Of a stretch of 64,000 nt of DNA, positions 1 to 64,000 are shown piece by piece (positions within the stretch are counted from its first letter, which is position 1; every line of letters starts with the position of its first letter). The notes under the pieces were generated by a model, which worked only from the letters and a program-made list of their open reading frames with translations, was not told the origin of the DNA and did not search any database. The translations under genes and the position numbers were made by a program. Source of the DNA: Chiloscyllium plagiosum (taxonomy: Eukaryota); the NCBI RefSeq assembly GCF_004010195.1, contig NC_057743.1:35665208-35729207 (forward strand). The letters run 5' to 3'.

Positions 1-694
1 AAAGCAAAATATGGCTCCACAATAAACTTAATTAGTACTTGTTTTTGGTGGGGTTGAGAGAGATGTTCATGCACGCAGCAGGTTACATTGTGTGAAAAAC
101 TTCCAGTTTCTAAAATGTAATTCTCTATCTTTCAGGATTAGAAATTAACAAGCTAAGTATAAGTAAAATGTGTGCAAATCCAAATATGGCTGCTGCCCAA
201 AATTCTTTAGCATGCCAGCAGAAAATATGTTGAGGTAGTAGGGTTTTCTGGTTTACTGGTGAGAATGGTAAATGACAATTTACTGCATTCTATTTTATGA
301 AACTGGATAGAAAAACATTTCAATGTTGAATTATCATCTTCGTATTATATGTTGCAATATTTTCTCAGAATCAGACAAAATATTTCAATCGACTACAAAT
401 AACTGAGTCAACCTTCAGGAAGATTCATCATTATACATTAACTGCGCAAAGGTGACATCATTACAATATCTTATTACTGAAGGGACAAAGAGAGGGGCAA
501 AGAGCTACAAAAATGACCTTCAAGGCCATAACCTGAAATTGGAGTTTAAATGATCATTAAACGTGGCTTAAGTTATACTTGCAGTTCATGACATCGTCTG
601 AACCCCTTGATAAGGCTGCTACTTTGTAATCTTGACATCCATTACTGTCTTTTTTAACATCATCCAGAAAAATCAATCATGAAGTACTACTTGC

Positions 695-995
695 CTCCAG
701 GCCTGTAGACAACATCGTCCTCTGTTACAAATGAAGTTATATCACCGGTCTCTGCTCTCTCATAACGTGATTTCTTTTTTGGTGTTTTTTTTATTTTTGA
801 CTTCTTCCCAGCATCCTCATTAGTAGCACTGTCTTTGTCATTTTCTTCATCTTCAGTGTGGTCACTTTCTGCATAATTCTTAGCACCTCCTTCCAAAGTA
901 CAGCTGCGACGTGGCCTGGAATGCTCATTCTCTCGTTTATCCCTTCTCTCTCTCTCCTTGTCCCGATCACGATCTTTCTCTTTATCTGCTGTCAT
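695..995 (-). CDS. RERE: First coding exon (CDS part, 100 codons + 1 nt) of arginine-glutamic acid dipeptide repeats protein / atrophin-2
   Basis: Translation [46 protein letters not shown]...KKKSRYER...[15 protein letters not shown] matches the vertebrate RERE N-terminus leading into the BAH domain. ATG at 995-993. The frame is interrupted in phase 1 after RPG at AG|GCAAGT. Confidence 0.96.
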
Positions 996-1140
996 GATTC
1001 GCCACGTTCCTTCCTCTGTCCTCTCACGGCTTGGCCTCCGTGAAAGGTAGACAGTAAGCCTGGGCTTCAGTCTTCTGAATTTATTGCTCAATTCCAGGAA
1101 AAATCCAGCCACTCCAACAACCCCAAAATGTTACCAACGG
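996..1140 (-). other. RERE: 5'-UTR portion (145 nt) of the first coding RERE exon
   Basis: Strong minus-strand acceptor tctgcttctcttttgtttttttttccctAG ends at 1141. There is no ATG between the acceptor and the RERE start. Confidence 0.85.
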
Positions 1141-1482
1141 CTAGGGAAAAAAAAACAAAAGAGAAGCAGATTACAAAATTATGTTCACAAAACAGTACAT
1201 TCCAAATATGTGCTTATCCACTGAGCTGAAAGGTAGCAGGAAAGAAGAACAATGAAGCAACAGGAAAAGTAGTGCTATCCATCACAATGACATAAAGCTT
1301 GCCAGTTCAAACTCAGCATTTTCACCCTAGCCCAAGTATAATCAAGGTGGAAATCATCCAGGTTTGAACTAGCTGAACCCAAGAGACAATTTATTTTTCT
1401 CTTCTTGTATAATGATAACTACATCACCTCCATTCAGCTTCATCTGTGACAAAGATGAAGAACTCTGCCAAATAAAAGGACC

Positions 1483-2138
1483 TAGAATCATAGAAATGTA
1501 CAGCATGGAAACAGACCCTTCGGTCCAACCCGTCCATGCTGACCAGATATCCCAACCCAATCTAGTCCCACCTGCCAGCACCCAGCCCATATCTCTCCAA
1601 ACCCTTCCTATTCATACACCCACCCAAATGCCTTTAAATGTTGCAATGGTACCAGCCTCCACCACTTCCTCTGGCAGCCCATTCCAAACACGTACCACCC
1701 TCTGCGTGAAAAAGTGGCCCCTTACGTCTCTTTTATATCTTTCCCCTCTCACCCTAAATCTATGCCCTCTAGTTCTGGACTCACCCACCACAGGGAAAAT
1801 ACTTTGTCTATTTACCCTATCCATGCCCCTCATAATTTTATAAACCTCTATAAGGTCACCCCTCAGCCTCCGACACTCCGGGAAAACAGCCCCAGCCAGA
1901 TCAGCCTCTCCCTATAGCTCAAATCCTCCAACCCTGGCAACATTCTTTTCTGAATTCTTTCAAGTGTCACAACATCTTTCTAATAAGAAGGAGACCAGAA
2001 CTCCATGCAATATTTCAACAATGGCCTAACCAATGTCCTGTACAGCTGCAACATGACCTCCCAACTCCTGTACTCAATGCTCTGACCAATAAAGGAAAGC
2101 ATACCAAACTCCTTCTTCACTATCCTATCTACCTGCGA
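1483..2138 (-). mobile_element. CR1-clade (HER1-like) LINE, 5'-truncated 3' fragment
   Basis: ORF2 C-terminus ESRTRGHRFRVRGERYKRDVRGHFFTQRVVRVWNGLPEEVVEAGT, followed by the 3' tail ...catgctgtacatttctatgattcta. Confidence 0.9.
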
Positions 2139-2702
2139 TTTTACATTTCCTTCTGGAATTCCTTTGCAAAATGTGCTTACTTAACAATCCAACACTTCAT
2201 TTCTACAGTAATTTAACTTCACTGATACTTATCATAGATTGATTAGCAAGACAATCGAAAGGTTATTGGAAGATGACAGAAGAATGGGTTTGAGAAACGT
2301 ATCAGTCACGACCAAATGAAAGAGCAGACTCAATGGACTTAATGGCCTAATTCTGGTCCTATATCTTATTCTCCGAAATGATCAAAAAAGCATAAAAAAA
2401 TACACCTTTGCTAAATTCTACCTACCTAGACATGATCTTGTCATTTTGTTCCCACTGTCATTCAATAGATGTGGAGGAAATAATTATCCTAAACTCAATG
2501 TTTAAATAAAGCTCAGATTTTACTACAGATTAGCAGTGTTATGTTGTCGCTTGTAGTCAGTTTGACAGCATCCTCAACTGACTTGGTAAGCCTTTGATTC
2601 ATGCCTAATTCCAATGCTGAAACATGTGGATCAAGCTAAAAGTTTGAAGGCACATTGCATTGTCAAAGTTACCATACTTCAGAGGACACATTTAAACAAG
2701 AG

Positions 2703-2895
2703 TTGAAAAGTGCGGTGCTGGAAAAGCACAGCAAGTCAGGCAGCATCCAAGGAGCAGGAGAGTAGACATTGATGAAGGGCTTATGCCTGAAACATCAACT
2801 GTCCTACTCCTCAGATGCTGCCTGACCTGCTGCGCTTTTCCAGTGCCACACTTTTCAACTCTGATCGCCAGCATTTGCAGTCCTCACTTTCTCCC
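2703..2895. mobile_element. Short palindromic PLE-derived element (family 1), internally deleted, with hammerhead-like core
   Basis: 17-bp TSD acacatttaaacaagag (2686-2702 / 2896-2912). Inverted arms; core tgatga-a-gggc-ttat-gcct-gaaaca; full terminus cctcactttctcc on the right. Confidence 0.85.
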
Positions 2896-3029
2896 ACACA
2901 TTTAAACAAGAGCCTGGCTACCTCAGGTGTACATTAAAGACATGATGGATATATGCGAAAAGCAAGGAGTTCTACCTTGGTCATCGTTCTTCCCTCAAAT
3001 TAACGCTACCAAAACTAGATTAATACTTA

Positions 3030-3676
3030 GAAGTATTGATATGTAGAGGGACCTGGGTGTGCAGGTCCACAGACGACTGAAGGCGGCAGTGCAGGTAGAT
3101 AAGGTAGTAAAACAAGGCTTAATGTATGCTTGCCTTCACTGGAAGGGGTATGGAGTACAAGGATAAACTAGTTATGCTGCAACTTCATAGAACTTTAATT
3201 AGGCCACACTTGGAATACTGCACACAGTTCTGGTCACCACACAACCAGAAGGGTGTGGATGCTTTGGGGAGGGCACAGAAAAGGTTTACCAAGATGTATT
3301 CTGGAATGGGGGATATTAGCTATGGAGAAAGTTTGGATAGGCTGGGCTTGTTTTCACTGGAATGCAGGAGATTGAGGGGCGACTAAGAGAAGTTTATAAG
3401 ATTGTGAATGGCATGGTGTGTGGGGAAAGTATGGGGTTTTTCCCCAGGGTGGAGGAGTCAATTACTAGGGACACAGGTTTAAGGTGCAAGACAAGGGTAG
3501 TTTAGAAGAGATGTGACAGGCAGGTTTTTCACAGAGGGTGGTGCCTGGAACATGTTGCCAGAGGTTGGGTGTGGAAGCAGACATAAAAGTGGCATTCAAG
3601 ATGCACCTGACGAATACATGAATAGGAAGGGAATAGAGGGATATGGATCCTGTAAGTGAAGACAGTTTAAGCATAG
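3030..3676 (+). mobile_element. CR1 LINE 3' fragment (older subfamily)
   Basis: ORF 3126-3386 (LIRPHLEYCTQFWSPH...LGRAQKRFTK...LDRLGLFSLE.RRLRGD) is the typical CR1 ORF2 C-terminal region. Confidence 0.88.
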
Positions 3677-4062
3677 CGTTACAGAGAAGCACAGCATGGA
3701 AACAGGTCCTTCTGTCCAACTCGGTCATGCCAACCAGATAACCTATACTAATTTCTTTTTTGTGGGGTGGGGCGAATCCAGAACTAGAGGGCATAGCTTT
3801 AAGGTGAGATGGGAAAGGTATAAAAGGGAGCTAAGGGGCAATTTTTTCATGCAGAGGGTAGTGAGTGTATGGAATGAGCGGCCAGAAGCTGGTACAATTA
3901 CAAAATTTAAAAGGCATCTGGATGGGTATACAAATAGGAAGGGTTTAGACAGATATGAGCCAAATGCTGGCAAATGGGACTAATATTAGATTAAGACATC
4001 TGGTCAGCATGGATGAGTTGGAGCGAAGGGTCTGTTTCTGTGCTGTATATCTCTATGACTAT
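3677..4062. mobile_element. CR1 composite: inverted tail piece (~3677-3755, minus) joined to a plus-strand 3' end (~3763-4062)
   Basis: ESRTRGHSFKV...WNE...FKRHLDGY.NRKGL on +, ending ctctatgactat. It is preceded by the reverse complement of the same tail. Confidence 0.8.
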
Positions 4063-4234
4063 TCCCAGCCTGCATTTCCTCCTCCCACCCGAGCTCATGT
4101 CCCATAAACGTTGGATTTAAAACAGTGTCCAAAAAACATGCTCTCATTCACAGCCTCGGTAATGGAGAATGTTTACCAAGGGATGGTATTACGGTGTACC
4201 TGGAACTTTGAAAGGCATTCATTCATGCACACGA

Positions 4235-4700
4235 ACAAACGTCAGCCACTCAGCCCACCAAACCTGTTTAGCCATTCATGGCTGATTTGACTTTAACCTC
4301 AGCTCTACCTTTCTGTGGCTCCCCTGATTGCCCAGAGTTTATCTGCCTTCAAGATATTCAAAGATTCTGCATCCACTGCCTATTAAGGAAGGGAATTCCA
4401 AAGACTCAACCATCTGGAGATGGTAAGTGTTTCCTCATCTGTTTCAAATGGGCGCCCTCTTATTATTAAACATTACCCCCTAGCTTCTCCCACAAGAAGC
4501 AGCATCCGTTCCACATGGTCATGTACCCTCAGAATCCCATACCTTTCAGTTCAGTCTTCTCCGATGCTTCTAAACTCCACAGTACACAATCCTAGCCTGT
4601 TTGTCCTTTCCTCGGGAGGCAGTCTGTTCATTCCAGTCTATTCTACCTTCTCTGAACTGCTTCCGTAAGGACAGTGTCCAATTCTGTACACATTACTCCA
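4235..4700 (-). mobile_element. Old degenerate CR1 3' fragment
   Basis: Reverse-complement CR1 3' motifs (cagccc...atggctgat..., ggaattccaaagac, catctgtttcaaatgggcgccc, cttctctgaactgcttcc). Confidence 0.65.
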
Positions 4701-4704
4701 GAGA

Positions 4705-5232
4705 AATACATGAACAGGAAAGGTTTGGAGGGATATGGGCAAGGAGCAGGCAGGTGAGACTGGTTTAACTTAGGATTATATTCGGTATAGACTGGCTGGA
4801 CTGAAGGATCTGTTTGTGCTATATGACTGTACATTCATTCCACACGTGAACCACCTGTGTAAAGAAATTACCTCATATCCTTTTTTAAAATCTCTCTTAA
4901 AAATGTGCTCCCTCGTCTTGAAATCCCCCAACCTAGGGAAAGGGCAACTCCCATTAACCCTGTCTATACCCCTCAGAAGTTTATAAACTTGTGTCAGGTC
5001 GCCTCTCAACCTCCCACATTCCAGTGAATAAAGACCAGTCTACTCAGCCTTTCTTTATAACTCAAACCTTCCATAACTGGCAGCATCCTGGTAAACCTCT
5101 TCTGAACCCTCTCCAGCTTAATAATATCCTTCCTATAACTGGGTGACTAGAACTGGACACAGTCTTCCAGAAAAGGCCTTACCAATGTCCTGTACAACCC
5201 CAACACCTATACTCAGAAGACTGAGCAATGAA
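4705..5232 (-). mobile_element. CR1 3' fragment whose terminal ~125 bp (4705-4830) is inverted
   Basis: Minus ORF RGDLTQVYKLLRGIDRV... ends at tggaatgaa (~4833). The downstream tail segment lies on the + strand at 4705-4830. Confidence 0.75.
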
Positions 5233-8200
5233 GGTTAGTTTAGTGCACATTTAATTGGATAGCAGTCACCTCATTTCTGAAGTAACTCTTAAAACGTAAC
5301 TATTTTCTGACTTTACTAAGAGATGCAATAAAGGTAGTACATAGATGAACGTTCCTTATTTCTGTGCTGAGGAGTCTATCCTTAAACTTCCAATGAAGGA
5401 ACTAACTGGAAGACTGCTATCTCATGACTAAAATAGTAGGCCCATTTTTTCCCAGGTTGAACACAAGAGTATTCTGATTTGTGCAAGCTTGTGTTAAATG
5501 ATCTCTGATCCTAGGCACCCCTCAGTTATAGCATCACTATTCGTCTTTTGAAAACAGTAAATGAACATTGCCTGAACTGGTCGTAATGAAGACCCTCTGG
5601 AGCTGAATCAATTAGTGGAATCTAAAGAAATCAAGGGTTTTTTTCTCAAATGCAGAGGTTCAATGGCAGTAATATTTTTATCGAAGAATTAATGCAGTGG
5701 CCTGGTTTGCATCCTTCCAATTCTACCTCTACTCATGATTCCTGTTGGGATGAAGTTCTTGAGATAATGGAACCTGTTATTAAACAGCCTTAACAACAAA
5801 GTCAATGGGCTATTCAACCACTGAGGTAATTAAAAATGGTTCTGCTTTTACTTATTCACAAACATACTAATTATTCACTAGTACTCAATACCACATTATA
5901 ATAAAATTCACAAATTCACTAACTATTCAAATTTACACATTTAAACAAGCATTGGCAGAATTCAGTGGAATTTTCTGCTTTGAGGCTGATTGTTTAAGCT
6001 ACTTAGCTCAATTTCAAAAATACTTAAAACGAGGCAGAAGTACAAGCCGAGAAGTTTTCAGCAGCCTTTATCACATTTCTACACAATCCCCGTTTATGTC
6101 AGTAAATCTGTTTTTCCATATCCTATAAAATTCTGCATAATTGCAAACATGTTACTGAGAGCTTTTCTGTAAACCTATCTTATATACTTTCATCCAGCCT
6201 TTTGAAAAGAACTTGGTCACAGATTCAGCATTTGCAGAAAATCCAATACTCCAACCATTGAGACCTGAACAGAATAGGCAAATAAAACAAGGATGAACAT
6301 AAAACGTACTCAAGTTAAAGATACATGGAGACGCCTAAAGACATCAACTTGGCATTTTCTTTAAAGCTCCTGGAGGCATAATACCAGGTACAGACATTAC
6401 TATCACTGTATCTCAGTCATTTGCAAAACAACAATCTTCTTACTATGATGCAATTTTGAGCATGAACAAAAAACAGGATTCAAATATAACTTTGATTCTG
6501 AGATGTGACTAATGTGCAGTACAACATTGTGCTCTTAATCACATTTTGAGATAACTCCCATCTCTGAATATGCATGCAAAGTGTTTGGAAACTTTGATTT
6601 TAGTACTGTAAATAGGAACTCTTGACACCGAAACTAAACTATTATAAAAGTTACCAACTACACAAACAGAGTTCAACAAAGTGTTCACAAGTTTGTGAGA
6701 ATCTTTCAGCAATATAATTTTTCCTTTTAACAACAACTTGTATTAATGTAGTGTCTTTAATGTACTAAGAAATCCCAAGGTGCTTCCACAGGAAGTTAAA
6801 CAAAATTTCCTCTTTAACAGAATTTATCAGGAAACCAGGGCAACCAATCAAAAACTTTCACAACTGGTGGAATCAGGTGGAACCAAAGGAAACTTTCTTA
6901 AATCACCATCACCTCTCCAATCAATTTTATCCTCAAAAAGGAATGCCAAGAGCAAACAGTAATTAGGACAGAGACAGTATAATGCTCCAGTTTTTGAAAC
7001 ATCAAGCCTTACAAAATGCGAACAATGTAATTATTGAACAATGTAAATGACAGAACATAAGCTCCAATTCAGGGGGAAAAAAAAAGGTTCAGCCAGAGAG
7101 TTTAAGATTCCAACCTCATCAGTCATTAAGAAAATGTGAGGACAAACTGCAAGGTGGATCAATTAAAATTTCAGTGATGTCCAGTTCTCAGCAATGCATA
7201 CTCATTTGAATCACATTTCAATGCCTGTGCCAAGCAGTGTTTACAGAAGTCTGATCTTTTCATTAATTTTAATGATCCACAAGAGTAAGAAGAGTTTCCA
7301 GTGAATATTACTACCCAGTAACCTAACCTCTATTCCAGAACATAACAAAGTAGCTGGCTCTGTCACTGACTCTGAACCAGACTGATTTTATCCGTATCTC
7401 TCACCATCATGGCAGGTCTTCCAAAAATAATCATCCTTATTTAAGGCAGTGTTACATACAAGTATTTTGTCATATGCTTGTCAGGAAAACTAAATTTTAA
7501 GGCCAGTTAAGTGAATGGATTTATGTAGAATTCAATAAGCTATTTCAGCAAGAGAAAGTACAACTGGTAAAAGAGGTCTAGTGCAAGTTTAAAAATGATC
7601 AGCAGAAATGGAGACCACCTCAGAAGAATTTTCAAAGTTTTACTTCTTAGTTACTCTCTTTTTCTGAAGAGCTACTGCTCCAGCAGACCACACCTTATAG
7701 ACAAATCCGTGATGTCACATACCAACTATTATTACATACTGAATGGCATATTCCTTCCACTGTTGTTGGGTGATGAGTACTCTAGTGCATTAATGAACTA
7801 TATTTTAACTGGTGCTTTTGAGAGAAGAAAAATTGAATTTATATCAGTAAGAGTTGGAACTCTCTCTCCCTGCCTGTTTCTCTCATCGTCTCTGCAAAAA
7901 AAGAAGCACCTGAATGAAAAGCAAATTGAAGAAATGTTCACAGAACTCAGATCTACGGTTTATGCTGAGGATTCAATTCCACTATTAAATTTTTCCTTCT
8001 TTCACTCAAACAATGCTTGGGAATGGATTCCTTAAATTTTCTAATCAACTAACTTTTTTCACAGAAGTGGAGTGATAAAACTAAAGTATATCTGAAATTG
8101 ACTGCGAGGGGTTTAAAAAGAGGGGAAACAAATCCCTCTCCTCACCTGGTCGTAACACTGTTTCAGCTTCAAAAGGCAGTTGAAAATACTCAGCACTGAA

Positions 8201-10289
8201 GAAATTAGTAGATTAATTGAGCTTTGAACAATACCCTTAAAATAGCTTCTAAAATTTGAAACATTGGAATGTGAACTTCAAATGGCCTACTAACAACCAG
8301 GAATCTAAACAGTTTGGCAATCTTTACAATTATTTTAGGATCAAAGGCAATAATATGGATCCAGGCAAAGGCACTCTTGCTCCATCATTCAATCGTTTTT
8401 AATATATTGTCAGATGCTAAGCTGGAAACCTCAGTTTGGCAGGAAAAATATTTACCTTTGATCTGGCCTGAAGGCTCTTATATGTATCCAGAGCATGGTT
8501 TAATGATACGGCACAATAACGTGGCAATGTCCAGGAGATTGCCTGACATACAATTATATTGCAATGTTAGCGTGCACCTCTTAATTCAAAGTTACTTATA
8601 TTTTAGATTGTTTTCTGCACTAAATCACAACATTATCATGTTACTTACATTGCTAAATGGCTAATGCATTTTTTAAACTGCCAATTAGACTAATTATTTT
8701 AAAAGATGTGCAACCTGACTGTAAATATAATGAAATATATTTCACGAACTGAACAAGCTTACTGTAACTGGTTTTACTTATTGGCTGTAAACCACTTTGG
8801 GATGCGACAAAGTGCCATACAAAATCAATTATTTTTGTTTTTTTAACTCAATATCCTAAAAATGTCTTTTACAAAATTCTCTGGGTATGTTCACAAAGCT
8901 TATTTTTTAATCTGTGTTCCAATTTGTAGAGAGATGGACCTGAGCAAAACAGAACAAGAACAATCTGTTGAGATGAAAGCAATGCCAAAAATGTTATTTA
9001 ACCAAGCGATGAGGATTAAGCAGTGTTCAGTCATTTTCTTCAACAGGGTCCTCTGGAAATGGCAGTTGCAAGATGGTGAAATGTGTTATTGATAACGCAA
9101 ACCCTGATGGCACTCGTTGAATGAAAGCTTGATTCTTTTGACTGGAGAGCTGTAGGATAATTGCAATGGGTATCAAAAATAACAGAACTGCAGCACAACC
9201 AAATAACTTGAAAAGTCTTAGGAAAGGTTTCTCATGCCAAGATAATTTTGACTGCAAGATAAACATGCTGAAGTACATTCTGCCCCTTGCAAAAGAAGAA
9301 ATGCTAAATTAAACCCAGTATGTATCCTTCCAGTTCAGACACAATAGTGGTTGGTGCTAGAACTATTCACCAATTGCAGCAATGGTACAGAATTGTTCTA
9401 TGGATCAACGGCCTTCAAAAATTTTGTCAACATTTTACCAATAAATTACCAAATCTTGGCAACTCCACTAGTTGCATTAGTCCACAGACATATTGACTGG
9501 TTCCAGATTGTGCCTGATAGAAATATAGGCATAACGTTCAGTTGCTTCTAGTAAATATATTAATCAAGAGGCAAAATTGAAGGATTGACTACATGCATCA
9601 ACTTTTCTCTGACTCATGTGGCCTTTATATATAAAAAGATGTTAATAAAAGAAAAATCAGCATTTTTCAAAATCTAACTATTAGCACCAGCTGAAAAAGT
9701 GCTTAAATGGAATCAAACTGTTCTAACAAAACTTCAGAGTTTTTCTCAAAAACATTTCTAGGGCACAATGTCAGGAAAGAGCTTCTGCAGCAAAGTTGAA
9801 ATTGCAAGCCTTTTCAATACATTGACGGTTGAAAAAAGAATTAGGAGGAAGAAAATTGTGAGAAAGTACTTCATTTATTACTTGGAGAAGGCTCTAGCCT
9901 GATTGTTCCAATAGGTAGCACTGCAGGGAATTACTGGCTCACAGCACTTTGCAAGTTAGAAGTCCGTTTGCTGCAATACAATTTTGAACACATATCAAAA
10001 TGTTCGAATTTAAGTCTCTTAGAACCTTAGTACCATACTTGTGAAATTGTTAGATCCAACATTTCTACAAATCTATAGTTTAAAGTTGTTTGCATGCTTG
10101 AACTATCAGGAAAATGGTATACAATGTAGTTTTTTTTATAGAAGTTTCTTACTGGTTGTAGAAAATGTAAATATTTTAAAGTGTATGAACACTTAAATAA
10201 TGTTTGCTGGCAAAACTAAACAAAACCTAAATTTCAGTAACTTTTGATATTAGCATACCCAACCAAATTAATATTCAAACAACAAAAAG

Positions 10290-10375
10290 GATCATTGGAC
10301 CCGAAATTTTAACTCTGCTTTTTCTCCACAGATACTGTCAGACCTGCTGAGTTTCTTCAGCAATTTCTGTTTTTT
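10290..10375 (+). mobile_element. Single-arm remnant of short PLE-derived element (family 3)
   Basis: ggatca-ttgg-acccgaaattttaactctg...ccacagatactgtcagacctgctgagtttc, related to the 41876-42027 element. Confidence 0.6.
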
Positions 10376-10719
10376 TCTTTAACATATATTTAGCAAGCTT
10401 TTTAAAGAAAAAAGTGTATGGAGAGACAAAGCTGAAATCAAATTGGAACAGACACAAATTAAATACTTAGAAAATAGATGAAGTGTATAAAAATGTTCTA
10501 CTGAGCAGGCAAAAAAGAAATGAAAAGAATAATTTTAAGGGCGGTGCTATTCACATTTGACACGTTTATAGGACAATTAAATCTCATCTGCATTGAAGCC
10601 AATGTAGGTTACAGAAGTAGAATCTTGTGGTGCTGTGGTACTGTCGCTGCTTCTGAGCCAGGAGACCCTGATTCAAACCCCACATGTCCAAGAAATGAGT
10701 CAGAAAATGGCTGAACAGG

Positions 10720-10804
10720 TGATTGGGTTGGGATATCTGGTCGGCATGGATGGATTGGACCGAAGGGTCTGTTTCCATGCTGTACATCTCTATGGCTCTA
10801 TGAC
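10720..10804 (+). mobile_element. CR1 3' tail only
   Basis: gattgggttgggatatctggtcggcatggatggattggaccgaagggtctgtttccatgctgtacatctctatggctctatgact. Confidence 0.85.
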
Positions 10805-11123
10805 TGCAAGGGAGAAAATATTTACATTACCCCAGCCCAGTTTTTTCTTCTTCACCTAAAGAAACCAAATCTTGCTAAAATTCCACATATTTCACCATGA
10901 TTCTGGCTGACCACAGTCATCAGGAGCAGGAATTCGGTTTGATTTTCACCCATCTGGCACATAGATTCTGAGGCACAATACTGCACCTTCTCATCAAAGA
11001 ATCGCAATCAAAGGTGAGAGATTCCGGTGTGGTTGACCCCATCTGATTCTGGACGGTGCCATAGCCAGAGTACATTATATGATAATTTCAAATTTTGTAA
11101 GGCCTAAACTGTTGGCAGGACCA

Positions 11124-11390
11124 GTCATAGAGATGTACAGCATCCTTCGGTCCAACTCCTCCATGCCAACCAGATATCCTAAATTAATCCAGTACCAGTT
11201 GCCAGCATTTGGCCCATATCCCTCAAAACCAGGCAACCATTCAGATACCTTTTAAATGCTGTAATTGTACCAGCCTCCACCACTTCCTCTGGCAGCTCAT
11301 TCCATACACACATCACCTTCTGTGTGAAGACATTGCCCCTTAGGTCCTTTTCAAGTTTTCCCTTCTCACCCTAAACCATATGCCCTCTTA
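11124..11390 (-). mobile_element. CR1 3' fragment
   Basis: Tail gtcatagagatgtacagcat... followed by ORF2 C-terminal sequence similar to 1483-2138. Confidence 0.8.
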
Positions 11391-11393
11391 CGA

Positions 11394-11955
11394 GTCATAG
11401 TCATAGAGATGTACAGCATAGAAACAGACCCTTTGGTCCAACCTGTCCATGCCGACCAGATATCACAACCCAATCTAGTCCCACCTGCCAGCACACGGCC
11501 CATATCCCTCCAAATCCTTCCTATTCATAATCCCATCCAAATGCCTCTTAAGTGTTGCAATTGTACCAGCCTCCACCACTTCCTCTGGCAGCTCATTCCA
11601 TACACTTATCACCATGTGTGTGAAAAAGTTGCCCTGTAGGTCTCTTTTGTATTTTTCCCCTCTCACCCTAAACCTATGCCCTCTAGTTCTGGACTCCCCC
11701 ACTGCACGGAAAAGACTCTGTCTATTTATCCTATCCATGCCCCTTATGGTTTTATAAACCTCTATAAGGTCACCCCTCATCCTCCAACGCTCCAGGGAAA
11801 ACAGTCCCAGCTTGTTCAACCTCTCCTTACAGCTCAAACCCTCCAACCCTGGCAACATCCATGTAAATCTTTTCTGAACCCTTTCAAGTTTCACAACATC
11901 CTTCTGATAGAAGGGAGACTCGAATGGCACACAACATTCCATAAGTGGCCTAACC
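11394..11955 (-). mobile_element. CR1 3' fragment (young)
   Basis: Open 155-aa ORF ...LERVQKRFTWMLPGLEGLSCKERLNKLGLFSLERWRMRGDLIEVYK...AGRWD, plus tail. Confidence 0.92.
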
Positions 11956-12324
11956 CACTTAAGATAATTTCAGTTCTGTACATAAGCAGCAATTGAAGTG
12001 TGTCAAATGTTTTTGCCAATTGTACTCCCATCGATTGAAATTACTAAATAAAACTCGCTGTCTAGAAGGCTGCATCGTTTTTAAACTGTTGCTGTATAAG
12101 TTATGAAAACTGTTATTTTACAGTTTGTTACAGCAGTACAGCATGAAAGCAATGATAAATATGAAGTTTTTTCCATGTACAATACCCCTTTTAAAAGCAA
12201 AATCAAACTAAACATGTACAATGCTTGCACTGCCAACTTTTAAGCTACTCCAACAACAAATCCACTCTGCCCGATATCAGAGAATGTTTTCGCCTATTTA
12301 CTGGGTGCTAGAATGAGAGAAACA

Positions 12325-12595
12325 GATTAATAATAAATGGCATCCCTTTTAAGATAGACATGAGGGAATTTTTTTTTTACCAAGGGTCATTAGGATGCGG
12401 AATTTTCTTCCCAGAAAGCTTGGCCTTTGACTTTACTCAAGGCTGATTTGAAATGGTTTGATAGAAGAGGGCATCAAGGATAATGAGGGGCAGACAGGAA
12501 CATGGTCTCGACCACAAATACATCAGCCATAATCTTACTTAATGTTGAAGCAGGCTCAAACATTCTGAATAGTTCTATTCCTGCTTCTAATTCGG
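12325..12595 (+). mobile_element. Old CR1 3' end
   Basis: tttaagatagacatgagg...ggaattttcttccc...atcagccataatctt...aatgttgaagcaggctc...ctattcctgcttctaattc. Confidence 0.6.
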
Positions 12596-12604
12596 ATGTA
12601 GACA

Positions 12605-12692
12605 GGCAAGGGGCTGGAAGAACACTGCAAGTCAGGCAGCATCAGAAAGTGGAGAAGTCAACATTTCAGGTGTAACCCTTCTTCAGGACTGT
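12605..12692 (-). mobile_element. Single-arm PLE-derived element (family 4) with hammerhead-like motif
   Basis: Minus strand 12689-12657 reads GTC-CTGAAGA-A-GGGT-TAC-ACCT-GAA-ATGT-T-GAC. Confidence 0.7.
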
Positions 12693-13006
12693 TGTCTAAC
12701 TCCAATGTGCCTACATTCCCTTGACCTACAGCTCCCTACGTAAGAAAGTGATTATTTGCAAAAGAATACTGGACGGGCATTTTAAGGCAAACAACCCTGT
12801 TCAGCTACAAGGATACGTCAAAAGAAGTGGCACTGATTAGATTATTCCACAAATAGTCAGAATGGACTTAATAGGTTGAACGACCTCAAACGTTGCTAAG
12901 ATTATGCGTCTATCAAATCCATTTGTGATGTACCAGTAATGAATGCAATAGTGTATAACTTGCAGCAATTTGATTTTTCAAACTCAAATGTTAATCTATT
13001 ATTCCA

Positions 13007-13380
13007 AATCATAGAGCCATAGAGATGTTTATAGAGGTTTATAAAATCATGATGGGCATGGATAGGATAAATAGACAAAGTATTTTCCCTGGGGTGAGGG
13101 AGTCCAGAACTAAAGGGCATAGGTTTAGGGTGAGAGGGAAAAGATATGAAAGAGATCTAAGCGGCAACTTTTTCATGCATAGGGTGGTACATGTATGGAA
13201 TGAGCTGCCAGAGGAAGTGGTGGAGGCTGGTACAATTGCAACATTTAAAAGGCATCTGGATGGGTATATGAATAGGAAGAGTTTGGAGGGATATGGGCTA
13301 GGTGCTGGCAGGTGGGACTAGATCGGGTTGGGATATCTAGTCGGCATGGATGAGTTGGACCGAAGGGACTGTTTCAATCA
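13007..13380. mobile_element. CR1 insertion with inversion (twin-priming-like)
   Basis: Minus-strand tail piece 13009-13028 abuts a + strand segment 13029-13375, which stops a few nt before that tail. aatca is present at both ends. Confidence 0.8.
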
Positions 13381-14688
13381 ATGCTAGTCTTCTCCTGAAA
13401 CCAGTACAGGCAGTTATAGTAAGCTGTTTAAGGGTGACTGGGGCAACAAGCGAGAATGTGCAACTGAAAAGAATCAGTGCTGTTTTTGTAAAATTCTGGG
13501 ATTCAACGTTTAGCTTTATACCAACTGTGAGGGTGCAAAGAAAGAAACTCTCTTGTCTCCACTGCTAATGAAACACATAAATTCAGTGTACATTAAATTT
13601 TGCAAAGGACTTCAACATTACAGACTAAAGATGATTGAGAGATTATTAACACCATAATTGCCTATTACACTGTTTGAAAACTCTTGCAATGTTCATTGAA
13701 TTTTGTTCCCTTGTCACTCTGGTGTGAACCTGCTACCCAGATCTGATGCAATCATTGGTCATTATACATTTTAAGTACATTTATGGGTCAGTATTATCAG
13801 CTATGAGATCTAAAAACCCTAATATATGCAGCTAAAAGTCAGAATCCATGACAGAAATGAACAAAGTGTTCCCATACGAAAGATTTTAATACACAAGTAA
13901 TAGCTGTAGTGTTCAGTTTCACCTCGAGGCAAAATTACATTGCCGATAAAACCTGATAATATACTTGCCTACTCACCCATCATTATCTAATTCCACTCCA
14001 AGTTCAAGGTTCAAAACTATTTTCAAAAATGCAAAATAGCATATACTGCTTGCATGTTTTTTTCCAGAACAGAGTCATAACACTGGGTATGCAACATTTT
14101 CCATTCTTCACAATTGCCTTTACAAAATTATACTATTTCATTAACATTTGCTGCTTTTGTCTTCAGATAGTGAGAGGCTACACTGAAATTCCATGCCTGG
14201 TGCACATTTGTGTGTGGTATTTTGACTAACATTGTGGATTTGCAACACAGCACGCATTTGGGCTTCAAAGCAAGGCAGTAATTGATTCTACAAGCAAATT
14301 GCTAGTTTAAACTACAACTACGCTTAAAAAGGAATAGAGTGTCAAAATAACTTAGCAAAAAACATAAGATTTAGGAGGAGTGAGATATTCAGCCATTCAA
14401 GTATGCGCTGCTCTTCAACAGGTTATGGCTAACCTGGTGCTAACGGTCTCACTCCATTTGCCAGTCTGACCTCCATAACACTGAACTCCCTCGTCTACAG
14501 ATTTATCTAACACACGCTTGAATAAATTCAACAATCCAGCCAGTGAACCCTGCGGAGAAGAGCGAGCAAGCCCAGCTATTCAAGATGGCAACAGCAACAC
14601 AGTAGGCAGGTCTGCTCCAGCCTGGCTACGTTTTTCTTCTTCTTTTCTTCATCTTCCTGACTTTTGGGAGGGGAGTGGGGGGGAAGAG

Positions 14689-14751
14689 GGAGAGAGAGAG
14701 AGAGAGAGAAAAAAAGAGAGAGAGAGAGAGAGAAAAAGAGAGAGAGAGAGC
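14689..14751 (+). repeat. (GA)n microsatellite with A interruptions
   Basis: Direct reading. Confidence 0.95.
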
Positions 14752-15330
14752 GACAGAGAGCGAGCGCGACAGAGAGCGAGCGCGACAGAGAGCGAGCGCG
14801 ACAGAGAGCGAGGGCGGCAGGGAGCGAGCGCGACAGAGAGCGAGCGCGACAGAGAGCGAGGGCGGCAGGGAGCGAGCGCGACAGAGAGCGAGCGCGACAG
14901 AGAGCGAGGGCGGCAGGGAGCGAGCGCGACAGAGAGCGAGCGCGACAGAGAGCGAGGGCGGCAGGGAGCGAGCGCGACAGAGAGCGAGCGCGACAGAGAG
15001 CGAGGGCGGCAGGGAGCGAGCGCGACAGAGAGCGAGCGCGACAGAGAGCGAGGGCGGCAGGGAGCGAGCGCGACAGAGAGCGAGCGCGACAGAGAGCGAG
15101 GGCGGCAGGGAGCGAGCGCGACAGAGAGCGAGCGCGACAGAGAGCGAGGGCGGCAGGGAGCGAGCGCGACAGAGAGCGAGCGCGACAGAGAGCGAGGGCG
15201 GCAGGGAGCGAGCGCGACAGAGAGCGAGCGCGACAGAGAGCGAGCGCGACAGAGAGCGAGCGCGACAGAGAGCGAGCGCGACAGAGAGCGAGCGCGACAG
15301 AGAGCGAGCGAGACCGAGAGACCGAGAGCG
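14752..15330 (+). repeat. CpG-rich minisatellite: 16-bp unit gacagagagcgagcgc with a 48-bp higher-order repeat (9 copies)
   Basis: Variants gacagagagcgagcgc / gacagagagcgagggc / ggcagggagcgagcgc. The agggcggcag marker recurs every 48 bp from 14811 to ~15195. Confidence 0.95.
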
Positions 15331-15853
15331 CGCAATATCAGCGATGACCAGAGTGGGGTCTCCCAGCTTCATAGGTCTAATGCGTCCAGTCCAGGAATTG
15401 GCAGAACAGCACTGACTGCAGTGATAAAGACATAGGGCCTCCTGGCTGCAGTTGGCCCAAAGCGGGCACCTTGCCTAAATCCTGCAGCCATGTTTGGGAC
15501 CCCGGCCAATGAAGATGAACTCGACTTCAGTACTTCCTTTTATTCTTCTGTACCTCAAAAAGGCACCGGATTTTGGTAACAGAACATTTTTCACTGTATT
15601 TCTCACGATATGTGTGACAATAACTCTTTCATTTATTCCACTGCCTTGTAAGAAAAAATATTCTCTTCTCCAATTTAAAAGTGAGTACTCTAATGTCACA
15701 TTCAAGTGGAAACATCTTCCCAGGAAAAGAATATTCCTTCTTAACTCCAATGGATAAAAGCCTAACATATTTAATGTTTCTTCATAATGTAAGCCCTTCA
15801 TCCCAGGAATGAGTTGAGTGAACCTTCTCTGAACTGCTTCAGATGTAATGATG

Positions 15854-16065
15854 GAGAAAGTGAGGTCTGCAGATGCTGGAGATCAAAGTTGAAACTTTAT
15901 TGCTGGAACAGCACAGCAGGTCAGGCAGCATCCAGGGAACAGGAGATTCGACGTTTCGGGCACAGGCCCTTCTTCAGGAAGAAGGGCCTGTGCCCGAAAC
16001 GTCGAATCTCCTGTTCCCTGGATGCCGCCTGACCTGCTGTGCTGTTCCAGCAATAAAGTTTCAAC
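15854..16065. mobile_element. Near-perfect palindromic PLE-derived element (family 1), young
   Basis: 15-bp TSD tcagatgtaatgatg (15839-15853 / 16066-16080). ~85-bp arms are almost perfectly complementary, with an extra terminus gagaaagtgagg... on the left only. Confidence 0.92.
15947..15980 (-). ncRNA. Minimal type I hammerhead ribozyme-like motif (intact core), sense to RERE pre-mRNA
   Basis: TTC-CTGAAGA-A-GGGC-CTGT-GCCC-GAA-ACGT-C-GAA: stem I UUC/GAA, stem II GGGC/GCCC, palindromic ACGU, GUC cleavage triplet. Confidence 0.7.
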
Positions 16066-16329
16066 TCAGATGTAATGATGCCAATTTTTAAAGTTTTGGT
16101 CTCATTTGGAATACCCAAAAGTACCTCACTGGAGCTCTGTGTAGCTACAGTAAACGTCCATATTTTTATTTTCCATTCCCTTCAGAATAAATGCCAACAC
16201 TGTTTGCTTTCTTAATCCCTTGCTTTAGCTGCATATTAACTTTGTGATTCACATACTGGGAGAATACACAGACAGCATGCCACTGATACAAATGGTCTAC
16301 TTGTTAAATGCAAAACTAAATCAGTCCTG

Positions 16330-16620
16330 CACGGTCAGATGAGCCTTAAAAATCAGTGCTCATTTGCCCTCTTATATGGGTGCAAAAGATTTTTTGGGGC
16401 TATTCAAAAAACAACAAAGTAATTTGTCCTGTTTTCTGGCCAATTTTTATCAATGAACACCGCTTAACAGATCATTCCCACTTGAGGGATCTTGCTGTGT
16501 GCTATCTGGCCTCACTTTTCTCCATACATTAAAATAGCAAGTACATTTCACCACGAATCTCATTGGACATGAAGCACTTTGAAATGTTCAGAGATCATAA
16601 ATAAATAGATACAGGCCTTT
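16330..16620 (+). mobile_element. Ancient Deu-domain SINE remnant (SacSINE1/AmnSINE-like)
   Basis: tcagatgag...gggtgcaaaagat...ctattcaaa...ctggccaatttttatc...gggatcttgctgtg...cattggacatgaagcactttg, similar to 47695-48090. Confidence 0.55.
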
Positions 16621-17224
16621 TCTTTGTATATATTTTAAAACAGAGCAGAAACAGCCAATGCTGAAAATGGCTTGTTGTTAAAAGCTATTCCAACTTGGTT
16701 ATTCTTTATTTAGATCAGTTGAAATAAATCAAAAGCAAAACATGCCATAAGTCATATTGCTAGGGCATTACAGTTTCACACATTTCTAGCCTATCCTCCC
16801 ATCTTCGCCTCACTCCACAAATAAAAATGGTATTTGTGACTTCAGTGATCTCGACCCAAACTGGAATCCTTTGCATAAACCCCTCAAGTCTTCCCTCCTT
16901 CTCCTCCTCTTCCAGCAAGCTTGTCATCCCTCCTATTATCTGTTTTCTTTGATCAGCCTCCACTTATGTTGCACTACACGCGAGGCACCACAGGACGATT
17001 AACATGCTAAAACATGCCGCACAAATGTAGAATCTGTGAGCAGTAAACAAATATCAGCCCCGTCATGCTCAGTTGATGGTCTTTTCTCATGATCTTACCA
17101 TTCCAAATTACTTCATAATGCAATATAGAAGAGGGATTACGATCTCCAGTCGACAAAATCTTAACACGAACAGGACTTGCTCATTACAAAACAAATAGCA
17201 GTTCAGGCAACCTCTGGTTGGTTA

Positions 17225-17457
17225 AAAATCACACAACACCAGGTTATAGTCCAACAGGCTTAATTGGAAGCACTAGCTTTCGGAGCACTGTTCCTTCATC
17301 AGGTGGTTGACCACTGCTCCTTCATCAGGTGGTTGACCACCTGATGAAGGAGCAGCGCTCTGAAAGCTAGTGCTTCCAATTAAACCTGTTGGACTATAAC
17401 CTGGTGTTGTGTGATTTTTAACCTTGTACACCCCAGTCCAACACCGGCATCTCCGAA
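17225..17457. mobile_element. Palindromic PLE-derived element (family 2) with three CTGATGA cores
   Basis: 12-bp TSD tctggttggtta (17213-17224 / 17458-17469). Arms aaaatcacacaacaccaggttatagtccaacagg... and their reverse complement. Confidence 0.92.
17338..17372 (+). ncRNA. Minimal hammerhead ribozyme-like motif
   Basis: CAC-CTGATGA-A-GGAGC-AGC-GCTCT-GAA-AGCT-A-GTG: stem I CAC/GUG, palindromic AGCU, CUA triplet. Confidence 0.7.
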
Positions 17458-20400
17458 TCTGGTTGGTTAGCCATTAAGTTCAGAAAGTCTAGAGTTGCAT
17501 TTCACTGAACTACAATTTATTTGATGCAGCCAAGGAGCGATAACAACATCCTAACTATTCTGCTCATTTCTTTTGTCTGAAATCTAACTTGTCTAGTCTA
17601 AAAAGTAGCCAACAGACATGTGGATGTTACTTATATTCCTAGTTGTTACATACTTTTCTCCAGAAGGCATTAGATTTTGCTGAGATACAGATGCATGGCA
17701 CTGGTAGCTTTTGACTGCCTCAGCCTTGTAACTATTGTTGATATACATCACTAAACAGCATTTGTAAACTAATTGTCTACATTTACCTTAAAAGCATTCA
17801 TGAGCCCATCTACACTGCTCCAATTTTTTCAGCCAATACTATTGCTCCTTTACAAACCTAAAGAAAAGTCCCAGCTAACAGTCAAAATAAAGTTACAACT
17901 GATGGGATGAAAAGTTACCATCACCTTGTGCATACTTCAGGATTAAAAAAAACACATTCTGAAACAAAGAGATTAGGAGATAAGGTTATTTTCTTTAGTA
18001 GACGTGTGCAGGTGATGTAGTAAAGTTATGATGAAATATTAAATACTGAACAACTTTACCTCAGTAAAACAGTTTGTAGTGTTAACTTACACTTATTACA
18101 CGAGAACAGAAAAAGAAGAATGTCACCTGGCTGCCTTTGCACACATTTCATTTACAATCATTTGCTCACTCCCAACCACAGCTGGGAAAATATTTACACA
18201 AAAAGAATCCCTTCAATGAAAATGCATAAACTATGCAAGTAAACAATATCAAACTTTACAAGATAGAATTATAAACCTATAATGTTTTATTTTGCTTTTT
18301 CCAATTCTGCATTAGGAAAACATGCATAAAATTACTTTTGAAAGAAAAAACTCAAATGGTTTTGAACATGTTACAGTCTGTTGCTTTGTATTTGCATATT
18401 TCTCATCAACTGATCAAATTTGCATTTAGACTGAATAGAAATTCTTTATAGGGATGCTAATAGTAAATGTTCTTAGTCAAGGTTCTCTCCCATTGAAGTG
18501 GCTTGCTCAGAAAACTGCAGAACACACTTCAGTGTGCACATCATGAAATTAAATTACAAACCATCACGGTCAGACACTGAACAAAACTTTTCAATACCTT
18601 CACCCAAAAGCTTACACAATTTTGAAGACACGATAATGCAACTGAAGGCAGAGTGAATAGAAATGTTTTACAAAGCTTTAAACTCCAGAAGTCCAGTTAT
18701 GGCAGAGTTATAACTTTAAAAATACTCCTCTAAACTATAGTTTACAAAACAATCTGTTACCTTTTTGGAGCCTTATTCTGGCATTTTACCAGAGTTTGTA
18801 TCTATTGGTACTGCTAACTATCAGTATTGCTTTGTGATGCTTTCAATGTGACTCCCAGACATATGACAGGAAGTTTGTGTTTTACAGTATTACGCCTCCA
18901 ACGCAGAGGTACAATATGATCAGCTGACAGGAACTAAGGGTTTTATTGAGCAGCACACTAGGCAATTTAACTTTCAAACCAGTGTCCATAAAACATGGGC
19001 TCCTTGATCTACTTTTCATATTTATTAATCATAACTCAGTAATATATTTAGCGCTGAGAGTCCAGAGAATGGACCTAATTCTCAATCCCACAAAACGAAG
19101 AAACTTCACCTCAAAATTCATAGTAGATTAAAGGTGAAAGGCAAAATCCAGATTGGATCATTGAGATACATAATTATAAACAGCAAAATCAAAATGTACT
19201 TTTCTTACCTTAAGTAAATATACAATTACTTAACACAAAAAGGCACACTGCTTTTTGGGATCAATCATGTTAAAATAAACACAATTACTGCACAACTTAG
19301 TCTCAAAAAAAATCCTGTACCATGAGTGCACTTCACAAACTCAATAGCTTTTAAAGAACCACATGTTTTCAATCATATATCCCTTAGAGATCAGAACATT
19401 AGTCCAGTATGTTAGTCACTTGCATTTTGTAAGCGCACATTATCACTAATGGCAGTTATAAATCAGATAGTTGCAAGAAACAATATGTATTGAACAAATC
19501 TATTTTCTTCAGGAAATTCAAAAATCTTGTCAATGAGCTATACTATAAGAAATAAATGTAATCTATTTTTCAACAACTGTATAGTGAATTTTGTGGGAAC
19601 CAATGAAGACATCTGGCACTTTATTATTCTGCATTTGCTTTTGGGGGATGGCTTGCAAGCATTCATAGTAAGCTGTCCAGGAGGTCTAGCAGTTGTATAA
19701 AATGGCTTCAATCAACAGGTTACAGTGTAACTGTCAAATACATAAATCTAGATGCAAAACAGTGTTTAAGCTCCAAGTACTTGCAGAACAAAACCCTTTT
19801 TATTTTGTGGTTGGGATGAAATTTAAGGGAGCTCTTTAAATACTTTGTTCAATTTCAGCCAAACCTTCCTAATTTCAGTTTCACAGTAGCTCAAATACAA
19901 ATCTATATTTAGTGCATTTCAAAGATAGCTATATTGCCTCCTGTGACTGAGGTTCCAGATTTTACTTGTTTTCAATACATCAGATAGGACTAATGCCCTC
20001 TCAGAGTGTGCTGTCTACATGTTGGAGTTGAAAATTAGCCATCCCTACAGAGAATTTTGTACTAATTATTTTTAAACCAACTGAAACAAAGATTTTAATA
20101 TAAAACTCAAGGCAGTCAGATGAAATACTAACAATGGTGGAAAACCATAACATAATATTTGTTCACCAAATGGATCACAGTAATCTCCTTTTCTTTTAAT
20201 ATTTAGAAGCAGATGTGGAGAGTATAATCAACACCATATGGATCTTAAACCTTTCTATATTTAAACTCAAAGCACTAACCTCCATCCTTTAGACACTGGA
20301 CAATGCTGCCTCCAATTAGCCAATTATTTTGCTTCTGTAATAATATTTGTACCAAATAATTACATGATTTGCTTTTGGATCTGGGACCTCACTCTTTGCT

Positions 20401-22047
20401 TTAACCTCTTTTAAAGTGTTGCTTGTAACTCGAGGAGCTTAATTTCAGTAAACCCCCTCATTTTCCGATAAAATGTTAAGTGTAGAATGTGGAATAGAAA
20501 AGCAGTTGTTGCAGTGATTTTCAATCTACTATAACACAATTTTAAAACATCTGCAACAATGCATATGATACAAATATATTTTAAATCTTTAGTTTCACGC
20601 AAGATGATACCAGTAATTATAAAAGAAATCTGCAAAAGAAAAACTGCTTTTTCTATCAACAAAACTTTTAGATAGAGTTTCTCAGACCAAAACAAATTTT
20701 GAACTTCAGTCGGAGACTGCTGACTATTCAAAATCACTATTCAAGCTGTGCAAACGTACACAGCAGTTATTATTGCAGACATTTGTGTACAATCTCTGCC
20801 AAACAGATTTTAAAAAATGATCTTTTAATCACTAAATTTTACCCAAAAAGTATCCATTAGGGTTAACCGCCTGCAATACGAAACAGATTTCAATGGAAAA
20901 CTTTTTCCCCTCCAATTCTTCGGCTTCAGAGCATTCAACAAAGCTCAATTAGTTTATAGCAGAACCAAGAACTTTAAGTATTGAAAATAATAAAATCTTA
21001 GTACCTAAACGAGACATTTTTTCCAGGATTAGATTTCCTGAGTTATAACATACTTATACAAATTACATGAGAAGATAAACATTTAGTAAATATACATATT
21101 TGTGTGTGCGTGTGCATGCATGAATACTTGTGTACATTTTGGAGACCAAGAGAAAGGAGTGCTATACACTAGCAAGAGACACACCATCACACCAACGTTA
21201 AAATTAATAACTGTCAACTTAACAGACCCCATTGAAAACTGCTTTCAATCCAATCAGCACAGACTGAAAAGGTGTTAGAGAGATTTAGTGTCGCAGATTT
21301 GACGAATATAAGTATTATCAGTGATCAACTCAGTCACATCTTACAGTTTATATTTCTCAGTTGCTGGCTACAGTGGGCATTGGCAGCAGGGACTGGATCA
21401 GACTATCCAAACAGCCTCTCATTACAGATGGCCCTGTTGATAGTGCTTCCACTTCCTAATCCATAGAAATGGACAGAGACCAAAGAGCGGATTCACTGGA
21501 TTTGTTTCTCTTCACTTTGCTGAAGATTACACTGTACTTTAATTAGAATTTTACAGGTAATTCCATCCAGATTATTTTTATGCAAACAAATACCTTGTTC
21601 ATATTCAACTGCTTCTCAACGTTGCTACTCTCCTGCCCAAAGATAAAACTTGATGAACTAGTGCTCTCTCCCCATATAGACGGTATTTTTAAAAACAAAA
21701 CTGCAACACATCTGCTGCTCTTGACATGTTAGCTATGCCTATAATTCTACAAAAATGCATCTAACTTGCCCAACACTAGATACCATCATAAACTTAATTC
21801 CCAGAAGCCCAACAAGAAGCAATTAAATCCATACTGCAGAGTGTTAGAGGAACTATTATGAAAGGAGGCAGATTATCCATTCCAAAACTCTCTTTGGAAA
21901 TTAACTTTACCTCAATCTCGGAACAAAAAGCACCTTTCCTCCTTAATTTCGTCATTTCAAAATGCTCAAGAATGGAATCAATCTTTCAATTATGTTATGC
22001 AAAAGTCTCTTGTATGTTTCACACATTATATTGGTACAAGCACTTAG

Positions 22048-22714
22048 AGTCATAGAAATGTACAGCATGGAAACAGACCCTTCGGTCCAACCCATCCATG
22101 CTGACCAGATATCCCAACCCAATCTAGTCCCACCTGCTAGCACCTAGCCCATATCCCTCCAAACCCTCCCTATTCATATACCCATCCAAATGCTCTGACC
22201 AATAAAAGAAAGCATACCAACGCCTTCACTATCCTATCTACCTGCGACTCCACTTTCAAGGAGCTACGAACCTGCACTCCAAGGTCTCTTTGTTCAGCAA
22301 CACTCCCTAGCACCTTACTATTAAGTGTATAAGTCCTGCTAAGATTTGCTTTCCCAAAATGCAGCACCTCGCATTTATCTCAATTAAACTCCATCTGCCA
22401 CTTCTCGGCCCATTTGCCCATCTGATCAAGATCCTGTTGCAAACCACGTTTGCCAACCTCCAGTCTTCCGGCACCTCACCCGTGACTATTGATAATACAA
22501 ATATCTCAGCAAGAGGCCCAGCAATCACTTCTCTAGCTTCTCACAAAGTTCTCGGGTACACCTGATCCGGTCCTGGGAATTTATTCACCTTATGCGTTTC
22601 AAGACATCCAGCACTTTCTCCTCTGTAATATGGACATTTTGCAAGGTGTCACCACCTATTTCGCTACTTTCTATATCTTCCATATCCTTTTCCACAGTAA
22701 ATACTGATGCAAAA
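22048..22714 (-). mobile_element. CR1 insertion with two large internal deletions
   Basis: Tail (22048-22190) jumps to mid-ORF2 (HFGKANLSRTYTLN..., 22190-22440), then to a further upstream part (IAGPLAEIF..TGEVPEDWRLANV). cacttag is duplicated at 22041-22047 / 22715-22721. Confidence 0.85.
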
Positions 22715-23142
22715 CACTTAGTGTGTAAAAACTTAGTTTCTGCATTTAAAGTCATTTTATCCCTTTGGTGGCTTGCATGCTAACCTGTCACCTCCTATCA
22801 AAGTTTTGTTTGCGGTTTCATGAGAATTATTGTTTAAAGGGATCCGTCAAAATGAGTCATATTAAAAAGGTCAAAAACAGGTAAACCATTTCAAAAAGAT
22901 GCATGGACTAACATCAGTCTTTGAAGTGACATCTTCAAAGTACAAACTAGAAAGGTGAGCTATTAACTAAACAACTAAAATATCAATAATTATAAAATAG
23001 ATTTTAAACTTCTCACAAACAAGGCAGCTGTCAATTGGTAACTGCGTACTAAAACATCTGTACATGTACTCAATGGGCAGTGTTCACATCAAGCATTCTA
23101 GTTTTGGATTCATAACCAAAATTTTCATTTAAATATTTTTTC

Positions 23143-23467
23143 ATAGCAATCCGAACAGTGTGGAAACAAGCCCTCCAGCCCATTGAGCCCTCATCAACCC
23201 TCCGAACAGCATCCCACCCAGACTCATATTCCCAATCCTATCTCTGTCAGCCTGCATTTCCCCATGGCTAATCTACGTAGCCTGAACATCCTGGATACTA
23301 CAAGCAATTCAGCATGCCTAATTTACCTAACCTGCATGCCTTTGGACTGTGGGAGGAAACCCACACAGACACAGGGCAAACTGTATACAGTCACCAAAGG
23401 GTGAAATTGAACCGGTGTCCCTGGCGCTGTAAGGCAGCAGTCTTAACCAATGAGCCACTGTGCCATC
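23143..23467 (-). mobile_element. HE1-type tRNA-derived V-SINE (degenerate)
   Basis: Reverse-complement similarity to 59703-60010 (ttggactgtgggaggaaaccc; ccctggcgctgtaaggcagcag...ccactgtgcca). Confidence 0.85.
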
Positions 23468-24779
23468 CTACTTTACATTGATGATGTCCTGGTGGCGTTA
23501 CGCTCCCCGCTCAGTCGAAGCAAAACGCTCAGAGACAGAGTAGTTTTACTTCCGCCATCTTTAGTTCGGGCCTGGAGGGAGAGAGAACGATCGCCCATGG
23601 GCACAGACACGAGTTCACTGTCTTCCCTGGAAGACAGTTATCAGTCATATAGTCATTTTACAGGGAAGAGAATCCAGATAAGGCAACATACATATTAATT
23701 GGGTGGCCAATACAATCAGCGAGTATCAATGGTAAAGATTAAGCCATCTGCTGTTACACAATGAATAACTGGCTTCACATAATGAATACTTTTCACCTCG
23801 TTAGATTGACCTCTCATACTAAATGCTTCTACTATTGTTAAATGATTCTACATAATGAAATGCTTTTCCATTTTGTTAACCCATTACCCTTGCCTCCAGC
23901 ACCCTATTGTTAACTGTAAGGCTTTAGTTGATCTGAGTCATGTTCAGCTGAACCCCTTGTTTCACAAAACTCCGAACTTAACTCCTTCCCTGCCTGCTTA
24001 TACCCTATACACATTCTCTCTGGTTTACAGTGAAACTGGGAAGACACTTGGAAGAACTGAAAGTTTTATTTAAGAAATTACAAATGGTTGATTTAGTGAT
24101 AAATCTTGCCAGAAATAAATTTGCAAAGCACTAATAACCTATATAGACCATATAATAGGGCATGGACATGTACCATCAAGAACAATAAAACTATAACCTT
24201 GAGTAGTGTCCTCCTGTCCTAAATTCACATGAAATAGACCATGTACTCTTTGTTGCTGAAAAGTGTTAACTTAATTATTTCCATGGAATTGAATATTCAT
24301 CTAAAAGACCATTTATTTTATTAAGCCCAGTAGTCCCATTTTGACAGACTTTTGTTTTATATAAAGCATCAATATGTGCAAATTTCAATTTAAATCAGGG
24401 ATTTGTTCTGATTTGTTACTCTGTGCTACTTTGCTTTCTCCTTTAATTTTCTTTTTGCAGGACATCATACTCATAATTCCATTTAACAGATCAGAACAGA
24501 GAAAATCTAAACTATATTTCTTAAGGGAATGATAGTAATTTTCTGTGTAGAGTTGAAATTTTAAAAATCTATCTATTCATGAGAAATTAGGTTTAAATCA
24601 ATAGTTCTGTAGAAAGGACATAGCTTCTGAAGGAAAAATAAAAAATTAACTCCAGGTAACTTACATTTTCCATAAGACATGACAAGAAACTAAAAATTAT
24701 TAAGACTTATCAATTGATCAAAGATTTTATCATCAGTTTGCATGGTATTGCTGGCAAATCAACCACATAGTTTGACTTT

Positions 24780-25279
24780 NNNNNNNNNNNNNNNNNNNNN
24801 NNNNNNNNNNNNNNNNNNNNNNNNNNNNNNNNNNNNNNNNNNNNNNNNNNNNNNNNNNNNNNNNNNNNNNNNNNNNNNNNNNNNNNNNNNNNNNNNNNNN
24901 NNNNNNNNNNNNNNNNNNNNNNNNNNNNNNNNNNNNNNNNNNNNNNNNNNNNNNNNNNNNNNNNNNNNNNNNNNNNNNNNNNNNNNNNNNNNNNNNNNNN
25001 NNNNNNNNNNNNNNNNNNNNNNNNNNNNNNNNNNNNNNNNNNNNNNNNNNNNNNNNNNNNNNNNNNNNNNNNNNNNNNNNNNNNNNNNNNNNNNNNNNNN
25101 NNNNNNNNNNNNNNNNNNNNNNNNNNNNNNNNNNNNNNNNNNNNNNNNNNNNNNNNNNNNNNNNNNNNNNNNNNNNNNNNNNNNNNNNNNNNNNNNNNNN
25201 NNNNNNNNNNNNNNNNNNNNNNNNNNNNNNNNNNNNNNNNNNNNNNNNNNNNNNNNNNNNNNNNNNNNNNNNNNNNNNN
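24780..25279. other. Assembly gap (500 N)
   Basis: Run of N. Confidence 1.
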
Positions 25280-28200
25280 CTTCTATATTCCATTGAGTAT
25301 GGACAAAGAGTCTACACCTCTATCCTTCCTATCAAACTGCATATTCTCACACTTCCCCGCATTGTATTTCATCTGCAACCACTCTGCCCACTCTCCTAGC
25401 CTGTCCAAGTCCTTCTGTAGTCTTCCTGCTTCCTCAACACTCTGTCCCTTCACCTATCTTTGTATAATCTGCAAATTTAGTAACAATGCCCTCAGTCCTT
25501 CGTCCAGATTGTAAATGTATAATCTGGATAGTTGTGGTCCAAGCATGAACCTCAGTGGAAGTCCACTAGTCACCAGCTGCCATCCTGACAAAGACCCCTT
25601 TACCCCTACTCTCTGCCATCTGCCAGTCAGCCAATCCTCTATCCATGCCAGTATGTTGTCCCAAACACCATGGGTTCTTATTTTGTTTACCACCTTGTTA
25701 AAAGCATTCTGGAAATCCAATCAGATCATGTTCACTGGTTCGCCTTTGTCTAACTTAAACATAACGTCCTCAAAGAACTCTAACAGATTTGTCAGGCTGA
25801 CTTCCTCTTGATGATGCCATGCTTGCTCAGATATAATATACCATATATTTCCAAGTATTCTACAATCTCATCCTTAAAAATGGATTCTAACTCTTACCAA
25901 CAACCAAAGTCACACTAACTGGCCGATAGTTTCCGGTCTTCAGCTTCCTTCCTTTCTTAAACAGAAGTGTTATATTAGCCAATATCTCTACAGTCTCCTC
26001 AGCGATCTCTTTCAGAACTCTGGGGTTTAGTCCATCCGGCCAGGTGATTTATCTGCCTTCAGACCTTCCAGCTTTCCAGCACCTTCTCCTTAATGATGGC
26101 CACTATACTTATCGTTGCATCCTGACTATCTTGAAGTTGGGTATTTTGCTGGTGTCTTCCACTAATGCAGAGTACCTATTCAATTCCTCCACCATTTCTT
26201 TCATCCCCCCCGTTACTACTTCTCCAACCTCACTTTCCAGACCCTGTGTGCACTCTCGCCTCTTACTTTCAGATATCCCAAAATAACTCTTGGAATATTC
26301 TTTTATAGTCATAGCTTGCTTACGCTCACATTTGATTTTCTGACATCGTATTGCTTTTTTTAAAATTATCCCCTACTGGTTTTTAAAGGCTTCCCACAAA
26401 TCTTCACTACATTCTCTGCTTTTTCTTTTGCTTTTATGCTGTTCCTACTTTCCTTGTCCTCCTCTTATTGTGTTTCTTCTTCCTTGGAATGAATTTCTGC
26501 TGTGTTCCCAAATTACCCCCAGAAATGTCTGCCACTGCCAGTCCACCATTTTCCCTGCTTGGCTCCCCTTCCAATCAACTCTAGTCAGCTCCTCCCTCAT
26601 GTCTTTGTAGTTACCTTTACTCATTTGTAACACTATTACATCTGATTGTGCATCTCCCTTTCAAACTGCACGGTGAATTCTATCAATCCTATTATGATCA
26701 CTGACCACTTTGGGTTCCTTCACCATTAATTCCATAATCAAGTCTGTCTCATTACAAACCACCAAATCCAGAACTTCCTGTTCCCTACAGGTTCTACCAC
26801 AAGCTCTCCAAAAAAAAAGACTCACATGCATTCCAAAAATTCCTTTGATTGAGATCTGATTTTCCCAATTCACCTGCACATCGAAGTTCCCCATGTTTAG
26901 TGTAATACCGCAAACCTTTTATTATTAACAGGTACCGATGGGAGGAGTGCGATAGTTGATTAAGATGTCCACATAAACAACATAAAAACACCTACTAAGC
27001 AATAGAAATGTAGTACATGAGTTGTACATTATTTCCAGTATAAAGCAAATAATAATGCAACTTTACAATAAATAAACGTACCAACAGGGAGCCTTCTCAT
27101 TTGTACCCTCAACTGACTTTTCGGACATTGCAGAGATCACGAGAATACAGTAAACATCTAGTATACTCGGCAAGTCATTTTTTGCCAGTCCGTAGAGTAT
27201 GCTGTTTTTTAAAAGATGCCGATTAAAACAATTTGCTATAGTACCTTTCTTACATGCCTTTCCTGTCTCCTGATTTATTTTCTTCCCCACATCCTAACTA
27301 CTGCTAGGAGGCCTGTACGCAACTCTCATCAGGGTCTTTTCTCTTTTGCAGTTCAACTCTACCCATACAGATTCTACACCATCCGGCTTTATATCACTTC
27401 TTACTCGTGATTTAATTCCATTTCTTACTAACACAGCAACCTGCCCCCTCTGCCTATCTGCCTGTCGTTTCGATGGGATGTGTGTCCATGCATATTTTGT
27501 TCCCAGCTTTGGTCCCCTTGCAGCCACATCTCTGATACCCAAATCATTACAAAAATCAATTTCAATTTGCGCTCCAAACTCATTTATCTTGATTCGCATA
27601 CTGCATGCATTTAAGTACAACACCCTCAATCCTGCATTCACTGTCCGCACATCGGCTGTGCCTAAAGTTAGATTTCTAAGCCTTTCCATACCCTCTATCC
27701 TATTGTGTACTCTGGAAGCTTTAATCTCTGCTGAGCCCTCCTCACCCTTAACTTTTTCCATGATTTACTATTTAATCTGAAGCATCCAAGGGGCAGGAGA
27801 ATCGAAGTTTCGGGCAAAAGCCTTTCATTCCTGAAGGGCTTTTGTCCGAAACGGTCGATTCTCCTGCTTCTTGGTTGCTGCCTGACCTGTTTGTGCTTTT
27901 CCAGCAGATTATTCTTGACGCTAAATCTCCACCATCTGCAGTCTTCCCTTTCACCGATTTAATTTGAAGCCTAACCCATGGCTTTCATTATGCAATTCAC
28001 CAGAACACTCAGGTGGAGCCTGTCCCATCAGAACACATCCATCCTTTCCCAGCACTGGTGCAAATTCCACCTGTCTTTCCCACAACAATCTTTGAGCCAG
28101 GCCTTTACCTCTAATCTTTTTGACCCAATGCCAATTTGCTCATAGCTCACATAGCAATCCAGATATTATTACCGTTTTAGTTCTGCTTTTTTAATTTAGC

Positions 28201-29150
28201 CCCTAGCTGTTCATATTCCCTCAGCAGAACCTCTTTCTACTTACATCATTAGTAGCTATGTGGACCACAAGAATAGGACTCCCACTCCCAACTCCTCTCA
28301 AGCCCAGATGCAATATCCTTAACCTGGGCACCAGGCAAACAACACAGCCTTTGGGACTCTCGATTGTGGCCAGAGAGAACAATATCAGTTCCCGTGTCTA
28401 CACTATCCCCATTTGAAACTCTCTTTGAGGTCTCAAATGGTTCTCTATACCATGGTGCTATGAACAGTTTGCTCATCCTCTCTACAGTCCACATTCTCAT
28501 CCACACATGGAGAAAGAATCTCAAACCTATTAGACCACCTCAAGGGCAAAGCTCCTTCAGCAGTACTTCCTGCATCTCTCTAACGACCTTGCACATAGAC
28601 ATAGCCACCTGTCCCTGACCACAACAGTTAATCTAAGGGGTGTAACTGCCTCCTGGAATACAGTATCCAGGTAACTCACTCCCTCCCTGATGTTTCACAG
28701 TGTTCAAAGCTCATAATCCAATTCTCAACAACACTGAGCCAGACTTCAAGCAACCTAGGCTTGCTACAAATGTAGTCACGATGAATCACAATGAGGAGGC
28801 ACCAGCTCCCATATCATGCAGTTACAGCACATTGCCTGGACCAGCTTTTCCAATTTAATTACATAGTTCTTAATTTGATTTCTCTTAAAAGTGTATTCAT
28901 CTTTTAGTTTGTAGCCTGTAAATATTTCCCCTATTTATCTTCAATCTGAGAGCAACCTGTAATAGATAGTCAAATTAGTAGCTATAACCCCTGATCCTGG
29001 GCTTCAATTTATCCTGTTAAAGAAGATCCTTCAGAAGCTAAGAGCTAGCAAAAAGCACCCCTTCCCCTCTACACCGAATTCCCACGCTGGCTTCTCCTGA
29101 AGTACATGTTCATTCAGCCTGTGTCTCACTCCTGACCATGCAAAGCTTAC
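25280..29150 (-). mobile_element. Near full-length decayed CR1 LINE (ORF1 zinc-finger/esterase, ORF2 APE endonuclease + RT); 3' end lost in the gap
   Basis: RT: DFQNAFNKV...WIEDWLTGRWQRVGVKGSLSGWQLVTSGLP..LGPQL..YIYNLDEG. APE: LRVLYLNACSMRIK...VESVWVEL...YRPP, GNFD, LDLV, SDHN. ORF1 SGNH-like: GDSVDTGTD...CCLPGAQVKDI. Confidence 0.9.
27784..27956. mobile_element. Palindromic PLE-derived element (family 1) inserted in the CR1
   Basis: 14-bp TSD atttaat(c/t)tgaagc (27770-27783 / 27957-27970). Centre gtttcgggcaaaagcctttc...gaagggcttttgtccgaaac. Confidence 0.85.
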
Positions 29151-30079
29151 TCATTATATCCCCAGCCAAAAATATCTAGTCCATTTACTTTCAAACTATA
29201 GTAAATTAGAAGATTAAGTTTCATTGACTGAGCGCTACAAGGCAGTAATACATCATAGGACATCTTAAACCTGGGCAGGGAAGGATAAATGGCACATAGA
29301 TATAGGTTCACAGGCAGGAAGGCCACACAGAGCTGCAGGGAACTTAGAGGAAGCCCTCAATGTGGTTTGCACCAAAAGGATATGTGAATAGAAATACTTT
29401 GCCAATCAGACAATCACTGTTAAAGAGCGCACAGGAATTTGTGATCGACCTTGTAAAGGGCTCCGCATAAAGCTTACAGCCTGTCCTTTCCAAGATGAAA
29501 GTGGTGGACAAATTCATTGCCAGACTTGCCAACACAGCATCGAAGACCCTATACCAAAGTTCCCACAAGTAATCCAATATTAAAATGCGATAGTGGAATA
29601 TCAGACTGAATTCATGCAAGCTTCACCTTTTGCTGCATAAGTACAGGCTGCTGTGGTTCTCAGACATGCTTTCAGGATCTCACTGCAGTCTAACAGTTTG
29701 TCCTGAATGCATTGCTAAGATTGCTGATGAAGCTCTGTACACTAAAAACATATGCTCACAATTGCTTGTGTGAATAAAACAATGCCTGGAGCCTGCACCT
29801 GAAGTATGGATACACAAACAGGCATCATTTTAGTACAATATGATTTCTTGTTTTGCCTGGACAGGATTTGGAGACCAACTTGTTGAACATCTGCCATCTT
29901 CCACTCAACCTTAAACAGTGAATCCCAAAGGAGGCGTCTCTACCTCTAAATCCCACTCAGTCCAAGTCCAGAAGCTGATTATAGGGCCTTTGACTCACCT
30001 GAACCAGATCAACAACATAGTGGGTACCATTTGACCCATAAATGGAGTCCATTTACAAATGCCAGAGCCCATACACAAT

Positions 30080-30250
30080 ATGGAGCCACCAGCTCCCATA
30101 TCATTGGAGTATGCACCACAGCTCTGGGTGCCAAGGCCCTTTCAAAACTTCCTGCAATTAGCCTAGAGACATGGCATACTTGACTGCAGTGTGTCACCTC
30201 ACACCCCACAGAAGGTGAGATGATGCAGAGGCTATGCACTGACAGGACAG
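30080..30250 (-). mobile_element. CR1 5'/ORF1 start fragment
   Basis: caccagctcccatatcat is shared with 28800-28818 (MIWELV motif). Confidence 0.55.
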
Positions 30251-33200
30251 CCTAATGCACCAACTTTCCATCTTTGCAGTAAGTTATCCAGTGACAGTGG
30301 ATTATGCAACTTCATTTGATATAACATCAAACTGTAGCAAAAATATCGGCACACAAAACTGCAGGGCTATGAAAATGAATTTAGTAGTCTGTAAGTCTTT
30401 GAAATCACTCAAACCCATTGCATTACACAGCACAGAGCAACTATCTTTTCACACCTACTAGCATGATTTGCATTAATGTAACAGTTAAGCAGAAGAATAA
30501 GTCATCAAGACTGTAATTGAGACCATGAGAATTTTCAGGCACTGTAATTTAAGTAACATTACATTTCATTTAGATAAAGACAGTAGTACTGCTGCTAAAT
30601 GAAAACTAAGATATAGCAAATTACTTGCAAATTTAGCCCAATATCCTCATGGCCTAGCCTTCAAATGGATTTGTCTCAAATATAACCACAGAACTCTTGA
30701 ACGCATCAAAAGATGTGTTTTTACTCTAGTGTTACATCCCTTCTTTGAATAATGTAATAGTTACAAAAGTAGTACAAAATAGGCACATTTTACATCTCTT
30801 CAATAATGAACTATTTCACACTTTAGCAAAGAATATGTGTCGCTTAATGGATTTTTAAGACAAATCAGCTGCAGTGAGCTGACACTGAACATTCAACTAA
30901 AACATTACCATTATTAATGAATACACCATACTGAATTTGCATATTTAGCCATCTATAATTTAGTACTGAAATTATAAACCATACCAAATAGAAAAGCTAC
31001 CACCACTCAGGAATTATCCTTTGCAAAGCTCCAGACAAATACCAGCTTACTACTTTTTATTGCTAATGTGTACTATTCAGCGTAAACCACGAAATCTTGT
31101 TTGCACATACAAGATATAGGCTGGTTTTGATATTACCTACTGTATATTTAAATGGCCTGGGCTCAAGCCAATCTGTTACAAAACAGGATAGCTGCTGGAT
31201 ATCTGGAGAAAATAATGAGGTCCGCTGGAATACTGTGCATGCTAATGAGAATCAACACAATCACTACTGACAAGATAAATCATGCAGAAAATGCACATAT
31301 TTCTCAGAAAAATAATAAACTTGATTTGAAGCATGATCAAGCATAAACTGGCAGCCAACAAGGATATTCTGTTAGGATAACTTATACACAAGAAAACATG
31401 CACTTTCAGTACCAAAAGCATAGAACAAATGTAACCTTTTTTTTGGATTTATTCAACTTACTCCTTCAAGTCCTACTGTTATGAAAGGCATTCCGTCTCT
31501 ACATAGTTAGTTAGCATGTCACAAATTCTATTTCCTTCATATCACTTTCTCACAAGAGCCTTAACTTGTATTTAAAAACTTTTCTACCAGTAAACAATCT
31601 CAACCAATTAACTTCGCACAAACTGAGAATTTCAATTTGGATTATTTCATAAATAAATACAGAACTCAGAGTCAATAATGGAGTCAACTGGCTAACAAAT
31701 ATTAACAGTTTCCAAAAATTAATGAACATTTTCTTTACAGAAATAATGGATTCTTCAGGTACCAAAACATGAAATAATTTAGATAGGTTTTAAACTATTG
31801 CCAGAAGCTGGAATCTAAATTGGCAATTCCACTTTCCCAATAGGAATGCAAAAATGATCAAAAGTTCAGGACTTTCTTTAAATTGGCCATGGTCTAACAG
31901 AGTAAAATAGAACACAATCTGTGATTCAAGGATCGAGCTAACCAATATTAATGGTTTGCAGCCCTTGAACCTAATCGTCAGCAAATTTACAAACAAATAT
32001 CTTGGTAAATAGCTGATTAAGACAGTAGAAATTAAATAAAGGGGGTGAGGGTGTGCATGGAGAGAGACAGGGGAAAGTGGGATGCAGTAGAGGGAAATAG
32101 GGGCCTGGAGAAAGCAGGAGGAAACTGGCATGTGGGGAATGAGAATGGGATGTCAGGGAGGGGATAGGTTTTGGAGATGAGAAAGTGTGGAGGAGCAAGT
32201 GGAAGAGAGAACGAAACAGGAAAAGAAATCTGTTAGCTTCCATCACTGAAAGCATGCACAGATGAATACTGAGCAAAGTATTATTCCGCTCTCAGCAACA
32301 TCCATTTTACTATATGTATTAAATACAATGAATCAGTATCAGAGCAGCTATCTCTCTCAATAGGATGGAGGTGGAAAGCATAAACATAGAGCAATAATTC
32401 CTCCAATCGTATTTAAGAAGGAAACATGTAACCCTTCGTTTTAAACAAGTTGAAAAGCAAAGCATCACACATCAGGTAGTGTAAATATATTATGCAAATC
32501 TGAAGATGTAAAAATGTCAGTGCATGAATCCTGCACAAAATGTACATGATGGAAGAATACTGTTGAGTTATAGAACTATTTTGGATCATCTTCACTTAAA
32601 TGTAGAAAACAGAGAATACTACAATTAAGATCGCATGCATTCCAAGATATCACAATCTCATCTCAGGGGCTCAAAGGTTATAAACCAAGGTTTAAAAAGA
32701 CAGCCTGGATAGGGTGTGAAGTAGACAAAGATTGACTAGAATCAGCGAAGGATGGTCATTTTGAAGCAAAATGCTGCAGATGCTCAAAATAAAACAGAAT
32801 ATTTTAGAAATATTCAGCAATCCTGGCATGAAAGTTGGTACAGAGTTAATGCTTCATGTCAATCACCTTTCGTGAGATTCTTTTGAGCTGGGAGATCAAT
32901 CACCTGGTATTGGCTGACAGAGGATCCTCCTCCCATGCTTCATTATACATTTAAATGTGGAAACATCTCATCAGCACCCCTCTCATCAAACGTGAAAATG
33001 AACCTGTTAAAAAGAGTTTGATTCCAGAAGAGATTGATTCTCCTCTGTTTGAACATTAATGTGACTCAAAGAAATAGGCAAAGAAAATTATTTATCATAT
33101 GTACAGAGCTTTGAAAGAATTTAACTAACTTCTCTGATGCATGAATCTTTACGTGCAGCCTCAACTCCTGTACTTCTGCAGTGCTTTGAGGAAACAGAAA

Positions 33201-35471
33201 TCAGTTATTATGAAAGTTTAATAATCTGCAGTTGAACTTGGTACAAATGCAGCCAACAGATACTACCTCTTAGCTTTACTCTTGCATCTTCATTCACTGA
33301 CATTCTTGGCTTCCATGTTGCCTCTTTCATAGTTCTCTTCAACTGTGAATGTTCATTCCAAACAAATATCCAAATTTTTCACCAAGAATCTCCACCTTGA
33401 ACATTTGTTAACTTCCTACTGAGTTTTCAGATTTTCTTCCAATAGATAGGTAGCTTCAAAACCTGTGCATTTGCCTGGAAAGGACACAAGAAAAAAAAAG
33501 CAGCCTAACAAACAATCACTTCATTATTAGCATCCAATCTTCTTTTCAACTGCTGCTTTTACACTAGAGTTAAGTTAATTTAACTACTTGACATTATGCA
33601 AAAGACTGCAAACCTTGAAAAATTGTTTTGACATGACCACCTCTAAAAAATGGTAACTTGTCTCAGAACTGCTTTTTGTCCCAAAAAAAGTTTGATAACT
33701 TTACCAAGTCTAGCCACTAGGATGACCACCTCAAGCATCCTGACCTTGCAAAGTTCATTTTAAGGATACTCTTCACTGCACAGGGCAATCTGAGGATCCA
33801 GGAGCACAGGCACAGATCTCGTGCCCAAATGCATAAACTGTTATTTCACAGTCAGTATGACAGCATATTTTTAAGAGACATGATCAGAATATAATCATTG
33901 CAACATAGCATGTAACCTGAGGACATTAAGGATCGTTAATGCATCACCCAAAGCACGAACTATTGGAAACATGCTGCTCTGTGTATCTTCAGAGCTGAAT
34001 GTTTGCTCAGACACTAATGTTCCTGTGAACAGAGTTAACTGTAGTGAATGCCTATTGGATATTTCAATACCACAAGTATTCATTCCCAGTATGTGTTACA
34101 GAAGATAATCTTTGCCACATCAGGTACAACCTGCTGCTGGACGCAAACTCTCAATTCACAGCTCTATTTTGGCACTATTGCTACGTTCATCATTTCTCTG
34201 AAATTAGCTTTTTCTTCCAATGTTCTAAATCCTGTCCTTTCTTATCTTCATTGCGTTGCAGTCACACTTTTGTTAGTTTTCCCCTTAAATTAGTATTCTT
34301 GCAAATTGTCCTGTAGACTGCCAGATGAGCAGCTTTAACAAAATGTGTCCTTTTCCAGCAAGTCATTTATTTCTGCTGTAACTTACTGAGTCCCAGATCT
34401 TGAAGACTGCGGCACTCACATTTTTAACATTTGACATTTTAAAAGGCCATGTTTGCCAACAAATTATTCTGATTACCTTATCTTCTACCCTAACCTTTTC
34501 AGTCTTGATGTCCAGCAGTGTGGATCATTTGCCCTTAAGACAGGTTGCTCAATAAAATAAATGCTGTCCAGTTGCCTGTAATCTGCTCCCCAGAGCCGGT
34601 GAGGACAGCTGGCATGCTTAGCAAATCCAGATAATACTACAGTATATCTGCCAACTCACTATGATCAATGCCCAGGAGATCTACTAATTGCTTATAACAG
34701 AAATGGTTGGAAAAAAACAAGAGGTTCTCAAATTAATTCAAAATTACATACAAGTATTTTGCCGTTTTAAAAAAAATGTGCTTGACTGAAATACTTGCAC
34801 ATCAAAACTCTCACTGTAAGCCAAATCACAGAACTATTATTACTCACCTAGATGACTAAAAATCACACAAAAATTAACTTTGTACAAAAATTGAAACATA
34901 TGATTGAACATTTCTGACACTAAAGCATATGTCTGCACCCTATAAACAGAAATAACGAAACCAAATGATTAATTTTCATTCTATGCAAAAATTCTAGTAC
35001 AGATAAATGTACATTCAGATTTCACTCCTTGTGCTTGGGTGTAAAAGGCAGGGGACCAAGCAATATAAATTCATCCATTTCTAGCAGCAATTTAACTTGA
35101 TTGGCACATTTGGCAATGAAATTGAAAATATTACAATTCAACCAATAATACACCAATAAAAACATAATTAAATTAAATGTAGAGTACCACTCTTATAATC
35201 CCTCCTGGGCTTTTGTGTGTGGACAAATTTAAGTGTCATTTAATATTCCTGACTGTTTGATTTCAAATTCCCAGACTTGTTTTTAGGCAGGATATACACC
35301 AAGTGGAGGAAACATTCACAATCTTTCCTGCCTTCCATCCTGTTACCTTTCACCTTTGTTCCATCACCCCTTTTCCTGCCATTATACGTGCCTGACACCT
35401 GCTTATACCTTGAATCTTTTCCAGATGCAAGGTCATTAAGCAGACTCACTGAGTATTTCCAGCACTTTTCT

Positions 35472-36600
35472 TGTGATGAACACTTCTTTTCATTTCTCTT
35501 AACCTTTGATTGTGGACTGAATAGGGAATGGACTGTGCTACAGGAAAGAAATTGCAGATTTTTTTTTGAAAGAAGCAAGCCATTGAAACTTTGTGCGGTG
35601 TTTACATTGCCACTTTAACGAAGCTTGAAGGAAGAGGTACAGACTCTTGTATCGAATACAATGTGAGCTTTGGCTGGCAGTAGGTTGCTGATTGGATTGT
35701 GAAATTGTGATCAGTTATGGATGCCAAAGGCCATTAGCCTGAAAACAACTATCTGACTAGTTCTTGGGTCGCTGAACAGCTTGTTGGTATGAATGATACC
35801 TGCAGAAGCCTTCAGGACTGTTGATAGGGCAAGTGGTGTGCTTCTCTCACCAGTAAATTTCTAAACTCTGAACAAAGTCAGTTTATTTTATTCCAACATT
35901 TGGTGTGAGCTGTTGCTTTTAACCAATAAGTTGGCGAGTCCATAAATCATTAACCTGCACTCTGTCTCATGTCAAGAAGTGATAGAACCTGAAGGAAAAG
36001 ATCAGACAACAGAAAGATTTGGAAAAAAAGGAACATTCCATCGAGTCCCAATGACAAGTGCTATTAAACCGAGTCCCCAGTAATTTTTTGCCCTCAACTC
36101 AGAACAATTCCTTTTGTCTCTCTCTGTATGTGTGTAGAGAATTTTTAGGAGGTTAGAGTTTTAACTAGTAGAGGGTTATAGGTCAACAGTTTATTTCAGT
36201 TTGCTGTGGTTGTAATCTGTGGACTCCTAATAATTAGTTATGATTTGGAGATGCCAGTGTTAGATTGGGGTGTACAAAGTTAAAAATCACAACACCAGGT
36301 TATAGTCCAACAGGTTTAATTGGAAGCATACTAGCTTTCGGAGCGCTGCTCCTTCATCAGGTGGTCAACCACCTGATGAAGGAGCAGTGGTCAACCACCT
36401 GATGAAGGAACAGTGCTCCGAAAGCTAGTGTGCTTCCAATTAAGCCTGTTGGACTATAACCTAGTGTTGTGTGACTTTTAACTTAATAATTAGTTAACCT
36501 TGTCAGGTACAGAAACCTCATTTGTGTTTTCTGTTAACCTGGATTTATCAGACAAGAAAGAAATTTTAACTTTTGTGACAACTTAGTGTTTCCTGGGTGA
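35472..36600 (+). mobile_element. LTR-like interspersed repeat, copy 1
   Basis: Starts TGTGA. Shares tgtggactg.aat.gg, gttagagttttaactagtagag and tttgtgacaact with 43445-44699. Confidence 0.5.
36241..36483. mobile_element. Palindromic PLE-derived element (family 2), inverted sister of 17225-17457
   Basis: 13-bp TSD taataattagtta (36228-36240 / 36484-36496). Motif CAC-CTGATGA-A-GGAAC-AGT-GCTCC-GAA-AGCT-A-GTG at 36396-36430. Confidence 0.92.
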
Positions 36601-38724
36601 GTATCCATTTGTTTATTGAACTCTGAAATTAATTTCTACCTTTTCCTCCAAGTTTTCCATACAGAGAAAGGATCTTGCACCAGGGAAATGTAAAAAGAAT
36701 TGCTGGATCAAATTGTTGCCAACAGGTAGCAATTTCAAATAGTACACGATGAACATTTTGTCAGGGAAGGAGACTGCCAGGACTGAGTGCTAAACAGCAT
36801 ATGAGAGTGCGTGAATGAGTGGGAGGGTGTGTGCGTACACGTGCACATGTGGGAAGGCTGCAAACGGCGAGGGATGGTCAGCAAAGGGGTATGGCAACAG
36901 AGTCTGCAAAGGGATGGAGGGAGGCTGAAAAGATGAAGAAATAGAGGTTGCAAAGGAATAGAGCAATGTTAAACGTTTCAACAAAATACACAAATAACTC
37001 AGAACCAGGAAAACCCAAGACAATTCCTTGCAAATGCATCTATCTCAAAACTGCAGTAGTTCAGGAGATACTCTTTGGGGAAATAGATTGATTGCCACTT
37101 TAATGGACTCCACATCAATTGAATAATTCAATATTGTAAATTTTCATTTCATAAGAATTTGTATTTGCATGTTATAACATCTCACATAATGTAAATTTGA
37201 GATACAGCGACTGTGTTAGAGTCAAAAATGTAATTCTTTAGTTGTGACCGCACCAGTACACAGTCTGTCTAGAGTGATGACTTGTGCTGAAAAATAATTT
37301 GCTAAATTACGCTACAAAAAAAGAATTGACCCCATACCACACAACATGATTTAAAAAGGAAAATTCAGCTCGAGTAGTCGGCAACTCCAGTACAGCATCA
37401 ATGAATCACACACAAAAGTATAATCCACAAAAGCACTTGAGCAAGAGATAAGATTTTACACAAAAGAAAGAATGGAAAAGAAAAAACAAAGTGTTTACCT
37501 AGAGGAGTATTTCGTGCCATTGGAATGTTTATATTTAATTTTCCATGCAGCATCAAAAATTTCACTGCAATGTCTCATCTGTCTTCCACCACAAAACAAA
37601 AAGCGTTGACAAATTGCAACATTTGTTGAGAAGTTTAAAATTATATCCAATGAAAAACAAACCATTTTCTAATTTGCGAGTGTGATACATTACATTATAA
37701 ATCACAGATACGGGAGGGATTGCAGTCATCTAGCTCAAGAGAGAGAGAGAGAGAGTGTATAGAAGACAACTGTACACAAATTACGCAAATCTGCTCGAAT
37801 AGAAACTATTAATTTATCAGAATTATCCACACCACTTTTTTTTTGGCCCTATTAAGTATAAAGTTTAAGCAGGAAAAGTTGTTGCAATATGCAAGATCTA
37901 AATATCTAAATAATAAAAGAAATCACAATAACAAAGTAAAGCAGAATTGTAGAAACTGAAATGTTCTAGCAGAGAACACGAAATGGAAAGACACAGAACA
38001 GTTGACCTGGATAGCCCAGCATTAAGGTAGTAACACAATCAAGGGAATCAAATAACTTTGAACTGTGAACAAGCTACTTGTTGTTAGCTGACCTCAAAGC
38101 AAAAGAAATAATAATTAGAGTTGTGAATTTGTGAAATAAACTACCAGTAACCACAATTAATATTTAATCGTTTATAAATCATTCAAGAGAGAGTAAGGAA
38201 TCTCAATAAGAATTGTATGGATAATACAAACTACTTCCTGTTCATACTGATTGAAAGTCTAATTTGCTGACAGAAAATAAATTTCTTCAGACTTCAAAAT
38301 TGCAATACCACAAATTCATCTTCCCACTTCTTGTACTAGGATTAATTAGAAAAAAAGTAACAAAAGAGAACTTTCTAAAAAATTTTCAAATTCAAAACTA
38401 TCGGGCGTGCTGACTTTCCTATCAACAGAAAGTATGTGCTGAACTGAAAAAGTGAAAGATGGAAAATATATCTATGATGAGAAGATATACCCCAGGGAGC
38501 TGTTGGGAATGACATTAGTTATCAAAAGGAAAACCAGAACAACAATGAACACTGAAAATCAACAATAAGATACAACACTGGGCCTGACAGATGGATGAAT
38601 CACTCTTGCTTGAACATGAATAGATTTATTGCTTTCCAATTCAGGCTTCAAAAATAATGCTGCAGTTGTTATCAAGTTACAGATTGTTCCACTTGGCTTG
38701 AAGATTTTCAAAATTAGTAACTGG

Positions 38725-40330
38725 ACCACAAGACCATGTAGGAGGAGGCTAATCAGCCCATCAAGTCTAGTGGCCTGAATCAGAGGCTGAATGTTCCATA
38801 TACCTGTATTGAGATTGGACTTTTAAGATTTGGACACTTTTCTTTCTTCACATCTGGACGTTTTTCTTTCCTTTTGGCTCTGTTTCTTATATTTCTGTTG
38901 CCTTTTTAATTCTGGTTTTTCTAAAAAAGATGCCACTGGAGAATGGCAACTTTGTATACTTTTCACTGGATTCCTGCATTCCTATAGGAGGAGAAAGTGA
39001 GGACTGCAGATGCTGGAGATCAGAGCTGAAAATGTGTTGCTGGAAAAGCACAGCAGGTCAGGCAGCATCCAAGTTCCTGAAGAAGGGCTCATGCCCAAAA
39101 CGTCAATTCTCCTGCTCTTTGGATGCTGTCTGACCTGCACTTTTCCAGCAACACATTTTCAGTCCTGTATTCCTATACTTGAATGAGTGTGACAATAAGA
39201 TCTAATTTTAATTATGGCTGATCTGATAATCCTCAACTACACTTTCTTGCCTTTTCCCCAAAACCCTAGATTCTTTTAACGCTTAAAAATTTGTCCATCT
39301 CAGTCTTGAAAATACTCAATGATCCAGCACTTACAACTCTCAGTGGTAAGGAATTCCACAGATTCACTACCCTCAGACAATAATGGCATGCGTCTTAAAA
39401 GAGCAATCTCTTATTCTGAGATTATGTCTCAAGTTCTAGACTCTCTAACAAGGGCAAAAAAACCTTTCTGCATTTATCCTGTCAAGCCTGCTAAGAATCT
39501 TCTTTGTTTCTATACAGTTGCCTCTCATTCTTCTAAACGCCAATGAATATAGGCCCAATCTCTTCTTACAAGTCAGTCCCTCCATACCTAGGATCAGTGA
39601 ACCTTCTCGAATGGATTGCCAGTACATCATTTCTTAGATAAGCGGAGCAAAACTGTTCAGAATATTCCTCAAAAGAATTCTTAGAAATTTGATTGGCATG
39701 ATTTCCCTTTCACGAACTCATGCTGACTATGGATTTCTAAATGCTCTGCTATTACATCCTTTATAATAGACTGTTAACATTTGTTAAGCTAACTGACCTA
39801 TGTTTTGTCTCCTTCCCTTTTTAAAATAAAGGTTCTACATAGGTTGTTTTCCAATCCTCAGAGACATTTTCAGAAGCCAAGGATTCTAAGAAGATTACTA
39901 CCAGTATATCAATCATCGCTGTAGCTGCTAATTTTAATTCTAGTGTACAACCCATCATGTGGAGGGGTCTTTGCAGCTCTTTAGCCCCATTAATATTTAC
40001 TTCTTATGCTCCTTTTCCACCTTGGATAATATGGTATTTTTGGAATGCATTAGTGTTTCATAGAAGATGCTAATAGCAACGTAGCTATTCAATTCCTCTG
40101 CCATTCCTCATTGTTTTCTTAGCCTTGTTCTCCAAGAGGCTTACGTCAACTTTGGCCTCTCTTTTCCTTCCTATATATTTAAAGCAACCCTTGCTGTCTT
40201 ACTTGCAAGTTTATTCTCAAAGTTTATTTTCTCCTTTATTGTTGGCTTTGGTCATCATTTGTTAGTTTTTAAAACTTTCCCAACCCTCTACCCTTTCACT
40301 AATCTTTGCCACAATATAGATTTTTCCTTC
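38725..40330 (-). mobile_element. Old, deleted CR1 LINE interrupted at ~38770-39212 by a SINE-like element
   Basis: Tail accacaagacc...cagcccatcaagtc resumes at tatggctgatctgataatcctc. ORF LGLYSLAFRRMRGNCIETKKILSRLDRINAE. Confidence 0.7.
38987..39162. mobile_element. Palindromic PLE-derived element (family 1), left arm internally shortened
   Basis: 15-bp TSD tcctg(c/t)attcctata (38972-38986 / 39163-39177). Core ttc-ctgaaga-a-gggc-tcat-gccc-aaaacgtc. Confidence 0.88.
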
Positions 40331-41875
40331 TAAATTTGATGAATTGATTATCTTGAACATTAATTTAACTTCTGAAAGACTTGATGAAAAAAGGTGTTAG
40401 CAAGCACTTTGTGCTGTGTTAAAATACAAAAGAAAATCCCACAATACATAGAGCAATAACAGGTGAAAGAAGCCTGGAATTGATATTTTCTGGATGCACA
40501 AGATGCTGAACTCAGGAGGGCTGAGAGCTAAAGCAAGTTAGAATCGCTAACTGTGAGCGGAGTTATTGAAAACATTCATCTGGAGCATGTTATGGTAAGG
40601 AAAAGTAGTAACAAGACAAAAAAGGTCTGGAAAAGTAAGGTTTGAGATAATAAAATCACGTTAGCTGACAATCTTGCTAATAACGGAAAGCAAATCTGTA
40701 CAATGGAAGTAACAGAGATGGAGACTAAGAGCCAGAAGTAGACTGCAACAAGACAATTAAGGTGCTTGAGAAATTATTTTGAATTCAGTATTCAGGGGAC
40801 AGGGGCACCAGACAGGTTGGGAAAGACTCGAAAAGCAAGCAGGACTCAGTATGGGCTGGAATTAGGGTCTCCAACTGTGATTAAATATATGCCAGGAAGT
40901 TTCATTACATGATTTGCCCACATATTCCAGCTATTAGTAAGACAAACATCCATCCTTCCGAGGTACTCCACTCAATCCCAGTTGGTAACCAAAAGGACCC
41001 ATTAGCTAATTGGGTAATGCTCAAGCTGACAGCCAAACATCCATTTTTCCCATTTTCAATGTTTTTCTGACAAAACAGAAATATTTTAAAAAAGACAATT
41101 TTTTTTAACATTCCAGAGTTGCACAAAGCAGTATCATGGGAATTGATTTTTAATTCCTTATGATTGCAGGCCAATCTGGAGAATTAGCAACCTCAGCCAG
41201 GATGTTTCAGGCTACTGGAGTTTGAGACAAGTGAAGCTCAGGAGGCCACCAGGGAAAGTATTTGAAGAAGCAAAGACTGAGGCAACACAGTATTGATAAG
41301 TAGTGGTTTGGTACTGGATACAATTTGCAGTTTCATTTTGGTCTTTCAATAAAACAGGGTACCAAAACTGTGCACCAATTGGTATAACCTATGAAAACAT
41401 AAAGAACCAGTGGATTCAAGGAGTAAAATTATGGAGTTCTTAAAAGGCTAGCCAAATAAGTAAAATTCAGTTATCTCAACATCTAAGCTATAATTTGACG
41501 TCAAAATGGCAATCTGACAGAACTACTTGTGGAATTGAAAGTACCGATAGAACGCAGAAGCAAAAGTGTATATATATTAACACTGACCCCAAAACTACTT
41601 GACTGGTGGAAAGGCTCAAACAGTTTTGTTTTGAGATTCCCAACTTTATAAACAATTCAAATACAATGATCACAAGCTAGAATAGAATTGAAAAATTCTT
41701 GTGTTATTGCACCTAGATTTTAATTGTTTCATAATTGACGGTCGCACCTTGAGTTCAAACCCCAAGCTCCAGAAAAACCTAACATTTTGACCCAGCTTTT
41801 GTTCATCTGACTAATACCTCATGAGACTAGGAATCATACTTTGTTTTATGATGTTGCTAAGCCCTTTGGAATCTT

Positions 41876-42027
41876 GATCAAAAACAGAAGTTGCTGGAAA
41901 AGCTCAGCAGGTCTGGCATCATCTGTGAACAGAAATCAAAGTTAACATTTCAGGTCAGGTGACCCTTCTTCAGAACTTCAATTTTTGTTTCTTTTATCAC
42001 AGCATCTACAGTTCATTGGGTTTTTAA
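41876..42027. mobile_element. PLE-derived element (family 3) with hammerhead-like motif
   Basis: 11-bp TSD tttggaatctt (41865-41875 / 42028-42038). Minus 41976-41941 reads GTT-CTGAAGA-A-GGGTCA-CC-TGACCT-GAA-ATGT-T-AAC. Confidence 0.8.
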
Positions 42028-43444
42028 TTTGGAATCTTCAGTTTTGTTGCATTTCAGACACTATAAAAATATTTGTTAATGATACTTGTAATGCATCCTA
42101 GTCACCATATATTCTCAAGGTAATTAATTTTCCCCTCTTCTGGAAAGCAATTATCCAATACAATCCACTCTCTCAGTTTTACATTTTAGTTTCCATCAAG
42201 AAACAGCCAAAACAGTCAAAGCATTGAAATATTCTACACAACCATTTGGGACACAAGCCAAACTTAGGCGTAAAGCTTTGTTCAATTTCTTCTTCTTCAA
42301 CCTGAAGCTAGCGCAAAGAATAATGACAACTCAAACTTGAGTGCCAGTTAATGGAATCAAACCTGTTTCTCACCATTCATTTCATGCACTCAAGCACCAA
42401 CACATTTCATTTCCTCATACCATTTTGACTGCTGCTGAAACAAAACACATTTTCTTGAAGTTTTTTGCCTTGCACTCAGAGCATTTCCCCACTTCAAAAC
42501 ATAGCAACATCATAAACTCACTTAAATGGAAGTGGTTTGGCAACAGAATTAACAATGCCACTAAACACGTAATAAATCTTTGATCAGCTACTGTCTTAAA
42601 GCAAGGAATCTGTCCTTGTACGTGGTTTCAATTTGGTGAGCCTTCATCGCTCAAATGTCAAAAGATATTCGTTGAGTTCAAACTCCCTTACTCCCAGCTA
42701 TCCCACCTCAATTAGTGTCCACTGAAAACTGCGAACCCATGGATACATGCCTGGCTGATCTATTAATGTTCACATGCGATGTGAATATCTGGCAGCCTTG
42801 CAAGGCCTGAAGGCCAACATGGACAGACAAATCATAACCTAATAAAAGGGACTGAAACAGTTATTCCTGAATAACCCTGACTATATCAGCAGAGTGCATG
42901 CCATTCTTAGTGAGAGGTAAAACCTGTATCCATTGTACCTGTCACCAGATAACTTTACACAAAAGCGAGCTTTAATAAAAGTATATGCTGGACTTGTGTA
43001 AGGGCAATAAGCTGATAGACATACTATGGTTTATCCTTGCAGCTCACTGTAAGGACAAATGTACGAGTTACCCAGGACACACAAAAGTGATGCCCATTTA
43101 ACACACTCTTATATGACCAGTTCAGCACAATATGAACTGGTCAAATTGTTTGATGAACAGCTATTATCAGCTCTGAGCAAGTTCTTCAATCGTAGTGAAG
43201 AATGCTTCCACATTTTCAAAGACTTCCTTATCAATAGTGATGCAATGTTCATGTTCTCATTTGACATAGTTAACCTATTCACCAAAGTATCACTCGAAGA
43301 AGCTGTAGACGCCTGTCCTGCAGCACTATGTCATGGCAATCTAGATCTGCATGCAACAGCATTCCTTGAACAAATTAACTCAGCAACTTGCACAGTTGAG
43401 TTCAATTTCAATATCATGCATACCCAAATAGATGGGGTTGCCAA

Positions 43445-44699
43445 TGATTAAATACGTTTTTTTTAAATTCTACTTTTTTTTTTATTGTGGACTGGAATGG
43501 GATAAGGACTATTAATGCAGGAATTGCTGTACTTTTGAACAGCAAGTCACAAACTCATTAGAAGTCACATTTACACTGCTGCTCTGTTCCAACAGTTGAG
43601 AGGGTGGGGTGTAGCAGAGTGCCTGTTACCAGTGAGAGTACAAAAATTGAGAATGAGTCAGCAACAAGTAGTCAATTTTATAGAATCCCTACAGTGTGGA
43701 AACAGGCCACTTGGCCCAACAAGTCCACCTCAATCCTCCGAAAAGTAACCAACCCAGATCCATTGCCCTACAGTATTACTCCACATTGACCTCAGACTAA
43801 TGCATTTAACCTACACATCCCTGTGGTCAATTTATCATTGCCAATTCACCTAATCTGCACATATTTGGATTCTGGGAGGAAACCCAAGCAGACACTGAAA
43901 ATGTGCAAACTCCATACAGGCAGTCACCTGAGGCTGGAATCGAATCCAGGTCCCTGGTGTTGAGGCAGCAGTGCTAACCACTGAGACACCGTGCCACCCC
44001 ATTTGTGAAGCTGCAATCAGTTGTGATGACAAAGGCCAGAGTTATAACAATTATCTGATTGGCACTTGTGAGCATGAACAATATTAGCAGAAGCTTTCAG
44101 GCTACTGCAAAAGGGAGATGGTGTGTCTTTCTCTCCTGTAAAATACCTGAAGCAAGCCTATTTATTTTCCCTCACTGGTTGCTGTAAGCGTCGGCTTTAA
44201 CCAGTAAGTAACATATTTTGCGGTTGATGTATCTGCTCCAAAAGGTGAAAAGGTCATGGAGGAGAGATAGAAAAACTAGCCCTGGGAAACAAAAAAAGTA
44301 TCATCTCATGAACCCTATGCACTGGGGTCACGGAGCTGCTTTCTCCTGTTTTTTTCTCTCCAACCAGAATATACCGGTGTTCTTTTGCACGTTTGTGTGT
44401 ATGAGAGAGCTTTAGAGTGAGTTAGAGTTTTAACTAGTAGAGTATGTCAATAGATCATAGTCACTTATCTATGGTTAGAATCTACTTATTTGTAATAATT
44501 TTTTAACTCTTTTTAAGTGCATAAACCTACTTTGTGTTTGCTGTTTGCCTGGCTCCATTCTGACAGGTAAAGTGGGGACTTTTTGCACTTTGGTAACATT
44601 CTTAATTTGTGACAACTCCAGGAATAGCAGCACTTGATTTCCGTATGCTGCTCCAATAAAGTGTGATACATAGGATTCCCACTCTGCATAGTGGTCACA
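43445..44699 (+). mobile_element. LTR-like interspersed repeat, copy 2 (TG...CA, AATAAA near 3' end)
   Basis: Interrupts the PLE RT right after QIDGVA and ends gtggtcaca. aataaa at ~44654. Homologous to 35472-36600. Confidence 0.55.
43680..43998 (-). mobile_element. HE1-type V-SINE
   Basis: Reverse-complement similarity to 59703-60010 (gtgtggaaacaggcc...aagtccac; aggcagcagtgctaaccactgag..accgtgcc). Confidence 0.88.
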
Positions 44700-45974
44700 A
44701 ATATATCTTTGTTCAGTTCTCTGAGGAACATGGCTTCAATCGAATGACAATCTCCTCCCCTTGTATATATCCTATATTTGGACAATATGCTTGCTATGTT
44801 TAAACCCTCAGCTGCACAAAAGAATGCCTTAGCGGGCTCCATCCTGTACTCAAATTCACATATAAAATGGAACAGTCAAATAAGCTTGCTTTCATCATCA
44901 AGAAATCAGCCAGAGGGTTCTCTACCACTGTTCACCACAAACCTACTGTCAAGGCGAGTATATATATTGGGATTCCTACAGTGCCAAATACTGTAGATTG
45001 ACTTTATAAGAAATCTGGTAAACAGAGACAAAGCTATTTGTTCATCGTACAAACTGGATGCTGAAATGGTTGCACTTGGTTCTGAAAAGAACCCAATCTA
45101 CTTCAGAATTCAAAAATTTGAGCAACAAGTGAAGTAGTTGTTTCACACTGCTACTATGCAGTACCAACACAAGTAGTCTGTTTGAAATACAATGCTGTCA
45201 TCAAGCCAAACAGATGCTCTACCTATCGCACAATAATAATTAATGTGGCATATGGTTTCAGTGCTGGTGTGATGGCAGGAATAATGGCTGTGCATCACCA
45301 AGTCTGGCTGATTGTGTCAAATAGCATATCCCTTTGGCTATTTGCAAGAGAGATACTTACTGTACCCAATCAACCATGCTTGCAAAGTTGGCAACATTGT
45401 GTTTAACATTAGATGTGATTCAGCAATTGGTAACATTTGCTGGCTAATTCCGAATGTGCTGGAATTAAATGGCAACCAATTTTGGATCACTAGTTTGGAA
45501 GTTACATATATTAATACACAGGACTCTGTTAGTTGCAGACAGATTGTACATGTACACAAACACACAATGCCTGTTTCAATGCAACAATATAGGTAATAGC
45601 TATTTGTTGCATTACTTCTCAGGTCAATACCCTATCCAAACAAAATCAACCTGCCGATTTAAAATTTAACAAAGCCTGGCTGATAAATGTCAAATCAGTG
45701 TTAATGGGTGCATTCACAATAGCATTGCCTCTACCAATTGGGAACCTATTGGCCAACCACTTAATTTTCTTTTGTGAAGTATACATTTTGTGCTTTTTTT
45801 GTGAAGTGTCCCGACGAGTGCAAATAAAAAAAACTTTGACAACTTTTTTTTTTCTAGAAGGACTCAAGTTCTATACTACTAAACAATTCTTACATATCAT
45901 TATCCATATGGAAGCATATGAACATGCAAGAGAATACCATCAAATCCTGAGTGTTTGATGGATGCAACAAATCA

Positions 45975-46270
45975 AAATCTTGCATTTATGTAATGCCTTT
46001 TAGGACTGCATTATGACCCAAAAGGTTTTACAGCTAATAACACTCTTGAAATGTCACGACTGTTGTAACACACTCAAAAAGCAATATAGGCTGTTTTGGT
46101 GATGTTGGCTGATAGGCAAATATGGTCCAAATCCTTGGAGAAAATTGATTGTGTATTTTGTTTTGTAAAATTTGTCAAAAAATGTTTTATGTCCACCTGA
46201 GGGGACAACTGGGAACTTGGCCTAACATTTCAAAGACAAACCAGCATACCCTCAACATGACAGTGACATG
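45975..46270 (-). mobile_element. Ancient Deu-domain SINE remnant
   Basis: cttgcatttatgtaatgcctttt...ttttacagctaat...ggtgatgttggctga..ggcaaatatggtc...ttttatgtccacctgag. Confidence 0.55.
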
Positions 46271-47694
46271 AACCATCTATCCCAATAATTCCCACAAATC
46301 TCTGGGATAGGCAAAAAAAGGAAAAATCGTCTTGTTAGCTCGCAAGATGTATAGCTCCATACGTAACAGGATGTGGTATACGCGTTTTGATGGTATAATG
46401 TTAGGAACAAATGCACCCCAATTCAGATGTACCAAGCATCTCATCAGGTTTCACTATTACAGGGGCTTTGAAACAATTTTGTGGACAGCAGTACACCATT
46501 ATGGTTGACAAGCAGCCTTCGTTTACTGAAAACACTGGAAAAAGATCACTAGAATTTTGCAATTTGATGAGCTGTATTTTTAATCTTAATGAAGTAAAGG
46601 ACACTTTGTGAGCAAAAATTCTAGAGTATGCACATTTCAAAGACGTCTGTAATCTGGTTATAAATTATGCAACTATATTACTGTTTATAAAGTACAGAAA
46701 TGGCAGAGCAGCTTTTCATCTCTTTTTTTAATGAATCCCATTAAAAAGTTCAATAAAGCTTGAAATTTCAGGATTTCTATTCATTCATTACTAATCCCAT
46801 CAAAAGAACATTTTTCAGATGTAACTTGTCCACTAATTAGCAACAATGAACTAATCAAAACATCTCTCAATGAAAATTATCATGACTAGTCAACATTAAC
46901 TGTCAGGATCGTTATGGAAATTATTTTTACTTAAAACACCCATATACTATCCACCTCTTTTCTACTCTCCCAAAATTAGAAAGTATTTCACAAACCGATT
47001 AGAAGAAGGTTCATATACAGTACACCAAAATGTCAGCTCATTGAAAATTCATTGGTTAAAACTGCAAGTCTCATTTAATAGGCCCTATTAAGAACCAAAA
47101 CAGCAATTTAAAACGCCGACATGTAAAATGCTTGCATTCTTTATTGAAGTGACTTGAAAGAAAACATAAAATGATTTCTACAGTAAACAGACTCTGAATT
47201 ACCAATGACTATCCAGGGAAAGAAGTCTTTGATTTAAAAGAACATAACCCTATAAAGCATCTTCAATAAGTTAAACACAGATGTAATCCATAACCAACAG
47301 TGGATGTACAAAAGTAAATTGCCTGAATGTCACATTTCCAGCTAAAAACAATTCAGAACTGAAATTCCCATCAGCTAAGTTGAAGAGCCCGTGAATAAAC
47401 AGATATAATGTGAACACATTTTAAGCAAATGCAAACAATTTAACAAAGACAAATAGAGCAGACAATAATAGTTTTAAAATTTAAGATAGGCCAACAGATG
47501 CATTTCTGTTGATAACACAAAAATAATGACATTCCATATTGTCATCAAAATAACTAACACATTTGCTGCTGCTAGCAGCTAATTAAAATAAAATTGAACT
47601 AGTTAGAAACAGGCTGCTCCTATCTCAGTCGAATACTGTTGCCAACCACAACATACCATTAAAATTAAGGCTGCAGCCCTCAACGGATATCCAT

Positions 47695-48090
47695 GTCAGC
47701 TGTGGCTTTGTTGATTACACTCTTGCCTCTGAACCAGGGGGTTGTAGATTCAAAGTCCACCCAAGAGACTTGAGCACAATAATAAATAATTCAGTGCAGT
47801 ATTGAGGGAATGCTGCACTATCAGAAGTTACATCTTTTCAGCTGAAAAGTTATACTGAGACCCAATCTATTCACTTAGGTGAAAGCAAAAAAGATTGAAT
47901 GTCGAAGGTGGTATCCCTAGCATCCTGTCCAACATTTATCCCTTAATCAACATCACAAAAAATCAAAAAAAGAGATTTATCTGTCATTATCATTCGTTTC
48001 TTGCTGTGTTGAAATTGGTGCTATGTTTTTGACATCACACTTGAAAATACTTGGTATGTCCCAAGCTTATGGAAATTGTCATATTCATAA
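47695..48090 (+). mobile_element. tRNA-derived Deu-domain SINE (SacSINE1-like)
   Basis: Head tgtggct...actcttgcctctgaaccagggggttgtagattcaaagtcc; body gagacttgagcaca...cagtgcagtattgagggaatgctgcact...aacatttatcccttaatcaacatcac. Confidence 0.65.
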
Positions 48091-48149
48091 AAGTCTTTTA
48101 ACAAAGAACCACCATAAAGACCCACAGGTTTCTATGTTCAATCCTCAGA

Positions 48150-48660
48150 CTATAAGGTGTAGCAGAAGTAGACTATTGACCCATCTAGTCTGTACTGTGA
48201 TTCAATTAAATGACGGATGATCTGATAATCCTCAACTTCACTCATTTGTCTTTGCCATAACCCTTGATTCCCTTACTCATTAAAAATCTAATTCTCAGAC
48301 TTAAATTTATTTAATGACCAGCAGTAAAGATTTCCACAGACTTAAATTTCTTCTCTGAGGGTTGTGTCGTATGTCTTAAATGGTGACCCCTTCCTCTGAC
48401 ATAAACCCTTCAGTCGAGACACACTCACAAGGGGGAAACAACTTCTCAGTACCTACCACGTCAAACTCTCGAAGAAGCTTGTGTTTCAATGAGGTCACCG
48501 TTCAAGCTCCTAACTCCAATGTCCTACATAAGCCTACTCAACTGCTCCTTTACAAATTCAATCACCGAGATCAACCCAGAGATCCATCTCTGGAATACCT
48601 CCAATGGCAGTGTAGCTTTCTTTAGATAAAGGGATCAAAACTGTTTACAGTATGCTTGCA
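48150..48660 (-). mobile_element. Old CR1 3' fragment
   Basis: tgatctgataatcctcaact...ccataacccttgattcccttact...cttagataaagggatcaaaactgt, similar to 39213-39660. Confidence 0.65.
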
Positions 48661-51600
48661 GTTTTTATGTTTTTTTTAAAGAACGAAGGTTAGGGAGGAA
48701 AAGGAGAAATTAAGCAAAGCCTTTAACTGCTACTAAGGGTTTGATACTCCCATTGGATCAGATGAGGGCAGGATTAGAATGAACTGCATGCTTCCACTAA
48801 ACTCTCAGGTAATGGCCAGCGAGAGCAATCAAGAATTTGATTGCAAATTTTATTTTCCAGATGTAAGAATGTTGTTGTTGTAGCAGAAATGTCTGGGAAT
48901 ACATATAAATTCTAGGCATAGAAAGACCTGATAATGAAATTTTGGGCGATGATACCAGAGAAACATCTGCTTCCTTTCCATCTGAACGAAACACCACTCA
49001 GGATGGATAGGAACTGGTTAGCTTTGCATCTTTCCTGAGAACCAGGGGTCTCAAGGTGAAAATGCCATCTGCCAAGCACAGCCAGCCAAAAGCCGATAGC
49101 ACTATTCAGAACTGCAGGTAACTTCCAGGGTCGTCACCAGAGATTATTGCAGATAGCTGGACTTAGATAAGAGGGAGTAGCTTTGAGATCATGAAAAAGG
49201 CATGGGGATCAGAAGTTGAGGCAAGGTGTGTTGCTTTCAGTCACCATCCTGTCCCTAATGTCAGGTTCCTCAATCAGGGACTAGAAAGAGGCACTCTCTT
49301 ACAAGGCTGCCGGTAAACCCATGATAATTTCTAAGACATCCTGCAGGAGGCATGGAAAAGCTGAGCTTCTCGCATTTAATCCTTGAGCCACCAGTCAGTC
49401 AATTTGTTGAATCACAGAAATGATACAGTGCAGGAGGCGGCTGCTTGACCCATTATCTCTACACTACATTTGAGCATTTTGTCATCACACCAAACTCCAG
49501 ATTTTCCCCCACAACCCTGCACATTGATTCTATTTAAATAATCATCCTATGCCTCTTAATTGCCTCAACTGAGCCTGTTCCAGTGGGCTAGAGCTAATTG
49601 GTGTCAATTGGCTCAATAATGAGCCAAAGTGACATTCCACCTCAATCAGGCAAGTATCCGCCATGCACTCCTTCCAGACTCCAAGTTAAGCACAAGTTTT
49701 ATCAATACTGGAGCACGAGTTGCAGCCTCACCCAAAAGAGGATAAATTTAACCCTAACTTAAAGGTCCGACTGACATTATTGCATGCAGCAACACTATAC
49801 AGCTCTACTACAGCCACAATAGGCAATGTATTTTGGGAGTAGCACAAGGGACTGTCCATTTTTAAAGATCAAGAAAGGGGTAAAGGTCACCTGCCCACTC
49901 TTGCTCTTTATGCACCAATACAGTAGCATTTATGACAGATATTCATTACCACAAACCCCTTCAAAAATCTAATACAAAGAGATTCTGCAATTAGAAAGGT
50001 AAACTAAACACCATTAGATAAGGAATCCTTACACTACATCATTTATTTAATGGCCTAATTTTTGTTTTGCTATTTTGTAAATTATTTTAGGTAATACCTT
50101 ATGTTTAGTCCCATGGGTATAACATTCTCTACATATTAAAATACTGCAAATATCTGTCAAAATCAAAATTACATCATTTTGTACATAAATGTCCAGGTAG
50201 AAAAAAACATTTGCAAATTTAGCACCCGATTACAAAATAGGTACTTTAATTACTTTATTATTTTAATTATTTCAGCAGAATGAAGTATTACCTTGCCTCA
50301 ACTGTTGCTAGTGTTGAATGTTTTAATTATTAAATATTTACACAGATGCAGCCTCTATTCTGCCAAAGTGATTAATGCTTTCAAACAAAATTCTTCTGCA
50401 ATAAATACTTCTCTGGGTAATATGTTATATTTACCAACAGTAACCAGATAAAATAACATTAACAATTTCAATATCTGAAACGAGAACAGGAAAAATGAAA
50501 GAGTATATTTCACTACATTAAAAAAAATGCAAAAATCTGTGGGTTTTTCCGACCTATTTCTTTCATTAGGGTGCAACAAACTCAAATTATTCAGAGTTCT
50601 CAAAAAAACTGTGTACGAAGCAAAACAAACATGCTCAATACGTCTATTTGGTACCTTTTCTAATACAACTAGCTGTTTGGAAAGACTAACAAACCCAAAA
50701 TCATTTGATTTAATAGTTACAAACGTATTGAACCCTCAGCCATCTTCACACTTTATATGATGCCAATTATTTGTTAGTCTAATTTATAATTATGATTAGT
50801 GTAGTTCCTGCAAGGTAAAACATTACCAAGTGGGAGGATAACAAAAGCTAATGTGTAGTACACATATCGGACCTTTGCTAAAAGCAGACATCCAATAAAT
50901 CACAACACCTGCAGCTTTAGATAGTTAACTCTTCCAGCCTCCTGTTTGCCAACTTAGATAGTTAACTGTCTTTCAGCTAATACACAATCACAAAATTGTG
51001 TCGTCATTCATGTAGGAAAATCAAGTTTTCAAAAGCATGGTTCCAGGCAAACAAAAGTAAACTTTTATTTATGTTATTCATTAACATTAAAGTTGAATTA
51101 ATTTAAAATCTAGTTAATGGCTCTCTGGGTGATCACTCAGTTAGTAGCTGAAACCTAGTGAAGAAAGGTCAAAACAAAAAGGTGACCAGGAAAAATCAAC
51201 CAAGTCGTATTCATTCCCTCGCTGTCCTTCCTAAAAGTACACATTTGTGATCAATGGGCAAAGAAAGGATCAAGTCCAGATGCAATCTCGTCCTCATGGA
51301 TGAATAGATTGACAACATTCACCTCCGATGAAGCACTGGTGGTCTATCCCACTTGCTATGCATGTATCTTGGTCTGTTGTGGTGGGTGATATCACTTCTG
51401 GTTCTTTTTCTGAGAAGTTGATAAATGGACCCCAAATCAATGTTTGTTAATGGAGTCCTGGTTTGAATGCCAGGCCCCTAAAATTCCCATGCACATCTTT
51501 GTTTAGCCTGTCCCAGGATAGATGTATTGTCCCAGTCATCTGGTGTCCTTCTTCATCTGTGTGTATGGATACCAGTGATTGTTGGTCATGTCTTTCGATG

Positions 51601-52889
51601 GCTAGTTTGTGCTCATGTATCCTGGTGGCTAATTTCCTGCCCATCGTATCCAATGTAATGTTTGTTCCAGTCCTTGCAGGGTATTTTGTATATGATGTTG
51701 GTACGGGTCCTTTAAATTCATCAGGAGCTGTTTCAATGTGGTGGTAGGTTTGTGGGCTACCATGATGCCTAGGGACTGGACTAGTCTGGTCATCTGAGAT
51801 GTCTTTAATGTATGGCAGGGTGGCTAGAGTCTCTGGACGTGTTGTGTATTCTTGTTTAGGCCTGTTATGTAGGAATCGACCGACCGTGCTTATCGGGTAC
51901 CCGTTGTTCCTGAATTCATTATATAGGTGTTTTTCCTCGGCTTCTCATAGTTCCCGACTGCTGCAGTGTGTTTTGGCTCTTTTAAATAATGTCCTGATGC
52001 AGCTGTGTTTGTGGGTGCAGAGATAATTGCTCCTTGTAGTATCTGGTCAGTGCATGTGGCTTTCCTGTAGACATTGGTCTGCAGTTCTCCACTGTTTTTT
52101 TTTGTTCTACTCTGAAATCTAGGAAGGGGAGTCTGTTGTTGTTCTCTTCCTCTTTGGTGAACTTTATACCGGTAAGGATGCTGTTTAAGTGATTGTGGGT
52201 TTCTTCTAATTTGTTTTGTTTCATGATAAAGGTGTCATCCACATAGCGGACCTAAAGCTTGGGCGAGATCATGGGAAGGGCTGTTCGTTCTAACCTCTTT
52301 GTGACTGCTTCTGCTAAGAGTCCTAATATTGGTGATCCCATGGGGGTCCCATTGATTTGTTTGTAGATCTTATCATTGAAGGTGAAGTGGGTCGTGAGTC
52401 ACAGGTCTACTAGTTTGAGGATGCTGCCCGTGCTGATGAAGCTGGTGCTATCAGGTGTTTGTGTCCTTGGTTCAGCTAGAAGTGAAGCCAGTGTTTCTTT
52501 TGCCAGGGTGATGTTTATTGAAGTGAACGGGTCCTTTATGTCGAAGGAAACCATGGCTTTGTCATCCTTTACCTTGGTGTCGCTGATGATGTTAAGGAGT
52601 GGCTTGAACCTTCTACTAGGTGCTTCAGTTTGTGTTGCAGTTCCTTTGCTAGTCTGTATATCAGTGTACCAGGAAGTGAGACTATGGGTCTGAAGAGGAG
52701 GTCTCCCGTTTATGTACCTTGGGTAATCCGTAGAAACAGGGTGTTTAGATTCTTCTCATTGTTAATTTCATCTGTTTTGTGAAGTTTCCTCAGGGATGCT
52801 GTAATACGGTTTTCTAACTGTGGAGTCTGGTCTATCCCCACCCGTTTGTTGTTGGTATTTACAAGTAGGGTGTTTACTTTTTCAATGTA

Positions 52890-53814
52890 CAGAGGAACCA
52901 CGATTATCCAAGTATCGATTATCCAAAGAAGATGTCAAGATCCTGATAGAAACATTACATCAAAGAGGTGTTTTCAACACTGATCACTTTTTTGTTTACA
53001 ATGATTAAAAACAAACTCGGCTTACTGAAATGTTGCCAAAAACAGTCCTGGACATCAATAGGAGACCAGACACCATCTCCAAATGATTGATCACCTGCCC
53101 TCCCTCTATCTCCCCACACTTTCCCTGGAGTTCTGCACTGGAGTGTACCCTTAAACCCCCCCCACCCTTCCCCAGATAATCTCTCCAACATTGCCCTGTA
53201 TAATATAAAGGTGAAACTTGTCAAAAAGTTGCAGTAAAAAAGTGTGTGCTTGTGCGTGTGTGTGCTACTTTGATACTCACCTACCCCCCCAAGGCAGCAG
53301 CAGTCTTACTGTTGGTGTCCAGCCCGGCTGCCCTAGTGTGCGTGCATGCTCCCTGTCCATGGCAGGGCCATAGACAGGGAGCAATGGTGGGGGGCAGATG
53401 CGTGCATGGATCGGACACACGGACGGGGGTCAAACGGTGGGTGGGGCGAGAGGGTGGGCGGTGTTGGAGGCACGGAGTTGGGGGTGCGCACGCGCGCAGT
53501 GTGCTGCTGCCTAGTCTCCTGAATGGGGAGCGGAATTAGCAAATGCTCATCGTGTCAATCCTATTGAACAGATTTTCTTTGGTGGGAAGGATGTGGGAGA
53601 TTTCCGCAATGCTGTAGGTACCTTACACACAAGTGTATGTCTGCTCAGAAACAAATCCTGAGACAGAGAGAGGGAGCAAGGCAGGCAGAGCGAGGAAAAA
53701 AGGAAACTTCAGAAATCTTCAAGCCCCAGAGGAGAGGCATTGAATCACTTAACTGAATAATCAATGATCCGAACGAAATAGTGCCAGCCCATTCGGATAA
53801 TCAAGATTCCTCTG
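52890..53814. mobile_element. Non-autonomous Tc1/mariner-superfamily (Tigger/pogo-like) DNA transposon nested in the PLE
   Basis: TIRs cagaggaaccacgattatccaa / revcomp cagaggaatcttgattatccga, with TA duplication (52888-9, 53815-6). Removing it restores PLE reading IILNRTQ-Y-IEKVNTLL. Confidence 0.9.
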
Positions 53815-54878
53815 TATTGTGTTCTGTTCAGGATGATGGTCATACACCTTTGTCTGCTGGTAAGATTACAATATTTCTGTCTTTTCCCGAGTCCTTCCAG
53901 GGCTTTCCTTTCCAGTGTATTGAGGGTGCTCCCTTCTTTCTTTCTGCTTAGTGTTGGTGCTACTGTCTGGCTGATGGTCTGCTGGATTTCTTCCATAAAT
54001 CCATTGTCTTTCAGGGTGGATTCCAGTGCTGCTAGGAAGTTCTTTTTGTCTACGTCCCTGTGGTTAAAGTTCATACATCACACCAGGCTTTTTCAGTGTC
54101 TGAGTGTGGTCGGTCCAACAGGTTCTTTATCCAAATCTCTGAACTATCTGCGTTATTGTCGAGAGAGAGCTTGGTCAGTTTTTCTTGTAAAGCCAGTCTT
54201 TTCTTTGTCTTGGTCTACTGTTGTTTAGTGTTGATGGCTTGTTCTAGCATACTTTTCCATTCATGGCCAGTCACATTAGTGTACAGAGTTTTCTGGCGTG
54301 AAATTTGTCATTCATATTTGTGGAGTTGGTTTTGGGCATCATTTACCATTTCTCATAGCATCCTGCAGCCATTCTGTTCTGCTGTTCTTCTGGCTTGTGG
54401 AGTGCGGAGAGGTGGTTTGTATTTGACACATTGTGGGGATACCAGCTTCCTGAGGCATTTGTATAGGAAGTACAATTGTTGGCAGGTGGCGCTCAGTCAG
54501 ATGGCATTGGTTTCCCATCTTCGGGCTAATTTGAGCACATTATGCCTATACATGTTTGCAATTTTGGAGATGATTTCTCGCTCAGGTTGTAAGTTTGCTC
54601 ACTGAGCTGGTAGACTTGTTCTCAGACATTTTGTCACCATACTAAGTAACATCATCAGTAACACCACCTGAATGCCAGACCTCCAGGCCTCTAAATAAAG
54701 GCACGCATGGGAATTCCTTGATGCCTTGCATTCAAACCAGAACTCCATTAACAAACACATCGATTTGGACCCCATTTACCAACCTCTCAGAAAAAGAACC
54801 AGAAGTGATATCACCAACCACAACAGACCAAGACACATAAGTAGCAAGCGGGATAGGCCACCAGCACTTCATCGGAGG

Positions 54879-54920
54879 CTCACTGATGATGTTACTGCGC
54901 ATGGTGATGAAACATCTAAG
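54879..54920 (+). ncRNA. Decayed hammerhead-like motif in the PLE pseudo-LTR (second copy on minus at 54621-54660)
   Basis: CTCA-CTGATGA-T-GTTAC..GTGAT-GAA-ACAT-C-TAAG, and minus copy CTGATGA-T-GTTAC..GTGAC-AAA-ATGT-C-TGAG. Consensus gives stem I CUCA/UGAG and ACGU. Confidence 0.65.
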
Positions 54921-57900
54921 AATAAATCTACTAGCTCAGCGAGCAAACTTGCAACCTGATTTACAAATCGCCAAAATTGCAAACATTCACCACTAAGGCA
55001 CATATATTGATGATGGCCTTTGGGCAAGATATTGAAGATAAGCAAGTGCCTATTTGTTTTCAGTACAGTTCCCAACATCTGCAGTAATTTGGCCAAAGAC
55101 TCTCATTCCATTGTCATCTGAATTTTTTCTTCAAGGCAAAAGTGGCATAGTATCTTTTTATGATAAGCACTTGATATGCAAACTTGACATAATCTAATGT
55201 TTGAGGTTTAAATGATACAAACTATAATCCAAACTAAATACATTTCATACAAAAAGCAGTACAGTATCTAGCTCTTTGCACAAAATCACATCTATTTCAG
55301 TCAACAATAACTTTCAAGGTAGTCTCTCTCCATTTATCGGAAGACAGCTATTATTTAAGTTTGGAATACAGAAAGATGGTTAGCAAACATATACGAAATT
55401 ATAGAACCCTGGATTCCTAAAGCATAGAGGGAGGCTCGCCCTTTGAAACAGCTCTCAAATTAGCCCCACATGCCAACTTTTTACGCATGACCTTGCAAAT
55501 TAGTCCTGTTCAAGTACCTGAGCAATGCCCAATTGCTCTTAATGCATTCTGGATCTTAATGATTTGTGTGGAGAAACCTTTCTTTAAATCTAGTAGATAT
55601 TGAAATTGTGTTTAAAAAACTGTATAAGTGTTCTAAGAGCTTTATCATTCCAATAATGCAAGCTAATTTACAACACACAAACATTTTCAGTTTCAAATCT
55701 TGGTTTGATAAAACTGCCCATATTTGAAATAAAATTAAGTTGACTCTCAGCAATAGAAAGCCAGAATCGCATGAGTAATTATCAAGTAGTAACCAATTGC
55801 CACCAGCAAATCACAAACATATTTCCGAGGTTATGGGTTTTCTTGTAGATGAAATAACTAGTGGCAAGTGGTAGATATTGGAAGAGCATTTTCGGCATAA
55901 CATGAGAATTAGCAATTTGTGAGCAGGTTCTTCCAAAATGACTAGTGATATAAAGAGCAAGACTGAATTAACAGTTTAATTCAACTACTGTACTAATTAA
56001 TTTGCCTTCAGTGCTCTAAACTGCACTTTGGAGTTAAATTAGTAGACAAGTATTGAAAGCACAGAAAAAGGCAACATTTCCAAATGTTTAACAGCCCCCT
56101 GTTGGGTGTTTCATCACATTCATATACTTTTGAACTTCAACAATCGTTGAAATTAGAATTTAAAGTGATTCAATGATTGTGGAACCTGGAAGTTAACTGC
56201 CACAAAAAGTGTTTATTTATTCCTACTTTTTACCCTTTAAGAGCAAACGGTGCAGAAAAATGATGAAATATTAAATCACATCAGTATGCAACTCCCATTT
56301 GTTCAAAGATATGATATAAATTTGAAATTTGACTCTTTTTGCAAAAATAAATTTACTGTCCTCTACTTTCAGTTGTGGTTAAAAAAAACTGATTACCAAA
56401 AAAGCAAGCAACGTTTTAGTGTTCAGAGCAAGTCAGCCGAACAACTACCACAAAATGTGCAATTGCAGAAATAAGTTAACAGAAGTTACAATTTTTACTA
56501 TAAACCTTGAAATCCAATGGCAATGCTCTGAAATCAAACATAAAAAGATTTTTGTTGCATAAAGTTTGTAATAACAGCTTCAAATTTCAGGGAATGGTCA
56601 TTTACAATGACATTACAGGAAACACAAGTGACGTTTGAATCTGAACTGTTCATTTAATTACTATGTCCACAATATGCAAAAGTCTAAATTGTTCCAAAAA
56701 TCTCATCAAAATTATGGGTCTCACATGTGTAGTGACAGGAGTAATAATAGCTTACCTAGGTAATCCTTTGGCTGAATTTAATTTGAACAGGTCAACTTCT
56801 CAAATGGTTGCTAATTATTAAATCACACAACCAAAAAAGAAAATCACAATATCATTTCCATATACCCTCATCACCCAATCTTGGAACAAAGTATCTTTAA
56901 TTATTTTCACTAACCAATAGTCACATCTTAATACTTCTGACATAATTTACATTTTTTTTAAATTCAGAGTCAGTATAGTACCATTTGAAATTTGTAGGTG
57001 CCAAATGATTTAATAACCACACACTAATAATTAGTTTTAAATGTTATACTTCTTGTAAATAAAATCAAACATTTATTTTTATTTGGTTTGAGTATAATAT
57101 TTCTCCAAAGCTTAAATTGGGCTAGTTCAGCATCCCATAGTGAACATAATTTCCTTTTTTCCAATAATTTCCTTCAATAAAATGAAGCACACATTGCTTT
57201 CATCAAGTTCAGTGTCTGTTCTTCTTCAAAGCTCAGAAATAACCAACTTATTTCAGAGATTTTTTACTGAAAAAAACAAATATATTATAGATTCCCCCTG
57301 AGGCTGGTGTAAATTTTACAACCTTCACTTCCTTTTCCATTGTTGTACAAGAAGGTAGACTGCTTCCCCATTTGCCACACTAAACAGCTCAGATCTAAAC
57401 TTTACATCAATCTATTTGACAAACACAACTTTTCTGCATCTAATATTGTATATACAGAATGTTTCAATTTTTACATGTGACAGTGAAGTTTAAGCTATAG
57501 AAAAAAATAGTTTATTTTACCATTCATGTCTTCAAATGTCACCTTTCAGAAAGAGAATTTTACCTCACTGCAGTTTAAATGTCATAACTGAAGCAGCACA
57601 AAGAATTCAGATCAATATGCCATGCCAAGAGATCTAAACTAATATAGGGAAAAAATGCAATTCTATTTCAACAGTAGTGCTTCATCTGAAGTGTAACAAG
57701 ATTTTTTTGTAAGTGCACTCAAATCAGTGCATAAGACTCAAAGTAATTCAATCCTAGAAATAGAATATTACAACATGCAACTCTAAAGCTGCAGAAGAAT
57801 AATTCTCATTCCGGAATATCAAAATGTTACCCTATTCCACTATCCCCACAATAATTAACATCTCCTTCACATGCACTATAAATGGCCATTTCCTTGAAGA

Positions 57901-57984
57901 ACTGGCATTTTTGTGATTCTGTCCTGATGAATGCAAGATTTGAAAGGCCAAAAGGAGAATATTGAAACTCAAGTATGTACATAA

Positions 57985-58740
57985 AAGACCTATGAAATTA
58001 GGAGCAAATATAGGCCAATCAGCCCCAAACGTCAGCATCATTACTTAATAAAATCATGCCAGACAAATTATTCAACCAACAAATTGGTCACCTACAATAA
58101 CTACTAAGGATCTGCCTACCCCAATTTTAAAATATTCAGAAATTCTGTTTCCATTCCCCTTTGGAGGGAAGAGTGTTCCAAAGACTGTAAACTCTAGGAA
58201 AAGGTTTCTCAACTTTTGTATGAAAAGGGTAGTCTGTAGTTCTAGGTTCTGTCACAAGAAAAAAACATTCTTTCCACCATCCACCCTGTCAAGTCCCCTC
58301 ACGATTTTATATGATTTTATCAAGTTGGCCTTCCTCTTCTCGCAAATTCTAACAAGCCGAGCCTGCCCAGCCTTGCATCACACAATATCTTTCCTACTCC
58401 AAGTATTACTCTTATATAACTCTGCTCAGCTTCCAAAGCATTTATATCCTTTATTAAGGAGATCAATATTCTGGCTATAGTCTCAGCAATGCTCCAAGTA
58501 AATGAAGCAACCTCCCTAATTTGCATTCAATTCCCCTCATTATAAATTATAACATTCTATTAACTTTGTTGCTTTCCTAGAAGTTGCTTTCCTACCAATC
58601 AGCAAATTTATCAACCTGCTAGTATCTTCATCCAAGTCATTTACAGATGCCATAAAAAGTTGAAGCTGCAGCATTAATCCTTGACATATCTTTTGCTACA
58701 TCTTGCCAATCACCAAATGACCAATTTATGCCTACTATCT
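57985..58740 (-). mobile_element. Old CR1 3' fragment
   Basis: atgaaattaggagcaaatataggccaatcagccc tail; catccaccctgtcaagtcccctca; cttcatccaagtcattta. Confidence 0.65.
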
Positions 58741-59421
58741 TGTACTTTTTAATGTAGACTTCCAGAGCTACATACAGAAACGTACATAGAGACACACTTA
58801 ACATTTCACCGATTCTTATTTAGCAAACCAATTATTGATGTTTACTGAAAAAAAAAAATGAGTGCTACAGAAATAAATTACAGAGTTTGGTGGTCAACAA
58901 TATGAAGTTTCAAGTGGGTGTATTTAGCAAACTGCTCTGGGAATTTAGGCTGCTTTGAGAACTACTGCAAATACACCAATACACCTAAACTGTTCCTCAG
59001 ATAAGTGCTCATGGGGCAGTTAAATATTATTTTGTTACATGAATTCACTTTACAAGTAAAGTAATTTGTACTTTGATACATTTTCCACCAGAATTACTCA
59101 GGCTTCTGAACTTGAGTTACTTCGGGCTTGTTGACTCATGAATGTGATCTCATGAGATCAGTGACATTTTGAGCAATTGTACTTTAAAATAGGCCTAGTC
59201 TTTAAATGGCATAAAGCATCCACTCGGTTCAACAACATTAAGATTGATCCAAGCCCATATTATCCTAATATATAACATTTAAATCTGTAAAATGCATTTC
59301 ACATAGAAGTTAAACAAAATGCTTTGAAATCATTTATCAACTTGTAATAACAGATGTTTAATTTTAATTAATTTGATGAACCAGTAATGAAATGATTTTT
59401 TTAACTGCCACTGTAAAATGA

Positions 59422-59521
59422 TTTAAAAATCACAACACCAGGTTATAGTCCAACAGGTTTACTTGGAAGCACTAGCTTTCGGAGTGCTGCTCATTCATCA
59501 GGTGGCTGTGGAGTAATCATG
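59422..59521 (-). mobile_element. Single-arm family 2 PLE-derived element
   Basis: 12-bp TSD actgtaaaatga (59410-59421 / 59522-59533). Minus motif CAC-CTGATGA-A-TGAGC-AGC-ACTCC-GAA-AGCT-A-GTG. Confidence 0.88.
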
Positions 59522-59702
59522 ACTGTAAAATGAATTATTCATTCTATTTATTACTCACTGACAATATGACCCTCATTTCAGAAAAAGTTGTGATTACAAT
59601 TAAAACTGTAGATACTATAAAAGCCAACACATTCGTTTTCCTAAAACATTACCATTTAACAGAAATTCCCCTCATTGTGAAATTCTGAAGAATGGAGCTA
59701 AA

Positions 59703-60010
59703 GGTGGCACAGTGGTTAGCATTGCTGCCTCACAGCGCCAGAGACCCGGGTTCAATTCCCGCCTCAGGCGACTGACTGTGTGGAGTTTGCATATTCTCCC
59801 CGTGTCTGCGTGGGTTTCCTCCGGGTGCTCCGGTTTCCTCCCACAGTCCAAAAACGTGCAGGTTAGGTGAATTGGCCACGCTAAATTGCCTGTAGTGTTA
59901 GGTGCAGGGGTAAATGTAGGGGAATGGGTCTGGGTGGGTGTGCTTCGGCGGGTCGGTGTGGACTTGTTGGGCCAAAGGGCCTGTTTCCACACTAAGTAAT
60001 CTAATCTAAC
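59703..60010 (+). mobile_element. HE1-type tRNA-derived V-SINE, well preserved
   Basis: A-box-like tggcacagtgg, B-box gggttcaattcc, V-domain gtgtctgcgtgggtttcctccgggtgctccggtttcctccc. The LINE-related tail gggccaaagggcctgtttcc is followed by (taatc)n. Confidence 0.93.
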
Positions 60011-63000
60011 CTTTAAAGGAGCTACGTCTTAAAACTGCAGTATTGCCCTATTACTAACAGCTCCCAAAGAGAACAGTAGTGTAAATCAAGATTAATGGTG
60101 AATAATCAGTGTCACAAATAGTTTTATTTGGATCCTCCTTTTGGAATAAGCGTCATCTGTTACCTCCTTTGCTGAATAATGCAAGAAATGGAATAGAAGA
60201 AATAAAGAACTGTGTGACTTGGTTTAGGTATTTTATTATATCAAAAGCACTGATGTCCTTATTAAAAAGAAATGCATCATTTAACAAAGGAAGTAATTTT
60301 ATATTTTTAAAGACTGTTGTTTGAAACATGCTCTCCCTTAAAGTGTAAAATAGAGTATCATACATCAACTTCACATTTCATCACACATTTGCATTTTAAA
60401 TAGAAGCATTATAAAAAGGCTAAAAGTTACATCCAATGTTACAGAAAAGCATGGGTTCAAGGTTTCAAATAATATACACCTTATAAGCATTTGGGTCGCT
60501 ATTATAAATCCATTTGTCAAACTTACACACATTCTCTCTGATCTATGCTTTCTGTGGATGAAAACACAGCTGTTGTAAACATGCCATAGTGCAAAACATC
60601 AAAACAGAAATGTAAATAGTGGAAGATATTTTACAGCGTACTCAACTGATACAGACAAAACTAGTTTTACAGCAGTAATTAGAGCTTGCCAATGAAGTCT
60701 TATTGTGGTATTTTATTCTGGTCACTAGGGAATGAGGAAAAAATGATAACAGGAAATTGTGCACTGTATATTCAGATCTTGCTTGCTGTAATCTCAGACA
60801 CACTGAAGAATTGAAGCTTAGAAACATAAAACAAAACTCACGCAAACACACTAATGCATAAACCCACTAAAACAAACAGACCAAGTCATTAAAATTTGTT
60901 ACTGAAGACCACTCGCTGATACATCACGTTCAACAGCCATTGAAAATACTAATGTAATCTTAGCCAATTCTATCATGCAGTCAGATCGAATGACATTCCT
61001 AGAGCTGCCTGCCAAGCACCAATTGCCAAAGTACAATAATCACTCAAGTACTCTAGGTTTCGGAAGCTTTTCTATCAACAGTTCCAGAGTAGTGTTTTTT
61101 TTTTGTGCGAAATGTGTATAAAACACTTTTTTGTCTTTTTAATTTTCTGTGTATAATTAAGACTGCTGGGTGGCTGACTAGGCATGCTGTGCTCCGTAGT
61201 GAACAGAGACACATGTGCAACACAGTAGCATGGAGATGAGACAAAGGCAATAAAGCTTTTTAGTTTCTTCACAAAACAATTCTTATACATAAACAGGTCA
61301 AGCAGGTCTTTCCTTTTAAAGTGGCCAGTGATTGCTAGATCTAAGGTATTGTGTAAACACATGATGAAAAGCTAATCACATACTTTGTCCAGCTACCAGA
61401 CAAAAACATAAAAGGCATTCCACTTTCAGACACTCCCACACAAGTTCTGCCACATTAGAAAATAGTGATAAAAGATAACTGAAAGGAAAAGGTTTTTGTT
61501 TCAGCTTTCATTTTTTTTCATGCTAGTCCTTCCTTTCAACCTAGTCTGTACAATCTGTTAATCTTCAAAATTCCTTGAGGTGACAGCAACAACTTTACCG
61601 CAATTCTAGCAGCTGTTCAGCTGACCCCAGTGGACCTTCTCCGTAGCCTGGGCCTAATCCAACAACCAGGCTAAACAATGTCAGCGCTGCTGTATCCGTT
61701 AACAGCCACAGCCCATGGAGAGAAGGCACTTGCTAACAAAGAGGCCTGCTGCTTTGCTTCTCAGTCAAGCTTGGCCAGGACAGGACTGCCAAGTTAAAAA
61801 GAGCACACCGTTGTACATGTACAGCAAAGGAAATCAGAGCTGAATGGTTACCGGAGTCAGTGCAGATTGTGGTTTCTTTCACACTCTACGCTCAGCTGTG
61901 CTGCAGACACTCCACATGCCTGACGTAGTCTTCTTTATCCAGACACCAGTGAAGGAGAACAAACCTCCAACAACAAGCACTAGGAAAAACCAGGACTGGA
62001 GTCCAATACACAAAGGAGCTGGATTGTGATTGATGACTGTTCTTAATGGCATGGTCAGCCAGAAAATGCATCAGCAAGCAAGATATTAGAGACAGTATCC
62101 CTGGAGTCATCTGCATCTCAGATCCATAGCTATGCGTGGAATATAAATGTACAACTCAGATGAACATATGCAGATCAAAAAGGATCGACGGAATAAAGAA
62201 CTGTCTTTTGACAATTCAAAGCAGCCAAGAAATGCACCTATGCTTTAGATTGCTAAAAGACTCAAAGCAAGCATTTATATGGCAGCTAATTAAAACATAA
62301 ATGTTGCCAAACTTCATGGCCATAAACAAAAGACACAAAATATTTTTTTTAATCAGACAAGCTTATCAACAGTTATGCCTCTCTCGCCCTGAAAGCATGA
62401 CAGATCAATAAAAACTGAACACCACGTAGCTTTAGCTTGCTGCGCTGAGAGACACACTGTACATTAGCCTCTCAATAAGAGCTGCCTCATGGGAAAAACA
62501 CTGCTTGAAAAATAAGCTCCATAACCAAGTGTCTTTGTAAGTGTTCCACACCTGTCATAGCATGAAATCAATCCCAAATTCCCAAAACCACAGAAGTAGG
62601 CATGCCATTTTCAACTGTGAATTAATCAAAGACAATTTTTCTAATCAACTATGGATGTAGTTAGGGAATAAGAAAACTGCAATGAATACTATTATTCTCA
62701 ACAACAAAGCGTTCATTAATTCTTGAGTACTACGATTGAAGCTCACTAGAGAGTGTAACATGAAATGCTCCAAAGTAGTTTGCGTTGGGTTTTTAAATAA
62801 CCTTTCACCAGGTCAGCAAATACAACCACTTGACTAAATTAGCATTAATACTTTGTTTCTAAACACTGTTTCCAATTGTTTGAGCCATCCATTTTAAAAG
62901 TGGGATTGAGGAAGTATTCAGGCAGGCATTGCAATAACCATATGCAATTGTGCAGCTATATTTTAGTATAATTAGGCATGACAATAGAACCGCCATAGAA

Positions 63001-63669
63001 ATCAATTGTTACTATGCATTAACCCTTTACTGAAAGTGGATGTGTCAAATTCAAAGTTAATGCATTTTTTAAATTGATTCTGCATTCAAGTCACTTCTCA
63101 CCAACAAGACAGAAAACATAACAATCTTTTGGAAAATAAAGCCCTTACACCAGTGAAGACGTGAATTTTAAAATCTCAATCTTAAAGTAGATAGGCCGTA
63201 TAACATTGCAATCTATTCACATGGGAAGTACAATACTTCTTTTTTGTAAAAAAAAGGATTACTGCATTCCAATGAAGAAACACAACTCCAGAAAAATACC
63301 TGACCTAATCCCCTGCATTTTATTATTCTCAATCAGTCCAGTGCATAACATTTGTCTGAAGTAGGTCATTTTTTTCTCAATTACTTAATGTTCAGCGGAC
63401 TGAATAGCAACAAGTAAATGTCTTGCTCTATTTTTATGAGTGGGTAAGGAACAGAAATATAAGCATGTTCTATTTATAGATTCAATTATTAAATGGTCGT
63501 ACCGTAAAAGATACTCATTTGGCTATTTTTATCTGCAGCTAATAAAACTCTGAACCAAGAGTAACATTCCCTCAGCAAATGGGTCAAGCATTTACCTGTA
63601 CCCCACAGTACTAACTTCATTTGTGAAAGCATTCAACGTTATCAAAATTATCTTTGGGTAAAATTCTGC

Positions 63670-63980
63670 ATTGGGTGAATGGGAGTAGACTTGCTTTTCA
63701 GCCAGAAAGTCAAGAATTTACACCTCAATTTAGAGACTTGAAAACAAAACTCAGCTGACATCTGCACATTTATCACATTCCAGATAGAATATTTTATTGT
63801 TTGTATCTTCCTTTTTAGTCTGTTTGTTCTCTCAAGTTATTTTTTCTGTGCTTTTGGAACAGTACAGAGCACTGCATTTTAAAGAGGTAGATGAGATGGC
63901 AGAGATACATCAACTCTCTTAGATGGATGGAAAAGATCCAATGGCACATTTTGAACTAGACCAAGAGGGTTCTCCCTGCC
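63670..63980 (+). mobile_element. Ancient Deu-domain SINE remnant
   Basis: gagacttgaaaac...agatgaga...ctcttagatggatggaaaagatccaatggcacattttgaa...gagggttctccctg. Confidence 0.55.
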
Positions 63981-64000
63981 TTTCAACCTACATAAAAAAA

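Follow-up and report, generated by a model that had tools for sequence, protein, structure and literature searches.

Minimal hammerhead ribozymes (min-HHRs) have been described in metazoan Penelope-like elements (PLEs) (PMC4209133); they share with the repeats analyzed here the core, the additional base ahead of stem II and the palindromic 15.2-16.2 segment. In both cases a genome carries several covarying families, truncated PLEs are taken to account for thousands of motifs, most of them single, and motif pairs lie on opposite strands 100-700 bp apart. The model in which minimal hammerheads work as dimers comes from the same study. Its accessible text names fish, coelacanth, Xenopus and reptiles, with no sharks, and quotes 4,000-9,000 motifs, fewer than the 12,042 exact copies (one 34-nt pattern) of our family A; family B adds 2,431 exact motifs in the genome.

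Canonical EN+ PLE units consist of a pseudo-LTR (pLTR), an adjacent inverted 5'-truncated copy and a 30-40-bp tail (PMC8557442, PMC3846280). The inserts described below share with them the head-to-head inversion, the one-sided tail, variable target site duplications (TSDs) and an initiator-like pLTR motif; they differ in usually being only 100-250 bp long, with both arms ending at the hammerhead, and in TSDs of 10-17 bp rather than the 8-10 bp of rotifers. Truncated PLE ends of this kind are described in PMC4209133 and PMC8557442. For the Poseidon element PAc of Anolis, in vitro work (PMC11167929) found that both target strands are nicked and extended, that two internal reverse transcriptase (RT) start sites bound the tail, as we also infer here, that RNA left unprocessed serves as the main substrate and that the hammerhead is dispensable for insertion; its accessible text contains no account of genomic copies whose 5' ends lie at stem I. 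Animal non-LTR retrozymes (PMC7229834; 10.64898/2026.07.22.740005) resemble the inserts in being short, non-coding, related to pLTRs and equipped with a type I hammerhead, but they are head-to-tail tandems of complete motifs, whereas none of the nine inserts is built in this way; short tandems are present at other loci.

Results

The window, the whole 64-kb stretch of Chiloscyllium plagiosum DNA analyzed, had been proposed to hold nine short hairpin retroelements with a common hammerhead layout, intact or decayed. All nine inserts are present at the coordinates given and all derive from hammerhead-bearing repeats (Table 1). With a strict descriptor (stem I of at least 3, CTGANGA, stem II of at least 3, GAA, palindromic A-NN-T, H), four matches were found in the window, 15977(-), 17302(-), 17341(+) and 36399(+), spread over three of the nine inserts; dropping the palindrome requirement added 41973(-) and 12686(-), both with ATGT. 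Neither descriptor matched in 100 dinucleotide shuffles. The proposed layout thus holds strictly in three inserts and the core is kept in three more, but a catalytic base is broken in 2703, 27784 and 38987. The hairpin form applies to six of the nine; a single arm makes up 12605 and 59422, and 41876 combines one arm with a tail-only piece. TSDs of variable length (12-17 bp, 0-1 mismatch) flank eight of the nine, with none for 12605, as proposed. An Rfam scan of the window at E<=10 returned no hammerhead family, its 10 matches all falling under the gathering score. A tenth short copy, not in the original list, lies at 10284-10374.

Table 1. Hammerhead-related repeats in the window
Insert	Family and form	Position	Arms and strand	Motif state	TSD
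2703	A2-like hairpin	2703..2895	direct arm 2771-2895 (+, with tail), inverted arm 2703-2770	core decayed to TTGATGA; ACAT	17 bp at 2686 and 2896
Tenth copy	C, single arm	10284..10374	+	begins within stem II, no core	none found
12605	D, single arm	12592..12691	-	AGTC-CTGAAGA-A-stem II-GAA-ATGT-T-GACT; core intact, palindrome CpG-decayed	none found
15854	A1 hairpin	15854..16066	intact motif on tail-bearing arm	core 15977-15971 (-); other arm lacks CT of core	15 bp at 15839 and 16066
17225	B hairpin	17225..17457	26-bp duplicated centre	motifs on both arms, 17302 (-) and 17341 (+)	12 bp
27784	A2 lopsided hairpin	27784..27956		2-nt core deletion, insertion in palindrome	14 bp (1 mismatch)
36241	B hairpin	36241..36481	duplicated centre common with 17225	passes at 36399 (+); stem I down to 2 bp at 36360 (-)	15 bp (1 mismatch)
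38987	A2-like lopsided hairpin	38987..39162		+ arm G12>A (GAA>AAA)	15 bp (1 mismatch)
41876	C	41878..42027	tail-less arm 41977-41879 (-) joined to tail-only piece on +	intact core, ATGT palindrome	13 bp (1 mismatch)
Large PLE	E, large decayed PLE	51324..54981	unit 54659-51324 on -, starts at hammerhead		AACATTCACC at 51314 and 54982
Large PLE, inverted arm	E	54660-54981		second decayed motif CTCA/TAAG	
59422	B, single tail-less arm	59423..59521	-	core, AGCT and stem I retained, first stem II pair broken	16 bp (1 mismatch)

Stem covariation between families is supported with the exception of one subfamily. The five stem I pairs of the original prediction (TTC/GAA, CAC/GTG, GTT/AAC, GTC/GAC and CTCA/TGAG) are the most frequent letters in five families; a sixth (sub)family, A2, which includes insert 27784 and probably also 2703 and 38987, has TTC/GAT with a T.T mismatch. 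At the family level, stems I and II are 22/24 and 24/24 paired. The unpaired base between positions 9 and 10.1 is A in five families and T in family E, and pair 10.1-11.1 is G-C in A1, A2 and B; G-T is commonest in C, D and E, where G-C variants are present, consistent with CpG decay. The predicted palindromic stem III is borne out as ACGT or AGCT in five families, ACAT being commonest in the old family E. Judged by these letters, the inserts bear the already described minimal type I hammerhead motif of the PLE class.

The computed 4-bp palindrome duplex is worth only -1.7 to -2.5 kcal/mol and the minimum free energy cofold is not the hammerhead, while single arms fold no better than their shuffles (z -1.3 to +0.6). 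In folded hairpins the sense motif pairs with the antisense arm; because head-to-head arms give one sense motif per RNA, a hairpin is unable to supply the partner ribozyme.

The inserts follow a canonical PLE-like pattern, with a head-to-head inverted arm, a one-sided tail of about 35 bp and TSDs of 10-17 bp. We numbered family A with +1 as the base before stem I, a cleavage product being expected to begin at +33. An adjacent inverted arm, ending at about +92-107, was found in 52 of 100 family-A copies, the tail arm reaching +130; TSDs of 10-17 bp were found in 54 of 100, with a mode of 14-15 among TSD-bounded hairpins. The 3' ends of upstream-anchored arms fell at about +92-105 or +127-136 in 27/30 (of the remaining three, one is the reference itself and two stopped earlier), two clusters that bound the tail as in PMC11167929. 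The tail-less arm extends further 5' than the tail arm in 26 of 41 TSD-bounded hairpins, which excludes a simple fold-back of one tail-primed cDNA.

The PLE origin of the inserts, already proposed, is confirmed by longer copies in which each family's arm is also found downstream of a GIY-YIG frame. A sense GIY-YIG frame lies upstream of the motif at 7/30 loci of family A, 2/30 of B, 2/30 of C and 12/30 of D, families C and D being sampled by motif-anchored patterns only. Family A exceeded the Pfam GIY-YIG cut-off, a family B fragment stayed below it (E 0.0067), and the domain was detected by tblastn in C and D. Before it, family A has the Cys linker CNRRRCNTC, a feature attributed to Neptune and not to Poseidon; families A, C and D are candidate members of the Neptune clade. 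RT motifs were read at locus L035 and in the large window element of family E (SFDI, GTPMGS and RYVDD, with a GIY-YIG-like remnant). Seven raw window ORFs and a 47-aa RT fragment, all short and broken, had no Pfam match, and no intact full-length ORF of family A, B, C or D was recovered. Because none of 30 family E loci continues into the ORF, the picture of a full-length family E element starting at the hammerhead comes from one window copy.

The short copies, or stubs, match the ends of GIY-YIG-bearing copies at 97-100% identity, with no diagnostic stub-only lineage seen. The GIY-YIG-bearing longer copies and the canonical insertion pattern therefore identify the inserts as truncated ends of autonomous elements; they are the ends of several, at least five, PLE families, and are of a kind already catalogued in the literature. 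The original prediction had instead called them families of non-autonomous derivatives, a claim that lacks support for these inserts, since the same arms end longer copies with a GIY-YIG frame and TSD-bounded hairpins mostly have individual junctions. A stronger form of that claim, in which stubs and hairpins are genuine SINE-like or retrozyme-like families with their own stem I promoter, copied in trans by PLE proteins, appears unlikely, given the sequence identity, the absence of a stub-only lineage and the variable junctions of TSD-bounded hairpins. It would account for the very high copy number and the fixed 5' boundary, as an internal-promoter SINE gives, and it draws support from short head-to-tail TSD units elsewhere (L371, L372, L377, L387 and L397), from a recurrent 224-bp unit and from a preprint on tandem retrozymes of pLTR origin in vertebrates, one chondrichthyan among them (10.64898/2026.07.22.740005). 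Secondary copying of a single-arm stub RNA would also give the same products as a master's 5' end, and may occur.

Recurrent junctions could speak for such families, but the longer ones lack TSDs, lie beside gaps and have 142-759 nt of unique flank in common at 0 mismatches; they look like assembly gap-fill chimeras. Head-to-head spacings of 149, 144, 201 and 170 bp, considered as non-autonomous masters, were rejected for the same features (no end TSDs, nearby gaps, identical unique flanks). Independent non-autonomous masters are thus unsupported. The genome contains just two copies of the junction common to 17225 and 36241, and none of the contigs from four other sequencing runs spans the 17225 centre. 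A recurrent short centre, TTC-AG-GAA, is present in both resolutions. The 224-bp tandem unit may be real or a gap-fill loop. Recurrent "hairpin families" of the assembly, with their look of gap-fill chimeras, are a trap for repeat curation. Together, the evidence makes the inserts likely dead-end by-products of insertion and not a new self-copying system.

The 5' ends add to the known picture in that they cluster at stem I, at its first base, and not at the cleavage site. The start of 100 tail-anchored family A copies falls at -3..+8 in 40, at +9..+28 in 19, at +29..+36 in 4, further downstream in 17 and upstream of -3 in 20; the stop rate at -3..+8 is 40/60, whereas the downstream rate predicts about 7%. 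In TSD-bounded family-A hairpins the longer-reaching arm begins at -3..+8 in 37/41 and beyond -10 in one. In family B, 22/30 tail-anchored copies extend no further than -10..+9 of the core, but the wall is absent in family E, where 21/30 copies extend past -20. Most copies of the abundant families A and B thus stop at the first bases of the ribozyme, likely the start of uncut RNA. What we take to be the initiator consensus is matched perfectly in A (TCATTCC), C (TCAGTTC) and D (CCAGTCC), and at 6/7 positions in B. One raw RNA run gave 1113 reads, on both strands and without peaks at either end, and a second gave 0, so that no start of transcription was seen. Gaps and assembly errors are frequent in long copies, and the proportion of short TSD-bounded copies is inflated as a result. 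No earlier account of a stem I pile-up (a strong-stop with a pLTR) was found in the openly available main texts searched, nor is one given in the accessible text of PMC4209133.

Alternatively, the template could be cleaved at +33, with RT jumping to the short upstream fragment, or using re-ligated or circular RNA, and the copies only seeming to reach +1. We consider this improbable, given the lack of junction scars and of a pile-up at +33 (4/100), and hammerhead mutants insert normally in PMC11167929. Template-switch tandems do exist, PMC4209133 proposes an intermediate that is circular or ligated, and one solo copy (L134) starts exactly at +33 if TSD overlap is allowed; of 18 solo copies starting downstream of +8, four begin at +29..+34, close to the approximately two expected by chance. 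That the inserts are DNA-transposon MITEs whose TIRs happen to contain the motif, as the hairpin shape and flanking duplications might suggest, can be dismissed with near certainty, as also held originally: the arms are unequal, with a one-sided tail, the centres vary, TSDs span 10-17 bp, TSD-bearing single arms are common (13/48 non-hairpins) and arms run into RT/GIY-YIG sequence.

Discussion

The reading that we favor, with good though not full confidence, is that the inserts are 5'-truncated, often inverted pLTR ends, by-products of target-primed reverse transcription (TPRT) by autonomous PLEs on an uncleaved template that begins at stem I. PLE origin, tail, inversion, TSDs and the 5' pile-up at stem I are its observed part. 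Mechanistically, an RT-GIY-YIG protein would place one nick in each target strand, with a spacing of about 14-15 bp, and RT would begin within the RNA, either at about +130, giving a tailed product, or at about +95, giving a tail-less one. In families A and B it would usually run off the RNA 5' end at the first stem I base, at the initiator-like YCA motif, leaving a strong-stop-like stub of 95-130 nt; with the RNA 5' end placed there, the template would be uncleaved. If both nicks prime, probably on one and the same RNA, two stubs would be joined head to head with short microhomology. That no hairpin mixes A1a and A1b arms (0/37; A1b contributes 29/226 arms) speaks against a pairing of two RNAs drawn at random. 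The hammerhead itself would be kept by selection in autonomous masters, as the covariation suggests, and probably acts there as a slow ribozyme, dimeric or aided by protein; in the stubs it would be a decaying passenger. Points against this reading are the missing wall in family E, the imperfect initiator match of family B, the RNA reads without end peaks and the situation in D. virilis, whose start is placed some 120 nt upstream of helix I, an intron separating the two (PMC2377424; PMC4209133).

We give roughly even chances to the more specific proposal that the dominant PLE insertion product here is the strong-stop-like first 95-130 nt of an uncleaved transcript starting at stem I, with double priming making the hairpins.

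If true, tens of thousands of junctions would be an in vivo record that hammerhead cleavage does not make the template 5' end, and would provide a single-base map of PLE start sites, of both RT start sites and of nick spacing. The six natural stem variants could be used as constructs, just as they are, to assay cleavage by dimers or with the aid of protein.

Hammerhead motifs in the inserts

With a strict descriptor, four minimal hammerheads were detected in the window, spread over three of the nine named inserts, which are short copies (stubs) of Penelope-like element (PLE) ends, against none in 100 dinucleotide shuffles. Dropping the palindrome requirement gave six motifs, with the 100 dinucleotide shuffles still at zero, while seven were found when the core could hold a single mismatch and stem I could be as short as 2 bp, compared to an average of 0.5 per shuffle (30 shuffles). 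The original observation that all nine inserts carry the motif, intact or decayed, was only partly borne out: the strict motif is found in three and the core with an ATGT palindrome in two, but catalytic bases are broken in three (Table). An Rfam scan of the window did not recover the motifs. Six inserts are hairpins (two head-to-head arms), two are single arms and one is an arm with a tail piece; eight of nine are bounded by target-site duplications (TSDs) of 12-17 bp.

Table. Features of the window, with the arm-by-arm reading of the nine named inserts
Position	Feature	Observation
687-1130 (-)	Exon	
1473-2053, 3606-4060, 5035-5205, 10721-10800, 11144-11977, 13029-13397, 22035-22193	LINE 3' fragments	Many, both strands
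2703	Named insert	Broken catalytic bases
10284	Tenth stub	Beyond the nine named inserts
12605	Named insert	Core intact, palindrome ATGT
14739-15320	GC-rich 16/48-bp minisatellite	48-mer x12, 98% match
15854	Named insert	Motif intact
17225	Named insert	Motif intact
17271-17371, 36330-36430	Inverted copies 19 kb apart	Common 26-bp-duplicated centre, 99% over 101 nt
about 24780-25280	Assembly gap	500 N
27784	Named insert	Broken catalytic bases
36241	Named insert	Motif intact
38987	Named insert	Broken catalytic bases
41876	Named insert	Core intact, palindrome ATGT
43053-43451 (+)	132-aa frame, SFDIVNLFT...DGVA	Similar to a degenerate piece of a PLE-type RT
51324	End of large PLE	Stops ~6 nt before stem I, abutting TSD, rather than at a tail; one case
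52890-53814	Non-coding element nested in large PLE	~22-bp imperfect terminal inverted repeats, TA flanks
59422	Named insert	First stem II pair broken

The exon resembles the first coding exon of RERE/atrophin-2, and Pfam was uninformative on it; if it is RERE, this would place the inserts on its upstream side, within an intron of the 5' part or in the promoter. The LINE fragments are presumably CR1/L2-like. The 132-aa frame has no Pfam match and no adjoining hammerhead. Two motifs, both decayed, lie in the large PLE (3.7 kb, itself decayed), whose TSD measures 10 bp; the ORF-bearing family E unit of the window begins at the A of TCACT. The non-coding element inside this PLE has the look of a MITE of Tc1/mariner-pogo type.

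Stems covary between PLE families

A stem-free descriptor run over the fetched loci gave 487 distinct matches and six families with at least 10 copies. In these families, which are defined by their stem I letters, are related to each other and in five of six cases were fetched with patterns written from paired examples, own-family strands pair at 22/24 stem I and 24/24 stem II positions, compared to 56/120 and 75/120 when strands are swapped between families. For each stem separately, the observed pairing was matched by 4 of 720 permutations. These results support the covariation first noted, with a T.T mismatch in stem I of family A2 (38 copies, found incidentally). The stem I pairing first reported also holds, but the stem is longer, 4 bp, in families A1, C, D and E. 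As read from the sequence, stem III with its 2-nt loop cannot close in a monomer; in predicted folding, the 4 bp formed between two molecules hold weakly, and the lowest-energy cofolded structure differs from a hammerhead. Whole-hairpin RNAs have predicted folding energies of -85 to -191 kcal/mol, and the core is predicted to be buried in the 15854, 17225 and 36241 inserts, not in that at 38987.

Exact patterns, which undercount old families, matched 12,042 A1, 2,431 B, 227 D and 85 C motifs in the 3.56-Gb genome, with 0 matches for the reversed patterns, and exact tails (~35-bp 3' extensions of one arm) numbered 9,563 for family A and 4,788 for B. For family E, a first look yielded 7,866 candidates, 40 of them scored.

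The inserts are PLE ends

Longer copies carry a GIY-YIG frame upstream of the arm (7/30 A, 2/30 B, 2/30 C and 12/30 D loci), confirmed by Pfam for family A. A retrovirus-like pol (RNase H region) fragment lies beside one family A stub (L001, 135-1151 (-)). Arm 3' ends fall in two clusters ~35 nt apart, corresponding to the PLE tail, which PMC11167929 traces to a pair of internal start sites of the RT. We sampled 100 tail-anchored family A copies, matching the first 100 of the exact-tail matches. An adjacent inverted arm was present in 52; TSDs of 10-17 bp were found in 54 and none in 45, in a census that wrongly binned hairpins L040 and L045 as solos (single arms). Arm length in hairpins varies between about 30 and >700 bp. 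This anatomy of inverted arm, one-sided tail and TSDs agrees with PMC8557442 and PMC3846280, and the motif distribution with PMC4209133; the inserts belong to an already known kind and are not new as a class.

Family A and B copies pile up at stem I at their 5' ends

Tail anchoring gives a sampling free of selection for the motif. Counting from the base before stem I (+1), 40/100 family A copies start at -3..+8, only 4/100 near the start of a cleavage product (+33) and 20/100 further upstream. Among the 60 copies reaching +8, which may not be fully independent, 40 stop inside 11 nt, against about 7% expected. The same starts were seen in 37/41 TSD-bounded hairpins and 10/13 TSD-bounded solos. 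In family B, 22/30 copies reach only -10..+9 of the core and 2/30, one being the reference, run far upstream; family E shows no 5' wall (21/30 beyond -20, 6/30 starting at -8..+12). The sequences around +1 (TCATTCC, TCAGTTC, CCAGTCC) fit the initiator consensus.

In 26/41 hairpins it is the tail-less arm that extends further 5' (the tail arm in 11, a tie in 4), and a common hairpin centre was found with an intact core on either arm, so that both arms are likely RNA-templated. No hairpin of 37 mixes subfamilies, favouring one RNA or one source per hairpin.

Tandem units and assembly chimeras

Some loci elsewhere in the genome may be retrozyme-like derivatives, as short, N-free head-to-tail units with TSDs occur at 5 of 12 loci examined, all outside the window, which itself holds no such unit. 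A recurrent 224-bp head-to-tail unit (L031, L032, L389, L395-L399), consisting of an arm plus ORF start joined back to -14, bears complete hammerheads in tandem and often adjoins gaps; if real, it is retrozyme-like.

The claim that the inserts form non-autonomous families was not upheld. Recurrent head-to-head spacings had hinted at non-autonomous masters, but those loci lack terminal TSDs and often touch gaps, while unique-junction hairpins carry clean 14-16-bp TSDs (L326, L327, L331, L332). Four of the recurrent-spacing loci have 142-759 nt of unique flank in common with 0 mismatches, and one such flank is spliced into RT sequence in a copy that is otherwise bounded by TSDs; together, these features indicate that the recurrent-spacing loci are likely gap-fill chimeras. 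Identical unique flanks sit on family A arms at distant loci (L256, L261, L278, L282, L322, L325; L034, L323), which suggests that the assembly contains chimeras made by gap filling. The centre common to the 17225 and 36241 inserts has no further copy anywhere in the genome, and reflects local conversion, a local hop or an assembly artefact.

In conclusion, we established that the inserts derive from PLEs, and documented the two 3' ends, the inversion, the TSDs, the 5' pile-up and the covariation. We propose that target strands would be nicked with a stagger, that priming would be internal on the element RNA, that synthesis may run off at a putative start site at stem I, the template RNA being uncleaved, and that stubs would then be joined head to head. 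No paper among those found by the literature searches describes the stem I pile-up. The analysis adds to a known class of insertions a count of how often 5' ends pile up at stem I as against the cleavage site, together with a warning on assembly chimeras.
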